64,000 bases of DNA from an uncultured Frankiaceae bacterium (lineage in GTDB: Bacteria; Actinomycetota; Actinomycetes; JAFAQI01). The translations under genes and the position numbers were made by a program. The notes under the pieces were generated by a model. That model did not search any database. It saw only the letters and a program-made list of their open reading frames with translations, and was not told the DNA's origin. The DNA lies in the NCBI GenBank assembly GCA_964395425.1, contig CAYNDD010000001.1, positions 63 through 64,062 of the forward strand. The letters are read 5' to 3'. Below are positions 1 to 64,000 of this stretch, piece after piece (positions within the stretch are counted from its first letter, which is position 1; every line of letters starts with the position of its first letter).

Positions 1-1143
1 CCTCGCGACCTGCCGTCGCGCACGATCTCGCGGCGGACCGTTCTGGTCGGCGGTGCGGCGATCGCAGCAGGCGCGGTCGCCGGCGGCAGCACGGCCGTAG
101 CGGGCGCGCAGTCAACGCCCGACCAACCGGACCCTGCGGGCTGGTTCGCTCCCGCCGAGCATCTGCCGCATACCAGAACCTGGATGGCGTGGCCGGCCCG
201 TAAGGACATCTGGGGTAACGCTCTGCCTGGTGTTCGTCGTGACGTCGCTTCGGTCGCTCAGGCCATCGCGCGCTACGAGCCGGTCGCTCTGGTCGCACGA
301 CCTGACCAGGCGCGGCAGGCCGCCGGTGCGTGCGGTAAAGGCGTCGAGATCGTCCAACTCGTGAACGACGATCTGTGGATGCGCGACATGGGGCCGGTTT
401 TCCTGGTCGACGGCCGGGGAGGGCTGGCGGGCCTCGACCTGAACTTCAACGGCTGGGGTCACAAGCAGGTCCACCCCAACGACCACAAGATCGCTCGGGA
501 GGTCCTCGAGTTGCTCGGCGTTCGCCGCGTCGTGGCGCCCTTTGTCGCTGAGGGTGGCGCGCTGGAGTTCGACGGGCATGGCTCTGTCATGGCGACCGAG
601 AGCTCGATCATCAATCCCAACCGCAACCCGGGAAAGTCAAGAGCGACGTTGACGAGGGAGATCTGCGCGGCGCTTGGCGCCAAGAAGATGCTCTGGGTGC
701 CGGGGCTGAAGGGCCACGACATCACCGACGACCACATCGACAGTCTGGCGAGGTGGGTACGACCGGCAGAGGTGGTCGTTGACCAGCCGGCCGATCCGCA
801 TTCCATGGATGTCTGGGCCGTTTCCGAGCGGCAAGCACTGAGGGTCCTTCGGCGTTCGACCAACGCATCGGGCCAGCGGTTGAGGTGCCGGATCTCGAGA
901 GAGTCGGCGACGATCCCGAAGCACGAGAACCCCAACCTTTTCGTGAACGTCTACATCAACTGGTACCTGTGCAACGGTGCCGTGATGATGCCGAAGTTCG
1001 GTGATCACGCCGCTGATCACGCCGCACGCTCGTTGGTGCACGAGCTCTATCCCGACCGCGACATCGTCCAGCTTGCCATCAACAACCTGGCCGAAGGTGG
1101 CGGTGGCATCCACTGTGTGACGCAGCAGCAGCCGGCGGTGTGA
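1..1143 (+). CDS. Agmatine deiminase / PAD_porph family protein. 5'-partial, with a Tat-like signal peptide at the visible N-terminus.
   Basis: Frame-1 ORF is open from the window edge. The first visible residues are a twin-arginine-like signal, SRRTVLVGGAAIAAGAVAGG...AQS. DLWMRDMGP and the C-terminal GGGIHCVTQQQP catalytic-Cys motif are typical of agmatine deiminases. Confidence 0.8.
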   Translation, partial: PRDLPSRTISRRTVLVGGAAIAAGAVAGGSTAVAGAQSTPDQPDPAGWFAPAEHLPHTRTWMAWPARKDIWGNALPGVRRDVASVAQAIARYEPVALVARPDQARQAAGACGKGVEIVQLVNDDLWMRDMGPVFLVDGRGGLAGLDLNFNGWGHKQVHPNDHKIAREVLELLGVRRVVAPFVAEGGALEFDGHGSVMATESSIINPNRNPGKSRATLTREICAALGAKKMLWVPGLKGHDITDDHIDSLARWVRPAEVVVDQPADPHSMDVWAVSERQALRVLRRSTNASGQRLRCRISRESATIPKHENPNLFVNVYINWYLCNGAVMMPKFGDHAADHAARSLVHELYPDRDIVQLAINNLAEGGGGIHCVTQQQPAV

Positions 1144-1272
1144 CGGATCACGAATGATGCGACGGCGGCCGACCGGCCCGCGCTCGAGTAACGCGCCTTC
1201 CAGCCGGCGGGAGCAGCTGAACCACCAGTCGCTGTGCGTCGCGGTGCGAAATGCTTGGATGGGGTCGGCGAG

Positions 1273-2304
1273 GTGATTGACGTGGTGGTATCGCAGGACG
1301 TGTTGCCGCAGCGCGCAGGTGCGGCAATCTTCCTGGTGGCGACGGTGGAGGATGGCGCCGAATCGGATGTTCGCCAGTTGCTGGCGGATCTGTCGGGGCT
1401 GACGAGGTCGGTGGGCTTCCGCCTTCCGGACCGCGACTTGAGTTGCGTAGTGGGGATCGGCGCTGCCTTGTGGGATCGCTTGTTCGCAGGTCCGCGTCCG
1501 GCCTCGCTGCATCCGTTTCACGAGATTGCCGGCGCGCGCCACGTCGCCGTGTCGACGCCGGGCGACCTGCTCTTTCATCTGCGGGCGCACCAGATCGATG
1601 TGTGTTTTGAACTGGCGCGCCAGTTGACCCTCCGTCTAGGTGGCCGGGCGCAGATTGTCGACGAGGTCCACGGGTTCACGTACTTCGACCAGCGTGACCT
1701 GATGGGCTTTGTCGACGGCACCGAGAACCCGACCGGGGAGGCGGCCGAGGCGGCCGCGTTCATCGATGAGAGCGATCCGGACTTTGCCGGGGGCAGCTAT
1801 GTCATCGTGCAGAAGTATCTGCACGACCTCGACGCGTGGGACGCGTTGCCGGTTGAGCAGCAGGAGCAGGTTGTGGGGCGTACCAAACTCAGCGACATCG
1901 AGCTGTCCGATGAGACCAAGCCCTCGAACTCGCACGTCGCGCTGAACACGATCGTTAGTGAGGGCGGTGTGGAACGCCAGATCGTCCGGGAAAACATGGC
2001 ATTTGGTCGGCTCGGAGCCGGCGAGTTCGGCACTTACTTCATCGGGTACGCCGCGGATCCTGGGATCACCGAGTTGATGCTTCACAACATGTTCATCGGC
2101 AAGCCAATGGGGAACTACGACCGGATCCTCGACTTCTCGACGGCCGTGACCGGCGCGCTATTCTTCGTGCCGAGCGTTGACTTTCTCGACAATCTGCCCG
2201 GCGTGCCGACAACGGCGCTGCCGGGAGCGCAACCCGCGAACGATGACGATGTGCAACCGCTCGACCGATCCCTGCGGATCGGCAGTTTGAAGGGGACCAC
2301 CTGA
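1273..2304 (+). CDS. Dyp-type peroxidase, encapsulin cargo with C-terminal targeting peptide.
   Basis: Carries the GFVDGTENP DyP fingerprint. The C-terminal tail DRSLRIGSLKGTT matches the encapsulin cargo-loading peptide consensus (SLxIGSLK). Start is uncertain: GTG at 1234, 1273 and 1285 are all in frame; conserved DyP sequence begins near AAIFLVATV. Confidence 0.85.
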   Translation: MIDVVVSQDVLPQRAGAAIFLVATVEDGAESDVRQLLADLSGLTRSVGFRLPDRDLSCVVGIGAALWDRLFAGPRPASLHPFHEIAGARHVAVSTPGDLLFHLRAHQIDVCFELARQLTLRLGGRAQIVDEVHGFTYFDQRDLMGFVDGTENPTGEAAEAAAFIDESDPDFAGGSYVIVQKYLHDLDAWDALPVEQQEQVVGRTKLSDIELSDETKPSNSHVALNTIVSEGGVERQIVRENMAFGRLGAGEFGTYFIGYAADPGITELMLHNMFIGKPMGNYDRILDFSTAVTGALFFVPSVDFLDNLPGVPTTALPGAQPANDDDVQPLDRSLRIGSLKGTT

Positions 2305-3110
2305 TGGACAACCTGAACCGTGAGCTCGCGCCGATCGCTGACGCAGCCTGGGCCGAGATCGAGGCAGAGGCGCATCGCACCTTCGTCAGGCACGTCGCTG
2401 CGCGTCGAGTCGTCGACCTCGTCGGGCCGTCGGGCCCGACGTTGGCCGGCGTGGGGACCGGGCATGCCCGGGACCTCGACCCACCATCAGGCGGAGTGCT
2501 CGCCCGAAGCCGCGAGTTCGCGCCAGTTGTTGAGTTCCGGGTTCTGTTCACCATCGACCGGCGAGCGGTTGACGACGTGGAGCGTGGAGCCAAGGACTCC
2601 GACTGGCAACCGGTGAAGGATGCAGCCAAGCAGATCGCGTACGCCGAGGATGGTGCGATCTTCGCCGGCTATGCCGCCGCCGGTATCGAGGGGATCAGTG
2701 CCAGCACCTCCAACCCGGCAGTGGCGCTCCCGTCCGACGTCCGCGAGTATCCGACCGCGGTGGCGCATGCACTCAGTGGCCTTCGCCTGGCCGGTGTCGG
2801 TGGTCCCTACAGCCTGCTGCTCCCTGCCGAGATCTATACCGAGATCGCGGAGACCACCGATCACGGCTATCCGATCCGGGAGCACATCGCTCGCGTCATC
2901 GAGGGTGGCGACATCATCTGGGCGCCGGCTGCCGAGGAGGGATTCCTGCTCTCGACCCGCGGCGGCGACTACGAGCTGCACCTCGGCCAGGACCTATCGA
3001 TCGGCTATCTCTCACATGATGCCGACCACGTGACGTTGTACTTCCAGGAGTCACTGACCTTCATCGTCCAGACCAGCGAAGCGGGTGTCGTCCTCACCAG
3101 CGCCGGCTGA
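2304..3110 (+). CDS. Family 1 encapsulin shell protein (linocin M18-like).
   Basis: 268-aa protein collinear with mycobacterial encapsulin: MDNLNRELAPIADAAWAEIEAEA..., DVERGAKDSDWQPVKDAAK, HGYPIREH, DIIWAPA. Its ATG overlaps the DyP stop (TGATG), as in classic DyP-encapsulin operons. Confidence 0.9.
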   Translation: MDNLNRELAPIADAAWAEIEAEAHRTFVRHVAARRVVDLVGPSGPTLAGVGTGHARDLDPPSGGVLARSREFAPVVEFRVLFTIDRRAVDDVERGAKDSDWQPVKDAAKQIAYAEDGAIFAGYAAAGIEGISASTSNPAVALPSDVREYPTAVAHALSGLRLAGVGGPYSLLLPAEIYTEIAETTDHGYPIREHIARVIEGGDIIWAPAAEEGFLLSTRGGDYELHLGQDLSIGYLSHDADHVTLYFQESLTFIVQTSEAGVVLTSAG

Positions 3111-3196
3111 CTGACAAGGGGCGCTGACGAGGGGCGGACACCGGCACGATCGCGCCGGTCATAGAGATAGACCGACAAGCGAGAAGGAATGTGACG

Positions 3197-3331
3197 ATGG
3201 GCGACAGCGACTGGCTGACCACGAGGTTCGAGAAGCACCGACCGCGGCTCTCCGCACTGTCCCGCGACGAGGCGGTCAGCCACTCGACTCACCAGCGGCT
3301 TGGGTTCAGCCAGCCTGTCATCGGGGGCTGA
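3197..3331 (+). pseudogene. 44-codon ORF resembling the N-terminus of an ECF sigma factor (FE.HRPRL.A motif); likely a truncated remnant.
   Basis: RBS-like AGAAGGAA lies 8 nt upstream. The product MGDSDWLTTRFEKHRPRLSALSRDE resembles ECF41/SigJ-type N-termini, but the frame stops after 44 codons and no sigma continuation exists in any frame. Confidence 0.2.
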
Positions 3332-3413
3332 CCGTCCAAATCCTACCGTCGGGGACAGGAGTGCAGGTCGTGTGACTCTCGGAATCCGCTGCACGGATGG
3401 CACTGACGCCAAC

Positions 3414-4292
3414 TCATGATGCCGAACCGTGGTCGCCGTCGCCGCGGTAGTAAGGCAGCACCTTTCGGGCGAAGGACCCGAGAGCAGCTATGGTGCTATC
3501 GAGGTCAGCATTGCATTGCAGAATGACTGTATCGATGCGAGCAAGCAACAGCTGATCTAGTTGCTCGCGGACGGGATCGACGCCGAAGTCGGGTGCAAAT
3601 GCGATGCCGATCGCGATCTTTGTCTCAACAGGAAGTTCGGAGCGAAGCTCGCCCACCTTATGCGCCTCGCGTTGAGCGACGACTAAGCCGGTGGCCTTGC
3701 GACGAGCAAGGCTCACTGCGCGGGGGCTTGTCCCACCTATCCAGATGGGCAGTTCTGCTCGCTGCGGGGGGAGTGGTCGCGACACGACTGGCGGTACCTG
3801 CCAGTACGCACCGTCAAACTCGTACGGCGATGTCGCCCAGGCCGAACGCATCAACTCGATCGCTTCCTCGAGTCGCCCGGCCGGATGGTCGCTTGCCAGG
3901 CCCAGGATCTGCGCCTCCTCCTTGAGCCATCCTGCCCCCAGCCCGAGCTCAAGTCGTCCACCGCAAAGGCAGTCCAGCGTCGCTGCATCCTTGGCGAGTG
4001 CTACTGGATGGTGCGCCATAAGCGGGATCACACAGGTTGACAGCCTGACGGTGCTCGTGACTGCGGCAGCGTGGGCGAGCGTGACCATTGCGGTGCCGAA
4101 AGCCATGTGCTCGTAGAACTCGGGCTTGCCGGATGGGCTGTACGGGTAGCGGCTCTCGAAGCTCATCGGGATCGCCATGTGCTCAGAGCACCAGATCGAA
4201 CTGAAACCGAGTTCTTCTGCTGTTCGTGCGACGAGTCGCACGTAGTCACCGGAATATGCATCACCGTGACCCAGCCGGACTCCGAACCTCAC
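3414..4292 (-). CDS. LLM-class F420-dependent (luciferase-like) oxidoreductase.
   Basis: 292-aa TIM-barrel LLM family. Carries SIWCSEHMAIP, LELGLGAGW and IWIGGTSPRAV motifs typical of luciferase-like monooxygenases. Confidence 0.8.
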   Translation of the reverse strand: MRFGVRLGHGDAYSGDYVRLVARTAEELGFSSIWCSEHMAIPMSFESRYPYSPSGKPEFYEHMAFGTAMVTLAHAAAVTSTVRLSTCVIPLMAHHPVALAKDAATLDCLCGGRLELGLGAGWLKEEAQILGLASDHPAGRLEEAIELMRSAWATSPYEFDGAYWQVPPVVSRPLPPQRAELPIWIGGTSPRAVSLARRKATGLVVAQREAHKVGELRSELPVETKIAIGIAFAPDFGVDPVREQLDQLLLARIDTVILQCNADLDSTIAALGSFARKVLPYYRGDGDHGSAS

Positions 4293-4423
4293 GTCACCAT
4301 CACCTCGTATGGACGGTCGCTCACGGGATCTCTATGATATATGATACTGGTTCCTGTGAGCGGTAGCAGTGCTCCGAGGTCTTCGGGCGGGAATGGTCGA
4401 GGATCTGTAGGACATTGAATCTT

Positions 4424-5671
4424 TCAGAGCCCGAGGTCCCGTCCGATGACCTCGCGCATTATTTCGCTCGTACCCGCCCAGATGCGGCTAACGCGGGCGT
4501 CCATCCATGCTCGGGCGACGCGGTACTCCTTCATGTACCCATAGCCGCCCCAGAGCTGTACGCAGGCATCCACGACCCGGTTCTGCACTTCCGATGACCA
4601 CAGCTTCGCCTTCGCGGCATCGGTCGCCGACAGCTGACCACCCGCGTGAGCCGTCACTGCCTGATCCACGAAAGCTTGCGTGACATCGAGCTCTGTCACG
4701 AGGTCTGCCACTACGAACTTGTTGTGTTGGAATGAACCAACTGCGACCCCGAACGCTCGTCGTTCCCGGACCCATGCAAGCGTGTCCGATAGGGCTGCGC
4801 GGGCATGGGCAGTGTTGCTGACCGCAGATCCAAGCCGTTCCTGCGTGAGCCGTTGCATGAGGTACCCGAAGCCCTTTGAGCGCTCACCGATCATGTTCTC
4901 CAGCGGCACGCGCAGGTCATCGAAGAACAGTTCCGACGTATCAGATTCGGCCTGGCCGACCTTGTCCAGCTTCCGGCCGCGGGTGAAGCCGGTCGCACCG
5001 CTTTCGACCACGAACAGTGTGATGCCCTTCGACCGTGATCCCGGTTCGGTACGTGCAGCGACGATGACAAGGTCCGCAGAAGTGCCGTTGGTGATGAAGG
5101 TCTTGGCACCGTTGATGACCCAGGCGTCTCCGTCCAACCTCGCGGACGTGCGCAGTGCGGCGAGGTCGGACCCGCCCTCGGGCTCCGTGAGGGCGATCGC
5201 AGCCACCGACTCCCCGCTACAGAAGCGCGGCAACCATCGCTGCTTTTGCTCGTCGGTGGTGAGGTCGGTGAGGTATGGCGCCACGACGTCAAAATGGACG
5301 CCGAGGCAGGAGGCAAGTGCCGCGCTGGAGGTCGCAAGTTCCTCGAGCAGGACGGCGTTGTAGCGGTAGTCTCCGGCAGCGGAGCCGCCGTACTCCTCTG
5401 CCACGTTGAGTCCGAGGAATCCTTGCCTTCCTGCTTCCAACCACACCTCGACATCAATCCGCCGATCCTCGATGAACCGCTCTTGATTCGGGGTGACCGC
5501 GCGGGCTACGAACTGCTGGCAAGCCTGGCGGAATTGGCGATGCGCGTCTGTATAGATAGTGCGTTGCACTGAAGCCCCACCTTCTCCTTGCCGAGGGCGC
5601 TCGCGGCGGTCGGCGCGGCCTTCGTTGGCGACATCACACACAACGATCGTTTGGTAAAGTACCCCGGACAC
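4424..5671 (-). CDS. Acyl-CoA dehydrogenase.
   Basis: 415-aa ORF with ACAD N-terminal, middle and C-terminal domain signatures: YGGSAAGDY..., ALTEPEGGSDLAAL, QLWGGYGYMKEYRVARAWMDARVSRIWAGTSEIM. Confidence 0.85.
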   Translation of the reverse strand: MSGVLYQTIVVCDVANEGRADRRERPRQGEGGASVQRTIYTDAHRQFRQACQQFVARAVTPNQERFIEDRRIDVEVWLEAGRQGFLGLNVAEEYGGSAAGDYRYNAVLLEELATSSAALASCLGVHFDVVAPYLTDLTTDEQKQRWLPRFCSGESVAAIALTEPEGGSDLAALRTSARLDGDAWVINGAKTFITNGTSADLVIVAARTEPGSRSKGITLFVVESGATGFTRGRKLDKVGQAESDTSELFFDDLRVPLENMIGERSKGFGYLMQRLTQERLGSAVSNTAHARAALSDTLAWVRERRAFGVAVGSFQHNKFVVADLVTELDVTQAFVDQAVTAHAGGQLSATDAAKAKLWSSEVQNRVVDACVQLWGGYGYMKEYRVARAWMDARVSRIWAGTSEIMREVIGRDLGL

Positions 5672-5724
5672 TCGGCTGGGTCCGCGACGATTCCTTGCTG
5701 GCCGCCACGAAAGGCGACGACTGA

Positions 5725-6624
5725 ATGGAATCCTTCCTCCAGCAGCGAGGGATATCGGTCATCGACTGCATGGTCAACGTGGATCCGAACGGTGGGCTCA
5801 ATCTCGAGTACATCTCGAAGAGAGCCTTTCGTGACCAGGAGAGCCTGGATTCGTGGCCATCGCCCGGAGTTGTCAACTACCTGTTCAAGGGCGCGGCTAG
5901 CGATCGAGTCGTTAAGTCAAGTGACCCGCAGTACGTCGTTAGCTTGCTGGACGAGTGGAGCATCGAGCGAGCCGGCGTCATTGTGCAGTCGGACCGCGCA
6001 CCGGAGACCATCCGGACGCTGCAGAACGTCGGGGATCGCTGGTTCTTCTTTCTGCGGGTGGACCCGCATGATGGGATGCGCGCGGTGCGGAACGTCGAGG
6101 AGGTCGTCTCGGCATTCCCGATGGTGCGGGGGGTCGCGATATCGCCGCATGCCCTTGTGCCGACCATCCCACCGAACTCGAAGGAGTACTACCCGATATA
6201 CGCGAAGTGCGTGGAGCTTGATCTACCGGTATCGATCAGCGTCGGAATACCGGGTCCCCGGGTGCCCGGATGGACCCAGGATCCGATGCATCTCGACGAG
6301 GTGTTGTGGTTCTTCCCGGACTTAAAGATCGTGATGAAGCATGGTGGCGAACCGTGGGCTGACACCTGCGTGAAGCTCATGCAGAAGTGGCCAAATCTGT
6401 ACTTCGCCACATCGGGATTCGCGCCGAGGTACTATCCGGCGGCCGTGATCGACTACGCAAACACTCGCGGCTCCGATCGCGTAATCTTTGCCGGCTATTG
6501 GCCGCTGCTCAGTTACGACGAGACCTTTGCTCAGCTCGAAGACCTTCCGCTGCGCGATCACGTCTGGTCCAAGTTGTTCTCTGAAAATGCCCGCAGACTC
6601 TTTAAGTTGCCAACGCCGACCTGA
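5725..6624 (+). CDS. Amidohydrolase-2 family (metal-dependent TIM-barrel hydrolase / decarboxylase-like).
   Basis: 299-aa protein with amidohydrolase_2 architecture. Divergently transcribed from the ACAD gene. Confidence 0.65.
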   Translation: MESFLQQRGISVIDCMVNVDPNGGLNLEYISKRAFRDQESLDSWPSPGVVNYLFKGAASDRVVKSSDPQYVVSLLDEWSIERAGVIVQSDRAPETIRTLQNVGDRWFFFLRVDPHDGMRAVRNVEEVVSAFPMVRGVAISPHALVPTIPPNSKEYYPIYAKCVELDLPVSISVGIPGPRVPGWTQDPMHLDEVLWFFPDLKIVMKHGGEPWADTCVKLMQKWPNLYFATSGFAPRYYPAAVIDYANTRGSDRVIFAGYWPLLSYDETFAQLEDLPLRDHVWSKLFSENARRLFKLPTPT

Positions 6625-6751
6625 CGTGTTGGGCCGCACTCCGGCCACGTGGCGGACGCGACCCCGGTCGAGCGCCGAACCGCGCCGACCGTAGTGCAGG
6701 GCGCAAAGCCCTTAGCCTTGGCGAGAAGGTCTCCGACCAGGACGGATCGCA

Positions 6752-7435
6752 GTGGCTGAGCGTCAACGGAACACGAAGAGGTCGACCCAGGATGGGCGGG
6801 CATCCGATCGGCTACCCATCGACGGCGGTGGGAAGGAATCGAAGCAGTCACGACCTCGAAGCGAGGAGGTGATTGATGTTGCCGCCGAACTGTTTCGCCG
6901 CAAGGGTTTCCTGGGCACCAGTACCCAGGATCTGGCCGACGCCTTGGGGATGCTCAAGGGCAGCCTTTACTACTACATCGATTCAAAGGACGATTTGCTC
7001 TTCGCGGTCATGCAGAGTTCTCACGACCACATCCAACAGCGCCTAGCAGAAGCGAAGAACGAGACCGGACCCGTCGTAGACCGGCTGCACCGATTCATCG
7101 TAAGAAACCTTGAGTCAAACATCGCTGATCCTGACAAGTCGGCCGTGTTCAGTACGGAGTTCAGATACCTGAGCCGGGAGCGGCAGTCGGCCGTTCTTGC
7201 GCTCCGTGACCAATATGAGCACTTCGTTCGAAGTCTGCTCGAGGAAGGTCAAGCGAGTGGCGCCGTGTGCGCGAGCCTTGACCCCCGCGTCGCAACGGCA
7301 GGTGTGCTTTCCATGGTCAACGCCGTGGTCAACTGGTACCGGCCATCAGGGCGTACGCCGCGAGGGACCGTCATTTCGAACCTCGCCGAGATGGCGGTCA
7401 GGTCGGTGCAGTGTGGTCGGGACTGCACGCACTAA
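6752..7435 (+). CDS. TetR/AcrR family transcriptional regulator.
   Basis: N-terminal TetR HTH: VIDVAAELFRRKGFLGTSTQDLADALGMLKGSLYYYIDSKDDLLFAV. Confidence 0.85.
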   Translation: MAERQRNTKRSTQDGRASDRLPIDGGGKESKQSRPRSEEVIDVAAELFRRKGFLGTSTQDLADALGMLKGSLYYYIDSKDDLLFAVMQSSHDHIQQRLAEAKNETGPVVDRLHRFIVRNLESNIADPDKSAVFSTEFRYLSRERQSAVLALRDQYEHFVRSLLEEGQASGAVCASLDPRVATAGVLSMVNAVVNWYRPSGRTPRGTVISNLAEMAVRSVQCGRDCTH

Positions 7436-7567
7436 TTGCTCGGTCTGAAGCTCCTGGCGCCGTTTACGGCGGTCACTCCCCTGTTGTGCGCTCGCCGCCC
7501 GGGACCTTGCTGCCTCCAACATCGTGCGATAGCGTCACAACCAAACGTTCGGTTGGGACGCAGGTCC

Positions 7568-8761
7568 ATGGCCTGTGGTGAGGAGTTGAGCACCGTGCCG
7601 GGAAGTCTGATGATCGACACCGATAGCCACCTCAGCGAGCCCCCGGATCTGTGGACATCGCGACTGCCGTCGAAGTACCAGGAGATGGCTCCGCGAGTGA
7701 TCACCGATGAGCGGGCGGGAATCGACCGCTGGATCGTCGGCGACCGGAAGCTCACCGGCGTGGCCGGGTTCGCGACCGCCGGCTGGACCGAGCACCCGCC
7801 GAAGTTTCCTCCGACGCAGGCGCAAGCCGATCCGGCTGCCTTCAACGCGAAGGATCGCCTGAGGAGGATGGACGAGTTCGGAATCTACGCGCAGTGCCTC
7901 TATCCCAACCTCTTGGCATTCATGACATTCGCGTTTCGCAAGGTTCCAGACCCGGAGTTCGCCAAGGCCTGCATTCGCGCTTACAACGACTTTCTCGTCG
8001 AGTTCGCTGACATTGCGCCAGATCGGTTTATCGCCCTGTGTGTCCTCCCGTTCTGGGATCTCGAAGAGTCGGTACGAGAACTCGATCGAGCTCACCAGCT
8101 CGGACACCGGGGAGTTCTGTTCATCGGCAAGCCACACAAGCTGGACCTGCCTCCTCTCGACGATGACCACTGGGAGCCCTTGCTCAAGGCGGTGGAAGAG
8201 CGTGGGCTAGCGCTGAACTTCCACACCGGCTTCAGCGAATGGAATGAGGCTGAATTCCTTGGTCAACTGGGGCGCAACAACAGCCGTGCTGACTACGTCA
8301 AGAGCTCTGCGCTCAGCCAACTTGGCCTGGCTGAGACGTTGGCGGACCTGACCACCTCCCAACTGTGCGTGCGCTATCCCAACCTGAAGATCGTGATGGT
8401 TGAAAGCGGAGTGGGGTGGATTCGTTACTTCCTGGAGTTGCTGGACTGGCAGTGGCAGAACTCCGGTGCTCATCTTGTCTACCCCGACCGAGAGTGCCCC
8501 AGCTTCTACTTCCTTCGGCAGATCTATGGCTCGTTCTGGTTCGAGCGTGAATCAGTTTCTCGAATTATCGATCTCTACCAGGACAACATTCTCTTCGAAA
8601 CCGACTTCCCGCACCCGACCAGCTTGTCGCCCGGCCCGACGTCGACGTCCGGTACCCCGGGCGAAATGGCGGAGATCGCCCTTGCCGGCGTAGACCCGGT
8701 CATCAAACGCAAAGTGTTGTACGACAACGCCGCGAAGCTCTACCACGTGCGAGGAGCCTGA
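7568..8761 (+). CDS. Amidohydrolase-2 family protein.
   Basis: MIDTDSHLSEPPDLW..., FGIYAQCLYPNL and FHTGFSEW fit amidohydrolase_2. Start is ATG 7568 or ATG 7610; the 7436 start in the ORF track is probably too far upstream. Confidence 0.7.
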   Translation: MACGEELSTVPGSLMIDTDSHLSEPPDLWTSRLPSKYQEMAPRVITDERAGIDRWIVGDRKLTGVAGFATAGWTEHPPKFPPTQAQADPAAFNAKDRLRRMDEFGIYAQCLYPNLLAFMTFAFRKVPDPEFAKACIRAYNDFLVEFADIAPDRFIALCVLPFWDLEESVRELDRAHQLGHRGVLFIGKPHKLDLPPLDDDHWEPLLKAVEERGLALNFHTGFSEWNEAEFLGQLGRNNSRADYVKSSALSQLGLAETLADLTTSQLCVRYPNLKIVMVESGVGWIRYFLELLDWQWQNSGAHLVYPDRECPSFYFLRQIYGSFWFERESVSRIIDLYQDNILFETDFPHPTSLSPGPTSTSGTPGEMAEIALAGVDPVIKRKVLYDNAAKLYHVRGA

Positions 8762-8882
8762 TCCGACGACGGGCGTCTCCGGCGCGGCGGGCATCGACGG
8801 GTGAGCAAGGTGATGTGCACACGTCGAAGTGCTGCATGGTGCTGCCGGCCCTGACTGCGTGGCCCACGGGAGGGGGCGCGAA

Positions 8883-10601
8883 GTGACCACTCCGACGAAT
8901 TTGGTTGTGGCGAAGAACGTTGCTGTCCCGATGCGCGACGGGACCGTACTCCGTGCGGACGTCTATCGGCCGGCGGAGGGTAGGCATCCAGTGCTTGTCA
9001 TGCGCACGCCGTACTCGAAGGACGTGCCCTATGGACTCATGGTCGTGCTCAACTACGTACGTGCTGCCGAGGCCGGCTACGTCGTGGTGGTACAGGACGT
9101 GCGCGGTCGATTCCAGTCAGAAGGCGAGTTCGTGCCATTCGTCAACGAAGGCGCGGACGGTTACGACACCGTCGAATGGGCTGCCGCACAGGATTGGTCG
9201 TCCGGTTCTGTCGGCATGTTCGGTAGTTCGTACATGGCCGCTACCCAACTACAGGCAGCTGCTACTAGTCCGCCACATCTCTGTGCCATCGCCCCCATGG
9301 AGGGCAGTGCCGACTACTTCGAGGGACGTAGCTACAAGGGTGGTGCATTCGAGTTAGGCGCGCTCCTCTCCATATCGCTTTTTGCACTGTCGCCGGGGTC
9401 GATCCAGCGACGTGGGCTGCGAGGCGAGCCCTTCCGGCGGATTTGGCGCGACGTGCGAGCGTTTCTCGAGGACCTGCCCGGAATGGCGTCGACTGCGCCG
9501 TTGACCGACTTAAAGCAGACCGTCCTCGGCGAGTGGGCGCCGTTTTTCTTCGACTGGATGGACCATGATGCGCCGGACCCTTACTGGGATTCGATGTCGG
9601 TCGCTGCCGCCCACGAGAAGATCGCCGTGCCCGCGCTCCATGTGTCCAGCTGGTTCGACACGTATGCCGTCGGGGCCATTGCCAACTACCTCGGCATCAA
9701 ATCGAAGGGCGCGACGCTCGAGGCGCGCGAAAACCAGTATCTATGGCTCGGTCCATGGGGCCACTACATGCCTCGAACAGTCCTCAACGGAGTCGCTCGC
9801 CTCGGCGACATGAACTTTGGGCTCGGCGCTCTCGTTGACCTCGACCTTGTGCAACTCGCATGGTTCGATCGCTGGCTCAAGCACGATGTGACGGCGTGGT
9901 CGTTTCGTTCGCCCGTGCGCCTGTTCTTCCTCGGCGCGAATACCTGGCGTGAGGAGGCTGCCTGGCCGGTGCCGGCCGATGTCAAACCGTTCTTTCTCGC
10001 GCATGACGGCAAGCTGTCTGTTCGTCCGGCCTCGGCGTCGCCGCCCGACGTCTATCGCTCCGATCCGGCGCGACCCGTGCCGACCTTGGGTGGCGCCCAC
10101 CTGATGCTCGAAAGCGCCTTCCCACAGGGACCATGGCGTCAGAACGCGATCGAGGAGCGAGACGACGTCGTGGTCTACACGACCGACCCGCTGGCCGATG
10201 ACGTCGACGTCATCGGCGTCGTGACGCTTGAGGCTTGGGTGACGTCCTCGGCGCCGTCGACAGACGTGGCCGCGATGCTCAATGTTGTGCGTGCGGATGG
10301 CCGCTCGATCAACCTTGTCGACGGTATTCGCCGAGCAGAGCTGCCGGGAGATCAGCCGGCGAAGGTCATCGTCGAACTCGGGCCGATTGCCCATCGATTC
10401 AGCGCTGGCGAGAGGATCCGCCTACGTATCGCCGGGTCCAACTTTCCACGCCATGATCTCAACCCCCACACCGGGGGCCGACCCTCAACTGCGACGACGC
10501 GTCTCGTCGCCGAAGACCAGATCCATCACGACGACAGTCATCGCTCGGCCCTGCTGCTACCGGTCGTCGCGGGGACGCTCGACGGTCTTGAACATGCATA
10601 G
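8883..10601 (+). CDS. CocE/NonD family hydrolase (S15 X-Pro dipeptidyl-peptidase-like alpha/beta hydrolase).
   Basis: N-terminal PMRDGTVLRADVYRPAEGRHPVLVMRTPYSK and GSSYMA nucleophile elbow, plus a C-terminal beta-sandwich domain. GTG 8883 is preceded by a GGGAGGGGG RBS. Confidence 0.8.
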   Translation: MTTPTNLVVAKNVAVPMRDGTVLRADVYRPAEGRHPVLVMRTPYSKDVPYGLMVVLNYVRAAEAGYVVVVQDVRGRFQSEGEFVPFVNEGADGYDTVEWAAAQDWSSGSVGMFGSSYMAATQLQAAATSPPHLCAIAPMEGSADYFEGRSYKGGAFELGALLSISLFALSPGSIQRRGLRGEPFRRIWRDVRAFLEDLPGMASTAPLTDLKQTVLGEWAPFFFDWMDHDAPDPYWDSMSVAAAHEKIAVPALHVSSWFDTYAVGAIANYLGIKSKGATLEARENQYLWLGPWGHYMPRTVLNGVARLGDMNFGLGALVDLDLVQLAWFDRWLKHDVTAWSFRSPVRLFFLGANTWREEAAWPVPADVKPFFLAHDGKLSVRPASASPPDVYRSDPARPVPTLGGAHLMLESAFPQGPWRQNAIEERDDVVVYTTDPLADDVDVIGVVTLEAWVTSSAPSTDVAAMLNVVRADGRSINLVDGIRRAELPGDQPAKVIVELGPIAHRFSAGERIRLRIAGSNFPRHDLNPHTGGRPSTATTRLVAEDQIHHDDSHRSALLLPVVAGTLDGLEHA

Positions 10602-10709
10602 CGCGACCATGTGCCCGGCTCGCGCGGCAGCGACGTCGACGCGTCCGACACAAGGCGCCCGACCCGCCGGAAACTCCTTGTCCGGGACTAACCCTTGTGA
10701 TATATACGA

Positions 10710-10728
10710 TCTATCGAACATCGATAGA
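10710..10728. promoter_or_regulatory. Perfect 8-3-8 palindrome TCTATCGAacaTCGATAGA in an AT-rich patch of the long leader upstream of the ABC transporter operon; candidate operator.
   Basis: Read directly from the sequence. It is embedded in TTGTGATATATACGATC, locally AT-rich in a roughly 70% GC genome, about 280 nt upstream of the SBP gene start. Confidence 0.4.
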
Positions 10729-11011
10729 GGGCGGCGGAAGGGGGCGCCCAACGACTTGACCTACTCACTCAGACGACGTCGCTCGTTCAAAGAGCGGCAA
10801 CGTCAGCGAAAGGTTCGATCAGTGCGCGTAAAGACCGGGCTGTGGGTACCGTGACGGCAACTGCGCCACCTCTCTCTCGGTGCTGGTTATTCCGCGCCCT
10901 TCCGTACACCACGTGCGCGCGTACGTACCTATATCCAGGCACGGCATCCATGTTCGCGTTGGCCGCCTCTATGAGCGCCGACCCGAGACCTAGTCTGCGA
11001 GGAATAACGGC

Positions 11012-12250
11012 ATGAGGAAGCAGCTCTTCCAAAGGACGCTGGTACTGGCGGTCTGCGTTGCAGCAGTCGTTTCGGGTTGCAGCAGCTCGTCCAAAGGCAA
11101 CAGCACGAACAAGTCGGGCGGAACAATCACGCTCGGCTACATCACGGCCGAGACCGGTGCATCGGCCTCATCGTCGGGTGGCAGTGAGAAGGGCGCAGAA
11201 GCCTACATCGATGCCGTCAACGCAGCAGGCGGTGTGAACGGAAAGCAGATCAAGCTCATCGTCGAGGACGATGCATCGTCGGTGACGGGCAATCTGAATG
11301 CCTCCAAAGCGGTCGTGGCCAAGCACGTGTTGGGCGTCATCGAAGACACGCCCTTTGATGTCGGCGGGTACAAGGTCCTGCAGCAGGCGGGGATTCCGGT
11401 GACAGGATCTTGCTGCAACAACCCCGAGTGGGGCACGAAGCCAAACACGAACATGTTCGGGTACGGCGGCGATATCAATCCCGCTCAGAGCATCTACTCC
11501 TACACCCAGTTCGGACAGTTCTTCAAGCAACTCGGTGTGACGAACGCGGCGTTCCTGGCCTATGCGAACATTCCCGCATCCGATGTCGGGAGCGACGCGG
11601 TTGCAGCGTCCTTCAAGGCGGCGGGGATCAAGATCGGGTACACGAACAAGAATGTGCCCTTTGGGAATGCACCGATGAACACCTACGCGATCGCTATGAA
11701 GCGGGCGGGGGTGAACTTCGCGATCTGCTCGTGCGTCCAGGCGAACTCGGTGGCGATGCTCGTTGCTGCGAAACAGGCGGGTATCCACCTCGTGGCGTCG
11801 TTGTCCGCAGCCGGTGCTGACTCAAGCATCTTCACCGACCCGACTGCAACTGCCGCGGCTCAGGGAACCTACTGGCCGACGTACATCGTGCCGATTGATC
11901 TCAACGATCCTGCCACGAACACCTTCGTCGCCAACCTGACGAAGTACGACTCCGACTACCACGGTGGCTACCCGCCGGAAGGTACGACGGTCGCTTACCT
12001 CGGGGCAGCGCTGATGGTCAAGGGACTCGAGATGGCAGGATCAGGCGCGACCTCGGCGTCGGTGATCTCGAAGCTTCTGACGCTCACAAATTGGACGGCA
12101 AACGGGCTGCTGCCGACCGCCGCGGACTACAACCACTTCGGTACCTTCGGACCCAAGAGCTGCACCTACTTTGAGAAGGTTGAAGGCAAGAAGTTCGTCA
12201 CGGTGAACAACGGAAAGCCCGTCTGTGGGACGCTGCTCTCCTCGAGTTAG
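11012..12250 (+). CDS. ABC transporter substrate-binding lipoprotein (LivJ/AmiC-type, PBP1 fold).
   Basis: Lipobox LAVCVAAVVSGCSSS. Leu/Ile/Val-binding-protein family features. Confidence 0.8.
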   Translation: MRKQLFQRTLVLAVCVAAVVSGCSSSSKGNSTNKSGGTITLGYITAETGASASSSGGSEKGAEAYIDAVNAAGGVNGKQIKLIVEDDASSVTGNLNASKAVVAKHVLGVIEDTPFDVGGYKVLQQAGIPVTGSCCNNPEWGTKPNTNMFGYGGDINPAQSIYSYTQFGQFFKQLGVTNAAFLAYANIPASDVGSDAVAASFKAAGIKIGYTNKNVPFGNAPMNTYAIAMKRAGVNFAICSCVQANSVAMLVAAKQAGIHLVASLSAAGADSSIFTDPTATAAAQGTYWPTYIVPIDLNDPATNTFVANLTKYDSDYHGGYPPEGTTVAYLGAALMVKGLEMAGSGATSASVISKLLTLTNWTANGLLPTAADYNHFGTFGPKSCTYFEKVEGKKFVTVNNGKPVCGTLLSSS

Positions 12251-12408
12251 GAGCTCGGAGGACCATGACAGAAGGTTGATGTACGGCCGGCCCGCCAACG
12301 CTCTCAGGCTTTGGCGGGCCGACCGTTGTACGGAACAGGGTCTGCTCAACTTTCGCCGATGGCGTTCGAGCGCACGAGAAGGCACCATCGTGAGGCAAGA
12401 GGACTGAC

Positions 12409-15297
12409 GTGCTCCAATATGTTGTAGCGGGCCTCGTTCTTGGCGGCATCTACGCGATCGCTGCGGCTGGGATTGTCACCACGTATATCTCAGCCGGCAT
12501 TCTGAATCTCAGTTTCGGTGCGCTGGCCTTCGCGATCGCGCGGTTCTACTACTTCCTCCACACTCAACATCACATCAACCTGTTGGTGTCCGCGATAGTG
12601 GCGATCGTCGTCGCGGGCCCCGCATTGGGTGTTGCGCTGTATCTTCTGGTCTTCCGACTCCTTGGAATGCGATCACAGCTCGTGAAGCTGGTCGCCACGA
12701 TCGGTGTGGCGGTCGCGGTGCCTTCCGCTTGCGCCCTGACCTTTGGTACGCAGCCCATCAACCAGGCACCTGGTCTGGCACCCGAGCCGGTCAGGGTCTT
12801 TCACGTCTTCGGCGTAGCCGTAACGATGGACCAGGTGATCGCGTACGCCTGCGTGCTGGTGATCCTTGTCGTCGGTGCGGGCGTGCTCGGTTTCACGAGT
12901 GTCGGTCTTCGGGTCCGAAGCATGGTGGATTCCCCCGCGATGACTGCGTTGTCGGGTGTCAACCCTTCGTCGGTTGCACTAGGAGTGTGGGCCGTAAGCA
13001 TCGGCCTCGCCGGCTTGGCAGGTGTCCTCTCCGCTCCCATCATCGGGTTGGATTCGGGCGATTTCACCTTGCTGATGATCTCGGCGCTGGCTGCGGTTGT
13101 GGCTGGTCGACTGCGGAACCTGGGTGTGACGGTCTGCATCGCATTCCTGATCGGCATCTCGGACTCGATCGTCCAGTACTGGATCTCGCCAACGAGCTCC
13201 TTCGCAGCCGCCATCCTTCCGTCGATCCCCTTCATCTTCGCCGCGCTCTTTCTCGGGTACTTCGTCCTCCGTGGCGATGGCCGTGAGGGTGCTGGGAGAG
13301 TGGGCGGGTCGCTTGACCGCGCCATCGCGACGCACGACGACGGGTCGCATACGTCGAGTGGTCCCGCCGCGCGGCGGATCGGCGTGGTGCCGGCCATCGT
13401 TGCGTTCGGGATGACCTGCCTGTTGCCGGCCTTGATGAGCGACTTCTGGGTCGGCCTTGTCGCACAAGGCGTGTGCTACGGCATCATTTACCTGAGCTAC
13501 ACCCTCGTGACGGGCGAGGGCGGAATGATCTGGCTATGTATGTCAGCGTTCGCCGGAGTCGGCGGACTGTCGGCTGCGGTCCTGGCTGCCGACCACGGAG
13601 TTCCCGCACTGCTCGCGGTGGTTTGTGGCGGGTTGATCGCCGTTCCTGCGGGTCTGCTCATTGGCCTCCTCACGATTCGCATGGGCGATTTGTACGTCGC
13701 TATCGTCACGCTGATTTTTGCGCTGCTCATTGAGAACCTGGTCTTCAGCCGCCAGGTGTTCGAGAACTCAGGCTTGGGCGTTGCGATCAACCCCCCACAT
13801 GTCTTTGCTGGTCCTCGCGGCGAAGCATGGCTCTCGCTTGCGGTGTTTGCGGTGATCGCCGGTTGTATAGGCGTTCTGCGGCGTTCGACGACGGGACTAG
13901 GGCTCACCGCCGTCCGGTCTGCTCCGCGTGCCTCCGCAACGGTGGGCATCTCCGTTGTCAGGCTGAAGGTGGGGGTCGCGTGTGCTGCCGCCTTCACCGC
14001 GGGTATCGGCGGCGCAATGCTTGCCATGAACCTGAACGTGGCGCAGTCGGCCAACTACGACGCGCTGTTGGGTCTGGCGTGGCTGGCGGCGGTGGCAACC
14101 CTCGGCATTCGGTCGAACATGGGCGCCATACTTGCCGGCCTTGCGACGACGCTCTTGAGCGGAGTCATCCTTCAGTACCTTTCGGCCGGCTGGGACAATG
14201 TCCCGCCTATCTTGTTCGGGCTAGGAGCGATCGCGGTGGTCCGGTACCCCGACGGTACCTTGGCGACTCAGGCTCGTCAGGTCGCCGCCATTTGGACCAC
14301 GATCAGACGACGGCTTGCGGCGGCCCGAGGCGGATCCACTGCCGGGGGTGTTGATGCTCCAGCGCCGGATGCCCAACAAGGCAGGCACGAGTCGGACCTC
14401 GACATCGGTGGCGGACGAGCCCCTGGCTCGTCGCCGAGCGCGCTGGTTTCCGTTGTCGTGAAGCAGCCCGGCCAACACGATGAGCCGCCACTCCTTCGCT
14501 GTCGCGACGTGACCGTTCGCTTCGGTGGCGTCCGCGCCTTGAATGGGGTGACCGTATCCATTCCGCCGGGTGCGATCGTGGGCCTGGTCGGCCCAAACGG
14601 AGCCGGAAAGAGCACGCTGTTCGGTGTGTTATCCGGGCTTATCAAACCGGACGCCGGTGAGGTGTTCCTCAACGAGGAGGAGATCACGGGCGTCCGGCCT
14701 CAAGTACGTTCCCGGCTCGGGATCGCGCGTACGTTTCAGCAACCTGAGCTCTTTCTCGGGCTGACCGTCAGGGAGCATCTGATTCTCTCGCATCGGATGC
14801 GACACAAGGTAGGGCCGAACTGGCGTGGCGCCGGTGCAGGTGGCGCAGGGCGTGGAGTGCGGATCGCTGAGCGAGAACGCGTTGACGAGCTTATCGACGA
14901 GTTGTCGCTGGCCTCGGTCGCGGAGCAGCGGGTCGACTCCCTCCCTCTCGGCACGACACGTCTGATCGAGGTTGCGCGTGCACTCGCATTCGAGCCGTCA
15001 ATCGTGCTTCTTGACGAGCCGCTTGCCGGGCTGGACACGCAGGAGTCCGAGCGTCTCGGATCCGTCCTGCAGGCGACCTCCGCCGAAAGGGGCGTCGCCA
15101 TGCTGCTGGTCGAACATGATGTAGGCGCCGTCATGCGTCTTGCCCAACACATCTACGTGCTCGACTTCGGTTCAAAGGTGGCCGAAGGTCCGCCTGAGCG
15201 GATTCGCAGTAGCGAGGTCGTGCGCGAGGCATACCTCGGCTCCACCGGCAGCTGGGCCGTCCAAGTAGCCGAGGAGGACGGCCTTGGCCACCGCTGA
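12409..15297 (+). CDS. Fused branched-chain-amino-acid-type ABC transporter: LivH-like permease + LivM-like permease + LivG-like ATPase in one 962-aa polypeptide.
   Basis: Residues 1-290 are LivH-like (MLQYVVAGLVLGGIYAIAAAGI...). Residues about 330-650 are LivM-like. A low-complexity linker follows. The C-terminal roughly 290 aa is an ABC ATPase: GLVGPNGAGKSTLF Walker A, LSGGQ-like region, LLDEPLAGLD Walker B. No in-frame stops across the junctions. Confidence 0.8.
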   Translation: MLQYVVAGLVLGGIYAIAAAGIVTTYISAGILNLSFGALAFAIARFYYFLHTQHHINLLVSAIVAIVVAGPALGVALYLLVFRLLGMRSQLVKLVATIGVAVAVPSACALTFGTQPINQAPGLAPEPVRVFHVFGVAVTMDQVIAYACVLVILVVGAGVLGFTSVGLRVRSMVDSPAMTALSGVNPSSVALGVWAVSIGLAGLAGVLSAPIIGLDSGDFTLLMISALAAVVAGRLRNLGVTVCIAFLIGISDSIVQYWISPTSSFAAAILPSIPFIFAALFLGYFVLRGDGREGAGRVGGSLDRAIATHDDGSHTSSGPAARRIGVVPAIVAFGMTCLLPALMSDFWVGLVAQGVCYGIIYLSYTLVTGEGGMIWLCMSAFAGVGGLSAAVLAADHGVPALLAVVCGGLIAVPAGLLIGLLTIRMGDLYVAIVTLIFALLIENLVFSRQVFENSGLGVAINPPHVFAGPRGEAWLSLAVFAVIAGCIGVLRRSTTGLGLTAVRSAPRASATVGISVVRLKVGVACAAAFTAGIGGAMLAMNLNVAQSANYDALLGLAWLAAVATLGIRSNMGAILAGLATTLLSGVILQYLSAGWDNVPPILFGLGAIAVVRYPDGTLATQARQVAAIWTTIRRRLAAARGGSTAGGVDAPAPDAQQGRHESDLDIGGGRAPGSSPSALVSVVVKQPGQHDEPPLLRCRDVTVRFGGVRALNGVTVSIPPGAIVGLVGPNGAGKSTLFGVLSGLIKPDAGEVFLNEEEITGVRPQVRSRLGIARTFQQPELFLGLTVREHLILSHRMRHKVGPNWRGAGAGGAGRGVRIAERERVDELIDELSLASVAEQRVDSLPLGTTRLIEVARALAFEPSIVLLDEPLAGLDTQESERLGSVLQATSAERGVAMLLVEHDVGAVMRLAQHIYVLDFGSKVAEGPPERIRSSEVVREAYLGSTGSWAVQVAEEDGLGHR

Positions 15298-16012
15298 ACC
15301 GAAGCAAGCCGGCGGCTCACTGAGCGTGAGAAACCTCTGTGTCGGATATGGGGCCGTGCAGGCGCTCTCGGAGGTGTCGTTCGAGGTGGCCCCGGGTGAG
15401 GTCCTTGCTGTTCTTGGCTCAAACGGTGCCGGGAAGAGCACCCTCGGCCGGGCCGTCTCTGGGTTGGTGCCGGCAACGTCGGGCCACGTCGTCTTCGACG
15501 GCACGGACGTCAGCCGGTGGTCTCCCCATCGCATTCGGCGAGTAGGACTGGTCTACATCCCCGAGGGACGAGGCATCTTCCCGGGGTTGACGGTCCAGGA
15601 CAACCTTCGCATGGCGGCTCTGCAGATGAAGGGGAGTCGCCAACGGGAGGAGGCATTCAGTCGCGCGACCGATTTGTTTCCAATCCTTGGATCGCGCCGG
15701 AAGCAGATGGCCGGCAGCCTTTCCGGCGGCGAACAGCAGATGCTGTCAATGGCGCGCGCGCTGCTCGTAGACCCCAGGCTGATCATCGCTGACGAGATGT
15801 CGCTCGGACTTGCGCCATTGATGGTCGAGCAGGTCTTCGCCAGCCTGGAAGTGGCGAAGCAAAGCGGCATCGCGGTGGTCTTGATCGAGCAATTTGTGCA
15901 ACGCGCCCTCGAGTTCTCTCATTCCTGCCTGATCCTGTCGCGTGGGATCGTCGGATGGCGAGGGCCTGCCGAGCTTGCGGGCGCGGAGGTTCTCAAGCAG
16001 TATCTGGACTGA
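15284..16012 (+). CDS. ABC transporter ATP-binding protein (LivF-like).
   Basis: Carries GSNGAGKSTLG Walker A, LSGGEQQML signature and IIADEMSLGLAP Walker B. Start is TTG 15284 (overlapping the upstream gene by 14 nt) or GTG 15326. Confidence 0.8.
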   Translation: MATAEPKQAGGSLSVRNLCVGYGAVQALSEVSFEVAPGEVLAVLGSNGAGKSTLGRAVSGLVPATSGHVVFDGTDVSRWSPHRIRRVGLVYIPEGRGIFPGLTVQDNLRMAALQMKGSRQREEAFSRATDLFPILGSRRKQMAGSLSGGEQQMLSMARALLVDPRLIIADEMSLGLAPLMVEQVFASLEVAKQSGIAVVLIEQFVQRALEFSHSCLILSRGIVGWRGPAELAGAEVLKQYLD

Positions 16013-16073
16013 CTGAGCCGAAGTCGCTCCACCGACATGTGGGGCTCGATGAGCAAAGGCGTCTGGTAGATAG

Positions 16074-16832
16074 CTACCGGGGCCGGTCGATGACTGCGTC
16101 AAGCTCGTCGCCGATCCGTTCTTCCACGAGGGCGACGAAGTCGGCGACGTGTTCGCGCATCAGTCGTTCTGCTTTGGCGCCATCACCCTGGGCGATCGCG
16201 TTGGCAATATTGTCGTGTGCCTTGCAGGTCAACGCTCGCTTCTCACTCGGCGTACTCGGAAGTCGCTCCCGGTTCAAACCGAGTAACGCAGACGAGAAGA
16301 GGGAAATCACCCTGTTTCCGCTCGCGACCGCGATTGCTTCATGGAACGCCTCAGAGCTCCGCAGCCACTCGCTGCCGAGTGACCCGACCGCGCGGTGGTT
16401 GGCTTCGGCAGCCTCGAGCACCGCCGCCCTTGCCTCTTCCGACCCGCGGGTCGCGGCGCTTCTCGCGACGCCGGGCTCCAGGATCATCCGAGCCTCGAGA
16501 AGCTCGCGATATGTAGCTCGCGAGATGAAGAGCCAGACTGAGAGGTTCCGCGCGTAGTCGTCGGCGTCGATCGCATCAACCATCGGCCCACCGCGCTGGC
16601 CGGGCTTGATTCGAATAATTCCGTAAACCTCAAGAATACGAAGCGCCTCGCGCAGGGTGCCGCGTCCGATTCCGAGCTGCTCGATCATTGCGGTTTCGGA
16701 GGGAAGCATGTCGCCGGGATGCAGGTCTTCGTTGACGATGTGGTGAAGGATTCGCCGCGCGATGATCTCTGGCATCCGCTCTTGGCGCGGCTGCTGAAAT
16801 CCACGCTCCATCGGCACCGCTGGACCAGGCAT
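16074..16832 (-). CDS. GntR family (FadR/FCD subfamily) transcriptional regulator.
   Basis: wHTH MPEIIARRILHHIVNEDLHPGDMLPSETAMIEQLGIGRGTLREALRIL, followed by an FCD-type helical C-domain. Start candidates are 16832, 16811 and 16775; the 16955 start is probably too long. Confidence 0.8.
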   Translation of the reverse strand: MPGPAVPMERGFQQPRQERMPEIIARRILHHIVNEDLHPGDMLPSETAMIEQLGIGRGTLREALRILEVYGIIRIKPGQRGGPMVDAIDADDYARNLSVWLFISRATYRELLEARMILEPGVARSAATRGSEEARAAVLEAAEANHRAVGSLGSEWLRSSEAFHEAIAVASGNRVISLFSSALLGLNRERLPSTPSEKRALTCKAHDNIANAIAQGDGAKAERLMREHVADFVALVEERIGDELDAVIDRPR

Positions 16833-17225
16833 CTTGGCCAAACCAACTCCGCTGACGAATGAATGAACGGTGGCGAACAAGGTCGCACGCCCAGTTGCGA
16901 CGACAAGGTTGAACTCCGGCTGGAGAGTAGCACGGCACTGATCGCGCTTTCGCAAACGTGAATTGGCCTCTGCCAGATGGGATTGTGCGGGTTCATCAAG
17001 GTTGCCCGCGAGTCAGACGCACTGTCGCGACGTCTCCCCGCGCTGATGGTTTGGCTGCGTTCCGAGCGCTGCGGATCGGGGCGCATTGGGTTCACGAATA
17101 TTATTTTCGGCATGAGCGATCGAGATTGTCGGCGGCCAACTCGAGTCTTCGAAGCGCACTGTCGGGAGCACGGCCCTCGCACCTGATGACGGATCAGGGG
17201 CCCGAGTTTGAGAGGATTGACCCAT

Positions 17226-17258
17226 GAGGCTGATCATGGTTCGATACATACGCATACA
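17226..17258 (+). promoter_or_regulatory. Copy 1 of a conserved 33-nt AT-rich motif, GAGGCTGATCATGGTTCGATACATACGCATACA, upstream of the BVMO operon.
   Basis: 30/33 identical to a second copy at 22336-22368 in the same orientation. Both lie in intergenic leaders of plus-strand catabolic operons. Confidence 0.5.
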
Positions 17259-17502
17259 AAGGCGTCACAACGCGAGGTGACGACCCGAGTGGCGGCGCAG
17301 TGGTACTCGTTGGTGGCTGCGTTCCTCGGACGAGCCGGACATGCACTGCACGCTGCGACAGGTCGGCACCAAGATCGAGACCTGGAGTGATTCACGTGGG
17401 CAGCACCTACAGCGCGGGGTGGCCGGCGCGCCCTCCTGTATCGGCCCATCGCGTTGCCCGGCCGGGATCCGAGGGGCGCACCTCATGGTTGAGGAAACCC
17501 CG

Positions 17503-19164
17503 ATGACGAACTCACCGGCTCCGACTGCTGAGGCTGACGGGGAGACTACGCACATCGACGTTGTGGTGGTTGGCGCGGGCTTCTCCGGCCTCTACGCGAT
17601 ATACACGATGAGGTCGCTGGGCCTCACGGTTCAGTGTTACGAGCTGGGCGGGGGAGTCGGCGGGACCTGGTACTGGAATCGGTATCCCGGCGCGCGGTGT
17701 GACACGGAGAGTCTCCAATACTCATTCTCGTTCTCACCAGAGCTGGAGCAGGAGTGGGTCTGGTCGGAGCGCTTCGCAACCCAGCCAGAGATTCTCCGCT
17801 ATCTCGAGCACGTTGCCGAGCGATTCGACCTGCTTCCCGCCATCCAGCTAAAGACAAAGGTGACCGCGCTGACCTATCTCAACGAGCGCGGTCGATGGGA
17901 GGTCGAGACCGACCGGGCCGGGCGCGTCGAAGCGTCCTTCGTTGTGATGGCATCAGGCAACCTGTCGGTTCCAAATGCTCCTCAGTTGGAGGGTCTCTCG
18001 AGGTTCACGGGCGAGATCTTCCACACCGGAGACTGGCCTCATCAGGCCGTGGACTTCCGGGGCAAGCGCGTGGCAGTCATCGGGACCGGATCCTCCGGCA
18101 TTCAAGTCATTCCGCGGATCGCTGAACAGGCAGACCACCTCTACGTCTTCCAGCGCACTCCGCAATACAGCGTGCCGGCAAGCCGAGCACACCTGAGTGA
18201 CGAATACGTGGCAGACATCAAGGCGAACTACCCACGGATCCGTGAAGAGACGCGTCGGGCCGCGTTGACGAGCCTGCCATTCTTGAACCGCGAGTCCGCC
18301 AAGGAGGTAGATGCAGAGCGGCGAGAGCAGGTCTTTCAGGAACGGTGGGCCGATTGTCGAGGGGCGGCCCACTTCCTTACCGCCTTTAATGACCTCCTGG
18401 TCGATGACGAATCAAACGCCCTCGCCGGTGACTTCATCCGGTCGAGGATCCGAGAGACGGTGCGCGATCCCGAGACCGCCGAACGACTCTGTCCGATCGG
18501 GTATCCCTTTGGTTCCAAGCGACTATGCCTTGACATGGACTACTACGAGACATTCAACCGCGAGAATGTCACGCTGATCGATCTGCGTGAACAGGCACTC
18601 CAGAGCGTCGCTGAAGGCGCAGTCACAACGACCGCTGGAGCTTACGAAGTAGATGCCATCGTCCTTGCTACCGGCTACGACGGAATGACCGGCGCGCTGA
18701 CTCGAATCGATATTCGAGGCGTCGATGGATCGCTGCTGCGAGAGGTCTGGGCGCACGGTCCGCTGAACTACCTGGGCCTACAAGTTGCCGGATTTCCCAA
18801 CCTGTTCACCGTGACGGGACCGGGAAGCCCTTCGGTGATCGGCTCGGTCGTGACCTCGATCGAGCAGCACATCGAGTTCATCCGGGACTTGATGGTGTAC
18901 ATGCGCGCACGCGATCTCGCCACTGTGGAGGCGGACGAAACGGCGCAGAAGAACTGGGTCGAACATGTCAACGAGGTGGCCAACAAGACCCTGTTCGTCA
19001 AGGGTAACTCGTGGTGGCAAGGGGCCAATATCGAGGGCAAGCCGCGAATATTCATGCCGTACGCCGGCGGCGTTGGGCCGTACCGCACGATTTGTGAGGA
19101 TGTGGCCGCTGACAACTTCCGCGGATTCACGTTCGGCCCCGCCAGCCAGTTCACCGGCCAGTAG
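17503..19164 (+). CDS. Flavin-dependent Baeyer-Villiger-type monooxygenase (class B FMO/BVMO).
   Basis: Rossmann VVVGAGFSGLY, the BVMO fingerprint FTGEIFHTGDWP (FxGxxxHxxxW), and a second GxGxxG, VAVIGTGSSG. ATG 17503 fits the conserved N-terminus. Confidence 0.85.
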   Translation: MTNSPAPTAEADGETTHIDVVVVGAGFSGLYAIYTMRSLGLTVQCYELGGGVGGTWYWNRYPGARCDTESLQYSFSFSPELEQEWVWSERFATQPEILRYLEHVAERFDLLPAIQLKTKVTALTYLNERGRWEVETDRAGRVEASFVVMASGNLSVPNAPQLEGLSRFTGEIFHTGDWPHQAVDFRGKRVAVIGTGSSGIQVIPRIAEQADHLYVFQRTPQYSVPASRAHLSDEYVADIKANYPRIREETRRAALTSLPFLNRESAKEVDAERREQVFQERWADCRGAAHFLTAFNDLLVDDESNALAGDFIRSRIRETVRDPETAERLCPIGYPFGSKRLCLDMDYYETFNRENVTLIDLREQALQSVAEGAVTTTAGAYEVDAIVLATGYDGMTGALTRIDIRGVDGSLLREVWAHGPLNYLGLQVAGFPNLFTVTGPGSPSVIGSVVTSIEQHIEFIRDLMVYMRARDLATVEADETAQKNWVEHVNEVANKTLFVKGNSWWQGANIEGKPRIFMPYAGGVGPYRTICEDVAADNFRGFTFGPASQFTGQ

Positions 19165-19171
19165 GCAGGTC

Positions 19172-20152
19172 ATGACCGCGATTTCCGGCCGGTCTGCAGG
19201 TGATGAGAGGAGGGCTTCGGCAATCCTCCGGGATCCCGACTGGGCGATGGTCGAGCAGAGCCTTCGGTCTGCAGCTATCCCCGCACTCCACACGCGATCT
19301 GTGGAGGAAGCCCGGGCGATGGCTGACGCCGGTGTGTCAACTGCGCTCCCGTCATCGGTGAGTAGCACGGATTTTCGGCTTGAGACTGCCGACGGAGCCG
19401 TCCCGATTCGGGTCTACCGCCCGACGGGCGACGCTACGCGGCCGGCAATTCTTTACTTTCACAGTGGCGGCTGGGTGGTCGGATCAATCGCTACTTCTGA
19501 ATCCTTGGCGATTGAACTTGCCGTCCAGGCCCGTGCCGTTGTTGCGTCGGTCGACTATCGGCTTGCGCCGGAGCATCCGTTTCCCGCAGCCGTGGACGAC
19601 GCGTACGAGGCCGCGATCTGGCTCGCCGCAAACAGTGAGCACATCGGTGCTGTTCGGGGCCCAATCGCAGTGTGTGGTGACAGCTCCGGTGGCAATCTGG
19701 CAACGGTCACCGCGCTCAAGGCGCGAGATCAGCAAGGCCCGGCTATTGGCTGCCAAGCCTTGATCTATCCGGTGACAGACCATGACTTCACGCGGCGGTC
19801 TCATCGAGAGGCGCCGACCATCGGCGGCTTGCTCAGTTCGGCGGACATGGCTTGGTTCTGGGACAAGTACCTACCGGACCGGGATCAGCGTGACGATCCT
19901 CTGGCCTCGCCGCTTCGCGCACCGAGCCTGGCCGGCCTACCGCCGGCACTGGTGGTCACGGCGGAGCTCGATCCCCTTAGCGATGAAGGGGAGGCGTACG
20001 CAACCGCGCTGGCGCGCGAAGGTGTGCCGACCAGTCATCTCCGCTGCCATGGGCTGGGCCATGGCTTTGTTCGGATGCCGGCCGTACATCGGTCGACGTC
20101 TGTAATCGCGATGGTTGGCTCGTTCATCAGGTCGAGCCTGGTGAACGACTAG
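19172..20152 (+). CDS. Alpha/beta hydrolase, esterase/lipase (HSL family).
   Basis: HGGG-type oxyanion motif YFHSGGW and GDSSGG nucleophile pentapeptide. Sits directly downstream of the BVMO, the classic BVMO + esterase pairing. Confidence 0.8.
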   Translation: MTAISGRSAGDERRASAILRDPDWAMVEQSLRSAAIPALHTRSVEEARAMADAGVSTALPSSVSSTDFRLETADGAVPIRVYRPTGDATRPAILYFHSGGWVVGSIATSESLAIELAVQARAVVASVDYRLAPEHPFPAAVDDAYEAAIWLAANSEHIGAVRGPIAVCGDSSGGNLATVTALKARDQQGPAIGCQALIYPVTDHDFTRRSHREAPTIGGLLSSADMAWFWDKYLPDRDQRDDPLASPLRAPSLAGLPPALVVTAELDPLSDEGEAYATALAREGVPTSHLRCHGLGHGFVRMPAVHRSTSVIAMVGSFIRSSLVND

Positions 20153-20246
20153 GGGCCGCAAGCCGGTGCGGTGTCCAGGACCGGGCCGGCCGCCAAAGTC
20201 TGGGTTGGGCGCGGTGTCACCGGACCAGAGATGAGAGAGAGGCCAG

Positions 20247-21338
20247 ATGCGAGCGGCAGTGTTGGAGAGCTACGGGGGCCGATTTGAAGTTGAGGACGTC
20301 ATCGCGCCAGCACTGGGGCCACATGACGTCTCAATGCGGGTCGATGCCACTGGCGTGTGCCATTCGGACCTGACGATGCTGTCGGGGGACGGGTTTCAGT
20401 TTCAATTGCCCGTCATCCTGGGACACGAAGCTGCTGGAGTGGTGCTCGAGACCGGAGCTGAGGTAACCGCGCTCAAGCCAGGGGACACGGTGATTTCATC
20501 GTGGTGCCCACAGTGCGATGCATGTTTCTTCTGCCACCGCGGCGAGGCCTATCTTTGTGAGCGGCGCCCCGAACTGACAGACGAACGGCGAAACCCTACG
20601 ACTCGCGCGGATGGCACGGTTCTTTCGTCGATGGCATCCCTGGGCACCTTCGCGACGCAGGTGATCGCCGATGAGGCCCTGATCATTCCGGTGACGACCG
20701 ACCTCGCGGCGGAGCAGCTGGCGCTCATCGGCTGCGGGGTGACCACCGGATTCTTCGCGGCGCTCAACACCGCAGAGGTCACACCGGGCGCCTCGGTTGC
20801 CGTCATTGGATGCGGCGGTGTCGGGCTCTCGACGATCCAAGGCGCACGGGTCGCAGGTGCGGAGTGCATCATCGGGGTCGACCCGGTGCCCGCACGGCGT
20901 GAAGCAGCGACCGCGGCCGGGGCAACCCACGTGGTGGACCCGGCCAACGGCGGCTCCGTCGAGCAGATCCATGCGATCACGGCCGGCCGGGGCGCGGACT
21001 TCGTGTTCGAATCGATCGGAAGGCGTGACACCTACATCCAGGCCCGAGCGGCAACGATCATCGGCGGGACCACGGTCTACGTCGGAATGTATTCGCACTC
21101 GGCGGCAGCCCTCAGCTTCTCCATGGCGGACCTGCACCGACCCGGCCGGCTCGTCGGGTGTGCGTATGGATCGGCCAACGTACGTACCGACTATCAACGC
21201 CTCATCGGGTACGTCGAGTCGGGCGAGTTCAATCTTGCGGACATGGTCACAAAGACGCTCCCGTTGGACGACATCAACGAGGCTGTCGAGCTCTTGGAGG
21301 CTGGCATTGGAATTCGAACGGTGCTCGTCAATCCATGA
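20247..21338 (+). CDS. Zinc-dependent alcohol dehydrogenase (MDR family).
   Basis: GVCHSDL catalytic zinc motif, the structural-zinc Cys cluster CPQCDACFFC, and GCGGVG NAD-binding motif. Confidence 0.85.
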   Translation: MRAAVLESYGGRFEVEDVIAPALGPHDVSMRVDATGVCHSDLTMLSGDGFQFQLPVILGHEAAGVVLETGAEVTALKPGDTVISSWCPQCDACFFCHRGEAYLCERRPELTDERRNPTTRADGTVLSSMASLGTFATQVIADEALIIPVTTDLAAEQLALIGCGVTTGFFAALNTAEVTPGASVAVIGCGGVGLSTIQGARVAGAECIIGVDPVPARREAATAAGATHVVDPANGGSVEQIHAITAGRGADFVFESIGRRDTYIQARAATIIGGTTVYVGMYSHSAAALSFSMADLHRPGRLVGCAYGSANVRTDYQRLIGYVESGEFNLADMVTKTLPLDDINEAVELLEAGIGIRTVLVNP

Positions 21339-21438
21339 TGACTTCGACCGCGATCCCGAAGCAGCCGACGCCCGGTCGCCGTACGGCCGACACGGGGCGT
21401 GACGCTGGCCTCGCATCGACATCAGGCGGTGGACGCTC

Positions 21439-22197
21439 GTGACCAGCCTCGGCAGGATCCTCGAAGGACGAATCGCCATTGTCACCGGCGCCGGCCGGGG
21501 CCTTGGTCGCGCATTTGCTACTGCGATGGCGGCTGCTGGCGCGTCCGTCGTCGTCAACAGTCGAACGGAAGCGTCGGCAGCCGCCGTGGTCCAACAGATC
21601 GAGGGTGCCGGCGGACGAGCTATCGCCGTGAGTGGCGACATCGGCGAGCCGGGCTTCTTCGATCAGATGGTGAGTGTCGCGCTGGCCTCCTTCGGCACCA
21701 TCGACATCCTTGTTAACAACGCCGGTGTCTCAATCCCCGCGATGATCTGGAAGATGACGGACTCGCAGTGGGACGACGTTCTTCGCATCAACCTCACGTC
21801 GGTGTTCTGGGGTATTCGCGCAGTATGTCCGGTAATGATGGAAAACCGTTACGGGCGCATCATCAACGTCACATCAGCGGGCGGCATCGAGGGTTCTCCC
21901 GGCCAGGTCAACTACGGCGCCTCGAAGGCTGGGGTCATCGGACTGACCAAATCGGCAGCTCGGCAACTGGCGCGGTACGGAATCACGGTGAATGCCATTT
22001 CGCCAGTGGCTATCACTCCCATGACTGAGGTCATCGTCGAGACGCCAAAGTTTCTCGATAAGACGATCTCTCGGATTCCGCTCGGGCGGATGGCTGAAGC
22101 CGACGAAGTGGCGCCTGCAGTTGTGTTCTTGGCGTCGGATGCGGCCGCTTACACGACGGGGCACGTGTTGCTGGCCGACGGTGGAATGTCCATGTGA
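21439..22197 (+). CDS. SDR family oxidoreductase.
   Basis: TGAGRGLGRA cofactor motif, NNAG, and a YxxxK catalytic pattern (YGASKAG). Confidence 0.85.
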   Translation: MTSLGRILEGRIAIVTGAGRGLGRAFATAMAAAGASVVVNSRTEASAAAVVQQIEGAGGRAIAVSGDIGEPGFFDQMVSVALASFGTIDILVNNAGVSIPAMIWKMTDSQWDDVLRINLTSVFWGIRAVCPVMMENRYGRIINVTSAGGIEGSPGQVNYGASKAGVIGLTKSAARQLARYGITVNAISPVAITPMTEVIVETPKFLDKTISRIPLGRMAEADEVAPAVVFLASDAAAYTTGHVLLADGGMSM

Positions 22198-22335
22198 CGG
22201 AGATCGGTGGGAGCGCGAAGATGGCATGGACGTGCTCCGGTATCCGTTGAACAGCAACCCGCAACTCGAGTCTCCGGCAACCCGCCCATGCTGCGTTGTC
22301 CGTGCCTTCGGACTCAATTCCAAACCTTGCCGCAA

Positions 22336-22368
22336 GAGCCTGATCATGGTTAGATACATACGCATAGA
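22336..22368 (+). promoter_or_regulatory. Copy 2 of the conserved 33-nt AT-rich motif, GAGCCTGATCATGGTTAGATACATACGCATAGA, 50-60 nt upstream of the atuA-like operon.
   Basis: See copy 1 at 17226-17258. Contains the TGATCA palindrome. Confidence 0.5.
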
Positions 22369-22428
22369 CCAACGCAAGGCGGGCGACCTCGGGGCATCGA
22401 GATCGCGCTTTACGAAGTGAGATCGATC

Positions 22429-23766
22429 ATGACCGGCAACAGGTTCGTCATCGGTTCTGGTTCGGGCTTCAGTGATGACCTGCTGGATGGGGCCCAGCGA
22501 CTTGCCGATAGCGGCGTCGTCGACTGCATCGCCTTTGACCGGCTCGCGGAACGCACCCTCGCGCTGGCACAGCTCCGTCATCTCGAAGGTGGCGATGGTT
22601 TCGACCTTCACATTGACGAGATCGTGGAACGGTTCGGGGCGTTTGTCGCCCAAGGCGGCAAGCTCGTCGGCAACTTTGGCGCCGCGAATCCTGAAGGAGC
22701 GGCGGAACGATTCGCAGCCAGACTACGGGCGGGCGGCCTGACCGGGAAGGTCATCGGGGTCGTCACCGGCGACGACGTTCATGCCCAGGCCAAAGACTTG
22801 GACCTCGCGCTCCCCGAGATGGGCACGACGATATCCGAGCTCGGCGACAAGTTCGTGTCGGCTCATGCGTACATTGGCGCGGATTCCCTGATGGACTGCC
22901 TTGTGGCGGGAGCAGATGTCATCGTCGGCGGCCGGGTGGCCGATCCATCGCTCTGGGTTGCGCCGCTTTGCCACGCACGTGGCTGGTCGCTCGACGATTG
23001 GGATCAGCTGGCAAATGCAACCCTGGTGGCCCACATCCTCGAGTGCGGATCTCACCTCAACGGTGGCGGATTCTCGGATCCGCCGTTGCGGGAGGTTCCG
23101 GGCGCCGCGCATCTTGGCGCGCCGTATGGGGAGGTCAGCGAAGACGGCTCGTTGTTCATCTCACAGCTGGCCACAGACGCAGGCATCGTCAACAGAGACA
23201 CGATCCGTGGTCAGCTTGGCTACGAGATCTTTGATCCAAGCTCGTACATCACACCCGACGTCGTTGCCGATCTGAGCGACATCTCGCTTGAAGAGGTCGG
23301 GCCGAACAGGGTCCGTGTGGGTGGTGCGCGTGGCCGAAAGCGCCCGGACGAGCTCAAAGTACTAGTGGGCGTTGATCTCGGCTGGAAGACAGTCGGTGGT
23401 GCGTCCTGGGGTGGGCCGAACTGCGTCTCACGCGCGGAATTGGCGGCAGCATCCTTCGGGGAGAGGCTGGCTGGACTTGGTGACGAGGTCGTCGAGTATC
23501 GCCACGACCTGGTCGGGATCAACTCGCTGTTCGGTCAGTGCCTCGAAACCCGGCAATACGAGCCCAATGAGGTCAGGCTGCGCGTTGCGACGGTGACGAG
23601 GTCACGCGCCGGGGCTGAGGCGATTGGCGATGAGATCTGGGCTTTGTGGCGATACGCAGCCGGCGCTGGAGGCATGGAGAAAGTGCTGACGCGACACATC
23701 GGCGTCACTCCGGCGATGATTCCTCGGTCGGCGGTCACCGTGTCGTCGCGAACCCTAACCGTCTGA
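22429..23766 (+). CDS. AtuA-like (acyclic terpene utilisation family, DUF1446) protein.
   Basis: N-terminal RFVIGSGSGFSDD...VVDCIAFDRLAERTLALAQ resembles AtuA N-termini. About 445 aa. Confidence 0.6.
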   Translation: MTGNRFVIGSGSGFSDDLLDGAQRLADSGVVDCIAFDRLAERTLALAQLRHLEGGDGFDLHIDEIVERFGAFVAQGGKLVGNFGAANPEGAAERFAARLRAGGLTGKVIGVVTGDDVHAQAKDLDLALPEMGTTISELGDKFVSAHAYIGADSLMDCLVAGADVIVGGRVADPSLWVAPLCHARGWSLDDWDQLANATLVAHILECGSHLNGGGFSDPPLREVPGAAHLGAPYGEVSEDGSLFISQLATDAGIVNRDTIRGQLGYEIFDPSSYITPDVVADLSDISLEEVGPNRVRVGGARGRKRPDELKVLVGVDLGWKTVGGASWGGPNCVSRAELAAASFGERLAGLGDEVVEYRHDLVGINSLFGQCLETRQYEPNEVRLRVATVTRSRAGAEAIGDEIWALWRYAAGAGGMEKVLTRHIGVTPAMIPRSAVTVSSRTLTV

Positions 23767-23800
23767 GTACTGGAGAAGCGAGTTCATGAAGCTCCACTAA

Positions 23801-24148
23801 GTGGCGTTCTCGAGGTGCGGCGACAAAGGGAATCACGCCAACATCAGTGTGATCCCCTACCGGGACGAGGCGTATTCGCTGCTACTCCCGCAGCTCACCA
23901 CCGATCGTGTTGCCGAGCATTTTCGGGACATCCTCCTCGGTACCGTGACCCGATATGAGTGGGAGTCGATCTCCATTCTGAACTTTGTGCTGAACGATGT
24001 ACTTCACGGCGGCGTGTCGATGTCGCTGAAGCTTGATCCTCACGGCAAGTCGTTGCAGTCCCACATTCTCTCGATGGAGGTTGATCTTCCTGAGCGAATG
24101 AGGCCGGCAACGTTCCCCGCCTCTGTTGGTCATTCGGACATGGCATGA
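23801..24148 (+). CDS. Small DUF4387-like protein, the usual partner of AtuA-like genes.
   Basis: 115-aa ORF with a GTG start, SRCGDKGNHANISV, immediately downstream of the atuA-like gene. Confidence 0.5.
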   Translation: MAFSRCGDKGNHANISVIPYRDEAYSLLLPQLTTDRVAEHFRDILLGTVTRYEWESISILNFVLNDVLHGGVSMSLKLDPHGKSLQSHILSMEVDLPERMRPATFPASVGHSDMA

Positions 24149-25350
24149 GCAATGCCAGCGGCAGCAGCGAAGCCGACCTCGCCGAGACCCCCCAGGGTCT
24201 TTGGGGCGCACTGCGCGGCGTCCGGGTCCTGGAGTTGTGCCAAAACGCCGCTGGCCCCTTTGCTTCCGAGATCCTGGTCATGTTGGGCGCAGACGTCGTC
24301 AAGTTGGAATCGGGGCTTGGAGATGTGAGTCGGGCGATCGGGCGCCCAAGAGAAGGTGGAGTCTCCGCGGTCTACGCCACGCTCAATCATGGCAAACGAT
24401 CTGTGTCCCTCGACCTGAAGCATCCCGATTCGCGTCCCGTGCTTCAACGTCTCGTTCTCAACGCTGACGTCGTGCTTCAGAATCTGCGTCCTGGGACGGC
24501 GGCGCGTCTGGGCCTTGGCGTGGACGACGTACACGCGATAAATCCGACGGCGATCTACTGTTCCGTGGCGGGGCTCTACCCGAGCGAGGCAGACCGTCCC
24601 GGGTACGACGTGATAGCCCAGGCGGAGTCGGGGATCATGGACCGCATCGGTGAGGAAGGCTCACCACCGGCTCGAGTGCCCCTTCCGATGCTCGACTACG
24701 CAACCGCGATGTGGGCGGCTATTGGCATCCTTGCGGGGCTTAAGACGGAGCGACGCAATCTGGCCATCAATGTCACGTTGCTCGACGTCGCAATGGCCAT
24801 GCAGTGCGAAACCATCGCCGCCTATCTTGCAGATGGCGTCGTACCGCGGCGTCGTGGATCAGGGCTCGAGGCCGTCACGCCTCACCGGGCGTTCGCGACC
24901 AGCGACGGTCACATCTTGGTGGCGGCCGGCAACGACTCGTTGTACGGCCGACTTGCAGCAGTGCTCGGTTCACCACTTGACGATGCCCGCTTCTCGACGA
25001 CGAATGGTCGCATGACTCATCGCGACGAGCTCGAAGCCGCGATCTCAGAAAAGCTCTGCGTCGAGCCCACCGCGACGTGGTTCGAGATCCTCCATCGAGC
25101 CGGAATCCCCGTGGCACCGATTCGCGGCTTGAGCGACGCCGTCGACCGCCACATCGCCCATAGTTCAACCGGAGTGCGCCGAGCGGGGGGCTTCGACGTC
25201 CTCGCACCTCCGCTCGAAGTGTCTGGCAACAGGTGGGAGCCGCAACGGGATCCAGCGACACTTGGCTCGGACACGTCGGAGGTTCTGAGTGCGCTCGGCT
25301 TTACGGACAACGAAATCGGCGCGCTCATCGCGAGTGGCGTGCTTGCATGA
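24145..25350 (+). CDS. Family III CoA-transferase (CaiB/BaiF).
   Basis: GVRVLEL...GPFASEILVMLGADVVKLE N-terminal signature. Its ATG overlaps the upstream stop (ATGA). Confidence 0.8.
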   Translation: MSNASGSSEADLAETPQGLWGALRGVRVLELCQNAAGPFASEILVMLGADVVKLESGLGDVSRAIGRPREGGVSAVYATLNHGKRSVSLDLKHPDSRPVLQRLVLNADVVLQNLRPGTAARLGLGVDDVHAINPTAIYCSVAGLYPSEADRPGYDVIAQAESGIMDRIGEEGSPPARVPLPMLDYATAMWAAIGILAGLKTERRNLAINVTLLDVAMAMQCETIAAYLADGVVPRRRGSGLEAVTPHRAFATSDGHILVAAGNDSLYGRLAAVLGSPLDDARFSTTNGRMTHRDELEAAISEKLCVEPTATWFEILHRAGIPVAPIRGLSDAVDRHIAHSSTGVRRAGGFDVLAPPLEVSGNRWEPQRDPATLGSDTSEVLSALGFTDNEIGALIASGVLA

Positions 25351-26378
25351 ACCAGGCGCTCGAAGGCATCCGGGTCGTCGACCTCGCCCAGCAGACGCCT
25401 GGGCCGCTGTGTTCTCGCCTCCTTGCCGATCTTGGTGCAACGGTGATCAAGATCGAGCCACCCGGCGGCGAATGGGCGCGCAAGGCGCGAAGTCTTTATC
25501 GGCACCTGAACTCTTGCAAGACAGTGGTCGAGCTGGATTTGAAGACGCCCGCTGGACTTGCCGCGGCGCGTGAGCACCTCGAAGCCGCGGACGTGGTCCT
25601 CGAGGGCTTTCGACCGGGAGTCGCTGACCGTCTGGGTGTCGGCTTCAACGATGTCGCTGCGTTGTCCCCGCAGATCATCTACTGCTCGATCAGCGGGTAC
25701 GGCCAATCAGGACCGATGCGTGATGTCGCCGGACACGACATGTGTTACCACGCTCATGCCGGAGCGTTCAGCGCAGAGCTGACCTCCGGGGAAGGACCCA
25801 ACCGGCCACTCCTCCCGAATGCTGATCTCGCTAGTTCGCTGTTTGGCGCTTTCATGATCTTGGCAGCACTCCGCGACCCAGATCGCGTGGCGCAGCACAT
25901 TGACGTCTCAATGCAAGACGTCTGCGTCTTCTTGGCATTCAGCCGGTGGGGGGAGGCGTTGACCACTGGCCGGGACAGCCCGGTCGAGGAACTGTTGCAC
26001 CTCACGCCGGGCAACGACATCTACAGAACGGCCGACGGCGAGTACATCACGGTGTGCGCGGTAGAGGACAAGTTCTGGGTGAATCTCTGTACTGCGTTGA
26101 CCCGTCCCGACTTGGCCGAACCGCCGTTCGACAGCACGGCTGGCCGAATGGCCGCACGGACGCAACTCAATCAGCAGCTTAGCTTGACCATGGGTGCGCT
26201 CGCGTGCGGCGATCTCCTTACTCGCTTCGTGGAAGCAGATGTCCCTGCCATGCGCGTACGGCGGGCAAGCGAGGTACTGAATGATCCCGCTCTCAGGGCA
26301 TCTGGTCTCGTCCGGCCAGTCGCCGACGGATATGAGCTCGGCTTCCCGGTGAAGATCTCTGATCGACGCATGAGCTGA
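25347..26378 (+). CDS. Family III CoA-transferase (CaiB/BaiF), second paralog.
   Basis: GIRVVDLAQQTPGPLCSRLLADLGATVIKIEPP. ATGA start/stop overlap with the preceding transferase gene suggests translational coupling. Confidence 0.8.
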   Translation: MNQALEGIRVVDLAQQTPGPLCSRLLADLGATVIKIEPPGGEWARKARSLYRHLNSCKTVVELDLKTPAGLAAAREHLEAADVVLEGFRPGVADRLGVGFNDVAALSPQIIYCSISGYGQSGPMRDVAGHDMCYHAHAGAFSAELTSGEGPNRPLLPNADLASSLFGAFMILAALRDPDRVAQHIDVSMQDVCVFLAFSRWGEALTTGRDSPVEELLHLTPGNDIYRTADGEYITVCAVEDKFWVNLCTALTRPDLAEPPFDSTAGRMAARTQLNQQLSLTMGALACGDLLTRFVEADVPAMRVRRASEVLNDPALRASGLVRPVADGYELGFPVKISDRRMS

Positions 26379-26482
26379 GGGCGACGATCAATGCAGCGAT
26401 TGATCCGCTCGGCCGAAGCACACCCAGCGCGTCGGGACGCCGACACTCGCATCTCAGCGAACGTAGGGAGGTCAGAGAACAC

Positions 26483-28132
26483 GTGCCGGCAACTGTGAGC
26501 CTTCGGTTCAACAATCTCTGGGAGATGCTCGAACATCGGGTGCGTGCCTCGCAACAGCCGCAACTGTCGGTCGGCGGCGAGCAGATGGAGTGGGACGAGC
26601 TATTAGCAACAGCGCGAAGGTCTGCGGTCGTCCTCGCCGATCTCGGGGTTGCCAAGGGCAGCCGGGTTGCAACGTTCGGCGAGACGCGGGCCGACCTCTT
26701 GGCGGTCTCTCTCGGCCTGACCTGCTTAGGGGCTGTTGAGGTTCCGTTCAACACAGCGCTGAACGGAACCTTCCTCGAACGGCAATTGCAGAGTTCTGGC
26801 GTCAGCTTCCTGGTGGTCGTCGCGAGCTATCTCGCGTCGGTCGTTCCAGCCTTGAGGGAAAGCCGGGTAACGACGGTCATCGTTGTCGATGACAGCCCCG
26901 CTGACCGAAGCCTGACCGGTGTGCGCGTGGTCAGCCTCTCGAGCCTGGTTGCGAGGGCAGATGCCCAAGACGCGGTGCCGGCCACGGTGTGCCCCGATGA
27001 TCCGGCGCTCGTGATCTACACGTCTGGGACGACCGGACCGTCGAAGGGCGTGGTCCTCAGTCATGGCTACTTCCTTCACCATTCGATGAGGAAACAGGCA
27101 GACTTCGATCTGGGACCAGACGACGTGCTGTACTCCTGCCTTCCGCTATTCCACATCAATGCGCGGTTGGTGACGCTCTACGCTGCGATGAACTCAGGCG
27201 CCGGCGTCGTTCTCGATTCGCGTTTCAGCGCCTCGAACTTTTGGAGTCGGCTACGCGAGACCAGAACGACCGTGTTCACCTTCCTCGGCACGATGGCGGG
27301 CATCCTCTTGGAGCGCCCGGCCCATCCTGACGAATCCGCCCATACTGCGCGACTTGCATTTGGCAGCCCGATTCCGGTCGGCCGCTACGAGGAGTTCTGC
27401 GACCGATTCCGGGTCAAGGTATCGAACACCTTTGGCATGACTGAGTCGATGGGAGTTATCTTCAACCCGCCCGATGACTTCGTGCAGGGGAGTCTTGGAA
27501 AGGAGATCGCTGAATTCTCGCTTCGCGTCGTAAGCGTCGATGATCCATCGAGAACTTGTGAGGTCGATGAGGTCGGTGAACTCCTCTTTCGGCCTCAACT
27601 CCCATACTTGTTCATGTCGGAGTATCTCGACAACCCGGCGGCGACCGTTAAAGCCTGGCAGGATCTTTGGTTTCACACCGGTGACCTGGTCCATGTCAAC
27701 TCCGATGGAAACTACTTCCTGCATGGTCGTGCGACGGAAAGTATTCGACGGAAAGGCGAGAACATCTCGGCCTGGGAGGTGGAGTCCGTCGTGACCACGC
27801 ATCCGTCGGTCGAGGAGTGCGCCATGGTCGGCGTGCCATCGACGCTTGGCGAGGACGACATGAAGATTGTCGTCGTTGCGACTACCGGCGCAGAGGACAT
27901 CTCGATCTCGGCGCTGCATGCTGAGATCGACCGACTCCTGCCGCGCCACGCCCATCCGAGGTATCTCGAGGTTGTCGCCGCGCTTCCGAAAACGCCAACG
28001 ATGCGCGTGATGAAGCACGTTCTGGGGCGGGATTGGCGCACCCCGACAACCTGGGACTCAGACGTTGGATCCTTCCTGGATCAACCAGCAGACGCCTCAG
28101 CGTCTCGAGATCACAACGACGCGAACGAGTAG
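26483..28132 (+). CDS. AMP-dependent synthetase/ligase (acyl-CoA synthetase).
   Basis: AMP-binding motif IYTSGTTGPSKGVVLSH, plus the A8/A10 regions (GDLV...DGNYF..GR, RRKGENIS). Confidence 0.85.
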   Translation: MPATVSLRFNNLWEMLEHRVRASQQPQLSVGGEQMEWDELLATARRSAVVLADLGVAKGSRVATFGETRADLLAVSLGLTCLGAVEVPFNTALNGTFLERQLQSSGVSFLVVVASYLASVVPALRESRVTTVIVVDDSPADRSLTGVRVVSLSSLVARADAQDAVPATVCPDDPALVIYTSGTTGPSKGVVLSHGYFLHHSMRKQADFDLGPDDVLYSCLPLFHINARLVTLYAAMNSGAGVVLDSRFSASNFWSRLRETRTTVFTFLGTMAGILLERPAHPDESAHTARLAFGSPIPVGRYEEFCDRFRVKVSNTFGMTESMGVIFNPPDDFVQGSLGKEIAEFSLRVVSVDDPSRTCEVDEVGELLFRPQLPYLFMSEYLDNPAATVKAWQDLWFHTGDLVHVNSDGNYFLHGRATESIRRKGENISAWEVESVVTTHPSVEECAMVGVPSTLGEDDMKIVVVATTGAEDISISALHAEIDRLLPRHAHPRYLEVVAALPKTPTMRVMKHVLGRDWRTPTTWDSDVGSFLDQPADASASRDHNDANE

Positions 28133-28536
28133 GTGCAATGTCTCTCCGCAAATCGCCAGCCATCATCAGTGACGACGAACCGGTCGCGGTAGACGCCCAC
28201 TGTCTTGGGAAGAGCTACCGGCGCGGGCCGGGGAGATTCGCCTTCGTGCCCAAACACGAGGAAATATGCGGTCGAGGTGGCCTCGACCGAGCTCTTCACT
28301 TCGACTCGAATATTGGAGCAGATATGGCTTGTGATCCGTGCCGCGCCCGAGGCACCTTCAAAGCGCGCCCGAAGAGCGGCTTGGCCGATGCGCTCTTCGG
28401 TGGGAATCGTCCAAATCCCGTCTTGGGTAAACAGCTCCGGTATCCGGTGTAGTTCGCCCAGGTCGGCAAAATGGCTGTACTGAACAATAAGGTCGTGACA
28501 CACCCGGATTATGTGGTCTTCCTCATCCCGTTCCAT
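28111..28536 (-). CDS. NTF2-like / SnoaL-like small protein.
   Basis: About 140-aa product with the NTF2-fold pattern (SHICSNIRVE..., FVVTDDGWRFAERH). Convergent with the ACS gene, overlapping its 3' end. Confidence 0.5.
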   Translation of the reverse strand: MERDEEDHIIRVCHDLIVQYSHFADLGELHRIPELFTQDGIWTIPTEERIGQAALRARFEGASGAARITSHICSNIRVEVKSSVEATSTAYFLVFGHEGESPRPAPVALPKTVGVYRDRFVVTDDGWRFAERHCTYSFASL

Positions 28537-28659
28537 GTCGCTCCTGGGTGCGAACGAGTTCGAAAGTTTGGGGCGGATCGATCGCAAGGATACTACTTAT
28601 TGCCTTGTGTGCGTTGGGCGCGATCGCTTCAAATCCATCAATTCACTTGAGGAGCCCTC

Positions 28660-30150
28660 ATGACGGAACGCGACGAGTTATCCACCATTCTGCACCACGC
28701 CAGCCAGCTCTTTATCGGCGGCGAGTGGGTTCAACCGTCCTCAACGGCCATGGTTGAGGTCGTGGACTCGACCACCGAGGAGGTGTTCCTTTCCGTCGCG
28801 GAGGCAATGGAGAGCGACATCGCGCGTGCCGTTGGTGCGGCGCGTGCGGCTTTCGATAGCGGTCCCTGGCCGCGCATGACTCCGGCAGAACGCGCCGGCT
28901 ACATGCGTGAGTTCAGCGCGCTGTTGCGTGCGCGGACCGTTGGTCTGGGCCGGATCTGGCCCCGCGAGTTCGGAGTGTTGTATGCCATGGCCAAGAACAT
29001 GGCGGCAGATGCCGGCGGCGCATTCGAATATTACGCAGGGCTGGCCGACAGCTACCCGTTCGAGGAACCGGCCCGACCGTCGACCGGTCAGTACGGCGTG
29101 GTCGTTCGAGAACCAGTAGGGGTGGTCGGCGCCATCATCCCGTGGAATGGGCCCCTCGTCCTGATGGGTTACAAGCTGGCCCCAGCGTTGCTGGCCGGGT
29201 GCTGCGTCGTCGTGAAGTGCGCCCTGGAGTCGCCAGCCGCGGGCTATGTGGTCGCCGAGACTGCTGAGGCAGTTGGACTCCCTCCCGGAGTGATCAACGT
29301 CGTCACCGCCGACCGGGAGGCCTCCGAGTCGCTGGTTCGTGACTCCCGGGTCGACAAGATCACCTTCACCGGGTCCACCCTGGCCGGCCGGCGGATCGCG
29401 TCCCTCTGTGGCGAGCGGATCGCTCGGTGCACGCTGGAACTCGGTGGGAAATCCGCAGCTGTGATTTTCGACGACTTCGACATCACGACCGCTGCCGAGA
29501 GACTCGCGTCCGCCGAGTGCCTGATGACCGGTCAGGTCTGCTCGTCGCTTACCCGAATCGTCGTGAAGCGATCTCGGCACGACGAAATGCTCGAGGCTCT
29601 GGCTAGTGCGTTCTCCAAAGTACGAGTCGGGGACCCGTTCGATGCTGAGAGTCAGATGGGCCCGCTCGTGTCGGCACGTCATCGGGACCGGGTGGAGAGC
29701 TACATCGCCCGAGGCAAGGACGAAGGAGCGACCTTGGCAACGGGCGGCGGACGCCCCGCTCACTTAGACAAGGGTTACTTCGTGGAGCCAACGGTGTTCG
29801 GCAACGTGAACAACTCGCTAGCCATCGCGCAGGAGGAAATCTTCGGGCCGGTCCTTAGCGTCATTGCTGCAGACGACGAGGAACACGCTATAGAGATCGC
29901 GAACGACACGATGTATGGGCTGAACGCCTCGGTGTTCACAAATGACACCGATCGTGCCCGCGACGCGGCGCTCCGCTTGAGGTCCGGCAGGGTAGGCCAT
30001 AACGCGTGGACGAGATCCGAGTTCGGCTTTCCTTCCGGGGGATTCAAGCAGTCGGGCCTTGGTCGAGAGGGTGGCATTGATGGGCTGTTGGCCTTCCAGG
30101 AGACCAAGACCGTGATACTTGACGGCGTTCCGTCGAGCCTTCGCACCTGA
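28660..30150 (+). CDS. Aldehyde dehydrogenase family protein.
   Basis: 496 aa, with catalytic Glu and Cys regions: ELGGKSAAVIF and VCSS in QVCSSLTRIVV. Confidence 0.85.
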   Translation: MTERDELSTILHHASQLFIGGEWVQPSSTAMVEVVDSTTEEVFLSVAEAMESDIARAVGAARAAFDSGPWPRMTPAERAGYMREFSALLRARTVGLGRIWPREFGVLYAMAKNMAADAGGAFEYYAGLADSYPFEEPARPSTGQYGVVVREPVGVVGAIIPWNGPLVLMGYKLAPALLAGCCVVVKCALESPAAGYVVAETAEAVGLPPGVINVVTADREASESLVRDSRVDKITFTGSTLAGRRIASLCGERIARCTLELGGKSAAVIFDDFDITTAAERLASAECLMTGQVCSSLTRIVVKRSRHDEMLEALASAFSKVRVGDPFDAESQMGPLVSARHRDRVESYIARGKDEGATLATGGGRPAHLDKGYFVEPTVFGNVNNSLAIAQEEIFGPVLSVIAADDEEHAIEIANDTMYGLNASVFTNDTDRARDAALRLRSGRVGHNAWTRSEFGFPSGGFKQSGLGREGGIDGLLAFQETKTVILDGVPSSLRT

Positions 30151-30333
30151 TACATCGAGAGGGCTGATCCGCGCTCACCGTACTGGTGGTTTGGTTGGCT
30201 CGCGACAGGCGGGGCTGCACCCCTGGTCCGCTGCGGAGAAAGAACGGCACCCCGGGCCCAACGCCAGTTGTCGATCTCGACTCGGACCGCCGCAATCGTC
30301 TCCGTGGTGCTGTCAGCTCCAGCCGTGAGGCAC

Positions 30334-31623
30334 CTATCGCTTGGTGGTGAGCGATTTCTTTGCCGAGTGGGTGTGGCCGGCCTTGTTGGTGGCGACGGCG
30401 TGGATCTTGTAGCCGGTATGGCCGCTGAGACCGTGCAGCGTGAGATGGACGGTGCTGGTGGTGCGTCCGCTGCCGGCGGAGACAGTGGGTGAGGTGACGT
30501 GCTTGCCGCCGCCGGTGGCGACGAGCTTCACGGTGGTGCTCAGCCCTTCGGGGTTGACCCGGACCGTCAGGTGCGCGGTGTGGGCGTTCTTTCGGGTGAT
30601 CGTCAGCGCGTGGGTAGTCGGCTTTTGGAGGAACTCGTACGCGCCGATGTCCGGGGCGGGCCCGAGGGTGCGGGGATTGCCCGCGAGGTCGGTGCCGGCT
30701 GCCGGGTCGGTGGCGCCGGCGTTGATCGTTGGCGAGCCGGCCTTCTCTTGGTAGTTACCGGCTGCCGGGTGGATGAACTTCGGTGCCGCCGCGATGTCGG
30801 TCGCGCCGCCAGTGATGACCCCGGTACCCAGGCCCGTCTTCGACGTCGCGGTCGCTCGGTAGTCGCTGTGAACCAGATTCACCGAGGCGGTGCCCCCTGA
30901 CGCCGCGATGGTGGCGATGTCATCACCGGCACCATGGATGATCGAGTTGGTCACCGTCACATTCACGGTGTTGGCGGAGTCAATCTCATCGGCCAGCCCG
31001 ATCCCCCCTGATCCGGTTGCCTCAGCGGTCACTCCGCGCACGATCGCAGACTGGTCAGTGCCACTGTCCTGAAATTCCAGTGCGGGATCGTCGGTGCCGC
31101 TCGTCGTGCACAGCGAGTCGCGCAACGTTCCGAATACGCCGCACGCACCGTAGAGAGCACCGGTCGAGCGCACGATCACGTGATCGACCACGCCGCCGAT
31201 GTCCGCCACGCCGTTCTCACCCCCAGAGGAGTGCAGGTCGATCCGACTGAGGTCAGATCCGTCGAAGAAGAAGATTCCACTACTCGCTGACGAATAGATG
31301 ACCGGTACGGGTGCACCCGGCTCGCCATACACATCCAGGGCCCCGTGGCCGCCGACGTCGGTCAGCTCGGTCGTGATCGGAGCACCAGCGGAACCATAGG
31401 TGCCAGGTTCGATCTCCACGCGATCGCCCGCCACTGCGTCGTTGACCGCTGTCACGATGTCACACGGTGCACTGTGCGGGCAGGAGCTCGACGCGGTGCC
31501 CGAAGGACTCGCGTAGCGCGTGACCGGTCCGCTCGCGCGCGCCGGCGTCATTCCACCGCCCGCACCAGATCCGACCAACAGAGCGGCAGCGATTAACGCC
31601 AATGGAAGTGACCTGACCTTCAT
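30334..31623 (-). CDS. Secreted right-handed parallel beta-helix protein with a C-terminal Ig-like tail.
   Basis: Signal peptide MKVRSLPLALIAAALLVGSGA. Gly/Thr/Asp-rich beta-helix repeats, and a DIGAYEF motif near the end of the helix domain. Confidence 0.6.
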   Translation of the reverse strand: MKVRSLPLALIAAALLVGSGAGGGMTPARASGPVTRYASPSGTASSSCPHSAPCDIVTAVNDAVAGDRVEIEPGTYGSAGAPITTELTDVGGHGALDVYGEPGAPVPVIYSSASSGIFFFDGSDLSRIDLHSSGGENGVADIGGVVDHVIVRSTGALYGACGVFGTLRDSLCTTSGTDDPALEFQDSGTDQSAIVRGVTAEATGSGGIGLADEIDSANTVNVTVTNSIIHGAGDDIATIAASGGTASVNLVHSDYRATATSKTGLGTGVITGGATDIAAAPKFIHPAAGNYQEKAGSPTINAGATDPAAGTDLAGNPRTLGPAPDIGAYEFLQKPTTHALTITRKNAHTAHLTVRVNPEGLSTTVKLVATGGGKHVTSPTVSAGSGRTTSTVHLTLHGLSGHTGYKIHAVATNKAGHTHSAKKSLTTKR

Positions 31624-31788
31624 GTCTCCGAAACGTACTTGCTACGACGCGGGCTGTCAGTGGTACCAGCGCTCGACCCGCTCGACATGCGGAAGAGAAA
31701 AGGGGGCTGATCCGGATCTGGTCCGAACTGATCATTGTGGTTATGTTGTGCGGCTGGTCGACTTGGCATCCTGACAGCGGGGGGCGTG

Positions 31789-33105
31789 ATGGGCTGGGCT
31801 CGGCGGTTGTCGCTCGCAGTAGTGGCCGCGATGTGGATTTCCTGCGTGCCGGTGGGCTGGTTCGGTCCGTCGCCCGTGAGCGCGGCAACTGCACCCGCCT
31901 GCACGGCCGACACGACCCACTTCCCATCGGATAGTTGCTCGGTGACCGCGCTGACCGATCACTCGATGACCGAGTCGTTCACGACTGTGCCGAAGTACCC
32001 GACCTGCCAGAACGGCGCGCCTGACCCGTGCACGTTCGAGATGTTCGGCCAGTTCGCCTTGTCGATGGCGGGCCCCGGCGCCGGCGCCGACGACGTCAAA
32101 ATATCGGGCTCCTGTCCCGACGCGGACGCCAACATGACCTTCACCACGCCGACTGACTACGTCGGTGATTTCAACGCGGAGCCGCAGACCTGCTCGATCA
32201 CCTGGACCTGGAATGCCGCGACCGAGTTTCCGCTTGACAGTGCCATCAACATGACGGAGGAGGACGGTGAGGCGATCACCGACTCGCCGATGGCGGATCA
32301 CACCTTCGGCGTGACGCTGCCCCCGCCGGGCCCGGTCGCGGACTTCACGGCAACACCGTCGAACAGCGATCCGGGCGAGTTCACCTTCACCGACAAGAGC
32401 TACTCAGTGATCTCGAACGTCACGATCAAGCATGAGGCCTGGTCGACCAGTGACGGCGACTCCGGCACCGGAAAGACTTGGGACCACACCTTCGCCGCGA
32501 TCGGCACCTACCAGGTCGATCTCACCGTCACCGACAGTAACGGCAAGACGGCAAGCACCTCCCAGCACGTGAAGGTGACAGGCGTCGGTGGGGGGTCAGC
32601 CTCGATCTCCGTGAAGGAGGCGTTGTCGCCGGTCGGCGACCAGGGCCGGTTCGACCTGTACGTCGGTACCAAGCTCGTCAAGGCCAGCGCAGGTGACGGT
32701 GATCACGGGGTCGCGCACGTGACGCCCGGCCGGTACCTAGTGGTGCAGCGGGCTATGACGGTTGGCCTGACTCATTACGGCATCCGGCTGTCGTGCACGA
32801 AGAACGGTCGACACGATTTCACCACCGCGTCCTACGGCGCGACCGTGAAGGTCTCGGCCGGCGATGCCGAGGTCTGCACTTTCACCGATACCCGGTCGAC
32901 TGCGAACCACTGCGACGTCCCCCAGCTGGCGGGCAGGTCCCTGCCCGCCGCTAAGCGGGCGTTGCGCGCCGCGGACTGCGCGGTCGGGAAGATCCACCGG
33001 CACAAGCACGCGAAGCCGTCTTCGCTTGTGGTCCGGTCCACCGCACCGCAGGCGTTCGCGGTGACCAAGGCGCGTCGACCGGTGTCAATCGTGATGGGGA
33101 CGTAG
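31789..33105 (+). CDS. Secreted protein with a PKD-like domain and a C-terminal PASTA-like domain.
   Basis: Signal peptide MGWARRLSLAVVAAMWIS. A PKD-like segment, TWDHTFAAIGTYQVDLTVTDSNGKT. A C-terminal CDVPQLAGRSLPAAKRALRAADCAVGKI resembling a PASTA fold. Confidence 0.55.
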   Translation: MGWARRLSLAVVAAMWISCVPVGWFGPSPVSAATAPACTADTTHFPSDSCSVTALTDHSMTESFTTVPKYPTCQNGAPDPCTFEMFGQFALSMAGPGAGADDVKISGSCPDADANMTFTTPTDYVGDFNAEPQTCSITWTWNAATEFPLDSAINMTEEDGEAITDSPMADHTFGVTLPPPGPVADFTATPSNSDPGEFTFTDKSYSVISNVTIKHEAWSTSDGDSGTGKTWDHTFAAIGTYQVDLTVTDSNGKTASTSQHVKVTGVGGGSASISVKEALSPVGDQGRFDLYVGTKLVKASAGDGDHGVAHVTPGRYLVVQRAMTVGLTHYGIRLSCTKNGRHDFTTASYGATVKVSAGDAEVCTFTDTRSTANHCDVPQLAGRSLPAAKRALRAADCAVGKIHRHKHAKPSSLVVRSTAPQAFAVTKARRPVSIVMGT

Positions 33106-33416
33106 GGCGAACCGGAGCCGCACGACTTACACAAAGTTCCTGACAGACCCACGGACCCGGACCGCGGGTCCTACGGCAATGTGCTCACCTGGTTCACCTT
33201 GGATCCTTCCGACCTTGGCGGCTTGTGTTGGCGCGTTGGACCGGCCGAGATCGGTAAAGAGGAAGGTCCTCTTGCGACATGCGAACCACGATCGAATGCA
33301 GGGCCGCGAGAGGTTCACCACGCGGGCACGCCGGGTCGGGTCCAACGGCCCTGGTGGAGGAGGCTAGTTGGGGGTAACTTCCAGATTATTGGTACTGCCA
33401 TTTGGAGGTCACTTCT

Positions 33417-34967
33417 ATGAAGCCTGGTATGGGCCGGAGGTGGTGGGCGCTCGGGGCGCTCACCCTGGCGGTGCTGGCGATCGGTCTTGATGGCACGGTG
33501 CTGAGCGTGGCGTTGCCTACCCTGAGCGTGGCGCTGCATGCGTCGGAGTCCGACCTGCAGTGGTTCTCCTCGGGGTACCTGCTGGTGCTGGCGGCCGCGA
33601 TGCTTCCTGCCGGTCTGCTCGGTGACCGTTACGGTCGCAAACCGGTGCTCCTCGGCTCCCTCGCCGTGTTCGGTGTGGGTTCCGCCCTGTGTGCCTACTC
33701 GAGTTCGGTGGGGGAGTTCTTGGCCGCTCGAGTGCTGCTCGGCGTTGCCGGGGCCGGTGTGATCGTGATGGCCCTGTCGTCTTTGACGGTGCTGTTCTCG
33801 AAGGAGGAGCGGCCCAAGGCGGTCGGGATCTGGGCTGCGGCTAACTTCGTGGCCCTGCCGATCGGCCCGATCCTGGGTGGCTGGCTGTTGACCCATTACT
33901 GGTGGGGCTGGGTGTTCCTGATGAACGTCCCGGTGGCCCTGCTCGGGCTCGCCGCTGCGTGCATTCTCATCCCGGCGTCTCGGGCGTCGACGCCGCCGGG
34001 GCTCGACCCGGTCGGGGTAGGGTCCTCGGTCGCGGGGCTGGTCGCGGTGACCTATGGCCTGATCGAGGCCGGGGAGTACGGCTGGGCCAACCGCGCGGCT
34101 TGGACGCTGATCGTCACAGGGGTGGTCGTGCTGGGCGGTTTCTTCGGCTGGGAGCGTCGGCTCAACCGGCGTCCCGGTGGCCAGCCCCTTCTCGATCTCG
34201 GGTTGTTCCGGTCGGCGTCCTACCTGTGGGGAGTGATCCTCGCCACGATCGCGGTCCTGGCCATGATGGGGGTGCTGTTCACCATGCCGCAGTACTTCCA
34301 AGGTGTGCTCGGTACGAACGCGATGGGGTCGGGCCTGCGGTTGTTGCCGCTGGTCGGCGGGTTGGTGCTCGGCGCGGTACCGGCCAGTCAGGTCGCCGAG
34401 TGGGTTGGGGCCAAGCTGGCCGCAGCCGCCGGGTTCGCGTTCCTGATCATCGGTCTGTTCCTCGGCGCCACGACCGGCCTGGGCTCACCGGGTGGGTTCG
34501 TCGCGGCGTGGATGGCGATCACCGGTCTGGGTATGGGGCTGGCGATGGCCACCGCATCCTCCGCTGCGCTGTCCGAATTGACCGAGGACCAGGCCGGGGT
34601 CGGGTCGGCCGCGATGCAGGCCCTGAACAAGCTCGGAGGGCCGTTCGGCGCGGCCATTCTCGGGAGCGTGCTCAGCGCCGGGTACCTCGCCCGCCTCAAC
34701 CTCACCGGTCTCCCTGGACCGTCCGCTACCGCCGCCCGGCAAAGTGTGTTCGGTGGCGTCGCGGTAGCCCACAAGATCGGCTCGACGGTCTTGCTGCACT
34801 CGGTCCGAGCCGGCTTCGTGCACGGCATGGACATCGCACTCACCGTCTCGGCCGGCTTCGCTGTTCTCGGTCTCCTCGTCGCACTGGCCTTCCTGCCCAC
34901 GACCAGCGCGTCAAGTGATCAGCAGCCCGCCGCCACGACCCCGGAGGCCGTCGTTGCCGTCAGCTGA
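33417..34967 (+). CDS. MFS transporter, DHA2 (EmrB/QacA-type, 14-TMS) drug:H+ antiporter family.
   Basis: LGDRYGRKPVLL motif A. 14 predicted hydrophobic segments. ATG 33417 follows a GGAGG RBS. Confidence 0.8.
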   Translation: MKPGMGRRWWALGALTLAVLAIGLDGTVLSVALPTLSVALHASESDLQWFSSGYLLVLAAAMLPAGLLGDRYGRKPVLLGSLAVFGVGSALCAYSSSVGEFLAARVLLGVAGAGVIVMALSSLTVLFSKEERPKAVGIWAAANFVALPIGPILGGWLLTHYWWGWVFLMNVPVALLGLAAACILIPASRASTPPGLDPVGVGSSVAGLVAVTYGLIEAGEYGWANRAAWTLIVTGVVVLGGFFGWERRLNRRPGGQPLLDLGLFRSASYLWGVILATIAVLAMMGVLFTMPQYFQGVLGTNAMGSGLRLLPLVGGLVLGAVPASQVAEWVGAKLAAAAGFAFLIIGLFLGATTGLGSPGGFVAAWMAITGLGMGLAMATASSAALSELTEDQAGVGSAAMQALNKLGGPFGAAILGSVLSAGYLARLNLTGLPGPSATAARQSVFGGVAVAHKIGSTVLLHSVRAGFVHGMDIALTVSAGFAVLGLLVALAFLPTTSASSDQQPAATTPEAVVAVS

Positions 34968-34974
34968 CCGACCG

Positions 34975-35553
34975 GTGGACGGGCTCCGCGAACGCAAGAA
35001 GGCCAGGACCCGGGCCGAGATCCAAAGCCACGCCCTCAGGCTGTTCCGCGCGCAAGGTTACGACGCCACCACCGTCGCCCAGATCATCGAGGAAGCCGAG
35101 GTCTCCCAAAGCACGTTCTTCCGCTACTTCCCGACCAAGGCCGACCTGGTGCTCACCGATGAGTTCGACCCGGTGATCGTGGCGGCGTTTCAGGCCCAAC
35201 CAGCCGACCTAGGCGTCATCCCCGCCCTGCGGGCCGCATTTCGCGTGGCCCTCTCCCAGCTCTCCGAATCCGAGCTCGCCGACCAGCGCGAGCGCACCGC
35301 GCTCAGCCTCTCGGTTCCAGAGCTGCGAGGAGCCATGCTCGACCAGTTCGCCTCCGCGATGACCCTGCTCGCCGACATCGTCGCCGAGCGGACCGGTCGA
35401 CCGACCCAGGACCCGGCCGTCCGAACCCTCGCCGGCGCCGTCGTCGGCGCCGCCGTCGCCGTCATCTTCGCCGGCGCTGACGACCCGTGGGCTGACCTGC
35501 CCGACCAGCTCGACGACGCCCTGGCCCGCCTTGAAACAGGGCTGGTCCTGTAG
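34975..35553 (+). CDS. TetR family transcriptional regulator.
   Basis: ERKKARTRAEIQSHALRLFRAQGYDATTVAQIIEEAEVSQSTFFRYFPTKADLV. Confidence 0.8.
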   Translation: MDGLRERKKARTRAEIQSHALRLFRAQGYDATTVAQIIEEAEVSQSTFFRYFPTKADLVLTDEFDPVIVAAFQAQPADLGVIPALRAAFRVALSQLSESELADQRERTALSLSVPELRGAMLDQFASAMTLLADIVAERTGRPTQDPAVRTLAGAVVGAAVAVIFAGADDPWADLPDQLDDALARLETGLVL

Positions 35554-35562
35554 GGCGAAGCC

Positions 35563-35775
35563 TCACCCGCCCAATCGCGGCCGCAGTCGCCCGCAAACCG
35601 TCGTGACGTCGGATTCCGGGATGTCGTCATAGCGCACCACGACGGCTTGGCCTGCGAGTGCCACGACTTCGGTCAGGCAGCCGTTTGCGTCGACGTACAT
35701 GTTTTGGCTCAGGTAATCGTCTGGCATGGAAGGACCGTAGTGATTTCGGCCGGTTGTCTCTCTCGTTGTCCACAA
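35563..35775 (-). CDS. Small hypothetical protein (70 aa) downstream of the anti-sigma gene.
   Basis: ORF only; no recognisable family. Could be co-transcribed with the sigma/anti-sigma pair. Confidence 0.2.
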   Translation of the reverse strand: MWTTRETTGRNHYGPSMPDDYLSQNMYVDANGCLTEVVALAGQAVVVRYDDIPESDVTTVCGRLRPRLGG

Positions 35776-35837
35776 GGCCTGAATCTGGAACGCCGGACGC
35801 GAGGACTTTCAGTGTCCAGGCCGGCAATGGCTTGCCG

Positions 35838-36602
35838 TCACGCGACCACACCGCGTAGCACGCTGTGGGAGGAGTGTGTTCCGTGGTCGGCGGGTGTCTG
35901 GATGCTGACGTCGAGCGCGTCGAAGCCCGTCAGCTCACTGACCGGGAGTGGGAAGGTGGCGGTCATGACACGCCCGGTGGTGGCGGGCATTGTTCCGATG
36001 GCGCGGGTTCGTCCGGTACGGGTGTTGAGCAGCCAAACCTCCACAGTGTCGTGTGAGGAGGGAAGGGTCAGACCGGACAGGGTCACCTGCATCTTCTGCC
36101 CGGCGCCAGATCCGACCATGCGAGCGGCTCCTGTCGCCGGGGTTGGAGGTTGGCCGATGGCCGCAAGCCTGACTTCTGCCGTCGGATGTTTCGACGCCTG
36201 GGACAAGTGCCCGATCGCGATCCCACCGGCCAGTGCGGCGACCAGCGCGCCCGCGGCGGCCAATGCGAAGCGACGGTTGACCGGTGGGCGCCTAGGTGCG
36301 GTGGCCGCGGCGGACTGGTACTTCCCTGGCGAGCCGACGTCGGTCGGTTGGATCACTGGTGGACTCGGCATGGGCGCGGAGGCTTTGAGGGCGGCGAGGT
36401 TGAGTGGAGGGACCTCAGAGGGGTCGACCGGCCTGTGCCGTCCGGCGTCCTTGAGCTCGCCGACGGCTGCGGCAGTCTCGGCGAGCTGATCACGGCAGTA
36501 GTTGCAGCCGCGGACATGGTCAACGGTGACAGCACGCTCGGCCGGGAGGAGCTCGCCGCTGAGTAGTCCGACCAGGTCGACGTGATCGCTGCCTCTGGTC
36601 AT
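35838..36602 (-). CDS. Zinc-finger (zf-HC2, HxxxCxxC) anti-sigma factor with a transmembrane/extracytoplasmic C-terminal region.
   Basis: N-terminal VDHVRGCNYCRDQLAE motif. Its ATG overlaps the sigma-gene stop (ATGA). A hydrophobic helix (FALAAAGALVAALAGGIAIG) follows a Pro-rich stretch. Confidence 0.75.
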   Translation of the reverse strand: MTRGSDHVDLVGLLSGELLPAERAVTVDHVRGCNYCRDQLAETAAAVGELKDAGRHRPVDPSEVPPLNLAALKASAPMPSPPVIQPTDVGSPGKYQSAAATAPRRPPVNRRFALAAAGALVAALAGGIAIGHLSQASKHPTAEVRLAAIGQPPTPATGAARMVGSGAGQKMQVTLSGLTLPSSHDTVEVWLLNTRTGRTRAIGTMPATTGRVMTATFPLPVSELTGFDALDVSIQTPADHGTHSSHSVLRGVVA

Positions 36603-37132
36603 CGCGGGACTCCTTCCAGCGCTGCAGCGAGTGCGCGTAACCCTCGCGCGGCTCGTGCCTTGACGGTGCCCAGCGGCGCGCCGACCCATTCGGCGACCTG
36701 CGGCAGGCTCAGGTCGTCGAAGTAGACCAGCACGAGCACTTGGCGTTGTTCTGGGCTGATCATGGCTAGCGCGTCCCGGACCTGCTGAGAGCGGGTGAAT
36801 CGTTCAGCCAGGTCGTCGTCGGCGATGAGCGCGGGGTCCTGCGGCAGGTCCGCGACGGGTTCGGGCCGCCTGGCGCGGAGCTGGTCGGCGGCGCGATGCT
36901 TGGCGATTCCCATCACCCAGCCCGCGAGCGGCCGGTTGGCGTCGTATTGGTCTCGGCAGCGCCAGACGTCGAGGAAGGTGCGCTGCAGGACGTCTTCTGC
37001 GTCGCCCGGTGAGACCACCCGACGGAGGTAGCCGAGCACTATCGGCGCAAGCAGGGCGTACGCCTGCTCGATCGCTTCGTCATCGACCGCCAGCCGTGCG
37101 GCGATGTCGCTGATCGCAGGCCCGGCGTCCAT
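36599..37132 (-). CDS. ECF (sigma-70 family) RNA polymerase sigma factor.
   Basis: Region 2 (LLAPIVLGYLRRVVSPGDAEDVLQRTFLDVWR) and region 4 (LSPEQRQVLVLVYFDDLSLPQVAEWVGAPLGTVKARAARGLRAL). The start is internal to the long ORF in the track, at MDAGPAIS. Confidence 0.8.
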   Translation of the reverse strand: MDAGPAISDIAARLAVDDEAIEQAYALLAPIVLGYLRRVVSPGDAEDVLQRTFLDVWRCRDQYDANRPLAGWVMGIAKHRAADQLRARRPEPVADLPQDPALIADDDLAERFTRSQQVRDALAMISPEQRQVLVLVYFDDLSLPQVAEWVGAPLGTVKARAARGLRALAAALEGVPR

Positions 37133-37264
37133 CCCCACACTCTCTATGCGTATCGATGTCCGTGTGCGGTTGCATCGGCGGGTCGGTGCAACCGTTCGGC
37201 TGCCGCGAGCCGCATACCTGCACAGGAGTGGGCAACAGGCCCGCCCACCGTCAAGGAGGACACC

Positions 37265-37897
37265 GTGCCAGTCAAACATCGTTTCGTCGCCGTCGCGGCC
37301 GGGTGCGCGTTGGTGCTCACCGGCTCGTCTCTCGGTGTGACTGCTGCCACCGCGCACCCAGCGGTAGCTGCTCACCCCGTGGCAAAGCACCATCCCGCAA
37401 CGCTGATTGTGTTCACCGGCGGGGTCACGATGCTCAAGCTGGCGCCCTCGACCGCCTCGGCACTGAGTTCTCACGGCGTGTCGGTTGCCCCGGCAAGCGA
37501 GGCGACAGTGGTCTCCTCAGGCATCGCGTTTCCGATCCAGGGCGGCCTGATCAACGCCAAGACCTTGGCCGGCACGATCACCCACGACGGCGGGCTTACC
37601 TTCACCGCCGGGACCAAGACCCTCACCATCCGGGACTTCACGGTCAACACCGCCACCGGCACCCTGTCCGCCTACGCCGACCAGGCGGCCGCGCGGATCA
37701 CAGTCTTAGACCTGAGCCTGCGCAAGGCGAAGATTGTGGCCGGCCGGCACACCCTCGTAGTCGGTAACGTCACCGCGACGCTCGACGCCGCCGCCGCCAA
37801 GGCGCTGAACAAATACTTTTCGACGACCCTCTTCACCAAGGGCCTGCCGATCGGGACAGTACGGGTCAGCGCCAAGATTCGCGAGGTCAAGAGCTGA
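37265..37897 (+). CDS. Secreted hypothetical protein.
   Basis: Signal peptide VAVAAGCALVLTGSSLGVTAATAHP. Gly/Thr-rich. Divergent from the ECF sigma operon. Confidence 0.5.
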   Translation: MPVKHRFVAVAAGCALVLTGSSLGVTAATAHPAVAAHPVAKHHPATLIVFTGGVTMLKLAPSTASALSSHGVSVAPASEATVVSSGIAFPIQGGLINAKTLAGTITHDGGLTFTAGTKTLTIRDFTVNTATGTLSAYADQAAARITVLDLSLRKAKIVAGRHTLVVGNVTATLDAAAAKALNKYFSTTLFTKGLPIGTVRVSAKIREVKS

Positions 37898-38000
37898 CGA
37901 GACCGCCGATACAGATCTCCGGCAGTGGCGGGAACGAACCTGCGTCCCCGCCACTGCCGGTCGACGTTCCGTCGCCCTCAGAGTCCACTAAGGCGGGCCG

Positions 38001-38531
38001 TCACGGAGTGCCACCACCCGCCGGTAGTGAGTTAAGGACGCCCGTCATCTGCGCAACCGTTCGGTCCGCTAGCCGCTCGAGGCTCGACCTCAAGAACGGC
38101 GCGACGAGCGCCGCCACACCATGGAAATCGAACGTCGCAGCGTAGGTGATCGAGGTCGACGAGCCGTCGGGCGTAAAGGTCAGGTCGTCGGTGGAGGTGA
38201 CGGTCTTGTTGCGACCCGTGAAGACAAGGTGGCGGCCAGCCTCGGTGTGGCTCAGTTCGTAGTCCAGCTCGGTCTGACGGCCGCGGAACTCCGAGACATT
38301 GTGGAAGCGTGCACCGACCTCGAGCGGGCCGTCATCAATGCGTGTCGTCCGGATTGTGCCCGGGTCCCAGCGCTCGGTGTTGGTGAAGTCGACCAGGAAG
38401 TCATACACCTCTGCCGGCGAACGGTCGACCGTGAACCTGCGGCTGACCCTCAACACCGGGGCGCCCTCCGGGACCTGAAGCCGAGCCTCGGCCAGCGGCG
38501 CTGTCCTCGACGGCACGGCGAGTGCTCTCAA
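38001..38531 (-). CDS. SRPBCC (polyketide cyclase/dehydrase-like) family protein.
   Basis: 176-aa ORF with SRPBCC-like pattern: SRRFTVDRSPAEVYDFLVDFTNTERWDP. Confidence 0.6.
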   Translation of the reverse strand: MRALAVPSRTAPLAEARLQVPEGAPVLRVSRRFTVDRSPAEVYDFLVDFTNTERWDPGTIRTTRIDDGPLEVGARFHNVSEFRGRQTELDYELSHTEAGRHLVFTGRNKTVTSTDDLTFTPDGSSTSITYAATFDFHGVAALVAPFLRSSLERLADRTVAQMTGVLNSLPAGGGTP

Positions 38532-38758
38532 CCTTATCCGTCACGACTCATGGCCCCTAGCCGCCGTCGTCGACGAAACGCGGTGGCCCTGCTGGTGATC
38601 GCCGGCTCGCGGTCTTGTCCAGCTCACCCGGTGGCCTGGCGTCTGGCTCGGAGTGCAGATGGGGATGGTTGCCGTCGCGGTGGAGGTGGTCGGTGTCCGG
38701 ATATGCATGGACGTCCGACCACAAGGATCGGCGCCGCTCGTCGCCGCTCGGCCAGCGG

Positions 38759-39133
38759 TCAGCTCTTGCGGGTCGAACGCCGCGTGGCGTTTGACGCGGT
38801 CCGCTTCGGGGGTCTGGTCGCTGAGATCGGTGCGGTCCTCAGCCACTGATGCTCCTTCCTCTCTGCCCGAAGTTCGGCGTTTTGTGCTTCCAGGTCCAAG
38901 ACCATGGCGATCCCGGCAAGGTTCAACCCCGCTTCAAGAAGGTCGCCGATGTGTCGGAGCCGGTCGAGGTCCTCGGCGCTGTATCGGCGGGTACCGCCCT
39001 CGGTGCGGGTCGGTGCGAGCAACCCCCGGGACTCATACAGACGGAGGTTCTGCACTCCGATGCCCACCAGCTCGGAAGCGACCGAGATGCCATAGACACC
39101 GCGGTCGCCGGCCGGACTGGGCACTCCCGCCAT
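38759..39133 (-). CDS. MerR family regulator, HspR-like heat-shock repressor.
   Basis: YGISVASELVGIGVQNLRLYESRGLLAPTRTEGGTRRYSAEDLDRLRHIGDLLEAGLNLAGIAMVLDLE is collinear with mycobacterial HspR. Confidence 0.8.
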   Translation of the reverse strand: MAGVPSPAGDRGVYGISVASELVGIGVQNLRLYESRGLLAPTRTEGGTRRYSAEDLDRLRHIGDLLEAGLNLAGIAMVLDLEAQNAELRAERKEHQWLRTAPISATRPPKRTASNATRRSTRKS

Positions 39134-39214
39134 GAGCCGTCCTTCCGCCAGCAGTCACGCAAAATCACTCTTGCGATAGCATCCCACATGTGGTAAAAGA
39201 AATCTATAGCGTAT

Positions 39215-39238
39215 GCCATAGATAACCTGGTCTATGGC
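39215..39238. promoter_or_regulatory. 8-N8-8 inverted repeat GCCATAGA-taacctgg-TCTATGGC between the divergent hspR-like and hsp20 genes; candidate operator. A CACATGTG palindrome lies 25 nt upstream.
   Basis: Read directly from the sequence. It sits in an AT-rich patch of the divergent promoter region. It does not match the canonical HAIR consensus CTTGAGT-N7-ACTCAAG. Confidence 0.4.
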
Positions 39239-39266
39239 CCTACCTGGAGCATCACGAGAGGAGACG

Positions 39267-39713
39267 ATGGAGGTGGACACGATGCTGATGCGCACTGACC
39301 CGTTCCGTGAACTGGACCGACTCACCCAACAGGTCTTCGGCACCAATGGCACCCTCGCCCGCCCGTCGGTCATGCCGATGGACGCGTGGCGAGACGGCGA
39401 CACCTTCCACGTGGAGTTCGACCTTCCCGGGGTCAATCCGGACTCGATCGACCTCGATGTGGAGCGCAATGTGGTCACCGTCAAGGCGGAGCGGCCGGCC
39501 CGAGCCAGCGACGCCGAGCTGTTGGCGGCCGAACGGCCCCGGGGGGTGTTCAGTCGTCAGCTGGTCCTCGGCGACAACCTCGACACCGAGAAGATCGGCG
39601 CGAGCTACGACGATGGTGTTCTCACCTTGCGGATTCCGGTCGCCGAGCAGGCCAAGCCCCGCAAGATCTCGATCACCAGCAAGGCCGAAGACCGGCAGGC
39701 CATCGACGTCTGA
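39267..39713 (+). CDS. Hsp20 / alpha-crystallin family small heat-shock protein.
   Basis: [20 protein letters not shown]-terminus and an alpha-crystallin domain ([33 protein letters not shown]...GVLTLRIPV). GAGAGGAG RBS before ATG 39267. Confidence 0.85.
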
Positions 39714-39727
39714 GCGGGTGATGCGCG

Positions 39728-40036
39728 ATGCGAACCCAGACCCTCGACGGCGACCGGTTGGACTGCGCGCGCAGTACCAACGAGCAGTTCCTCGACCTCA
39801 TCTGCCGCGACGTTGAGTTGTTGCGCGCCGAGTTTGACGCCATCATCACCGCGCAATGGCCTGGCTCGCCTGCGGGTCGGCCAGGCTGCGGCGGGTTGAG
39901 GTCTTGGCGCCCGCAGAACTCCCTTCGCGGCGCTATCAGCCGCGCCAATCCGAGGCCAACCGGACCACCGATCCTGCATCGACTGACGGGGTGGCCACGC
40001 CCGCCGCCGACTGAACGCCGCTGTTGCGGCCGTTAG
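39728..40036 (+). CDS. Hypothetical protein (102 aa) downstream of hsp20.
   Basis: ORF only. The C-terminal half is low-complexity and Pro/Arg-rich. Confidence 0.25.
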   Translation: MRTQTLDGDRLDCARSTNEQFLDLICRDVELLRAEFDAIITAQWPGSPAGRPGCGGLRSWRPQNSLRGAISRANPRPTGPPILHRLTGWPRPPPTERRCCGR

Positions 40037-40169
40037 CCCTAGCAGCTCAGTTCTGGCATCAGTCCGACGTGACGCACGCGCAGCACCGACGTTGTGCCGT
40101 TGTGTTCGGAGGTCTCATTGCCGGACCGTGGCCTCGTACCACTTGGGGTCTCCAGTGCGCTCCGCGCAG

Positions 40170-40469
40170 GACTTCCTATTCCTCACCACCCGAGGCCCGC
40201 ATCCGATGCGCGGGAACTTCGGCCGCGACGTCCTCAAAGCCGCCACCGGCAGAGCCGGGCTGGGGGACCGGCACATCACCTGGCTCACCCTGCGGCACAC
40301 CGCCGCATCCCTCATGTTCGACGCCGGAATGACCATCTTCGAAGTCCAACACCGCCTCGGCCACAAAAGCCCGACCATGACCGCCGAGGTCGACACCCAC
40401 CTCATGCGCGAACGATTCAACGAAGGCCGCACCCGACTGGAGACCTACATGAGTGAGCATCGGGATTAG
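40170..40469 (+). pseudogene. Tyrosine recombinase / phage integrase C-terminal fragment, truncated and with the catalytic Tyr replaced.
   Basis: FLFLTTRGPHPMRGNFGRDVLKAATGRAGLG...LRHTAASLMFDAGMTIFEVQHRLGHKSPTMT aligns to the box II region of integrases (LRHT...HRLGH). The expected catalytic Y in the ...YTHL motif is D (EVDTHL). No N-terminal or core-binding domain is present. Confidence 0.6.
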
Positions 40470-40544
40470 CAGCCTCGGGGCACCTGTGACACCCATCATC
40501 CCGATATCCCCACTGAGAGGGTTTAACTGGAGTAGCATTGTCCA

Positions 40545-41348
40545 ATGGCTGCCGGTATCTCATCGACATCTAGGTCAGATCTCGCCCGTCTTACCGGTCG
40601 CGGTCAGCGGTTCATCGTGGTCGCGGACGCCGAGCGCGAGCTTGGATTGGATCGTGAGGGTGCTCGCCGGCGGCTTGTTCGGTGGGCGGAGCAAGGCTGG
40701 CTGCGCCGGGTTCGCCGCGATCTGTATATCCCGGTGCCTGTCGACGCAGAGCACCCTGAGTCATGGGGCGCCGATCCGGTGGTGCTCGCCGATGAGGTGT
40801 GGGGACCGTGTTACGTCTCGGGCTGGACAGCGGCGAACCACTGGGGTCTGAGCGAGCAGAGCTTCCGTACCACGGTGATCAGGACCACCAGACGTGTCCG
40901 GCAATCCACCCAACGATTGTTGGACAATGAATTTCTCCTCGCACACGTCGCGCCGGAGAACATGACTTGGGGACTACGTCGTGAGTGGCGAGACGAGAGG
41001 CGGATCCAGTTCGCCGACCCAGCGAGGACCCTCGTCGACATGCTTGACGATCCCGCGCTCGGCGGCGGCGTTCGATTGGTAACCGAGTGCCTTGGTGCCT
41101 ACCTCGAGAGCGAGGATGTCGGGGCCCTGATAAGCGCTGCGGATCGGCTGGGGAATCGTGCGGTATTCAAGCGGCTCGGTTACCTCGCGGAACAGATCGG
41201 CGCTGAGGAGCACATCCTCGACGCGAGTGAGGCTCGGCTGTCGCAAGGCTTCGCGTTGCTCGACCCGACCCAGTCAACCGGAGGCTCTCGCTCACGACGG
41301 TGGCGGATCGTGGCGAATGTTCAGGTCGACGCGACCGAGCCGTCATGA
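40545..41348 (+). CDS. abiEi: AbiEi family antitoxin / transcriptional regulator (type IV TA, abortive infection).
   Basis: N-terminal wHTH: SDLARLTGRGQRFIVVADAERELGLDREGARRRLVRWAEQGWLRRVRRDLY. The C-terminal domain matches AbiEi_4 architecture. Paired with a DUF1814 toxin gene. Confidence 0.7.
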   Translation: MAAGISSTSRSDLARLTGRGQRFIVVADAERELGLDREGARRRLVRWAEQGWLRRVRRDLYIPVPVDAEHPESWGADPVVLADEVWGPCYVSGWTAANHWGLSEQSFRTTVIRTTRRVRQSTQRLLDNEFLLAHVAPENMTWGLRREWRDERRIQFADPARTLVDMLDDPALGGGVRLVTECLGAYLESEDVGALISAADRLGNRAVFKRLGYLAEQIGAEEHILDASEARLSQGFALLDPTQSTGGSRSRRWRIVANVQVDATEPS

Positions 41349-42316
41349 TCCCTGCCCGCGAGGTGCTCGCACTGCGCACCGAGTGGTCGCTTCGTGCCGA
41401 TGTCATCGAGAAGGACTGGGCCCTGGGATGGGTGCTCGCAGGAATCGCGGCGCACCCGCAATTGTCAACGTGGATCTTCAAAGGCGGGACATGCCTGCGC
41501 AAGTGTTTTTACGAGACCTACAGGTTCTCCGAGGACCTTGACTTCACCGTCGTCGGGGATGGACCGGAAGAGCCCGAAGAAATCATCCCGATCTTCCGGG
41601 AGGTGGCCAGTTGGCTCGCCGATGAAGCCGGTCTCGAGATGCAGATCGACGACCGATCGTTCATTCGACGACGCAACCTGCAAGGCGTGTCCACAACGCT
41701 CGGACGGGTGGCCTACCGGGGGCCGTCAAATCCCCTGACGATGACGACCCCACCAAAGCTGAAGATCGACCTGACCTCCGATGAACTGATCGTGAACCGA
41801 CCAGTTCGACGCGGCGTGATGCACCCGTACTCCGACGCACCACAGCCTCTCGCAGCGATCAACTGCTATTCGATCGTCGATCTGTTAGCCGAGAAACTAC
41901 GCGCGTTGGCGCAACGCTGCAGGCCGCGTGATCTGTACGACGTCGTGTTTCTGTTCCGTCACCCCGACCTGCTCGGGCGCGCGCCGGCCGTCGCTAGTTC
42001 GCTTGCACGCAAGTGCACCCACGTTGGCATCGATCCGCCGACACTGGCCAGCATTCATGCAACGCCTTACCGGGCCGAGGTGGAGACAGAGTGGGCCAAC
42101 ATGCTCGATCATCAGCTTCCGAGCCTGCCGGCGTTCGGTCACGTGTGGGCAGCCTTGGAGGAGCTATTCGGTTGGCTCACAGGACAGATCGCGCTGCCAA
42201 GCCTGCCCCGCGCCGAGTCCAGCGGTCTCACCGACTGGCGCGCGCCACGGTCGATGACTTCCTGGCGCACCGGAGCACCTCTTGAGCTGATCCGCTTCGC
42301 TGGCGCCAACCGCTAA
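41345..42316 (+). CDS. abiEii: AbiEii/AbiGii family nucleotidyltransferase toxin (DUF1814).
   Basis: Hallmark motif FKGGTCLRKCFYETYRFSEDLDFTV (KGGTAL...RFSEDiD). ATGA overlap with abiEi. Confidence 0.8.
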   Translation: MIPAREVLALRTEWSLRADVIEKDWALGWVLAGIAAHPQLSTWIFKGGTCLRKCFYETYRFSEDLDFTVVGDGPEEPEEIIPIFREVASWLADEAGLEMQIDDRSFIRRRNLQGVSTTLGRVAYRGPSNPLTMTTPPKLKIDLTSDELIVNRPVRRGVMHPYSDAPQPLAAINCYSIVDLLAEKLRALAQRCRPRDLYDVVFLFRHPDLLGRAPAVASSLARKCTHVGIDPPTLASIHATPYRAEVETEWANMLDHQLPSLPAFGHVWAALEELFGWLTGQIALPSLPRAESSGLTDWRAPRSMTSWRTGAPLELIRFAGANR

Positions 42317-42522
42317 AGGTCGAGATCGACTACCGACCTGAGACCGGCCGAGCCGGTCGCAGGATCGTGGAGCCCTACTCGTTTCGCCGCACGAGAGACG
42401 GCAACATTGTTCTGCTCGTCATCAACCATCACGGACAGCTGCGCTCCTATCGCACGGACCGTATTGCGGCGGTCTCCGTCACTCGGGATGCATACCGACC
42501 ACGACGCCAGGTCGAGTTCTAG
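42286..42522 (+). pseudogene. Start-less WYL-domain-like fragment immediately downstream of abiEii.
   Basis: Frame +2 relative to abiEii reads (TGA)ADPLRWRQPLKVEIDYRPETGRAGRRIVEPYSFRRTRDGNIVLLVINHHGQLRSYRTDRIAAVSVT. This follows the WYL pattern: xIxYxxxxGxxxxRxVEPYxLxxxxGxWYLxAxxxxxxxxRxFRxDRI. There is no ATG/GTG near its 5' end and no HTH N-domain. Confidence 0.45.
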
Positions 42523-42863
42523 AACCCGGCTTGCCGATCTCGGTGGTAGTCGAGCCCTGGCCCCGGACGCCCAACCTGTCGGATACGCGGACGTCTGGTG
42601 AAAATTCGCGCCGCTGGGCAACGCAGTCCACACGCACGCCGTGGGTGCATTCACCGCAGCCATGGCCGACAGGTACCGCGTCGTCGCCGCTGTCCTGCTG
42701 GTCGCTGCGGCCGGGGTCGGGGAGGGACTTCGACACCCCGCTCGATGGCTCGTGCCGTCAGGCAAGACCGCCATTACGACTGAGGGCGGGTGAGCCGAAG
42801 ACCAGTCGTAGCGGCGGCGGCAGTGGAGGCGTGGACAGTATTCGTCGATCACGGAGCTATAAA

Positions 42864-42897
42864 ACCAGGGTCGGCCTAGGGTCGCGCCCTCGGGACA
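42864..42897 (+). promoter_or_regulatory. Copy 1 of a conserved 34-nt element, ACCAGGGTCGGCCTAGGGTCGCGCCCTCGGGACA, containing tandem GGGTCG half-sites 11 bp apart. It lies 31 nt upstream of the membrane-protein gene.
   Basis: Near-identical copy at 47694-47728 (one indel, three mismatches), in the same orientation and at the same distance from an ATG. Confidence 0.5.
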
Positions 42898-42927
42898 TTC
42901 CGATTGGATTGCCATTGGCTGTGACCC

Positions 42928-43680
42928 ATGGACAGCTCGATCGATTTCGCCAGTCTCAGCAACTCACTCACAGCCGATCCTTCCGATGGTGTCGAGCGGA
43001 TCCATGCGGGTGCGAAGACGCGGTCCCGGCTGCTTGCTATCTCCTTGCCGATTGCCTCCGGGTTGTACGTCGCCGCTGTAGCTCTGAACCCGAAGGGCAC
43101 CGATCAGGTCATTACGAGCATGGCCACGGCGGCCACCCTCCTGTCGATTGCGGGGAAGCACACGACTCAGCTCTACATCTCGGGCGCCCTGACGGTCCTC
43201 GCACTCGGCGCCCTGGCGATCGCATATGCCGCTATCGCGACGCTGGCGAGCAGACGCGGCGCCGGCCTCGCCACGGTCGCCGCAGTCATCGGGATAGTCG
43301 CCAACTTCAGCGGTGCTGTCTACAACGTTCTGGTCGGATTCAACCTCGCCGCTGCGGCCTCGGCACCGATATCGCGTGAGGCAGCTGCTCGGTTCCTGGT
43401 CACAACCTTCGACTCTGGATTCGCGACGGCGTTCTCTTATGTCTATTTCGTTGGCATATACCTTGCGCCGATCCTGATGGGAATCGCCTTGTGGCGTGGC
43501 CGAAGCGTGCCCCGTTGGCTCGCGATCTTCTTCATCCTCGCTCTGGAGGTCGCTCAACAAGCACCAGCCAAGGGCGTTGTTGCGGCCGCCTACACGGTGC
43601 CTTTCATGGTCGTGATGGTGATTCTCGCCACCCGGATATGGCGCTCGTCAGCGCAAGAGCGCAGTGAGCTCTCGTCGTGA
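42928..43680 (+). CDS. Integral membrane protein, about 6 TMS (DUF4386-like), function unknown.
   Basis: 250-aa ORF with six long hydrophobic segments. Its 3' end overlaps the 3' end of the convergent LAL regulator gene by about 33 nt. Confidence 0.55.
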   Translation: MDSSIDFASLSNSLTADPSDGVERIHAGAKTRSRLLAISLPIASGLYVAAVALNPKGTDQVITSMATAATLLSIAGKHTTQLYISGALTVLALGALAIAYAAIATLASRRGAGLATVAAVIGIVANFSGAVYNVLVGFNLAAAASAPISREAAARFLVTTFDSGFATAFSYVYFVGIYLAPILMGIALWRGRSVPRWLAIFFILALEVAQQAPAKGVVAAAYTVPFMVVMVILATRIWRSSAQERSELSS

Positions 43681-46347
43681 GGTGATGTCGAGCTTCATGT
43701 AGCTATTGCGGAGGTGGTATTCAACGGTCTTCACGGACAGGTAGAGCCGGCTGGCCACCTCCCGATTGGTCAGGCCGGTAGCGACGAGTCGGGCGACGGC
43801 GAGCTCGGCGCGGCTCAGGCCGAGGATGGTTGCTGGGCTGGCGGTCGCTGCGCTCACTCGTAAGGTGGCAAGCTCCTCCGCACACGCCTGAACGTAGGGA
43901 TCTGCGCCCATCGCTGAGAAGAAGCGATGCGCGCGCTCCAGCTGTGTGATGGCTGCTGCTGGATTACCCGTCTGGTGCAGGTGTCGGCCGTGATGAAGCC
44001 CTAAGAGTGCATGTTCAAAGGGCATCGACACCTGCGCCTCAATCGCATGCGCCGCAACGAAGGCCTGATCCGCTTGAGTGTCGTTGCCGCGGGCTGCGGC
44101 GAGATTGCCGCGGCAGCGTGCGATGGACACCGCTGCCGAGGCCAGACCGTCGTCAGGGATGGCGTTCTCGAACTCCTCAAGCGCTGATTCGGCCTCGTCA
44201 AAGCGACCTAGTCCGATCAGCGCATCGACCTCGGTCGACCTCCAGTTGAAGACGCCGGGTCGGCCCCCGACGCCCAGCAGGTTGGTCGCGCGGATCCGCT
44301 CGGCCGCGACGAGGACCCCTGGCAGGTCGGTTCGCGATGCTGCGAGAGCCACGGCGGCTGTTCCTGATGCGGCCACGGGGAGAACAAGCGGAAGCCGCTC
44401 AGCGGCCGCCCTCGCGGCAGCGACATGCAGCTGTGCAGCGTCCCACTGGCCGCGGCAGGCCAGGACTTGCGCTGCCCGACCATGTGCCCGAGCCAGGTCG
44501 ACTGGCCGATCATTGTCCTGCGCCAACGACGTCGCGAGCTGGGCGTGCGCCACCGCCGCGTCCCAGTCGCCGCGACGGAAGTGGGCGTCGCTCAGTGCCG
44601 CTAAGCACGGCACCGGATAAGTGGACGGCAACCCCGCCTGCAGGCGCGCCGCGGCGACGCCGAGGTCGGCGATCGCCCCGGCGAGGTCATCCGAGTACAC
44701 CTTGACGATGCCGCGCATGATCAGGGCGTCAGTGGAAGTGAGCGGCACCTCGTTGCCAGCGGCGGGAAGGAAGCTCAGTACGGCAAACCCTTCCGGGCTG
44801 CGGCCGTCGGCCGCGAACGCATAGGCCTGCCCGGTACGCGCCATCGCACGCAACGCTGAACCCTCGACCGTGCCGGCCACCGCACGGTCGGCCCAGACGA
44901 GCGCTTCGTCGGGCCGACCGGAGATCACCATCCAGTTCGTCAACGATGTGGCAGCACGCGCCCCGATATCAGGCTCGGCCACCGGATCGTGGCCGCGCCA
45001 GGCGGCCAACAGACGGTCCTCGGCAGTGAGTGAACCCGTGAAGACCTCCAGCAGCCCAACCAGCGCGTCACGACGAGCGCTCGACACCTGGCAAGACTCA
45101 AGGACCCTCGCCGCCGCCAACGTGTCAGCCGCGTTGAGCAGGATCGCCGCCGCGTCGAGCAAGCGACGCTCCCGGTCAGCCGCACCGGGCGACAGGGCAG
45201 CAGCCTGCTCGATCGCCCAGGCAGCCGCAGCCGAGTCACCGGCCGGCGAGGAGGCGGAGGCAGACGCTTCGAGTTCGGCAGCGAGCGCCTCATCAGGTCC
45301 CACTGTCGCCGCAACCAAGTGCGCGAGCCTGACGCGCCCGGCAACGAGGCCAGCAGCTCGGGCATGCAGCTCGCGACGGCGCGTTGCGGACAGATCAGCG
45401 TAGATCGCGGCCCGGTACAACGGGTGAGCAAAACTCGCCTCGGACCGCAGCGGTCCTTCGGTCAACAGGCCAGCCACGACCGCGTCATCCATCTCGGGCT
45501 GTGCATCAGCGAGCTGCGCCACGGTCGCGATCGCCGAGAGCAATCCGTGCTGACCAACCACCGATGCTGCCCCCAGGAAGGCCTGAGTCGCTGACGAGAG
45601 TGCAGCGACGCGGGCCAGGATGACAGCGGACAGTTCACGCGGCGCCGGCAGGTCACCCTCCCCGGCACGGTTGAGACCTGCGACGCCGATCTCGTCGAGC
45701 AACGCCCGGCAATACAGCGCGTTGCCCCCGGCGTGGACCAACAAGCGCGACGCACCCTGAGCCGACAACGATCCCAGCCCGAGCCGGCTGGCCAGCTCGC
45801 TGAGGTCATCCGCGCTGAGCCCGCCCAGCCTGATCTGAGTCACCCGAGGATCCCCAGCGACGAACCGGGCCCAGCCGGGATCGACCACCTCACCAATTCG
45901 CGTCGACACGATGGTCAGGACTCGATCTGCCCGCAGCCGCCGGAGCGCGAACAGCACGGCACGTGACGATGGCCGGTCAGCCCATTGCAGGTCGTCGATG
46001 CTCAGCACTGCCACGCGCTCGTCGGCTTGCAGGTCGTCGAGCCGGGCCAGCAGCTGCGCCCCGACAGCCATCGGGTCGATCCCCGGATCCGTCGCCCCAG
46101 GCGTGAGTTGGTCGATGACCCCGTAGGAGAGCAGCACCTCCTCTTCGTCGCCGCCAGCCTCGAGGACGACCGCATCCGTCAGTGAACCCAGGAAGCGAGC
46201 GAGCAGGCTCGACTTGCCCGATCCCGGGTCGCCCTCGACATAGACGACCTGCGGGTGACCTTCTCGCGCCGCAGCCAGCCTGTCGTCCAGAACGTGGAGT
46301 TCGGGCAGCCGCCCAACGAAGTCGGCTGGGGCACTCACAACACTCAC
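43648..46347 (-). CDS. Large ATP-binding LuxR-family (LAL) regulator: N-terminal AAA/P-loop NTPase, helical TPR-like middle, C-terminal LuxR HTH.
   Basis: Walker A VVYVEGDPGSGKSSLLARFLG and Walker B VLSIDDLQWAD. About 500 aa of Ala/Leu-rich helical repeats. C-terminal LSRAELAVARLVATGLTNREVASRLYLSVKTVEYHLRNSYMKLDITSRREL. Likely GTG start at 46347 (VSVVSAPADFVGR). Confidence 0.8.
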   Translation of the reverse strand: MSVVSAPADFVGRLPELHVLDDRLAAAREGHPQVVYVEGDPGSGKSSLLARFLGSLTDAVVLEAGGDEEEVLLSYGVIDQLTPGATDPGIDPMAVGAQLLARLDDLQADERVAVLSIDDLQWADRPSSRAVLFALRRLRADRVLTIVSTRIGEVVDPGWARFVAGDPRVTQIRLGGLSADDLSELASRLGLGSLSAQGASRLLVHAGGNALYCRALLDEIGVAGLNRAGEGDLPAPRELSAVILARVAALSSATQAFLGAASVVGQHGLLSAIATVAQLADAQPEMDDAVVAGLLTEGPLRSEASFAHPLYRAAIYADLSATRRRELHARAAGLVAGRVRLAHLVAATVGPDEALAAELEASASASSPAGDSAAAAWAIEQAAALSPGAADRERRLLDAAAILLNAADTLAAARVLESCQVSSARRDALVGLLEVFTGSLTAEDRLLAAWRGHDPVAEPDIGARAATSLTNWMVISGRPDEALVWADRAVAGTVEGSALRAMARTGQAYAFAADGRSPEGFAVLSFLPAAGNEVPLTSTDALIMRGIVKVYSDDLAGAIADLGVAAARLQAGLPSTYPVPCLAALSDAHFRRGDWDAAVAHAQLATSLAQDNDRPVDLARAHGRAAQVLACRGQWDAAQLHVAAARAAAERLPLVLPVAASGTAAVALAASRTDLPGVLVAAERIRATNLLGVGGRPGVFNWRSTEVDALIGLGRFDEAESALEEFENAIPDDGLASAAVSIARCRGNLAAARGNDTQADQAFVAAHAIEAQVSMPFEHALLGLHHGRHLHQTGNPAAAITQLERAHRFFSAMGADPYVQACAEELATLRVSAATASPATILGLSRAELAVARLVATGLTNREVASRLYLSVKTVEYHLRNSYMKLDITSRRELTALLR

Positions 46348-46532
46348 CTGCCGACGCTCTCGTGCAGGACTATTCTCGCGCGTACCGCTCGGACCCTGCG
46401 GGAAGCACAAGCGTACTGATCTCAGCCATCGAGGTGCGGCCGCCAGCCGACGCGGTCGCGATCGGTGAGCACCGGCAAGGGACGATCGTGACCGCCAGCC
46501 GAGGCACGCCGGGCGAATCAGTTCGGTGGCGC

Positions 46533-47705
46533 ATGCTCGCGATCGTCAGCTTGGGTGTCGTCGCACTCACGTTGAACTGGTTCGACATCGCCACTGCGTT
46601 CCCGCCCATCGGCGCGGAGTTCAAGGTCGGGCTCGGGTCACTGAGCTTCCTGATCTCGCTGTTCATCGTCGGTTACGGGCTCGCGCACCTACCTGCAGGC
46701 ACGCTCGCCAAGGCCATCGGGATGAAGAAGGTTCTCGTCCTCGGGTTGACGGTGCAGGGAGTCGCCGGGATCATGTCCGGGCTGTCCTACAACTTCACCG
46801 AGCTCGAGCTCTTCCGCATTCTCAGTGGAATCGGCGGTTCCCTTTTCGCCACCGTCGGCTTCTCCGCAGTCGTCGTGTGGTTCCGCGGCAAGGACGTCAC
46901 CCTCGCGCTCGGGATCTTCGGTGGCGCCGCCTTCAGCGTCGGCGCCGCCTTCGCTCTCTATGTATGGGTCTACCTGCAACGCGACACGAGCTGGCACGCA
47001 TCGTTGATCATCGCCGGCGTCATCGAGCTGGTCGTGGTGGTCGCAACGATCGTCGTTTTCCGGGTTCCGGCTGGTGCCGCTCCGCTGGGTGGCGCCCGGT
47101 TCGACCGGGCCGCCATGCGCGCGTCACTCGCAAGCAGGGACCTGTGGATCTACGGCGTCGCGCTGCTCGGGGGCTACGGCGCCTACTTCACCGTCTCTCA
47201 GCTGTTCTCCGCCTACGCCACTACCGACCGGCACTTGGACCCATCGACCGGCGGGCTGTTGTCGGCGCTGATCGTGCTCGCCGGGATCCCGGGCAGCCTG
47301 CTCGGTGGCTACTGGGCTGACCGCAGCCGCCACCTGCGCGTCTTCATCGTCGGACCCCTGATCGCGGTCGCCGCGCTGCTGGCCCTGATCCCCGCCGTGC
47401 CGACCGGTGCGCTCTGGGTCATCGGGATCGGGATCGGCTTCTTCACCATCTTCGGATTCGCCGGCTGGTCGGCGGCACCAGCTCGCGTGGCCAACATCGA
47501 ACCCGACTACATCGCCGCCGCAACCGGCCTGATGCTCACCCTGGCTGCCATCGGTGGCTTCTTCATCCCGATCATCTTCGGGCACATCGTGCCGCACCAC
47601 GGCTTCACCGCCGGCTGGATCTTCCTTGCCATCGTGTCCTTGGCGTTCGCCCTGGTTGGCCTCGCTGGCCGCAACCCGCCCGATCGGTGCAGAACCAAGG
47701 GTTGA
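46533..47705 (+). CDS. MFS transporter (12-TMS).
   Basis: Hydrophobic 12-TMS profile. Divergent from the LAL regulator gene. ATG 46533 is chosen over the long upstream ORF extension. Confidence 0.7.
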   Translation: MLAIVSLGVVALTLNWFDIATAFPPIGAEFKVGLGSLSFLISLFIVGYGLAHLPAGTLAKAIGMKKVLVLGLTVQGVAGIMSGLSYNFTELELFRILSGIGGSLFATVGFSAVVVWFRGKDVTLALGIFGGAAFSVGAAFALYVWVYLQRDTSWHASLIIAGVIELVVVVATIVVFRVPAGAAPLGGARFDRAAMRASLASRDLWIYGVALLGGYGAYFTVSQLFSAYATTDRHLDPSTGGLLSALIVLAGIPGSLLGGYWADRSRHLRVFIVGPLIAVAALLALIPAVPTGALWVIGIGIGFFTIFGFAGWSAAPARVANIEPDYIAAATGLMLTLAAIGGFFIPIIFGHIVPHHGFTAGWIFLAIVSLAFALVGLAGRNPPDRCRTKG

Positions 47706-47728
47706 CCTAGGGTCGCGCCCTGGGGACA
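47694..47728 (+). promoter_or_regulatory. Copy 2 of the 34-nt GGGTCG-direct-repeat element, ACCAAGGGTTGACCTAGGGTCGCGCCCTGGGGACA. It overlaps the last codons of the MFS gene and lies 31 nt upstream of a small ORF / DUF4260-mmpL.
   Basis: See copy 1. Includes a TTGACC hexamer. Confidence 0.5.
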
Positions 47729-47758
47729 ACAGCGGCCCAGTCCCGTTCGATGTGAGTC

Positions 47759-47965
47759 ATGGGCACATCGAACGCAACGAGCCAACCGATCAGGCTCCTG
47801 GTCGACGTCATCCGAACACCCGACGGGCGCCTCGAAGGCCGCATCTGCCCGGGCTCCTCCGACGCGGGACACGACTTTTCCGGCGTCCTCGAGTTGCTCA
47901 AGGTGCTCGAAGACCTCCTCGACGCCGACTCTGCTGCCGGTGCATCCGAAAGCCACGGAAAATGA
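47759..47965 (+). CDS. Candidate small protein (68 aa) positioned like the membrane-protein gene relative to the conserved upstream element.
   Basis: ORF only. Its stop overlaps the DUF4260 start (ATGA). Support comes from the conserved spacing to the 34-nt element. Confidence 0.25.
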   Translation: MGTSNATSQPIRLLVDVIRTPDGRLEGRICPGSSDAGHDFSGVLELLKVLEDLLDADSAAGASESHGK

Positions 47966-48348
47966 CGACCGGGCGACCGTTGTGGTGGCTTCGAGCTGAG
48001 GGTCTCGTCCTTCTTGTCACCGCGTTGGCTCTCTACGGGTCGACCCACCAGCACTGGTGGCTCGTACCCACCGCCATTCTGCTGCCCGACCTGCTGATGG
48101 CCGGCTATCTCGGCGGGACCACCGTCGGAGCGGCGGCCTACAACCTCGCTCACGCCTACCCGCTTCCGGCCGGCCTGGCATTGATCGGGATCGGCCGGCA
48201 CGAGCCGCTCGTATTGGCGCTCGGATTGATCTGGCTTGCCCACATCGGCGTGGACCGCGCCATGGGCTACGGCCTGAAGTACGACGACCACTTCCAGCAC
48301 ACCCACCTCGGCCAGATCGGCCACTCCCAGAACGAGGCGATGTCATGA
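47962..48348 (+). CDS. DUF4260 family small membrane protein.
   Basis: WWLVPTAILLPDLLMAGYLGGTTVGAAAYNLAHAYPLPAGLALIG...IWLAHIGVDRAMGYGLKYDDHFQHTHLG matches the DUF4260 signature (HIGxDRxLGYGLKY...THLG). Confidence 0.7.
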   Translation: MTTGRPLWWLRAEGLVLLVTALALYGSTHQHWWLVPTAILLPDLLMAGYLGGTTVGAAAYNLAHAYPLPAGLALIGIGRHEPLVLALGLIWLAHIGVDRAMGYGLKYDDHFQHTHLGQIGHSQNEAMS

Positions 48349-50585
48349 CCAAGACCGCGAACAACGCATCCGCGACGCCTCGCCCGACGTTTGAGGCGTG
48401 GGGCCACCTGCTGTATCACCGTCGCCGCCTCGTCCTCATCATCGCCGCGCTCGCTGTCGTGTTCGCAGGCGTGTGGGGGACCGGCGTGTTCGCCCACCTT
48501 CAGACTGCCGGCGGCTACACCGCACCGCACAGCCAGAGCCAACGTGAGGAGAGCCTCGCGACGCAGGCCTTCGGGCGCAACGGCGGCGACGTCGCGGTGC
48601 TGTACTCGAGCAAGACCTTGACGACCGCATCGCCAGCATTCAAGTCCGCGGTCACTGCGACGCTCGCCAAGCTGCCGCACGATCGGGTCGAGTCGGTGGC
48701 GACGTACTGGTCGACCGGCTCGTCGCAGTTCGTCAGCGCCAGCGGGCACCAGACGTACGCCGTGATCGAGCTCACCGGCGCCGGCGACACCGGACGCATC
48801 GCGAGCTACAACGCGATCAAGGACTCGCTGTCCGCGCCAGGGCTGACGACCCAGGTCGGCGGAGTGATCCCCACCGAGTCCGCGATCAACACCCAGGTCA
48901 GCTCCAACATCGGCCGGGCCGAAGGCCTGTCGTTGCCGATCCTGCTGATCCTCCTGCTCATCATCTTCGGCAGCCTCGCCGCCGCCAGCCTGCCGCTGGC
49001 GATCGGAATCGTGGGCATCCTCGGATCATTCACCGCTCTCCGGCTGCTCACCGAGGTGACATCCGTCTCGAACTACTCGGTCAACATCACCACCATCCTC
49101 GGGCTCGGGCTCGGAATCGACTACGGGCTGTTCATGGTCACCCGGTACCGCGAAGAGCTGCACCGACAGGCCACCGTCGAAGATGCCGTCGCCCGGACCA
49201 TCGCCACCGCCGGCCGTACCGTCGTCGTGTCCGGGATCACGGTCGCGGTCGCCCTCGGCGCGCTGATGCTGTTCCCGGAGACCTTTCTCCGGTCGATGGG
49301 CTACGGCGGAGTCGCGACCGTTCTCGTCGACATGATCGCCGCGCTGACCATCATGCCGGCGCTGCTCGCCGTGCTCGGACCCAACGTCAACGCGTTGCGG
49401 ATCCGCCGTTCGGTGCAGCGTGCACCGGTCGCTGAGCAGGAGGGCGGCTTCTACCGGCTCGCCACCCGCGTCATGCGCCGGCCGGCCGTCTACGCGGTCG
49501 TGATCGTGGTGGCGCTGCTCGCGCTCGCCGCGCCGCTGTTGCACGTCAGCTGGGGCGGCGTCGACGCCACCGCGCTTCCGGCCGGCTCGGCACCGCGGAC
49601 CGTGACCGAGGCGCTGAACCACGACTTCCCCGGCAACCCGACGGCACCAATCGAAGCCGTCGTGAGCTTCCCGGGACCGATCGCCGGCTCACCCGCCCGA
49701 ACCGCCGAGCTGACAACGTACGTCACCCGGCTCGGGAGCGTTCCCGGCGTCAGCCACGCACAGCAGACAGGCATCCACGGCAACGACGCCCGGATCGACC
49801 TCAGCTATGACGCGAGCCTCAACTCACCGGCAGCTCGCAGCCTCGTCGCCCAGGTCCGTGATGTGTCGCCACCCGCGGGAGCGACGTCGTCCGTCGGTGG
49901 CCAGACCGCCGACCTCGTCGACGAGCTGTCCAGCCTCGGACACACCCTGCCGTGGATGGCGTTGGTGGTCCTGCTGGCGACGTTCGTGATGCTGTTCCTC
50001 GCCTTCGGCTCCGTGGTGCTGCCGGTCAAGGCGATTATCATGAACCTGTTGTCGCTCTCGGCGATGTACGGCGCGATCGTGCTGATCTTCCAGGACGGAC
50101 ATCTGTCCCGCCTGCTGCACTTCACCTCCAACGGCACCATCAGCCCGACCACGCCGATCCTGATGTTCGCGATCATGTTCGGGCTCTCGATGGACTACGA
50201 GGTGTTCCTGCTGTCGCGGATCCGCGAGCGTTATGACGTCACCGGCGACAACACCGCCGCGATCGCCAGCGGTCTGCAGCGGACCGGAGGAGTCATCACC
50301 AGCGCCGCACTACTGCTCCTGATCGTGGTCGGTGCGTTCTCCGCCTCCGGTGTGACCTTCATCAAGCTGCTCGGCGTCGGCATGATCATCGCGCTGATCA
50401 TCGACGCCACCATCGTCCGGATCCTGCTCGTGCCCGCGACCATGCGGCTGCTCGGCGACAAGAACTGGTGGGCACCGAAGCCACTCCGTGGCCTGTACGC
50501 CCGGTACGGCATCCACGAGGAGAGCGAGTCCGCGCTGGCCGACGTGGACCTCACGCCGGCAGTCGCCGAGCCGCTGCCGGTCTAG
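48345..50585 (+). CDS. MMPL family (RND-superfamily) membrane transporter.
   Basis: 746 aa. Two 6-TMS bundles with intervening extracytoplasmic domains. MMPL-like GxxxDYxxF regions (GLGIDYGLFMV, GLSMDYEVFLL). ATGA overlap with the DUF4260 gene. Confidence 0.8.
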   Translation: MTKTANNASATPRPTFEAWGHLLYHRRRLVLIIAALAVVFAGVWGTGVFAHLQTAGGYTAPHSQSQREESLATQAFGRNGGDVAVLYSSKTLTTASPAFKSAVTATLAKLPHDRVESVATYWSTGSSQFVSASGHQTYAVIELTGAGDTGRIASYNAIKDSLSAPGLTTQVGGVIPTESAINTQVSSNIGRAEGLSLPILLILLLIIFGSLAAASLPLAIGIVGILGSFTALRLLTEVTSVSNYSVNITTILGLGLGIDYGLFMVTRYREELHRQATVEDAVARTIATAGRTVVVSGITVAVALGALMLFPETFLRSMGYGGVATVLVDMIAALTIMPALLAVLGPNVNALRIRRSVQRAPVAEQEGGFYRLATRVMRRPAVYAVVIVVALLALAAPLLHVSWGGVDATALPAGSAPRTVTEALNHDFPGNPTAPIEAVVSFPGPIAGSPARTAELTTYVTRLGSVPGVSHAQQTGIHGNDARIDLSYDASLNSPAARSLVAQVRDVSPPAGATSSVGGQTADLVDELSSLGHTLPWMALVVLLATFVMLFLAFGSVVLPVKAIIMNLLSLSAMYGAIVLIFQDGHLSRLLHFTSNGTISPTTPILMFAIMFGLSMDYEVFLLSRIRERYDVTGDNTAAIASGLQRTGGVITSAALLLLIVVGAFSASGVTFIKLLGVGMIIALIIDATIVRILLVPATMRLLGDKNWWAPKPLRGLYARYGIHEESESALADVDLTPAVAEPLPV

Positions 50586-50622
50586 ACACCCGATGTTCGC
50601 AGCTAAGAACCAGGAGCACGCC

Positions 50623-51582
50623 ATGAAGCTCGACACGCTCGAAGCAGTACAGCTGGGCGGGACCACACAGTGGATCCGCGTTCGTGGCACCGATGCCGCC
50701 AACCCGGTTCTGCTGCTGATCCAACAAGGCCCCGGCCTGCCGATGCTCAACGACGCCAGCCGCTTCGACCGGCTGCTGGGTCTGGAAGAAGACTTCACCG
50801 TCGTCTACTGGGACCAGCGCGGCTGCGGCCGCTCACTGCGCAGACCCCAGGACCGAACTGACATCAGTACGGAACGGATGGTGGCTGACACCATCTCCTT
50901 GCTCGAGCTTCTCCACGACCGCTACCACCGACACACCTATGTGGCCGGGTTCTCCTTCGGCGCGACCGTCGGCGCGTACGCAGCGGCCCAGCGTCCCGAC
51001 CTCGTCGCGACCCTGGTCGCGGTCGGCATGGACATCGACGGCACCGCGGCTGGCAACGCCGCCTACCACTTCGCGCTTGACACTGCCCGTGAGCGTGGCA
51101 ACCGGCGGGCGATCCGGCAGCTCGAAGCGATCGGCCCACCGCCACACCTCGACGGGAAGCAGTTCGCCACCCGGGTCCGGTGGGCGACCACCTTCGGAGG
51201 CGTCTCGACCAACGAGACATACGGCAGCCTGGTGCGCGGATTGCTCGCCAGCCTGATCCGATCCTCCGACTACTCAGCCGGTGACGTCCTGCGCACCGTG
51301 CGTGGTGTCACCGCGACACAGGCCGCGCTGCTGCCCGAACTCGCCAGCATGGACCTGGTTCGTGACCTACCCCGGATTGACGTGCCCGTGATCATGGCGC
51401 AGGGCCGGCACGACCACGTCGCGCCCGGTGACGCCGCACAGCGGTACTTCGACGCGCTCACCGCACCGAGCAAGCAGCTCGTCTGGTTCGAGAACTCAGC
51501 GCACACACCGCAACTCGAGGAACCGGAGAGGTTCCGCAACCTGCTCATGTCAGCCCGAGCCCGCCAGCTCGCCACCGCCTGA
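50623..51582 (+). CDS. Alpha/beta hydrolase (proline iminopeptidase-like).
   Basis: GFSFGA nucleophile elbow and WDQRGCGRS motif, typical of the prolyl aminopeptidase/epoxide-hydrolase-like subfamily. Confidence 0.75.
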   Translation: MKLDTLEAVQLGGTTQWIRVRGTDAANPVLLLIQQGPGLPMLNDASRFDRLLGLEEDFTVVYWDQRGCGRSLRRPQDRTDISTERMVADTISLLELLHDRYHRHTYVAGFSFGATVGAYAAAQRPDLVATLVAVGMDIDGTAAGNAAYHFALDTARERGNRRAIRQLEAIGPPPHLDGKQFATRVRWATTFGGVSTNETYGSLVRGLLASLIRSSDYSAGDVLRTVRGVTATQAALLPELASMDLVRDLPRIDVPVIMAQGRHDHVAPGDAAQRYFDALTAPSKQLVWFENSAHTPQLEEPERFRNLLMSARARQLATA

Positions 51583-51592
51583 CCCGCAGTCC

Positions 51593-51613
51593 GCTACTTC
51601 GCTACTTCGCTAC
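51593..51613. repeat. Short tandem repeat (GCTACTTC) x2.6 in the intergenic leader.
   Basis: Read directly: ccGCTACTTCGCTACTTCGCTACgcg. Confidence 0.6.
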
Positions 51614-51634
51614 GCGACCCGACGGGAACACGAC

Positions 51635-52615
51635 ATGAGCACAGGCGCAACCTGGATGCTGTACGGCGCCGCCGGCTACACCGGCGCACTCATCGCCCAA
51701 CACGCACTCGACCAGGGCCACCACCCCATACTCGCCGGACGCAACGCGTCGGCGCTGTCAGCCCTAGCGGCCAAGCTCGACGTGCCATACCGGGTCCTGA
51801 GCCTCGACGACCGAGCCGCACTCAGCCCTGCGTTTGCCGATGTGGACCTGGTTCTTAATGCTGCCGGCCCGTTCCTGCACACCGCGATGCCGCTTGCCGA
51901 GGCCTGCCTCGCCGCCGACGTGCACTACCTCGATATCAGCAATGAGCTTCAAGTCTTCCGCGCCCTCTACGACCTCAACCCGCGCGCCCAGAACGCCGGC
52001 GTCGCGATCATCCCTGGCGTCGGGTTCGGTGTTGTCGCCACCAACTGTCTCGCACGCTACGTCAGTGACGCCGTCGGCGGCGCGACGCACCTCGAGGTCG
52101 CGAGCAAAGCCGCGACAGCAGAAGCTGGGCCGGGTGTCGCCGCCACGAGGCAAGTGAGTCTCCCGTTCGGTGGCTGGGTTCGCCGCAACGGTGGGCTCGA
52201 GGCGCTTGCGCTCGGATCAGGCATCACCGCGATCAGCCTGCCGGACGGAACGTGCACGGTGATGCCACTGCCCACCGGTGACCTGGAGGCCGCCTTCCAC
52301 GCCACCGAGGCGCCCAACATCACCGCATACGCGGCCATCCCCACCGCTGACGAACCGCAGAGTCTCCGGTCACATGGCTGGGCACGAGCCACCAGTGCCG
52401 ACGGCGCGACCGCCCAAGCCTGGCTCGAGACCGGTGAGTCGTACGCCTTCACCGCGGCCGCCAGCGTCCGCGCTGTCGAGGAGACGTTGAGCCGGTCGTT
52501 GCGTGGATCGTTCAGCCCCGCCGCAGCATTCGGTGCCGAGTTCGCGTTCACCATCGACCACACAACCCGGATCGAAGCACTCGCCGCACAGCCCGTGCTG
52601 ACGACCGGGATCTAA
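51635..52615 (+). CDS. Saccharopine dehydrogenase NADP-binding domain protein (enoyl-reductase-like).
   Basis: N-terminal WMLYGAAGYTGALIAQHA Rossmann motif. Confidence 0.7.
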   Translation: MSTGATWMLYGAAGYTGALIAQHALDQGHHPILAGRNASALSALAAKLDVPYRVLSLDDRAALSPAFADVDLVLNAAGPFLHTAMPLAEACLAADVHYLDISNELQVFRALYDLNPRAQNAGVAIIPGVGFGVVATNCLARYVSDAVGGATHLEVASKAATAEAGPGVAATRQVSLPFGGWVRRNGGLEALALGSGITAISLPDGTCTVMPLPTGDLEAAFHATEAPNITAYAAIPTADEPQSLRSHGWARATSADGATAQAWLETGESYAFTAAASVRAVEETLSRSLRGSFSPAAAFGAEFAFTIDHTTRIEALAAQPVLTTGI

Positions 52616-52655
52616 GACCCCGAAACCACAAGCCTCAACAAGGAAGGCACACATC

Positions 52656-53612
52656 ATGTCGCACGTCATCGTGGGAGCAGGAACCGTCGGTCAGGCGACC
52701 GCACTGGTTCTCGCCGACCAAGGACACCAGGTTCGTCTCCTCTCACGTCGAGGACAAGGTCCCGACCACCCCGGCATCGAGAACCTGGCAGTCGACGCCA
52801 CCGATGCCGACGCCTTGACGCACGCGAGTGAGGGCGCGGCTGCTCTCTATAACTGTGCGAGCCCGCGTTCATACGCGCAGTGGGCGAGCGAGTGGCCGCC
52901 GATGGCCGCCGGAATCCTCGCTGCCGCCGAACGATCCGGAGCAGTGCTCGTCACGCTGTCCAACCTCTACAGCTACGGGCCGGTCGATGCACCGATGACC
53001 GAGGACATGCCAGCCGCATCGACAGGGAAGAAGGGCCGCATCCGCGCCGGCATGTGGACCGACGCTTACGCCGCCCACCAGGCAGGACGGATCCATGCCG
53101 CCGAAGCCCGGGCGTCGGACTACTTCGGCCCCGGGTTCACCGACACCGCCACCATGGGCAGTCGCACCGTGCCCCTCGTTCTGAGCGGTCGAACCGTCCG
53201 GGTGATCGGCGACCCAGACCTTCCTCACACCTGGACCTACGTCGACGACGTCGCGAGCACCCTGGCCACGCTCGGCAGCAACGAAAGGGCCTGGGGCAAG
53301 ATCTGGCACGTGCCGAGCGGCCCGCCGCGCAGCCAGCGCGAGATGATCACTGCGTTCGCCGAGGCCGCTGGAGTAGCGACCCCCAAGGTGAGCACCATCC
53401 CAAACTGGTCGATGCGCGCGATTGGCCTGATCTCACCCGTCGTGCGTGAGCTCGGTGAGGTGCGCTATCAGTTCACGGCACCGTTCGTCATGGATTCCTC
53501 CGCGTTCACCACAGCCTTCGGCCTCGACGCCACACCGCTCGACGAGGCCGCGGCAGCTACCGTCGCCTGGTGGCAAGACCGCAGCCGGACCCGTCCAGCA
53601 GTGGCGGCATGA
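52656..53612 (+). CDS. NAD-dependent epimerase/dehydratase family protein.
   Basis: VIVGAGTVGQATALVLADQGHQVRLLSRR N-terminal Rossmann fold. Extended-SDR architecture. Confidence 0.75.
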   Translation: MSHVIVGAGTVGQATALVLADQGHQVRLLSRRGQGPDHPGIENLAVDATDADALTHASEGAAALYNCASPRSYAQWASEWPPMAAGILAAAERSGAVLVTLSNLYSYGPVDAPMTEDMPAASTGKKGRIRAGMWTDAYAAHQAGRIHAAEARASDYFGPGFTDTATMGSRTVPLVLSGRTVRVIGDPDLPHTWTYVDDVASTLATLGSNERAWGKIWHVPSGPPRSQREMITAFAEAAGVATPKVSTIPNWSMRAIGLISPVVRELGEVRYQFTAPFVMDSSAFTTAFGLDATPLDEAAAATVAWWQDRSRTRPAVAA

Positions 53613-54340
53613 CCACAAAGCCAGTGCTTTCCAGTAGCTCGCGAACGATCGGAATGATCGGAGGCATGAGCTGGGAAAGCACCGCGGAGTACTACCGCCT
53701 CGCCAACGTCCTGACCCGCGAACGACTCGGCGGCCTGCATTCAGCTCGGATCGTGCTCGACTCCGTGGACTTCGCGGACATCGAAGCACTTCAAGCCTCC
53801 GGCCAATGGGACGAGGCCGGCCAGGTCTTGGCCGGGGCAGCACAACGCCTCGAGGCCGCCGGCGCTGACCTACTACTGATCTTCACCAACACCATGCACA
53901 TCGCAGCCGAGCAGGTGCAGGCCGCGGTTGGCATCCCGCTCCTTCACATCGCCGACGTCGCAGCATCCGCGGTGACCTCGGCTGGTCTCACGACAGTGGG
54001 ACTGCTCGGCACGGCGTTCACGATGGAGCAAACGTCATACCGCGACCGGATCGAAAGTCACGGACTGAAGCTGCTCGTCCCACCCGACGACGATCGTGCA
54101 GCCGTCCACCGCATCATCTACGACGAACTCTGCCTGGGAGTACTACGAGACGAATCCCGCCAGCTCTATCGGGACGTCATCGGTCGCCTGATCGCCGCCG
54201 GCGCGCAGGGCATCATCCTCGGTTGCACCGAGATCGAACTTCTCATCTCCGACGCGGACAGTGCTGTTCCGACCTTCCCCACGACGCGTCTCCACGTCAT
54301 GGCCGCCCTCGACGCTGCGCTCGCAACCGATGAAACATGA
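53609..54340 (+). CDS. Aspartate/glutamate/hydantoin racemase family protein.
   Basis: IGMIGGMSWESTAEYYR, LIFTNTMH and ILGCTEIELL motifs (Asp/Glu racemase two-Cys type). ATGA overlap with the epimerase gene. Confidence 0.8.
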   Translation: MTTKPVLSSSSRTIGMIGGMSWESTAEYYRLANVLTRERLGGLHSARIVLDSVDFADIEALQASGQWDEAGQVLAGAAQRLEAAGADLLLIFTNTMHIAAEQVQAAVGIPLLHIADVAASAVTSAGLTTVGLLGTAFTMEQTSYRDRIESHGLKLLVPPDDDRAAVHRIIYDELCLGVLRDESRQLYRDVIGRLIAAGAQGIILGCTEIELLISDADSAVPTFPTTRLHVMAALDAALATDET

Positions 54341-54639
54341 GACGACCAGACGGCCGCGCACGGTAGCGAACCCGCCGACAGGACGTTGCCTGCATGCACA
54401 TTTCGGAGACCCGCAGGGTTCCGTGGGCGCGCACGCGGCCAACTACCGCTCCCGCCTCCGTGGGCAATTGCGCAGGTTTACGAATGGAACGCCACGGCGC
54501 TGACCTGGGAAAACGTGTGCGGCCGAGCGCGCGAGCGCCGAGATTCGCGGATCAGCTGCGGGAAGGCTGTGGGAAGACCAGCTTCCGAAATGATCTTCGT
54601 TCAATCCAACAACCGGCTTTGACCTGCGGTTTCACAAAG

Positions 54640-54711
54640 TGCCCCCGGCAGGATTCGAACCTGCGCCACCGCCTCCGGAGGGCGGTGCTCTATCCCCTGA
54701 GCTACGGGGGC
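54640..54711 (-). tRNA. tRNA-Arg (anticodon CCG).
   Basis: Reverse complement reads GCCCCCGTAGCTCAGGGGATAGAGCACCGCCCTCCGGAGGCGGTGGCGCAGGTTCGAATCCTGCCGGGGGCA. Cloverleaf has a 7-bp acceptor, D-arm, anticodon loop CTCCGGA (CCG), and GGTTCGAATCC T-arm. No encoded CCA. Confidence 0.85.
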
Positions 54712-54861
54712 GGGGACCCGCCGAGGTTAGCAGCGGTACGCCGCCGGATGCGGGAAGGGACGGCGCCGCCGGATCGAGATCCGGAGTAGACGTTCCGGTT
54801 CGTAATAGGCTTCGCGGGAAGCGGAGCCGACACTCCGGTTAAGCGGTCAGGGGGACCGACG

Positions 54862-56334
54862 GTGACCGAGCAACCCGAGCGCGCTCACTACCAGGCGACA
54901 TTCGCGGTGCTCGCAACCGCAGTGGGCGCCTACGCGCTCCTTCAATCGTTGGTGATCCCGGTCCTGCCGACCATCGAGCGCGGCCTGCACACCACGCAGA
55001 ACACCGCGACCTGGGTGCTCACTGCGTACCTGCTCTCGGCCTCGATCTTCACGCCGATCATCGGCCGCCTCGGCGACATGTGGGGCAAGCAGCGACTGTT
55101 CGTGGTGGCACTGGCGGCGCTCGCAGCCGGGACGCTGTTGTCCGCGCTCGCCGGCTCGATCGGTGTGATGCTCGCGGGTCGCGTGATCCAAGGAGTCGGT
55201 GGAGGTGTGGTTCCCCTCGCGTTCGGCATCATCCGCGACGAGTTCCCCGCCGAGCGGGTGCCGGGGGCGGTCGGCGTGATCGCCGCGCTGGCCGCAGCAG
55301 GCGGCGGCCTCGGCATCGTGCTCGCCGGCCCGATCGTCGAAACCTTCGACTACCACTGGCTGTTCTGGATCCCGATGGTGATGCTCGTGCTGGCCGGGAT
55401 CGCCGCCCGCATCGTCATCCCCGAGTCGCCGGTCCGGCAGCCCGGCAAGCTTGCGTGGGGATCTGCGGTTCTGCTGTCGGCGTGGCTGGTCGCGTTGCTG
55501 TTGCCGGTGAGTGAGGCGCCGACCTGGGGTTGGGGTTCCGGCCGGGTCATCGCCCTGCTGGTGATCGCCATGTTGCTCGCGGCGGCCTGGGTGCTCGCGG
55601 AGACCCGATCGACACGGCCGCTCATCGACATGCGGATGATGCGAATTCCAGTGGTGTGGACGGCGAACCTGGTCGCTCTGATGTTCGGCGTCGGAATGTA
55701 CGCAACGTTCGCGTTCCTGCCGGAGTTCCTCCAGACCGCACCGTCGGCGGGCTACGGCTTCGGCGCGAGCATCACTCACTCCGGCCTGATCCTGCTGCCG
55801 TCGAGCGCGATGATGTTCGTCTTCGGTGCCGCGTCCGGACGGCTCACGCTCCGGTACGGCGGCAAGGCGGTCCTGATCACGGGCGCGACGATCAGCGTCC
55901 TCCCGTTCATCCTGCTGGTCGTCGCGCACGACCACCAGTGGCAGATCGTGCTCGCGACGACGCTGATGGGGATCGGCTTCGGGTTGGCGTTCTCGGCGAT
56001 GTCCAGCCTCATCGTCGAAGGTGTCCCGCCCGGTCAGACCGGCGTCGCGAGCGGGATGAACGCAAACATCCGCACCATCGGTGGCTCGATCGGCGCCGCC
56101 GTGATGAGCAGCATCGTGACCTCGACCGCGCGGGCAGGCGGCCTGCCCCGCGAGTCCGGCTACACCCACGGGTTCGAGCTGCTGACCGCGACCGCAGCGG
56201 CCGCCGCGCTTGCGACCACCCTGGTCCCGAAGCGGCACCGCGCGCTGAGCCAACCCGAGCTTCGGGACGCGCTGCCACACGCGGAGCTCGGCATGATCGC
56301 GGCCGGCACCCTGGTCGGGGACGAGCCCGAATGA
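54862..56334 (+). CDS. MFS transporter, DHA2/EmrB family (14-TMS).
   Basis: GRLGDMWGKQRLF motif. 14 hydrophobic segments. Stop overlaps the TetR start. Confidence 0.8.
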   Translation: MTEQPERAHYQATFAVLATAVGAYALLQSLVIPVLPTIERGLHTTQNTATWVLTAYLLSASIFTPIIGRLGDMWGKQRLFVVALAALAAGTLLSALAGSIGVMLAGRVIQGVGGGVVPLAFGIIRDEFPAERVPGAVGVIAALAAAGGGLGIVLAGPIVETFDYHWLFWIPMVMLVLAGIAARIVIPESPVRQPGKLAWGSAVLLSAWLVALLLPVSEAPTWGWGSGRVIALLVIAMLLAAAWVLAETRSTRPLIDMRMMRIPVVWTANLVALMFGVGMYATFAFLPEFLQTAPSAGYGFGASITHSGLILLPSSAMMFVFGAASGRLTLRYGGKAVLITGATISVLPFILLVVAHDHQWQIVLATTLMGIGFGLAFSAMSSLIVEGVPPGQTGVASGMNANIRTIGGSIGAAVMSSIVTSTARAGGLPRESGYTHGFELLTATAAAAALATTLVPKRHRALSQPELRDALPHAELGMIAAGTLVGDEPE

Positions 56335-56963
56335 GCCGGGCAGCCGCGATCGCGACCCGGCCGCATCTGCGCCGCGACGCCGCGGCGAACCGCCAGCACC
56401 TGATCGACGCCGCCTGGCAGGTCTTCGCGGACCGCGGGCTCGACGCGAGCGTCGAGGAGATTGCGCGGGTCGCGGGGGTCGGCGTCGGCACCCTCTACCG
56501 CCGGTTCAGCACCAAGGACGCGCTGGTCGCCGCCCTCGTCCAAGACGTGCTCGACGCCATGCTCGCCTTCGCCGAGGACGCCGCCGAGCAACCCGACGGC
56601 GGTGGGCTCGAGCGCTACCTCGAGGCGGCGAGCGCCTACCAGGCTGAGCACAGCGGCTGCCTTCCCCGGCTGTGGAACACCGACGTCGACAACCCGTCGA
56701 TCCACCGACTCCGTACGACGGTCGGCGGGTTGCTCGAGGACGCCAAGCGCCACGGCCGGGTGCGGGCCGACCTCACCAGCACCGATCTGACCGTGATCAT
56801 GTGGTCGATCCGGGGCGTGATCGAGACCACCCGGGGGGTGGCGCCCGAAGCCTGGCGCCGGCACCTCGGGATCGTCCTGGCCGGGATGCGGCCGGCCGAG
56901 CAGCCACTGGCACACCGGCCGTTGAGCCGGCCGCAGGTCGACAAGATCATCGCCGGCGACTAA
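56331..56963 (+). CDS. TetR family transcriptional regulator.
   Basis: RQHLIDAAWQVFADRGLDASVEEIARVAGVGVGTLYRRFSTKDALVAALV. Confidence 0.8.
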   Translation: MSRAAAIATRPHLRRDAAANRQHLIDAAWQVFADRGLDASVEEIARVAGVGVGTLYRRFSTKDALVAALVQDVLDAMLAFAEDAAEQPDGGGLERYLEAASAYQAEHSGCLPRLWNTDVDNPSIHRLRTTVGGLLEDAKRHGRVRADLTSTDLTVIMWSIRGVIETTRGVAPEAWRRHLGIVLAGMRPAEQPLAHRPLSRPQVDKIIAGD

Positions 56964-57006
56964 CAACCCGCGGGCTGTTTGAACGGCCAAACGATAACCT
57001 CGGAGG

Positions 57007-58668
57007 GTGACCCCCGGCGATCTTGCTGGCGCCGTCCTGTCCGCGATTCGAGCCGCGGTCACCGACGGCGACCTCGCCGTGCCCGTCCCGGACAGCGTGG
57101 TCATCGAGCGCCCTAAGAACAAGGAGCACGGCGACTACGCGACGAACGCCGCACTGCAGCTCGCCAAGCCGGCCGGCCGGCCGCCGCGGGAGGTAGCCGA
57201 GGTCATTGCCGGCCGACTGCGGTCGGCGGACGGCATCGACGCGGTCGAGGTCGCAGGCCCGGGGTTTCTCAACATCACGCTCTCGCACGGCGCTCAGGGC
57301 GAGCTGGCCCGGCTGATCGTGGCGGCCGGCACCGAATACGGCCGCAGCGACGTGCTGGCCAAGGAGCGGATCAACCTGGAGTTCGTCTCGGCCAACCCGA
57401 CCGGCCCGGTGCACATCGGCGCCGTGCGGTGGGCAGCCGTCGGCGACGCGCTGGGCCGGGTGCTGAGCGCGGCCGGTGCCGACGTCGCCCGGGAGTACTA
57501 CTTCAACGACGCGGGATCCCAGGTCGACCGGTTCGCCCGGTCACTGCTCGCCTCGGCTCGGCACGAGCCGATCCCAGAGGGCGGGTACGTCGGGGACTAC
57601 ATCGACGACATCGCCGCCGCGATCGTCGCCAGCCGGCCCGGGATTCTCGACCTCCCCGACGACGAGGCCCAGGAGGCGTTCCGCAGCGACGGGGTCGAGC
57701 TGATGTTCGCCGAGATCCGGCAGTCGCTGGCCGACTTCGGCGTTGTCTTCGACGTGTACTTCAACGAAAAGTCGCTGCATGACAACGGAAAGCTCGACGT
57801 CGCACTCGCGCGGCTGACCGAGCTGGGTCGCGTCTACGAGGACGGCGGCGCGCTCTGGCTGCGGACGACCGACTTCGGCGACGACAAGGATCGGGTGTTG
57901 CGCAAGGGCGACGGCGAGTGGACCTACTTCGCCGCCGACTGCGCCTACTACCTCGACAAGCGGGAGCGCGGGTTCGACCGGCTGATCTACATGCTGGGCG
58001 CCGATCACCACGGGTATGTCGGCCGGCTTCGCGCGGTTGCCGCGTGCTTCGGCGACGACCCGGACCAGACCGTCGAGGTGCTGATCGGTCAGATGGTCAA
58101 CCTGGTCACCGACGGCGAGCCGGTCCGGATGAGCAAGCGGGCCGGCAACGTCGTACTGATGGCCGACCTGGTCGACGCCATCGGGGTCGACGCCGCGCGC
58201 TACGCGCTTGCCCGCTACAGCAGCGACTCGCCGATCGACCTCGACCTCGGTCTGTGGGCCCGGCAGACCAACGACAACCCGGTGTTCTACGTGCAGTACG
58301 CCCATGCCCGGGTCTCCTCTCTATTGCGCAACGCCGCCAGCCTCGGGATCGAGCGCGGCGCCGACGCGGACTTCGACCCCGCCCTGCTGGCCGACCCGCA
58401 TGAAGGCGCGCTCCTCGGCGCGCTCGGCGAATACCCGCGGATCGTGATCGGCGCCGCGGAGCTCCGCGAGCCGCACCGGGTCGCGCGCTACCTCGAGGAG
58501 CTCGCGGCCACCTACCACCGGTTCTACGACGCCTGCCGGGTCCTGCCGATGGCCGACGAGCCCGCCACCGACCTCACCCGCGCGCGGCTGTGGCTGGTCG
58601 AGGCCACCCGGATCGTGCTCGCGAACGGCCTCGGCCTGCTCGGCGTGACCGCTCCGGAGCGGATGTGA
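57007..58668 (+). CDS. argS: Arginine--tRNA ligase.
   Basis: [10 protein letters not shown]... N-terminus collinear with mycobacterial ArgS. Class I HIGH-like [16 protein letters not shown] and KMSKR-like RMSKRAGN. Confidence 0.9.
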
Positions 58669-60050
58669 GGGCGCACCCGGCCGGTGCCCTGCACGGCGAC
58701 GTCTCGGCGCCGCCGCACCCGCTCGGCCCGCCTCCCGAGGATCTCGGCCGGCTCGATCCCGCGGTCTGGCCGGTCGGCACCGAGCGCCTGGGTGGTGTCA
58801 TGCAGCTCGGCGGATGCGATGTGCGCGACCTCGCGGCCGCGCATGGCACCCCGGCGTACCTCATCGTCGAGGACGACGTGCGGGCCCGCTGCCGGGCCTA
58901 TCGCGCCGCCTTCGGACCCGACACCGACATCTATTACGCCGCCAAGGCGTTCCTGTCGAAACAGGTGGCACGCTGGATCCTCGACGAGGACCTGTCACTC
59001 GACGTCGCGACCGGCGGCGAGCTTGAGACCGCGCTTGCGGCCGGCGTGCCGGCCGAGCGAATCCTGTTGCACGGCAACAACAAATCGATCGCCGAGCTTC
59101 GTGCCGCGATCGAGTCCGGCGTCAGCCGGATCGTGCTGGACAGCGACCTCGAGATCGCTCGCCTCGCCTACGTGGCAGAGGCAGCCGGGGTGCGGCCGAA
59201 GGTGCTCGTGCGGGTCACGGTCGGCGTCGAGGCCCACACGCACGAGTTCATCGCGACCGCACACGAGGACCAGAAGTTCGGCTTCTCGCTGACCAGCGGC
59301 GCGGCCCTTGAAGCGGTGCGCCGGGCCTCGATGCTGCCGTCGCTCGAGCTGGTCGGGCTGCACAGCCATATCGGCTCGCAGATCTTCGACACTGCCGGTT
59401 TCGACGTTGCCGCACACCGGGTGATCGGCCTGCTCGGCACGATTCGCGACGCGCTCGGCATCACGTTGCCGGAGCTCGACCTCGGTGGCGGCCTCGGCAT
59501 TGCCTATACCTCCGACGACGACCCGGCTGACGTCGCCGAGGTCGCGAAGCAGCTTCGCACGATCGTCGACCGCGAGTGCGCTGCCCAGTCGTTGCCGGTG
59601 CCGCGGCTCGCGTTCGAGCCGGGCCGGGCGATCATCGGACCGGCCGGCGTGACCCTCTACGAAGTCGGCACGATCAAGGATGTCGACCACATCCGCACCT
59701 ACGTCAGCATCGACGGCGGGATGAGCGACAACATCCGAACCGCGTTGTACGACGCCGAATACACCTGCGTGTTGGCCTCACGGACGAGCGATGCCGAGCC
59801 GATGCTTGCTCGTGTGGTCGGCAAGCACTGCGAGGCGGGCGATATCGTCGTCCGCGACACCTGGCTGCCCGGCGACCTGGCACCCGGCGACCTGCTCGCC
59901 ATCGCCGCGACCGGCGCCTACTGTCGATCGATGGCGAGCAACTACAACGCCGTACCCCGTCCGCCGGTCGTCGCCGTGCGGGCCGGGGAGAGCCGCGTGC
60001 TGATCCGCCGCGAAACCGCTGCCGACCTGCTCGCATTGGACCAGGGATGA
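58665..60050 (+). CDS. lysA: Diaminopimelate decarboxylase.
   Basis: PLP-dependent fold III decarboxylase: YAAKAF (Lys-PLP), [27 protein letters not shown] start overlaps the argS stop. Follows conserved argS-lysA synteny. Confidence 0.85.
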
Positions 60051-61354
60051 CCGACCGGACGCTACGAGTCGCGCTGCTCGGTTGTGGCGTGGTCGGCACC
60101 GAGGTGGTCCGCCTGCTGCAGCTCCAGCGCGATGACCTCACTCAGCGGATCGGCGCCTCGCTCGAGCTGGTCGGGATCGCCGTCCGCCGGCCCGGCCGGG
60201 CCCGCGACCTGCCGGTCGACCCGGCGCTGTTCACCTCCGACGCCGCGGCACTCGTGGCGCGGGAGGACGTCGACGTCGTGATCGAGGTGATCGGCGGCAT
60301 CGAGCCGGCCCGGTCACTGCTGGTCGCCGCCCTCGAGCGCGGCGTCTCGGTGGTGACCGCCAACAAGGCGTTGCTCGCCGAAGACGGCGCAACCTTGTAC
60401 GACGCAGCCCGTCGTGGCAACGCCGATTTGTATTGCGAGGCCAGCGTCGCGGGCGCGATCCCGCTGCTCCGGCCGCTGCGCGAGTCACTGGCCGGCGACC
60501 GGGTGACCCGGGTGACCGGCATCGTCAACGGCACCACCAACTACATCCTCAGCCAGATGGACTCCACCGGCGCCGGGTTCGACGAGGCGCTCGAGGAAGC
60601 CCAGGCGCTCGGGTATGCCGAGGCCGATCCGTCCGCGGACATCGATGGCTTCGACGCGGCGGCGAAGGCGGCGATCCTGGCCGGGCTCGCCTTCCACACC
60701 CGGGTCACCGCAGCCGACGTCTACCGCGAGGGCATCGGGGAGGTGACCGCGAGCGACGTCAGGACCGCCCGCGACATGAACGGGGTCGTCAAGCTGCTCG
60801 CGATCGCCGAACGCGGCCCCGACCACTCGGGACGCGACTCGATCGGCGTGCGCGTGCACCCGGCGATCCTGTCGAGGACCCACCCGTTGGCCGGTGTGCG
60901 GGATGCCTACAACGCGGTGTTCGTCGAAGCCGATGCGGCCGGCCAGCTGATGTTCTACGGGCGTGGCGCCGGCGGCGCACCGACCGCCAGCGCAGTGCTC
61001 GGCGACCTGGTTGCGGTCTGCCGCAACCGGTTGAGTGACGCGCGCGGCGCCGGCGACTCGTCGTATGCGCAGCTGCGGATCCGCCCGATGGGGGAGACCG
61101 TCACGCGCTACCACGTCAGTCTCGACGTCGCCGACAAGGCGGGTGTGCTGGCGAGCGTCGCGCAGGCGTTCGCGGTCCACGACGTGTCGATCCAGACCGT
61201 GCACCAGGAAGGTCACGGCGACGAAGCGACATTGGTGCTCGTCACGCACGAGGCAACCGATGCGGCTCTGTCGGCGACCGTCGAGGAGGTCCGCCGGCTC
61301 GACTCGGTGCGGGCGGTGGCAAGTGTCATGAGGGTCGAAGGGGGCGTCGAATGA
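60047..61354 (+). CDS. hom: Homoserine dehydrogenase.
   Basis: NAD-binding [14 protein letters not shown], a catalytic domain, and a C-terminal ACT domain. ATGA overlap with lysA. Confidence 0.9.
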
Positions 61355-62424
61355 CCGCGACCATCGCGCGCACGTCGCCGTGGCGAGGGGTGATCGAGGA
61401 GTTTCGCGACCGGCTTCCGGTGACGTCGACCACGCCGGTCATCACCTTGCTCGAAGGCGGTACGCCGCTCCTGACCGCGCCGCGGCTGTCCGCCGCGACC
61501 GGCTGCGACGTGTTCCTCAAGGTTGAAGGCATGAACCCGACCGGTTCGTTCAAGGACCGCGGCATGACGCTCGCGATCAGCAAGGCGGCCGAGGAAGGCT
61601 CGAAGGCGGTCATCTGCGCCTCGACCGGCAACACCTCAGCCAGTGCAGCGGCGTATGCAGTCCGGGCCGGGATGATCTGCGCGGTGCTGGTGCCGAGCGG
61701 CAAGATCGCGATGGGCAAGTTGGCGCAAGCGCTCGTGCATGGCGCGCGGCTCCTGCAGGTCGACGGCAACTTCGACGACTGCCTCAACCTTGCCCGCGAC
61801 CTTGCCGAGCATCACCCGGTCTCGCTGGTCAACTCGGTCAACGCGTACCGGATCGAAGGTCAGAAAACCGCCGCGTTCGAGATCTGCGACGCCCTCGGCG
61901 ACGCACCGGACGTGCACTGCCTGCCGGTCGGCAACGCCGGCAACATCACGGCGTACTGGAAGGGCTACACCGAGTACGCCGCCGACGGCACCGCGACGAT
62001 GCGGCCGGTGATGCGCGGCTTCCAGGCGGCCGGCGCGGCACCGATCGTGCGCGGCGAGGCCGTGCCGAACCCGTCGACGATCGCCACCGCGATCCGGATC
62101 GGCAACCCCGCCTCGTGGCAGCAGGCGCTCGCCGCGCGCGATGAGTCGGGTGGTGCGATCGAGGCGGTCACCGACCGCGAGATCCTCTCGGCGTACCGGC
62201 TGCTGGCCCGCGAAGAGGGCGTGTTCGTCGAGCCGGCGAGTGCGGCAAGCGTCGCGGGATTGCTGCAGGCACACGCAAACGGATCGATCCGGCCGGGCAG
62301 CAAAGTGGTCTGCACCGTGACCGGCAACGGCTTGAAGGACCCCGAGTGGGCGATCGCCGGCGCGCCGGTGCCCATGACGATCGCCGCTGATGTCGCCGCC
62401 GCGGCCGCGGCGCTCGAGCTGTAG
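61351..62424 (+). CDS. thrC: Threonine synthase.
   Basis: PLP-lysine motif [14 protein letters not shown] overlap with hom. Confidence 0.9.
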
Positions 62425-62439
62425 TCGCGGGACACCCTG

Positions 62440-63363
62440 ATGGCCCGACGCGGCGGCCCGGCGTTCCGAGCGGCACCGCTGCGCGTGAAGGTACCGGCGA
62501 CCAGTGCAAACCTCGGTCCCGGCTTCGACGCGCTCGGCCTCGCCTTGGGCCTGTACGACGACGTCGTGGTGCGGGTGACCGATGAGCCGGGTCTCAGTGT
62601 CGATGTGGCCGGCATGGGCGCGGCAAGCGTGCCGCGCAACGCGCGCCATCTCGTGGTCAAGTCGATGCGGGCCGCGTTCAAGGTCCTCGGCGGGGCACCG
62701 AAGGGCTTGGAAGTTGTGTGTGCGAACCGAATCCCGCATGGTCGTGGCCTCGGCTCGTCTGCGGCGGCGATCGTCGCCGGTGTCGTTGCAGCACGTGGCC
62801 TGGTCGTCGGCGGCGCCGAGCGGCTCGACAACGCCGGCGTCCTCGAGCTGGCTGCATCGCTGGAAGGGCATGCGGACAACGTCGCGGCCTGCCTGCTCGG
62901 CGGGTTGACCGTGGCGTGGATCGATGACGGGGGCGCCAAGGCAGTATCTGTGCCGGTGACCACCTCACTTTCGCCAGTCGCGTTCGTGCCGGGCGCGAGC
63001 TCGTCGACCCGGGCCGCGCGACGGCTGCTGCCGGAGTCGGTGAGCCACGGCGATGCGGCGCGGAACGCCGGTCGCGCGGCCCTACTCGTCGCGGCGCTGC
63101 GCTCGGAGCCGGACCTTCTGATGGCCGCAACCGAGGACGCGCTGCACCAGTCGTACCGGGAAGCGGCCATGCCGCGCAGCGCGGCATTGCTCCGCGAACT
63201 CCGGGACGCCGGTGTGCCGGCCGTGATCTCCGGTGCCGGTCCGACCGTGCTTGCGTTGACCACCGCGGACACCCGCGAGCACGCGATGGGATTCGCCCGA
63301 CGCGGTTGGTCCGCGCTGCCGCTCGAGGTCGATCGAGGCGGGGCTCAGGTCGTCGCGCTGTAG
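62440..63363 (+). CDS. thrB: Homoserine kinase.
   Basis: GHMP kinase motif PHGRGLGSSAA. N-terminal VPATSANLGPGFDALGLAL. Confidence 0.9.
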   Translation: MARRGGPAFRAAPLRVKVPATSANLGPGFDALGLALGLYDDVVVRVTDEPGLSVDVAGMGAASVPRNARHLVVKSMRAAFKVLGGAPKGLEVVCANRIPHGRGLGSSAAAIVAGVVAARGLVVGGAERLDNAGVLELAASLEGHADNVAACLLGGLTVAWIDDGGAKAVSVPVTTSLSPVAFVPGASSSTRAARRLLPESVSHGDAARNAGRAALLVAALRSEPDLLMAATEDALHQSYREAAMPRSAALLRELRDAGVPAVISGAGPTVLALTTADTREHAMGFARRGWSALPLEVDRGGAQVVAL

Positions 63364-63689
63364 GGAAGCGGGACGCGGTCACCCGACACGCGGAACAAAG
63401 CGATTTTGTGAATTGTTGGCATCGACAGGCAGCGACCACTACGCTGTAGGTTGCGACAGCCGCCCCGACGGGGCGAGGTCCTCGCGAATTGCGCACCGAA
63501 ATCAGATGACATCCTTTAGTGAGGAAATCGTTTTCTGACTCCGTCGCGACCCCGCAGTCAACAACCGCGGGTGCACTGCGAGAGAACCCCTCCCGGGAGT
63601 GGCTCCACACACGTCCGCTGCACAGGCGGACCACGGTGCCGCCAGGCCGAAGTCGGCCGGCCGCACCACACCAGTAAGGAAGGATCCTT

Positions 63690-64000
63690 GTGAGCGAAAC
63701 TCACGATGTCGAGTCCGGCACTGCCACTGTCACGGCAGTCGGGGCCTCGACCCACAACTCTTCCGAGTCGTCCAACGGCTCGGGTGGCGGCACCCGCCGC
63801 CGCACCGCCGGTCTCTCGTCGAAGCTGCTGCCCGAGTTGCAGCAACTGGCCGGTGACCTCGGTATCTCCGGCACCGCGAAGCTGCGCAAGAACCAGCTGA
63901 TCGAAGCGATCCAGGCGGCCCAGTCGGGCGGCAAAGCCGGCTCGGTCACCGAGCCGGCTCGCGCCGACGCGGACGCTACGACGCGCACCCGCGCCGCCGG
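63690..64000 (+). CDS. rho: Transcription termination factor Rho, 3'-partial, with an N-terminal low-complexity extension.
   Basis: AAGGAAGGA RBS then GTG. LSSKLLPELQQLAGDLGISGTAKLRKNQLIEAIQAAQ matches the Rho N-terminal domain. Conserved thrB-rho synteny. Confidence 0.8.
   Translation, partial: MSETHDVESGTATVTAVGASTHNSSESSNGSGGGTRRRTAGLSSKLLPELQQLAGDLGISGTAKLRKNQLIEAIQAAQSGGKAGSVTEPARADADATTRTRAA

Follow-up and report, generated by a model that had tools for sequence, protein, structure and literature searches.

A repeated AT-rich element before the BVMO and AtuA operons of an uncultured Frankiaceae bacterium is a candidate operator of the adjacent GntR/FCD regulator

Introduction

In Pseudomonas, the catabolic atu cluster, which contains atuA, is preceded by operators of AtuR, a repressor of the TetR family. 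The actinobacterial AtuA locus described here differs from that system in regulator family, operator sequence and phylum, and no TetR gene adjoins the cluster. Its single adjoining regulator belongs to the FadR subfamily, whose operators are A/T-rich and combine TKGT and ACMA boxes as TKGT-N3-ACMA; the distance from GT to AC is 3 nt, or 2 nt in some groups, and individual sites deviate from symmetry (PMC4494728). PdhR and LldR recognize the palindrome TGGT-N3-ACCA, and their sites, like those described below, lie beside a divergent regulator gene and before catabolic operons. NanR (TGGTATAW), FarR and NagQ are FCD-type FadR/HutC members that bind direct repeats in a non-canonical geometry, and to the present element they bear a resemblance only.

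We analyzed 64,000 nt from an uncultured Frankiaceae bacterium (the window), in which a first-pass annotation had noticed a 33-nt AT-rich element standing before each of two catabolic operons. We report the extent of this element, its relatives in other actinobacteria and its relation to GntR/FCD regulators.

Results

Both 33-mers (17226-17258 and 22336-22368) were located on the same strand and are identical at 30 of 33 positions. Ungapped extension lengthened the repeat to 40 nt with an identity of 35/40 (Table I), and a 27-nt core inside it differs at a single position between copies A and B (26/27). Local alignment of the two intergenic regions revealed no similarity past the 40 nt. A pattern of the 27-nt core, with up to 3 mismatches allowed, matched only the two known sites in the 64 kb, as compared with 0.00 sites expected from 100 shuffles. 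The repeat is sharply bounded and its conservation is far beyond chance, as had been claimed. With only two copies in the window, the element is not a dispersed repeat there, nor does it resemble a MITE, which would be expected in many copies, scattered over unrelated loci and bearing terminal inverted repeats. A degenerate pattern matched nothing in 185,579 representative genomes and nothing in a metagenome collection; the source organism is contained in neither. The element is indeed AT-rich (40% GC over 30 nt), but the 70% GC background ascribed to it was too high, the window having 65% and the local genes 61-63%.

Table I. Features of the repeat and of the neighboring genes (window coordinates)
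Feature	Position	Strand	Remarks
GntR/FCD (FadR-subfamily) regulator, candidate binder	16074..16832	-	recognition helix GRGTLREALRILE
Perfect palindrome CCTGAT-GACGG-ATCAGG	17182..17198		18 nt upstream of copy A
Copy A of 40-nt repeat, TTGACCCATGAGGCTGATCATGGTTCGATACATACGCATA	17217..17256	+	BVMO start 244 nt downstream
-35-like hexamer TTGACC, copy A	17217..17222	+	aligns with conserved TTCCC block of orthologous sites
Core TGATCATGGTT, copy A	17231..17241	+	positions 1-11 of consensus, actinobacterial AtuA-operon site
FadR-type boxes, copy A	17237..17249	+	TGGT 17237-17240, ACAT 17246-17249; 5 nt between
3' extension GATACATACGCATA, 14 nt	17243..17256 (copy B, 22353-22366)	+	same in both copies; not in orthologous consensus
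Operon 1	17503..22197	+	BVMO, esterase, Zn-ADH, SDR
BVMO	17503-19164	+	
Esterase	about 19172-20152	+	
Zn-ADH	20247-21338	+	
SDR	21439-22197	+	
Copy B of 40-nt repeat, TTGCCGCAAGAGCCTGATCATGGTTAGATACATACGCATA	22327..22366	+	SDR-AtuA intergenic; AtuA start 60 nt downstream
-35-like hexamer TTGCCG, copy B	22327-22332	+	
Core TGATCATGGTTA, copy B	22341..22352	+	positions 1-12 of orthologous consensus
FadR-type boxes, copy B	22347..22359	+	TGGT 22347-22350, ACAT 22356-22359; 5 nt between
Operon 2	22429..30150	+	AtuA, AtuA-ferredoxin-like protein, 2 family III CoA-transferases, acyl-CoA synthetase, ALDH

The gene identities assigned by the first-pass annotation were all upheld by Pfam. The regulator combines a GntR with an FCD domain, and its gene points away from the BVMO operon. 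The distances given previously were upheld, with 60 nt to the AtuA ATG (22429) and 244 nt to the BVMO ATG (17503); the latter ATG is preceded by GAGGAAA and is in frame with an upstream ATG at 17341. On the identical contig L008, a SnoaL-like gene was called between the acyl-CoA synthetase and ALDH genes on the opposite strand.

About 24 actinobacterial genomes carry a related site, TGAT(C/A)ATGGTTAT(A/C)CTAGAT, ahead of their AtuA operons. It lies in the interval bounded by a divergent P450 gene on one side and the ferredoxin-AtuA operon on the other, and its 16-nt core is almost invariant. The carriers include Nocardioides, Planosporangium, Plantactinospora, Asanoa, Lapillicoccus, Phosphoribacter, Nanopelagicales, Pseudonocardiaceae and many MAGs, and TGATCATGGTTATAC denotes sites of this kind in Nocardioides or Planosporangium. 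Both window copies match positions 1-11 of this site exactly, copy B also matches position 12, and copy B in its entirety equals the orthologous consensus minus the pentamer TATAC. Conservation at orthologous operons, which had been named as a test of the element, was thus observed for a related site at the AtuA operons, and this test and that of dispersal both came out in favor of the earlier reading. At several AtuA loci the site recurs in front of genes for an LLM oxidoreductase, an SDR, SnoaL and an amidohydrolase; such multiple copies per cluster are the behavior of a regulon and resemble the two copies of the window. The window and orthologous sites also share their orientation upstream of AtuA. 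However, the window form lacks TATAC and hence a TANNNT hexamer, has its own 3' extension and lies outside any P450/ferredoxin divergent region, and one of its copies stands before a BVMO operon. The site in the window is a short and unusual version, its boxes separated by 5 nt in place of 3, and only one other short form was seen (L142 at 18803). No regulator family was conserved at the site-bearing AtuA loci, most of which are without a GntR/FCD gene within 10 kb. We found no description of the orthologous site in the searchable literature.

The boxes TGGT and ACAT of the window fit TKGT/ACMA at 7 of 8 positions, but 5 nt (T[C/A]GAT) separate GT from AC in place of the 3 or 2 nt of the FadR-subfamily rule. 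The center of the orthologous consensus, TGGT-TAT-ACTA, likewise fits TKGT-N3-ACMA at 7 of 8 positions and has the 3-nt distance of the rule. Read by eye, the halves ATGGTTC and GATACAT form 5 of 7 pairs in copy A, against 4 of 7 in copy B, and the long (orthologous) form is also only partly symmetric. The ATGGTTATAC core of the orthologous consensus occurs verbatim in a compiled PdhR site (AATGGTTATACCAAT) and a compiled LldR site (ATGTGGTTATACATTTT) (PMC4494728). The window resembles the PdhR/LldR systems in its A/T-rich sites with TKGT and ACMA boxes and in its regulator, which has both GntR and FCD domains and whose recognition helix is similar (solved relatives 2DI3, 9JPJ and 5KVR). It differs from them in box spacing, in the right box ACAT, in conserved flanks (TGATCA 5' and ACGCATA 3') and in its targets (BVMO, AtuA and CoA-transferases), which are unrelated to pyruvate/lactate metabolism. 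The solved structures nearest to the regulator are those of the FadR-subfamily proteins LldR-like 2DI3, NanR (the second closest) and PdhR; with PdhR the relation is only distant (E about 1e-7 to 9JPJ). Tandem GTAT units (GTATGCGTATGTATC) on the reverse strand of the element's 3' half are reminiscent of NanR-type repeats, but they differ from those of NanR in period and in unit sequence, and a third unit is absent.

An ungapped matrix built from the orthologous sites was scanned over 350 kb of GntR/FCD-homolog loci. There were 17 matches of at least 10 bits, as compared with 1.3 expected (∼13-fold), and 16 of the 23 matches of at least 9 bits fell in the 11.7% of sequence flanking regulator genes. 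On the same matrix, copy B reached only 13.4 bits, which is where the range of the shuffles ends, and copy A remained below 8 bits. The homolog loci with matches encode the same enzyme families as the window, and the regulators beside the sites share the recognition helix GR[GA][ST]LREALR[IVL]LE with the window regulator. In L052 the order is BVMO, GntR, site and then AtuA-AtuAfd; in L139 it is GntR, site and then amidohydrolase-AtuA; and L064, L070, L051 and L086 also have layouts analogous to that of the window, with its nearby, putatively cognate GntR/FCD gene. These data tie the motif class to the regulator subfamily. The motif enrichment, the common recognition helices and the analogous loci support the earlier suggestion that the element is a shared operator, to which the regulator would bind, and the comparative evidence favors a single regulon that may join the BVMO and AtuA operons.

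Three further parts of the locus may have regulatory roles. The perfect palindrome beside copy A is unique in the window as a CTGAT-Nx-ATCAG palindrome and is without a counterpart at copy B. A site that precedes a GntR homolog in L026 has almost the same sequence, and the palindrome possibly constitutes a second or alternative GntR site. The 3' extension could be a -10/start region of a promoter or an extra half-site, and the -35-like hexamers may function as promoter elements.

Discussion

The AT-rich repeat is most likely a sound but fairly ordinary regulatory element. Judged from the sequence comparisons, each copy is probably an operator of the adjacent GntR/FCD repressor, shared by the two operons and likely to overlap their promoters. 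The most likely binder is the divergent PdhR/LldR-like regulator, which would act by repression rather than activation. In the absence of ligand, a dimer would occupy both copies and keep both operons repressed. A pathway intermediate, probably a carboxylate or an acyl-type compound, would then bind the FCD domain and release the repressor, and the BVMO-esterase-ADH-SDR and AtuA-CoA-transferase-ACS-ALDH operons would be induced together.

Several observations speak against a GntR operator. The spacing of 5 nt departs from the reported 3 or 2 nt, both copies score low on the ungapped matrix, and the identical 14-nt 3' extension exceeds what a dimer site of 15-17 bp accounts for. Copy A lies ∼400 nt from the start of the regulator and 244 nt from that of BVMO, and the better palindrome beside it could be the true operator. 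The available assemblies of this organism are all identical over this region and leave no within-lineage variation. Most site-bearing AtuA loci have no GntR/FCD gene at hand, so the binder there might be another protein. A more far-reaching form of the GntR proposal, which we put forward only tentatively, is that the copies are a remodeled operator of an undescribed, widespread actinobacterial regulon, in which the half-site spacing has grown from 3 to 5 nt and an invariant extension of 14 nt has newly arisen. A PdhR-like GntR/FCD repressor would control a P450/AtuA/LLM/CoA-transferase catabolic island, possibly for the breakdown of terpenoids or branched-chain ketones, and loss of TATAC in this lineage would have changed the spacing and removed the -10 hexamer. 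If so, regulator and site geometry may have co-evolved, or the mechanism may have switched (e.g. from repressor to activator); cooperative binding with the palindrome at 17182-17198 is a further option.

It is also conceivable, though rather unlikely, that the element is an operator homologous to the AtuA-upstream site but bound by a different, unlinked factor, such as a Fur-family protein or an unknown global regulator, and that GntR binds only the palindrome. The lack of a co-occurring regulator family, the scarcity of GntR/FCD genes near the sites and the uniqueness of the palindrome with its near-identical L026 relative would all suit such a factor. TGATAAT-G-GTTATCC resembles a 7-1-7 Fur-type box, and GATAATGGTTAT occurs in a paper on a Fur-regulated heme-uptake system of Chromobacterium. 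However, the matrix is strongly enriched directly beside GntR/FCD homolog genes, regulator, site and AtuA stand together in L052 and L139, the center of the site suits both the FadR-subfamily rule and known PdhR/LldR sites, and the regulated genes are catabolic and without an evident metal link. Co-expression through a duplicated core promoter, housekeeping or alternative sigma, with no dedicated repressor site appears improbable. The -35-like hexamers open both copies, and the orthologous sites keep the TTCCC block 16-17 nt upstream of a hexamer that follows GGT and fits TANNNT, the actinobacterial -10 pattern (TATACT, TATCCT, TACGCT, TAACCT and TAGTCT). The aligned window hexamer (TAGATA/TCGATA) nevertheless breaks this pattern, which is absent from both strands of both copies, and a scan for -35/-10 consensus picked out a single weak site, confined to copy A, which does not exceed the yield from shuffled sequence. 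The stretch best conserved across genomes (TGATCATGGTT) would be the spacer, and promoters alone rarely keep 26/27 identity across it. The alternative-sigma promoter suggested by the first-pass annotation was not borne out: apart from the TTG that opens the -35-like hexamer, the copies have no conserved alternative-sigma pattern in common.

The core could in principle encode the beginning of a short leader peptide (MVRYIRI) with many rare codons, whose translation would regulate the operon downstream, either through attenuation or because it is coupled to the start of AtuA, but we regard this as very improbable. Both copies read ATG GTT (C/A)GA TAC ATA CGC ATA (from 17236 and 22346) with GAGG or GAGC 6 nt upstream, ATA is rare here (2.2 per 1000), and the sole internal mismatch, CGA versus AGA, is synonymous, although a single synonymous difference is weak evidence. 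In copy B, over which the gene caller gave a 64-aa ORF, the frame stops at TGA 22418-22420, overlapping GTG 22417, 8 nt before the AtuA ATG; in copy A it stops 222 nt before the BVMO start, and open frames of 14-24 codons are expected by chance at 65% GC. The ATG sits within the TKGT box of the DNA motif, becomes ATC or ATA in the site variants of L135, L127 and L134, and would start orthologous ORFs with MVILD and unrelated, variable tails (5 codons only in L105); the window peptides themselves part after residue 7. Neither start codon nor peptide is therefore conserved among the orthologous sites and window copies. Least probable of all, and largely refuted, are two further readings: that the element acts as a structured leader RNA, or that it is left over, without function, from the duplication or mobile-element insertion by which the BVMO module arrived. 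The direct repeats do bracket the BVMO-esterase-ADH-SDR block (5.1 kb), and copy A is followed by a leader of 244 nt. Against this, the conserved leader RNA envisaged earlier had no relevant Rfam match even at permissive thresholds, the leaders fold no better than shuffled sequence (z = -0.66 and -0.98) and share no structure, Pfam revealed no integrase or transposase between the copies, similarity ends sharply at 40 nt, and homologous sites in distant genomes argue for selection.

If the shared GntR/FCD operator is correct, one regulator and one inducer would govern both halves of a pathway, in which the BVMO-esterase-ADH-SDR module would convert a ketone or secondary alcohol to an acid and an alcohol and the AtuA/CoA-transferase/ACS/ALDH module would activate and process the products. 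Such a functional link would help in finding the substrate of the AtuA (DUF1446) family, which is poorly understood. The comparative result, a nearly invariant 16-20-nt site with a candidate regulator family, is more useful than the window itself: many actinobacteria possess the gene island, among them Nocardioides, Planosporangium and Plantactinospora, which are in culture and in which the prediction is directly testable. The odd spacing in the window, for its part, offers a small natural experiment on the changeability of FadR-type operators.

A bounded direct repeat upstream of two operons

The two 33-mers reported in the first-pass annotation were placed correctly, lie on one strand and are 30/33 identical. 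We found that the full repeat spans 40 nt, of which 35 are identical, with TTGACC at the 5' end of copy A and TTGCCG at that of copy B. With up to three mismatches allowed, the 27-nt core occurred at two sites only in 64 kb (0.00 expected). Gapped local alignment of the two intergenic regions revealed no further similarity beyond the repeat, and thus the similarity is sharply bounded. The element is AT-rich as described, dropping to 40% GC, but the window background is 65% GC and not 70%. The distances to the downstream genes, earlier given as about 245 and 60 nt, were measured as 244 nt from copy A to the BVMO ATG and 60 nt from copy B to the AtuA ATG, and the gene identities were borne out by Pfam.

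Features of the window bearing on the repeat and its surroundings
Feature	Coordinates	Strand	Basis
DyP-peroxidase and encapsulin (Linocin_M18) pair	1234-3110		
GntR+FCD regulator	16074-16832	-	Pfam
11-mer shared with locus L007	17122-17132		
Palindrome CCTGAT-GACGG-ATCAGG	17182-17198		
Repeat copy A	17217-17256		
BVMO	ATG 17503	+	Pfam
Alpha/beta-hydrolase esterase, Zn-ADH, SDR (after BVMO, in that order)		+	Pfam
Called protein P0256	22226-22420		
Repeat copy B	22327-22366		
AtuA (after SDR)	ATG 22429	+	Pfam
AtuA-ferredoxin-like, two family III CoA-transferases, AMP-binding synthetase, ALDH		+	Pfam
AbiEi/AbiEii toxin-antitoxin pair	40545-42316		
Second direct repeat	42862-42897, 47693-47728		
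LAL-type LuxR gene	43648-46410		
MMPL gene	48057-50585		
tRNA gene	54640-54711	-	

The BVMO ATG is preceded by GAGGAAA and followed after ~17 residues by a GxGxxG motif. Because of this ribosome-binding site and the N-terminal length expected for BVMOs, we favoured this start; the gene caller's version (607 aa, start 17341, 54-residue N-terminal extension) is probably too long. Copy B is spanned by a called 64-aa protein, P0256, which is present on 9 contigs; this gene call looks wrong. Besides the GntR/FCD gene, no other regulator adjoins the cluster.

A second direct repeat in the window, also intergenic, spans 36 nt at 86% identity (AACCA[A/G]GGGT[C/T]G[G/A]CCTAGGGTCGCGCCCT[C/G]GGGACA, containing the palindrome AGGGTCGCGCCCT), with one copy near the LuxR gene and the other upstream of the MMPL gene. 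This, too, looks like a shared regulatory site.

Copies beyond the window

Within the data available, the element is not a dispersed repeat; dispersal would have spoken against the reading of the first-pass annotation. A degenerate pattern gave 0 matches in genome_contigs and metagenome_contigs, neither of which includes this organism, so that this result is uninformative on copy number in the source genome. Three JGI contigs (Ga0265340_10000839, Ga0265339_10013489 and Ga0265342_10021037) are exact matches to the pattern, yet were missed by the metagenome_contigs scan. That such element-bearing contigs (L008-L010) were missed indicates that the collections lack the source organism, and a negative metagenome_contigs scan is no evidence that a sequence is absent from JGI metagenomes.

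In the other assemblies carrying window proteins (L001-L003 and L008-L011), both intergenic regions are 100% identical, which leaves no substitution pattern. With the nearest protein homologs only ~50% identical, comparison with close relatives was impossible. Among GntR homologs, the closest (48-53% identity) have a different gene neighborhood, and their AT-rich motifs (AACGAT-N7-ATCGTT and ATCAT-N6-AGATTG) bear only a loose likeness to the element. The 11-mer GAGATTGTCGG(CG) is common to the GntR-BVMO intergenic region and that of the closest GntR homolog (L007, ~555); this match was rejected as not significant, with 32 near-matches within the window vs 25.5 by chance.

A related site is conserved upstream of actinobacterial AtuA genes

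The best matches of AtuA were from Acidimicrobiia and other Actinomycetota, in agreement with the window's MMPL, LAL-type LuxR and encapsulin-DyP genes. From the AtuA alignment, 80 loci with 10-kb flanks were fetched from representative genomes. When the lowest-GC 30-mer upstream of AtuA was taken from each, the same sequence recurred across loci. Approximately 24 loci carry the block G-TTCCC-N7-TGAT(C/A)ATGGTTAT(A/C)CT-GAT-N(about 10)-TGTCAA, with an almost invariant 16-nt core, between a divergent cytochrome P450 gene and a 3Fe-4S ferredoxin-AtuA-AtuAfd-ALDH-ACS-CoAT operon. They belong to Nocardioides, Planosporangium, Plantactinospora, Asanoa, Lapillicoccus, Phosphoribacter, Nanopelagicales, Pseudonocardiaceae and many uncultured lineages. 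Conservation at orthologous operons, which the first-pass annotation had called for, was found for this related site. Consensus bases 1-11 (TGATCATGGTT) are exact in copies A and B, and base 12 also in copy B; before an orthologous gene, an exact match of such length is too long to be coincidental. In the 244-nt leader we detected no trace of the ferredoxin gene that comes after the site in the other genomes.

Several loci have extra copies of the site before LLM-type oxidoreductases, SDRs, SnoaL-like proteins and amidohydrolases. This is the behavior of a regulon operator and parallels the two copies in the window. Between divergent P450 and SDR genes in L095 and L141 (~6300-6350), we observed a perfect 34-nt palindrome, CATGATATTCATAACCATGGTTATGAATATCATG; because it is made of two head-to-head ATGGTTAT cores, it would be a symmetric version of the same operator. 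Secondary sites in five further loci (L140 ~4952, L143 ~3670, L145 ~3640, L146 ~3277 and L147 ~3550) show a left half doubled in tandem, (T)GATGATGATCG-TGATCATGGTATGC, which suggests direct-repeat or cooperative binding at some regulon promoters. The TGATCATGGTTA site is lacking in loci of Actinomadura and Nocardia with a BVMO...SDR-AtuA layout (L148 9803-9830; L113 ~9790 and ~14150), where a different AT-rich motif (TGTATTTGTATCCTGTATCC; GGTATCCTGTATACAG) lies upstream of AtuA and a different regulator probably acts. This GTATCC-repeat motif was considered as kin of the 3' extension of the window element and appears unrelated.

The window copies equal the consensus minus the pentamer TATAC, which puts 5 nt rather than 3 between the TGGT and ACAT boxes and removes the TANNNT hexamer. 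We found just one other short form, before an amidohydrolase gene (L142, 18803), in a locus with two long forms as well. The next 14 nt, GATACATACGCATA, are identical in copies A and B and absent from other genomes. A GntR homolog in L089 has ACTGATCATCATGTATATGGTTAGG downstream of it (~975-1010), some 30 nt ahead of the next gene. This sequence contains CTGATCAT and ATGGTTAG, as the window element does, but separated by 9 more bases; it is another putative spacing variant of the site.

The GntR/FCD protein as candidate binder

Sites of the FadR subfamily, to which the regulator belongs, are A/T-rich palindromes of TKGT and ACMA boxes with a usual spacing of 3 nt; weaker extra half-sites may lie nearby, and a few members bind direct repeats (PMC4494728). 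The center of the orthologous site, TGGT-TAT-ACTA, fits this rule at 7 of 8 box positions, and its ATGGTTATAC core is the same as that of the PdhR (AATGGTTATACCAAT) and LldR (ATGTGGTTATACATTTT) sites tabulated there. TGAT-Nx-ATCA palindromes are enriched upstream of 72 metagenomic homologs of the regulator. A matrix built from 20 AtuA-upstream sites was run on 350 kb of regulator-homolog loci, with expectations from composition-preserving local shuffles. Matches of at least 10 bits numbered 17 vs 1.3 expected, and 16 of the 23 matches of at least 9 bits fell inside the 11.7% of sequence directly flanking regulator genes. The enzyme families of the window are also encoded in these loci. The order in L052 is BVMO, GntR/FCD, site and AtuA-AtuAfd, with the site ~70 nt before AtuA; in L139 a GntR/FCD gene (product 41% identical to the window's) is divergent from an amidohydrolase-AtuA operon at which CCTATGGTTATACTAGATAC points. 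Both repeat the logic of the window. The recognition helix and wing, GR[GA][ST]LREALR[IVL]LE, are nearly invariant throughout the subfamily and among all site-adjoining regulators (GRGTLREALRILE in the window), and the closest solved structures, LldR-like 2DI3, NanR and PdhR, are all of the FadR subfamily. At the orthologous AtuA loci, ORF clustering revealed no linked regulator and no conserved regulator family, and most site-bearing loci lack a GntR/FCD gene within 10 kb.

Alternative readings

A conserved leader RNA had been proposed; Rfam searches were empty at permissive and gathering thresholds, and the leaders are folded no more stably than shuffles (z = -0.66 and -0.98). Nor was a shared promoter of an alternative sigma factor supported: read by eye against sigma-54, SigF/SigB-type, ECF and sigma-28 patterns, the two copies have none of these in common. 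Copies A and B each contain ATG GTT (C/A)GA TAC ATA CGC ATA (MVRYIRI), with GAGG or GAGC 6 nt upstream. A short ORF was considered here, as the one mismatch within the core is synonymous. The codon ATA is rare, and the stop of the copy B ORF overlaps GTG 22417 just before the AtuA start. We rejected this reading, since the ATG is part of the conserved DNA box and is lost in some site variants, and the putative peptides are unconserved.

The perfect palindrome 18 nt upstream of copy A offers another target. No other CTGAT-Nx-ATCAG palindrome occurs in the 64 kb (0.19 expected), and its sequence is nearly identical to CCTGATGACGGCATCAG, upstream of a GntR homolog in L026; no counterpart was found at copy B. 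It may be a second site of the same regulator or its true operator.

Proposed regulation

The shared operator with the GntR/FCD protein as binder, the main interpretation of the first-pass annotation, gained support from site conservation at AtuA operons and motif enrichment beside GntR/FCD homologs. The element is likely a functional cis-regulatory DNA site and a homolog of the site upstream of AtuA in actinobacteria. A literature search with sequence strings turned up no account of the actinobacterial motif, and we found none of a P450/AtuA/LLM regulon marked by it. Repression is suggested by the usual behavior of the family, the orthologous sites, which overlap TANNNT hexamers (TATACT, TATCCT, TACGCT, TAACCT and TAGTCT), and, in the window, a -35-like hexamer that precedes the core by 8 nt. 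In the scheme that we consider reasonably probable, the adjacent protein would bind copies A and B and repress both operons, and a pathway intermediate would bind the FCD domain and release the repressor; the short form, the unexplained 14 nt, the loci without GntR/FCD and the rival palindrome keep our confidence at that level. Such an element would be of a well known kind, a FadR-type GntR operator common to neighboring operons, and the spacing variant of the window copies is unusual.

Follow-up and report, generated by a model that had tools for sequence, protein, structure and literature searches.

Two probably unrelated accessory modules beside tRNA-Arg(CCG) in an uncultured Frankiaceae bacterium

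Is the DNA that separates an Hsp20 gene from tRNA-Arg(CCG) in an uncultured Frankiaceae bacterium one horizontally acquired island, or does it have more than one origin? We analyze this span (40.1-54.7 kb) within a window of 64 kb, the whole stretch of DNA under study. The original prediction described a single acquired island of about 14.5 kb; the genes it listed and the tRNA lie where it placed them (Table 1), with corrections of identity given below. The 14.6-kb stretch is genuine accessory DNA, yet it consists of two unrelated pieces and is not one island. We consider it probable that two unrelated accessory modules make up the span, both in a variable zone 3' of tRNA-Arg(CCG), an ancestral neighbor of argS. 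Module 1 (~40.16-42.52 kb) would be the relic of a small integrase-borne defense cassette, and module 2 (43.65-54.34 kb) a self-contained cluster to which the DUF4386-like gene (42.93 kb) would be joined via a common control element. We draw the division in two because relatives carry the LAL-to-racemase block and the AbiE pair separately. The uncharacterized members of the span had been put forward as candidates for undescribed functions; all its components are of known kinds, and the region is ordinary.

Table 1. Features of the span and its borders, in window positions
Feature	Position	Strand	Remarks
Hsp20	39234-39713		confirmed
Tyrosine-integrase pseudogene fragment	40158-40469	+	inside ORF 40092-40469
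AbiEi antitoxin/regulator	40545-41348	+	267 aa, intact; PADLOC AbiEi PDLC02271, 251 bits
AbiEii-WYL toxin, frameshifted	41345-42522	+	AbiEii ORF 41345-42316
200-aa ORF	42313-42915	-	overlaps WYL-coding frame; without family match
Palindromic element, copy 1	42875-42897	+	CCTAGGGTCGCGCCCTCGGGACA; ends 30 nt 5' of DUF4386-like gene ATG
Membrane protein, weakly DUF4386-like	42928-43680	+	250 aa; Pfam DUF4386 E=2e-4, below cut-off
LAL regulator	43648-46347	-	899 aa; AAA_16 54 bits, TPR repeats, C-terminal LuxR/GerE HTH 50 bits
MFS transporter	46362-47705	+	447 aa; Pfam MFS_1 114 bits; divergent from LAL gene
Palindromic element, copy 2	47706-47728	+	CCTAGGGTCGCGCCCTGGGGACA; ends 30 nt 5' of orf68 ATG
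orf68, small protein, predicted soluble	47759-47965	+	68 aa; immediately precedes DUF4260
DUF4260 membrane protein	47962-48348	+	128 aa; Pfam PF14079 130 bits; 4-nt overlap with both neighbors
MmpL-family RND transporter	48345-50585	+	746 aa; Pfam MMPL PF03176 258 bits, 2 stretches
Alpha/beta-hydrolase	50623-51582	+	variable insert with the next gene
Sacchrp_dh/NAD-binding reductase-like	51635-52615	+	variable insert with the preceding gene
NAD-dependent epimerase/dehydratase-like	52656-53612	+	with the racemase gene, 3' end of the cluster
YgeA-type broad-specificity Asp/Glu racemase	53609-54340	+	TIGR00035 217 bits (cut-off 93); PDB 3ojc, 5hqt
tRNA-Arg(CCG)	54639-54711	-	Rfam 70.8 bits; 3' end faces the cluster
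DHA2-type MFS efflux pump	54862-56334	+	between tRNA and argS
TetR regulator	56331-56963	+	between DHA2-type MFS gene and argS

The tRNA-Arg(CCG)/argS junction

The end of the racemase gene lies 298 nt from the tRNA's 3' end, so the span occupies the position of a tRNA 3'-end insertion. Abutment on the tRNA 3' end, with an integrase fragment at the distal end, is the classical geometry of an island, and one reading holds that a single ~14.5-kb element, from AbiE to racemase, was inserted by its integrase into the 3' end of tRNA-Arg(CCG), after which the att sites and most of the integrase decayed. There is precedent for actinomycete AICEs that use tRNA-Arg genes (PMC3218068). Consistent with this reading, relatives with ArgS identities of 60-87% have none of the span genes at this locus. 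The contig of the ArgS-87% relative (L164) ends exactly at the tRNA 3' end, and such a break is expected if strains differ there.

We regard the single-island reading as improbable on several counts. The suggested search for att-like partial tRNA repeats gave only matches of 12-13 nt at chance level: in a blastn-short comparison of 54601-54730 with the 64-kb window, the longest was 13 nt (E 0.095) and none lay near 40 kb. No long direct repeat linking ~40 kb to ~54.6 kb was found in the window. A single deletion at the Hsp20 border could have removed an att site together with the integrase N-terminus, and with them the evidence sought. The block and the AbiE pair each recur without the other, the block also without an integrase, and the span holds no genes for conjugation, replication, or excision.

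The tRNA itself argues in the same direction. Of 80 actinomycete genomes (among the matches listed), 69 have it in divergent orientation upstream of argS, and it is, judged by gene order, an ancestral neighbor of argS in Actinomycetes; its adjacency, which had been read as a sign of an island, does not serve as one. Gene content varies on both sides of tRNA-Arg(CCG), mostly without integrases. On its 3' side we count 121 ORFs and 128 Pfam families, and just 3 of these ORFs are serine recombinases. Across 70 genomes, tyrosine integrases seldom lie at this tRNA, and they are not among the 25 commonest Pfam families on its 3' side. The genes between the tRNA 5' side and argS vary as well, which an integrase acting at the 3' end cannot account for. 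In the window, argS does not directly follow the tRNA, as had been stated: an MFS-TetR pair of core-like GC3 (0.89-0.93) intervenes as a second variable insert at the junction. This pair is conserved only in the ArgS-87% relative and is absent or replaced in L165-L169.

Comparison with relatives covered the 10 kb upstream of argS. There, the span genes are absent in relatives with ArgS identities of 77-85% and in 80 more distant genomes (among the matches listed), and the one close relative with a readable flank (ArgS 85%) does not carry the cluster beside the tRNA. The segment is accessory, as had been proposed. Window positions 1-40 kb are likewise absent from this interval in the relatives, so the integrase scar is not established as its left boundary. 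Neither an Hsp20 gene adjoining the LAL cluster nor an "empty" Hsp20-tRNA junction was found in any relative.

Composition does not set the span apart from its left flank either. Tetranucleotide usage correlates with that of every other window segment at r = 0.95-0.97, and delta* values fall inside the spread seen between other segments; the 4-30 kb region, outside the span, departs more from the core than the span does. GC3 within the span is heterogeneous (0.70-0.90), overlapping the left flank, with values of 0.70-0.76 for AbiE, the DUF4386-like gene, and LAL and of 0.82-0.90 for MFS, DUF4260, MmpL, and hydrolase. As a whole, the span is indistinguishable from the 30-40 kb flank and lacks the distinct composition of an island.

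The span resembles tRNA islands and AICEs of the pSAM2 type in lying 3' of a tRNA, in carrying an integrase relic at one end, in having accessory cargo with a toxin-antitoxin pair among it, and in not being at this locus in relatives. It differs from them in that att direct repeats, a functional integrase or excisionase, and replication or transfer genes are all lacking, its composition is not distinct, its cargo falls into two separately distributed modules, and gene content around the tRNA varies on either side even where integrases are absent. Of the acquired island originally proposed, the accessory character and the mobile-element relic stand; the unity does not, and neither an att repeat nor a compositional signature was found. 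Comparison with relatives, none of which has the span at this locus where the flank was readable, separates it into two independent modules.

The integrase fragment and the AbiE pair

Module 1 holds three genes in different states of preservation: the tyrosine-integrase fragment is dead, AbiEi is intact, and the gene of the AbiEii-WYL toxin is cut by a fixed deletion. The integrase fragment keeps ~100 C-terminal codons and matches Pfam PF00589 (Phage_integrase) with 37 bits over model positions 91-166 of 172; XerC/D-type NCBIfam matches are far under cut-off. Its motifs were read from an alignment with the intact L171 integrase and XerD. Neither the box I Arg nor the Lys region remains, the His of HxxR is replaced by Leu and the catalytic Tyr by Asp, with the Arg of LRH and LGH retained. 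No remnant of the N-terminal two-thirds occurs in any frame of 39600-40160. Without the complete R-K-H-R-H/W-Y catalytic set of tyrosine recombinases, the integrase is, on its sequence, dead. The fragment had been taken as one sign of a horizontally acquired island; it groups with the AbiE cassette and lies 12 kb from the tRNA. Together with AbiE, it does represent the relic of a mobile element.

AbiEi is equal in length to its homologues and 60-62% identical, over the full length, to the partners of AbiEii-WYL in L170-L172, while its Pfam AbiEi_4/AbiEi_1 matches are below cut-off. The two genes are adjacent with a 4-nt overlap, as in an AbiE operon. The NTase part of AbiEii comprises 323 aa with an intact GG...DLD motif and ends at a TAA stop (42314-42316); a WYL domain of 69 codons, in the +1 frame relative to AbiEii, runs on to 42522. 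The "WYL remnant" of the original prediction (42314-42522) is not a separate relic; it is the WYL domain at the C-terminus of an AbiEii-WYL fusion toxin, detached by a 1-nt deletion. Alignment of the DNA with three homologues places this deletion, AACCG[A]CT, at ~42311-42313, where it gives rise to the TAA stop and puts the final 69 codons out of frame. Every close AbiEii homologue is a fusion of 390-392 aa (PF08843+PF13280, AbiEii+WYL). After frame repair, the window gene scores 129 bits for AbiEii, 29.1 bits for WYL (cut-off 21.8), and 414 bits for PADLOC PDLC02317 over residues 1-391. The same truncated ORF is present in 11 contigs (at least 4 samples); the deletion is fixed in these. The minus-strand 200-aa ORF in this region is probably a spurious call, because it runs across the frame that codes for WYL and no family matches it.

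The pair is like AbiE type IV toxin-antitoxin systems in its bicistronic layout with 4-nt overlap, in the AbiEi score, and in the GG...DxD motif of the NTase. The DUF1814 NTase family of AbiEii also includes the mycobacterial MenA-MenT relatives. The window AbiEii falls into the long-form subfamily covered by PDLC02317, in which it is not a full-length toxin, the ORF being cut at residue 323; unlike its relatives, it has lost the C-terminal WYL domain by the fixed frameshift, and its toxin role is predicted. Makarova et al. 2014 (PMC4012209) had listed the WYL-DUF1814 fusion before. Pairs of AbiEi and AbiEii-WYL, 60-69% identical, recur elsewhere adjoining IS21, an intact tyrosine integrase, or an RHS gene, and the pair beside the intact integrase keeps the gene order and orientation of the window.

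The LAL-MmpL cluster and its candidate control element

The cluster begins with a LAL gene that has the features of its family, including a Walker A motif (GDPGSGKS) at residues 39-46, and that is divergent from an MFS gene. Two transporters had been listed in this part of the span; only the MFS protein qualifies, the 250-aa ORF encoding a membrane protein whose DUF4386 match stays below threshold. From orf68 to the racemase gene, intergenic gaps of -4, -4, 37, 52, 40, and -4 nt indicate tight operon packing. The MmpL protein has the two MMPL domains of the RND family. Its assignment as an MmpL3 equivalog was rejected, with an NCBIfam MmpL3 score of 451 bits against a cut-off of 1400.

The small orf68 gene was not listed in the earlier account of the span. 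Its product is predicted to be soluble with a beta3-alpha topology (AlphaFold pLDDT 79.5) and to represent an uncharacterized family, with 78 small representatives (47-120 aa) at E<=1e-3 and the core motif RLLLDI.R..DGRLEG.I...FSGVLELLKVLE. Comparison of the model with the PDB gave no significant match, and searches of Pfam (E<=1) and NCBIfam gave none, hence none to MmpS. We rejected orf68-MmpL as an MmpS-MmpL pair on this missing match and on the predicted soluble beta3-alpha fold. Synteny in relatives places orf68 invariably immediately 5' of the MmpL gene, whereas DUF4260 lies 3' of MmpL there or, in L177, survives only as its C-terminal 38 codons.

A 23-nt palindrome marks this cluster: two exact copies are present in the window versus 0 expected by chance. 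In 27 metagenome loci it is kept, with at most 3 mismatches, ~50 nt upstream of orf68, and it is also present in L177. It precedes an epimerase-like gene in L128 and a cupin gene in L177. Considered as an RNA hairpin, it had no supporting covariation, and it matched no Rfam family. Copy 2 is a candidate operator or promoter of the orf68-to-racemase operon. The DUF4386-like gene is a putative regulon member, because it has the same upstream element as this operon; it is missing from L177, where the cupin gene stands behind that element.

These features suggest how the cluster would work. The LAL protein may bind the palindrome, to which it lies in conserved proximity. Downstream of the divergent LAL and MFS genes, a palindrome-marked promoter region would drive the operon of orf68, DUF4260, MmpL, hydrolase, reductase-like, epimerase-like, and racemase genes. 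LAL would thereby switch on MmpL export of a metabolite, perhaps hydrophobic or lipid, together with tailoring enzymes. The window protein resembles pathway-specific LAL regulators such as MalT, PikD, and AveR in size (899 aa), Walker-A ATPase, TPR repeats, and GerE HTH, and in the divergent position of its gene next to its presumed targets. It differs from them in that no PKS, NRPS, or terpene core genes are near, the presumed target is an export operon, and the proposed site is a 23-bp palindrome. The operon is likewise comparable to the mycobacterial MmpL/MmpS loci (MmpL3, MmpS4-MmpL4): the MmpL3 model is the best match of its RND protein, a small co-transcribed gene precedes it, and lipid-type enzymes (hydrolase, reductase) follow. 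In contrast to MmpL3, the 746-aa window protein lacks a long C-terminal domain, and in contrast to MmpS, orf68 is predicted to be soluble and beta3-alpha and has no Pfam match.

Recurrence of the cluster in relatives

The closest cluster-bearing relative is L177, with 76-89% identity across the block (MFS 79%, MmpL 89%, epimerase-like protein and racemase both 86%). Its DNA homology extends from the LAL stop (43647) to 30 nt beyond the racemase stop (54370) and is broken only at DUF4260 and at the hydrolase/Sacchrp_dh-like pair; outside the block, L177 shares just a 73-nt element region (42862-42934). The hydrolase/Sacchrp_dh-like pair is a variable insert of the cluster: it is absent from L177, where the epimerase-like and racemase genes adjoin MmpL, and it lies 3' of MmpL (~1-1.9 kb apart, 66-75% identity) in L091, L092, L102, L103, L116, L120, and L156. 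A second near relative (LAL 84%) has LAL followed by MFS, a small ORF, MmpL, and hydrolase between unrelated flanks. LAL and MmpL occur together in 19 of 80 metagenome loci at 70-75% identity, mostly with MFS (~71%) and orf68 (54-64%). None of these 19 has AbiE, Hsp20, the tRNA, or argS nearby.

Vertical descent offers another account, in which the LAL-MmpL cluster is ancestral to a family-level lineage and was subject to rearrangement and differential loss, only the ~2.5-kb integrase/AbiE cassette being foreign. The identities of LAL orthologues (86, 84, 83, 81, 80, 78, 77, and 74%) parallel those of ArgS (87, 85, 82, 81, and 80%), in contigs that cannot be linked by genome. GC3 and tetranucleotide usage of the cluster are host-like, mobility genes are absent inside it, and the arrangement is invariant within the species, in 11 of 11 contigs from at least 4 samples. 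We think this account unlikely, since the three near relatives with the cluster show three different neighborhoods and since, in the ArgS-85% relative, the tRNA has no such cluster beside it. Furthermore, many LAL homologues of 70-73% identity are labeled Streptosporangiaceae (NCBI), whereas the ArgS relatives are labeled Mycobacteriales; these labels belong to different orders and hint at inter-order exchange.

In the composite reading that we prefer, the cluster would travel or relocate en bloc among soil actinomycetes and would have come to lie beside the tRNA with no sign of tRNA-targeted site-specific recombination. The relatives bear the MAG labels Mycobacteriales and Streptosporangiaceae and may not be makers of mycolic acids.

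Gene content and composition of the span

The 3' flank of the ancestral tRNA-Arg(CCG)/argS junction is most likely a zone of gene turnover, and in this species that zone holds a decayed integrase-AbiE cassette beside a portable MmpL export cluster controlled by a LAL protein, a large ATP-binding regulator of the LuxR family. All components of the span belong to known kinds. The original prediction, a single acquired island reaching from an Hsp20 gene to the tRNA, was largely correct as observation; its single-island interpretation is supported only in part. Its gene inventory was borne out by Pfam, NCBIfam, and PADLOC scans and by public gene calls, on which the feature list is based. The window, a high-GC actinomycete metagenome contig, is nearly identical to ENA ERZ27245392 k141_1571550.

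Features of the span, in window coordinates
Feature	Position	Strand	Remark
Hsp20	39234-39713	+	
Phage_integrase C-terminal fragment	40158-40469	+	
AbiEi	40545-41348	+	
AbiEii	41345-42316	+	
DUF4386-like membrane protein	42928-43680	+	sub-threshold match
LAL regulator	43648-46347	-	
MFS	46362-47705	+	
orf68 (68-aa gene)	47759-47965	+	
DUF4260	47962-48348	+	
MmpL	48345-50585	+	
alpha/beta-hydrolase	50623-51582	+	
Sacchrp_dh-like gene	51635-52615	+	
epimerase-like gene	52656-53612	+	
YgeA-type Asp/Glu racemase	53609-54340	+	
tRNA-Arg(CCG)	54639-54711	-	

Neither att-like partial tRNA repeats nor a composition set apart from the flanks was found. When the tRNA and its flanks (54601-54730) were compared with all 64 kb, the longest match was 13 nt, and no long direct repeat joins ~40 kb to ~54.6 kb. 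Between 39 and 55.5 kb, direct and inverted repeats do not exceed chance, except for a 36-nt direct repeat that corresponds to the putative promoter/operator element discussed below. GC3 is 0.70-0.76 in AbiEi, AbiEii, the DUF4386-like gene, LAL, and the racemase, and 0.78-0.90 from MFS through the epimerase, with 0.75 for the short orf68; these values overlap those of the 30-40 kb flank (0.77-0.86), the catabolic region at 4-30 kb being at 0.70-0.78 and the argS-thrB block at 0.82-0.92. Tetranucleotide correlation of the span with each other segment of the window is 0.95-0.97, and only at ~55-57 kb does the window show a clear step in composition; the span therefore has neither a uniform nor a distinct composition.

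Several features lie elsewhere in the window. Catabolic and transport genes form a long stretch (3600-30200) whose GC (0.60-0.64) and GC3 (0.70-0.78) are lower than anywhere else in the window and which is further from the core in composition than the reported island. It encodes an acyl-CoA dehydrogenase, amidohydrolases, an S15 peptidase, a branched-chain-type ABC transporter, GntR, a Baeyer-Villiger-type monooxygenase, ADH, SDR, AtuA, two family-III CoA-transferases, an acyl-CoA ligase, and an aldehyde dehydrogenase. Ahead of it, a PAD_porph (agmatine-deiminase-type) gene (1-1143) precedes a Dyp-type peroxidase gene and a Linocin_M18 encapsulin shell gene (1192-3110), a cargo-shell operon of known type. 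At 35838-37200 (minus strand), an ECF sigma factor is paired with an RskA-type anti-sigma factor; a plus-strand ORF initially taken as a gene (37013-37897) overlaps the sigma factor gene.

The tRNA-Arg(CCG)/argS junction

The argS-lysA-hom-thrC-thrB-rho block has the tRNA divergently upstream of it in most Actinomycetes sampled (loci L004-L083 and L164-L169). Among the matches listed, 69 of 80 genomes (ArgS 59-72% identical) show this placement of tRNA-Arg(CCG) relative to argS, at distances of 150 nt to 8.8 kb, and of the loci with a full 10-kb flank only 3 are without it. The linkage extends to five closer relatives and is ancestral. In the window, the tRNA and argS are not direct neighbours: a DHA2-type MFS pump, together with a TetR regulator (54862-56963), stands between the two, both with core-like GC3 (0.89-0.93). 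Among the matches listed, this pair is conserved only in the relative with 87% identical ArgS. In relatives, the interval is empty, holds MFS-TetR, or holds a desaturase and a response regulator with or without PEP mutase.

The other side of the tRNA varies as well. Synteny was compared over 10 kb upstream of argS in each genome, and among the matches listed, none of the genomes compared has any of the window genes left of 54.6 kb within that distance. The closest ArgS relatives among these matches are MAGs labelled "Mycobacteriales bacterium" by NCBI. In the closest readable one (GCA_035504215.1, ArgS 85%), the tRNA is 133 nt from argS and is followed on its 3' side by MDMPI, TetR, an Hsp20 gene, TrkA_C, and cydAB. 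That Hsp20, ~2.5 kb from the tRNA, was considered as a conserved left anchor and rejected: at 29% identity it is a paralogue, so Hsp20 defines no empty site. Relatives at ArgS 80% and 77% each carry different genes beside the tRNA. The 39-kb contig of the ArgS-87% relative keeps MFS-TetR and stops exactly at the tRNA's 3' end (L164:1-73), possibly through strain heterogeneity or because of a repeat there.

In 70 genomes, we surveyed the largest ORFs (121 in all) lying no more than 3.5 kb from the tRNA 3' end for integrases. These ORFs matched 128 Pfam families, of which MFS was the commonest (10 ORFs); large serine recombinases accounted for 3, and tyrosine integrase was not among the 25 commonest families. 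The tRNA 3' side is a variable spot rather than a classical integrase hot spot. In every lineage examined, both sides of the tRNA-Arg(CCG)/argS junction, an ancient landmark, differ in content, mostly with no integrase present, and in actinomycetes a tRNA, an integrase scar, and a toxin-antitoxin pair are insufficient to call an island.

The integrase-AbiE cassette

The integrase fragment comprises ~100 C-terminal codons. It was aligned with the intact integrase of L171, a locus from our homologue searches, and with XerD. In this alignment, the fragment begins past the box I Arg and the Lys, retains the LRH Arg as well as the LGH motif, and carries Leu for the HxxR His and Asp for the catalytic Tyr. 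No N-terminal remains were found in any frame between Hsp20 and the fragment.

The toxin gene is also damaged. The best 120 homologues of the window AbiEii are all AbiEii, nearly all of them 390-392 aa long and ending in a WYL domain; identity is 58-80% among those whose alignment covers the full query. More than 5000 homologues were found at E<=1e-30, the named ones being MAGs of Actinomycetota, Acidimicrobiales, Dehalococcoidia, and Armatimonadota. The window frame ends ...RFAGANR-TAA, and the other 69 codons (LKVEIDYR...RRQVEF) run on up to 42522 in the +1 frame. When the DNA is aligned with that of three homologues, a single base is absent in AACCG[A]CT, at ~42311-42313. The repaired protein scores 129 bits for AbiEii and 29.1 bits for WYL (cut-off 21.8), and matches the full-length PADLOC model PDLC02317 with 414 bits over residues 1-391. 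The gene at 41345-42522 is an AbiEii-WYL fusion frameshifted by a 1-nt deletion. The truncated 323-aa ORF is identical in 11 contigs from at least 4 samples, drawn from two data sources, so an assembly error is excluded and the deletion is real and fixed. The WYL remnant is the C-terminal domain of the toxin itself; its origin as the leftover of a separate regulator gene was therefore rejected. Novelty of the fusion was likewise rejected: a full-length PADLOC model exists, and WYL-DUF1814 is listed by Makarova et al. 2014 (PMC4012209). The architecture is already known, though unstudied, and the window copy is damaged. In the public annotation, a 200-aa minus-strand ORF (42313-42915) lies opposite the WYL-coding frame; given this overlap and the lack of a family match, it is probably a spurious call.

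Elsewhere, AbiEi and AbiEii-WYL pairs 60-69% identical to the window pair adjoin IS21, an RHS toxin, or an intact tyrosine integrase. In the last case, the pair is directly downstream in the same order and orientation, and the integrase shares only 35% identity with the fragment in the window. On a 1-Mb contig, L171:1015-6227 carries an intact tyrosine integrase, AbiEi, AbiEii-WYL, and then an LmuB_C (Lamassu-type) gene and IS elements, and looks like a small defence islet.

A phage or plasmid origin was considered for the span and rejected. For the integrase fragment, generic Firmicutes phage integrases (33-40%) are the only matches, the best plasmid matches of AbiEii are Rhizobium plasmids at 44%, and no viral contig encodes a close relative. 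Close MmpL homologues were likewise not found on plasmids, the best match (48%) being a chromosome-sized Nonomuraea record.

The LAL-to-racemase cluster, its candidate operator, and the orf68 family

The boundaries of the second module are fixed by comparison with L177, its closest cluster-bearing relative, where DNA homology with the window runs from 43647 to 54370. Gene order is the same (LAL | MFS-orf68-MmpL-epimerase-racemase), with identities of 80% for LAL, 79% for MFS, 76% for orf68, 89% for MmpL, and 86% each for epimerase and racemase; the hydrolase-reductase pair is absent and DUF4260 is cut to 38 codons. The flanks of L177 (cupin, Tad pilus genes, ADH) are unrelated to those of the window, and they differ again on the contig of the 84% LAL homologue (LAL | MFS-small ORF-MmpL-hydrolase). 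A metagenome scan with MmpL as query gave 80 loci: LAL and MmpL occur together in 19, mostly with MFS and orf68, and the hydrolase and reductase in 7. Cluster genes in these loci are 66-75% identical to those of the window and orf68 54-64%; AbiE, Hsp20, the tRNA, and argS are absent from the loci with the cluster. The cluster and the AbiE pair each appear to move independently of the other. This MmpL exporter type is widespread in acid-soil and peat metagenomes.

The cluster may have reached its present site in either of two ways. Vertical descent with relocation within the genome is favoured by the LAL identities, whose best values (86, 84, 83, 81, and 80%) form a series parallel to that of ArgS, on metagenome contigs unlinked to host marker genes. 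Horizontal transfer is favoured by the ever-changing neighbourhoods and by two members of the 70-73% LAL group labelled Streptosporangiaceae by NCBI. In homologues at this level (L099, L103, L116, L128, L130, and L156), the divergent LAL-MFS pair is inverted relative to the window (<MFS LAL> orf68> MmpL>), and the window, L177, and the P0243 contig share one orientation; no inverted repeat flanking the pair was found.

The spacing from orf68 to the racemase (-4, -4, 37, 52, 40, and -4 nt) indicates a single predicted operon. Its MmpL scores best against the NCBIfam MmpL3 model but, at 451 bits, far under the equivalog cut-off of 1400. An esterase-type hydrolase, two NAD(P)-binding proteins, and a broad-specificity amino-acid racemase hint, speculatively, at a tailored product, either a lipid or an amino-acid-containing amphiphile; searches of solved structures gave only marginal matches for the reductase-like and epimerase-like enzymes.

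From the 36-nt direct repeat (42862-42897 and 47693-47728) we arrived at the motif CCTAGGGTC(R)C(R)CCCT(S)GGGACA, a 23-nt imperfect 8-3-8 palindrome with copies at 42875-42897 and 47706-47728, against zero expected by chance in the window. Each copy ends 30 nt before an ATG, that of the DUF4386-like gene or of orf68. The palindrome was seen in the window, in loci L085-L156, and in L177; in 27 metagenome loci it stands, with up to 3 mismatches, ~50 nt upstream of orf68, and it also precedes an epimerase-like gene (L128) and a cupin gene (L177). The conserved stretch around it spans ~75 nt (CAAAACAC-AGGGTCGAA-palindrome...CGCGTTGACT...ATG) and contains a hexamer, TAGGGT, in keeping with the -10 pattern of actinomycetes; a sigma-70 consensus scan found nothing at the element. 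We read it as a promoter/operator, most likely bound by the adjacent LAL protein through its GerE HTH, an inference from conserved proximity alone. A known RNA was rejected as Rfam gave no match for the element; RNAalifold predicts an 8-bp hairpin in which all pairs are invariant or changed on one side only, and this hairpin, lacking compensatory changes, neither supports nor excludes structure.

The orf68 gene is always just upstream of an MmpL gene of the window type. An exhaustive search gave 78 small cluster representatives of 47-120 aa; the protein itself is 58-76 aa long, with the core RLLLDI.R..DGRLEG.I...FSGVLELLKVLE and no Pfam or NCBIfam match. Its AlphaFold model (pLDDT 79.5, ~90 in the core) has three strands and a helix (beta3-alpha), with no significant match in the PDB (best E 0.41). 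The protein is soluble, and hence not MmpS. Its use as a repeat unit of large proteins was rejected, the two long matches (a T9SS repeat protein and a SUEL lectin) being compositional false positives.

The palindromic element and the uncharacterised orf68 family tied to the MmpL exporter are the parts of the span with some discovery value, and the predicted operator and the orf68-MmpL association merit modest follow-up. We regard as doubtful the further reading that the LAL-to-racemase block is an undescribed, relocatable regulon cassette of soil actinomycetes, with a family-specific 23-bp operator, the orf68 protein as a new accessory or regulatory partner of the MmpL3-like exporter, and recruitment of lineage-specific extra genes under the operator (DUF4386-like here, cupin in L177, epimerase-like in L128). 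In one orf68-family representative, P0368, the sequence runs on into a C-terminal fragment of DUF4260.

Follow-up and report, generated by a model that had tools for sequence, protein, structure and literature searches.

The window analysed here is a stretch of 64,000 nucleotides from an uncultured Frankiaceae bacterium, and all positions are counted from its first letter. On the plus strand, an integrase remnant is followed by abiEi, abiEii and an open frame with WYL similarity, and a tRNA-Arg gene lies farther to the right on the minus strand. The features of the locus are listed below.

40170-40469, + strand: remnant of a tyrosine recombinase (integrase) gene, of which the final ~100 codons are left (Pfam Phage_integrase, profile positions 91-166 of 172 only)
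40545-41348, + strand: abiEi, antitoxin/transcriptional regulator, intact, 267 aa (PADLOC AbiEi PDLC02271, E=2.2e-75, positions 8-256 of 263)
41345-42316, + strand: abiEii-WYL 5' piece, codons 1-323, comprising the nucleotidyltransferase (NTase) toxin domain, a linker and the first WYL helix, with a premature TAA at 42314-42316
42286-42522, + strand: open frame of the original prediction, after a TGA at 42283-42285, with 78 sense codons and a TAG at 42520-42522
42286-42312, + strand: 5' end of that open frame (ADPLRWRQP), nine codons that are AbiEii codons 315-323 read out of frame, not real protein
42312-42313, + strand: frameshift site, where ancestral ...AAC CGC CTA AAG... minus one C became AAC CGC TAA AGG
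42313-42522, + strand: abiEii-WYL 3' piece, now out of frame, codons 324-392, comprising the five-stranded WYL beta-barrel and the native TAG at 42520-42522
54639-54711, - strand: tRNA-Arg(CCG), detected by ARAGORN, the probable integration site (right end) of the abiE island

The two genes of the abiE module overlap by 4 nt (ATGA). Beside its PADLOC match, AbiEi has weak Pfam matches to AbiEi_4 and AbiEi_1. Compared with its counterpart in the sister strain L090, it is of equal length and differs at 4 amino acids, with a dN/dS of 0.19. The abiEi-abiEii layout is also found in L007, L008, L009 and L090.

The abiEii frame runs from an ATG at 41345 to the TAA at 42314-42316, and its C-terminal end reads ...APLELIRFAGANR before the stop. 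The original prediction described a start-less frame that opens behind a TGA and shares the last 31 nt of abiEii, and both the coordinates and the overlap are confirmed. The translation of 42286-42522 is ADPLRWRQPLKVEIDYRPETGRAGRRIVEPYSFRRTRDGNIVLLVINHHGQLRSYRTDRIAAVSVTRDAYRPRRQVEF. There is no start codon at the 5' end of this frame, and the first in-frame start is the GTG at 42367. The proposed WYL identity is borne out by the HMM search, in which the 78-aa translation matches Pfam WYL (PF13280) with 28.8 bits, above the gathering score of 21.8 (E=1.2e-6). This similarity far exceeds chance. No HTH domain matches on the frame, as had been predicted; the sequence upstream of the WYL piece is AbiEii, and the native AbiEii-WYL family likewise has no HTH.

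Within this frame, real protein sequence is confined to the codons from 42313 (L324) on. Residues 324-392 are 64-74% identical to the C-termini of the nearest homologues. In the family alignment (A1), the region 42286-42312 is occupied by the conserved APLELIRFAGANR in the AbiEii frame. Separate expression of the WYL piece from the GTG at 42367 was considered and rejected, because the barrel in the 51-aa product would be missing strand 1 and some of strand 2. The sole SD-like sequence, an AGGA 2 nt from this GTG, lies within the conserved RRIVE codons. The public gene calls for the strain place a 323-aa 'AbiEii' here, together with a 200-aa antisense ORF across the WYL piece, which is probably spurious.

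Joining the AbiEii frame (...FAGANR, with CGC TAA at 42311-42316) to the frame that starts at 42313 (LKVEIDYRPE...) yields a protein of 392 aa. We put the probability at about 90% that 41345-42522 holds one gene, which belongs to the known AbiEii-WYL subfamily and was broken by the deletion of a single C. The reconstructed protein matches Pfam AbiEii (PF08843) over residues 30-267 with 129.4 bits against a gathering score of 22.5 (E=2.8e-37). In the PADLOC AbiEii model PDLC02317, which spans 396 positions and itself embodies the AbiEii-WYL fusion, the 5' piece covers positions 1-322 (E=9.9e-104) and the 3' piece covers positions 323-386 (E=1.9e-14), so that the two matches are adjacent and do not overlap. 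The reconstruction matches Pfam WYL with 29.1 bits over profile positions 3-69 of 70 (gathering score 21.8). This match begins at profile position 3, versus position 14 in the 78-aa frame, which places the first WYL helix in the AbiEii frame.

A homologue search over 5.8 billion protein clusters gave 4877 matches. The best 120 of these are all single proteins of 385-407 aa, aligned at 98-100% coverage and 58-78% identity, and PF08843 and PF13280 occur together in nearly all of them. Among the matches listed, more than 100 are single-ORF proteins of 390-392 aa with 100% coverage and up to 78% identity, and most have both PF08843 and PF13280. In an alignment of 18 sequences, the family consensus at the junction of the two pieces is FAGANR/LKVEIDYR, with A319, G320, N322, D329, Y330 and R331 invariant. 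The NTase motifs FKGGTCLRK, S62-E-D-L-D66 and E183-K184 are invariant columns of A1 and are kept in the window, where EKLRAL is also retained. Based on the mutant names of structure entries, these motifs would correspond to S78, D82 and K189 of MenT3.

The window copy is a disrupted member of this subfamily. Its reconstruction has the same domain order, a length of 392 aa, the consensus junction and the ...VEF end, and the predicted fold also agrees. An overlapping upstream abiEi, nearby integrases and other defence genes are found here as in the subfamily. In contrast, its ORF is split by the 1-nt deletion, such that only residues 1-323 can be made. Since the window and L001-L006 need two frames where 80 of 83 relatives and the sister strains L090 and L091 need one, we regard the copy as broken. 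The window lineage also departs from the subfamily by substitutions at near-invariant columns (Y55F, R113Q, F267V, D362H and F384Y). The intact sister allele P0125 shares V267 and Y384 and does not carry Y55F, R113Q, D362H or F358L.

Comparison with the intact sister allele locates the lesion. P0125, an intact 392-aa allele in the 90%-identity cluster of the truncated protein, has exactly the predicted junction and C-terminus. Three partial in-frame alleles of the same cluster (P0123, P0124 and P0126) also have this junction and C-terminus. The contig of P0125 is L090 (JGI 3300086449), which is 96.4% identical in DNA to window positions 40170-43655 and syntenic further right; L090 and a further sister strain, L091, both encode the gene in one frame. 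At the site, the pairwise alignment sets GCCAACCGCCTAAAGG of L090 against GCCAACCG-CTAAAGG of the window, and thus one C of CGCC has been lost at 42312/42313. The +/-1 indel suspected near 42,280-42,320 is this missing C. The loss converts Arg323-Leu324 (CGC CTA) to Arg323-stop (CGC TAA). Distant homologues read AAC CGA CTC AAG (L009), AAC CGA CTC AAA (L008) and AAC AGG CTT CGC (L007) at the same site. The 3' piece differs from P0125 at 2 of 69 residues, F358L and D362H, both derived in the window and at columns that are 86-94% conserved. Meanwhile, P0122 of the same cluster is a second, different frameshift allele, whose lesion is predicted from the protein sequence to be an additional C (+1) in the CACCCCGAC run near codon 207.

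The exact 323-aa product occurs in 11 public contigs, the independence of whose samples is only partly established. Six of the 11 were fetched: four ENA assemblies, one from JGI and one from Logan. The deletion is present in all six, which are 100% identical to the window over 40545-42600. Elsewhere in 9-21 kb the six contigs differ from the window at 0-6 positions, which marks them as separate assemblies of near-identical strains. Of 83 more distant relatives (genome and metagenome loci), 80 yield a single tblastn segment that is full-length and in frame. Two of the remaining three are cut by contig ends, and the third, L068, has a one-frame match to residues 1-386. Among the relatives and sister strains compared, the deletion is unique to this strain. 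Exact-pattern scans of metagenome_contigs returned neither the intact nor the deleted allele, the lineage being absent from that collection.

The out-of-frame WYL piece contains no stops and no further indels. The deletion is recent, and the absence of decay in the WYL frame would also be expected from continued translation. Deviations at conserved columns number 6 of 41 in the WYL part versus 11 of 160 upstream (p=0.12), and window-specific changes number 5 of 69 versus 14 of 323 (p=0.35); neither difference is significant. The dN/dS comparison of the WYL part with L090, based on 2 nonsynonymous and 0 synonymous changes, is likewise not significant. These tests of relaxed constraint point in the expected direction but are not significant, and thus show only that the deletion is recent.

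On the basis of an AlphaFold2 model of the repaired protein (mean pLDDT 78.6, pTM 0.77), we describe the parts on either side of the break. The model has an alpha/beta NTase domain, a low-confidence linker (residues 285-298), a helix (residues 313-321) and then five strands (residues 324-330, 338-349, 355-360, 366-370 and 374-383). In Foldseek searches, the NTase domain matches MenT3/TglT (Rv1045) and MenT4 with E=1e-7 to 7e-7 (6j7q, 6y5u and 6y56), and the profile also matches 6y56 and the AbiGII entry 9hlo. The C-terminal barrel, of the Sm/SH3-like kind, matches the WYL domains of BrxR (7qfz), DriD (9cu3), CapW and PafBC. Superimposing the modeled barrel of the repaired protein on the WYL domains of BrxR and DriD gives 2.1-2.3 Å over 77-81 columns at 20-25% identity. 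The break sits precisely between the WYL helix and strand 1, and the whole barrel is therefore missing from the truncated product.

The NTase part resembles the toxins of S. agalactiae AbiE and M. tuberculosis MenAT (MenT3/TglT, Rv1045; MenT4, Rv2826c). They have the DUF1814 NTase fold in common, with TM values, relative to the target, of 0.57-0.63; the G-G and S-x-D-x-D motifs also recur, as does the arrangement of toxin and antitoxin as a pair of genes. On the other hand, the characterised AbiE/MenT toxins are ~290 aa long, lack the linker and the WYL extension, and are only 14-21% identical to the window protein. The WYL part has a barrel like that of the BrxR, CapW, DriD and PafBC regulators, and its Pfam WYL match is above threshold. 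Unlike these regulators, the window protein has neither an N-terminal HTH nor a WCX dimerisation domain and is not a transcription factor, and the literal W-Y-L tripeptide of the regulators is replaced by V-L-F/L in the AbiEii-WYL family.

MenT toxins extend tRNA acceptor ends with nucleotides, which blocks translation (PMC7450476; PMC10435456). Neutralisation by the cognate antitoxins, S. agalactiae AbiEi among them, works through induced auto-phosphorylation of the toxin (PMC11375011; bioRxiv 10.64898/2026.01.19.700257). By analogy, both tRNA 3'-end nucleotidylation and antitoxin-induced auto-phosphorylation would be expected for the window family. Intact members would act like AbiE/MenT, with the NTase adding nucleotides to tRNA 3' ends and so blocking translation, and AbiEi would neutralise the intact AbiEii-WYL by causing the toxin to phosphorylate itself.

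The WYL domains of DriD and CapW bind ssDNA (PMC9186387 and structure entries). By the same kind of analogy, the barrel of intact AbiEii-WYL may bind single-stranded nucleic acid. The invariant arginines R336, R340, R348, R367, R370 and R373 would suit a ligand that is a nucleic acid or a nucleotide. Such a ligand might signal infection or damage and so control the NTase, or it might be the tRNA substrate itself, with the barrel as a handle. With the WYL domain as a nucleic-acid sensor or handle, the truncated allele would thus be a toxin from which the sensor or handle has been removed. We propose that, after the loss of one C from ...AAC CGC CTA AAG..., translation would stop at the TAA right after Arg323. 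The product would retain the NTase core in full, together with the first helix of the WYL domain, and would lose the beta-barrel. The 69 barrel codons would be left as an untranslated, undecayed open frame, which is what the original prediction perceived as a start-less WYL remnant.

The integrase remnant and the tRNA gene place the module in an island. Homology to L090 starts at window position 40170, which corresponds to L090 position 4803, within its 398-aa integrase gene (3906-5102). The 3' 45 nt of tRNA-Arg(CCG) are repeated beside the L090 integrase on its upstream side (L090 3766-3810, 97.8% identity), and only one copy of this sequence is found in the window. From this arrangement of integrase and tRNA repeat, we conclude that the abiE module belongs to a tRNA-Arg island of ~15 kb and occupies the end with the integrase. 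In this strain, the left att site, the greater part of the integrase and the toxin reading frame are gone, and the island is decaying. The window remnant is explained by the sister strain L090 only: the L008 integrase does not match the window, and none of the distant loci has a relative of the remnant. Elsewhere among the relatives, the module adjoins integrases and genes for defence or polymorphic toxins, with LmuB_C/CTD7 in the case of L008 and an RHS protein in that of L009. There are no att-like or other meaningful repeats in 38500-44500 and no Rfam matches over 39500-43500.

The broken-gene reading has to be weighed against other accounts of the same sequence. A sequencing or assembly error, with CGCC and an intact 392-aa gene in the true genome, is conceivable in that the deletion is known from assemblies and strains of ~96-97% identity carry intact alleles, which could lead to co-assembly or consensus errors. 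We consider this very improbable: all six fetched contigs, produced by different assemblers and drawn from different archives, have the deletion yet differ at other positions, the cluster member P0127 also ends at FAGANR, the site is a CC dinucleotide and no long homopolymer, and the closest intact allele in the protein collection is the ~98%-identical P0125. Less probable still, in our estimate, is programmed -1 ribosomal frameshifting or transcriptional slippage at CGC UAA, which would yield a short AbiEii alongside a full-length AbiEii-WYL. Such frameshifting was considered because a shift exactly at CGC/UAA would restore the consensus protein; the undecayed downstream frame would agree with it, and a moderately stable hairpin at ~42341-42357 lies about 25 nt 3' of the stop. 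The folding of 42295-42400 (-42.2 kcal/mol, z=-2.2, with 6 of 200 shuffles folding as well) is marginal, and the hairpin simply consists of the codons for ETGRAGR. The 31-nt overlap contains no X XXY YYZ heptamer, with GCC AAC CGC TAA AGG at the site itself, a slipped P-site tRNA that decodes CGC would face CCG and pair at 1 of 3 positions, and there is no homopolymer or A/T run on which RNA polymerase could slip. Moreover, the arrangement is strain-unique, since the sister strains and 80 of the 83 relatives use one frame. The original prediction had offered an independent WYL transcription regulator of the BrxR/CapW type, its 5' part overwritten by an AbiE insertion, and this is refuted. WYL regulators do often flank defence genes (PMC9122601), and the frame has neither start codon nor HTH; but the best match of the piece is the C-terminus of the AbiEii profile and no regulator, and the sister strains have intact one-ORF alleles at the same locus. 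AbiEii and its conserved linker fill the upstream sequence and leave no room for an HTH remnant, and the N-terminal WYL helix, APLELIRFAGANR, is in the AbiEii frame. The other suggestion, that a frameshift creates an AbiEii-WYL fusion, was right about the frameshift and had its direction reversed: the fusion is ancestral, and the deletion broke it.

Even with the deletion accepted as real, the truncation might be adaptive. Loss of the WYL sensor would then leave a still-active, AbiEi-controlled toxin-antitoxin pair with altered triggering, kept by selection. Of the alternatives this is the least improbable, and we nevertheless think it unlikely. A related WYL-less AbiEii subfamily exists, and its PADLOC model PDLC02304 (260 positions) matches residues 1-275 with E=4.2e-65; the NTase motifs (FKGGT, S-E-D-L-D and EKLRAL) are retained, abiEi is intact and under purifying selection (omega 0.19), and the truncated allele is the only one seen in this strain. 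Against this, the NTase part has acquired the lineage-derived changes R113Q and Y55F, in columns conserved to 100% and 95%, respectively, the surrounding island is decaying, and the second frameshift allele, P0122, hints at recurrent toxin loss in the cluster. It is very doubtful that the deletion is a functional switch, with either mostly a sensor-less AbiEii(1-323) plus traces of full-length protein from rare -1 frameshifting at CGC-UAA, upstream of the hairpin at 42341-42357, or a deregulated AbiEi-controlled toxin. Most likely, the truncated allele of the broken AbiEii-WYL gene is on its way to becoming a pseudogene, in an island already without its integrase and left att site.

Either explanation in the original prediction had been called unusual; the find is not so in kind, because the architecture of a WYL domain with an 'AbiGII-like nucleotidyltransferase (DUF1814)' is already listed in Makarova et al. 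2014 (PMC4012209). Members of the AbiEii-WYL subfamily abound in Actinomycetota and in the phyla next to it. In the literature searched, the WYL domain of this subfamily has been noted by comparative genomics only, with no experimental test. What we describe is a recent frameshift of an ordinary sort, in a phage-defence toxin gene whose kind is known. Its main value lies in annotation: the locus holds an AbiEii-WYL toxin gene disrupted by a frameshift, within a tRNA-Arg island that is decaying, and defence-system finders would probably score it as an intact AbiE. The near-identical natural pair of alleles, intact in L090 and WYL-less in the window, is a ready comparison for testing the WYL domain. 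If the doubtful functional switch were true, the window would hold a natural delta-WYL allele that shows the role of the WYL domain in this toxin family.

A syntenic comparison with L090, a contig from a sister strain (JGI 3300086449), places the abiE module in an island next to a tRNA gene. The features that border the module and the island are as follows.

Features at the left breakpoint, beside abiE and at the tRNA gene (window positions)
38759-39133, minus strand: MerR-family regulator, divergent from the Hsp20 gene, directly left of the island breakpoint
39234-39713, plus strand: Hsp20 gene, directly left of the island breakpoint
40170-40469, plus strand: tyrosine integrase remnant, last ~100 codons only (full gene in L090, 3906-5102, 398 aa)
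42928-43680, plus strand: predicted membrane protein of 250 aa, directly after the abiE module, with a sub-threshold DUF4386 match
43648-46410, minus strand: large AAA_16-TPR-GerE (LuxR-type) regulator, 899-920 aa, two genes downstream of abiE
54639-54711, minus strand: tRNA-Arg(CCG)

The 3' 45 nt of tRNA-Arg(CCG) occur only once in the window, and a second copy adjoins the integrase in L090 (L090 3766-3810). This arrangement implies an island of ~15 kb that integrated at tRNA-Arg and is immobilised in the window strain. A shorter motif, TGACCTGCGGTTT, is found near both copies of the tRNA-Arg 3' sequence. At the other end, homology to the full L090 integrase gene has a sharp left edge at 40170; beyond this edge, the window DNA is unrelated to the left flank in L090. 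The MerR and Hsp20 genes located there look like a heat-shock regulator/chaperone pair. The island carries the integrase, abiE, a LuxR-type regulator, MFS, DUF4260 and MMPL genes, and more. GC content is 0.60-0.65 at 40200-43800, compared with 0.67-0.71 in the flanks (36-37.5 kb and 44.2-46 kb), which is consistent with horizontal acquisition of the abiE end of the island.

To the right of abiE, the membrane protein matches DUF4386 with 21.8 bits against a threshold of 27.6, and its counterpart in L090 has 256 aa. Divergence between the window and L090 is much higher in this region (~6%) than in abiE (~1.3%). The position of the AAA_16-TPR-GerE regulator gene is conserved in L090 and in L091, a contig of another sister strain.

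Over the out-of-frame WYL piece and the spacer after it runs an antisense reading frame.

42313-42915, minus strand: antisense ORF of 200 aa

All public annotations of the window strain list this ORF as a gene, and the annotation of L090 contains no such call. A Pfam search with the ORF gave no match, its GC content by codon position is not coding-like, and two compensating 1-nt indels relative to L090 (at ~42605 and ~42656) fall within it. The call is probably spurious, and it probably arose because the WYL frame lacked annotation.

In the NTase part of the toxin (41345-42313), the window carries Y55F, R113Q and F267V at family columns that are 95-100% conserved. The intact sister allele P0125 has neither Y55F nor R113Q and shares V267 with the window. 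These substitutions may reflect attenuation of the toxin before or alongside the frameshift. P0125 itself carries C174S at a column invariant in the family. A further allele from the same 90%-identity cluster, P0122 (JGI 3300067032, a 2098-nt contig), encodes a protein that ends in ...FLFRHPRPARARAGRR*. Judged from its sequence, this end is compatible with a +1 C within the stretch CACCCCGAC around codon 207 (at ~41960 in the window). In P0122 the same toxin may have been inactivated independently, or the extra C may be a homopolymer error.

In more distant relatives, the abiEi/abiEii-WYL pair adjoins a Lamassu-like gene (LmuB_C) and a gene for CTD7 on one contig (L008, 4287-7899), and a gene for a 2192-aa RHS/YD-repeat protein on another (L009, 2368-8946). 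Such surroundings are typical of defence or polymorphic-toxin islands.
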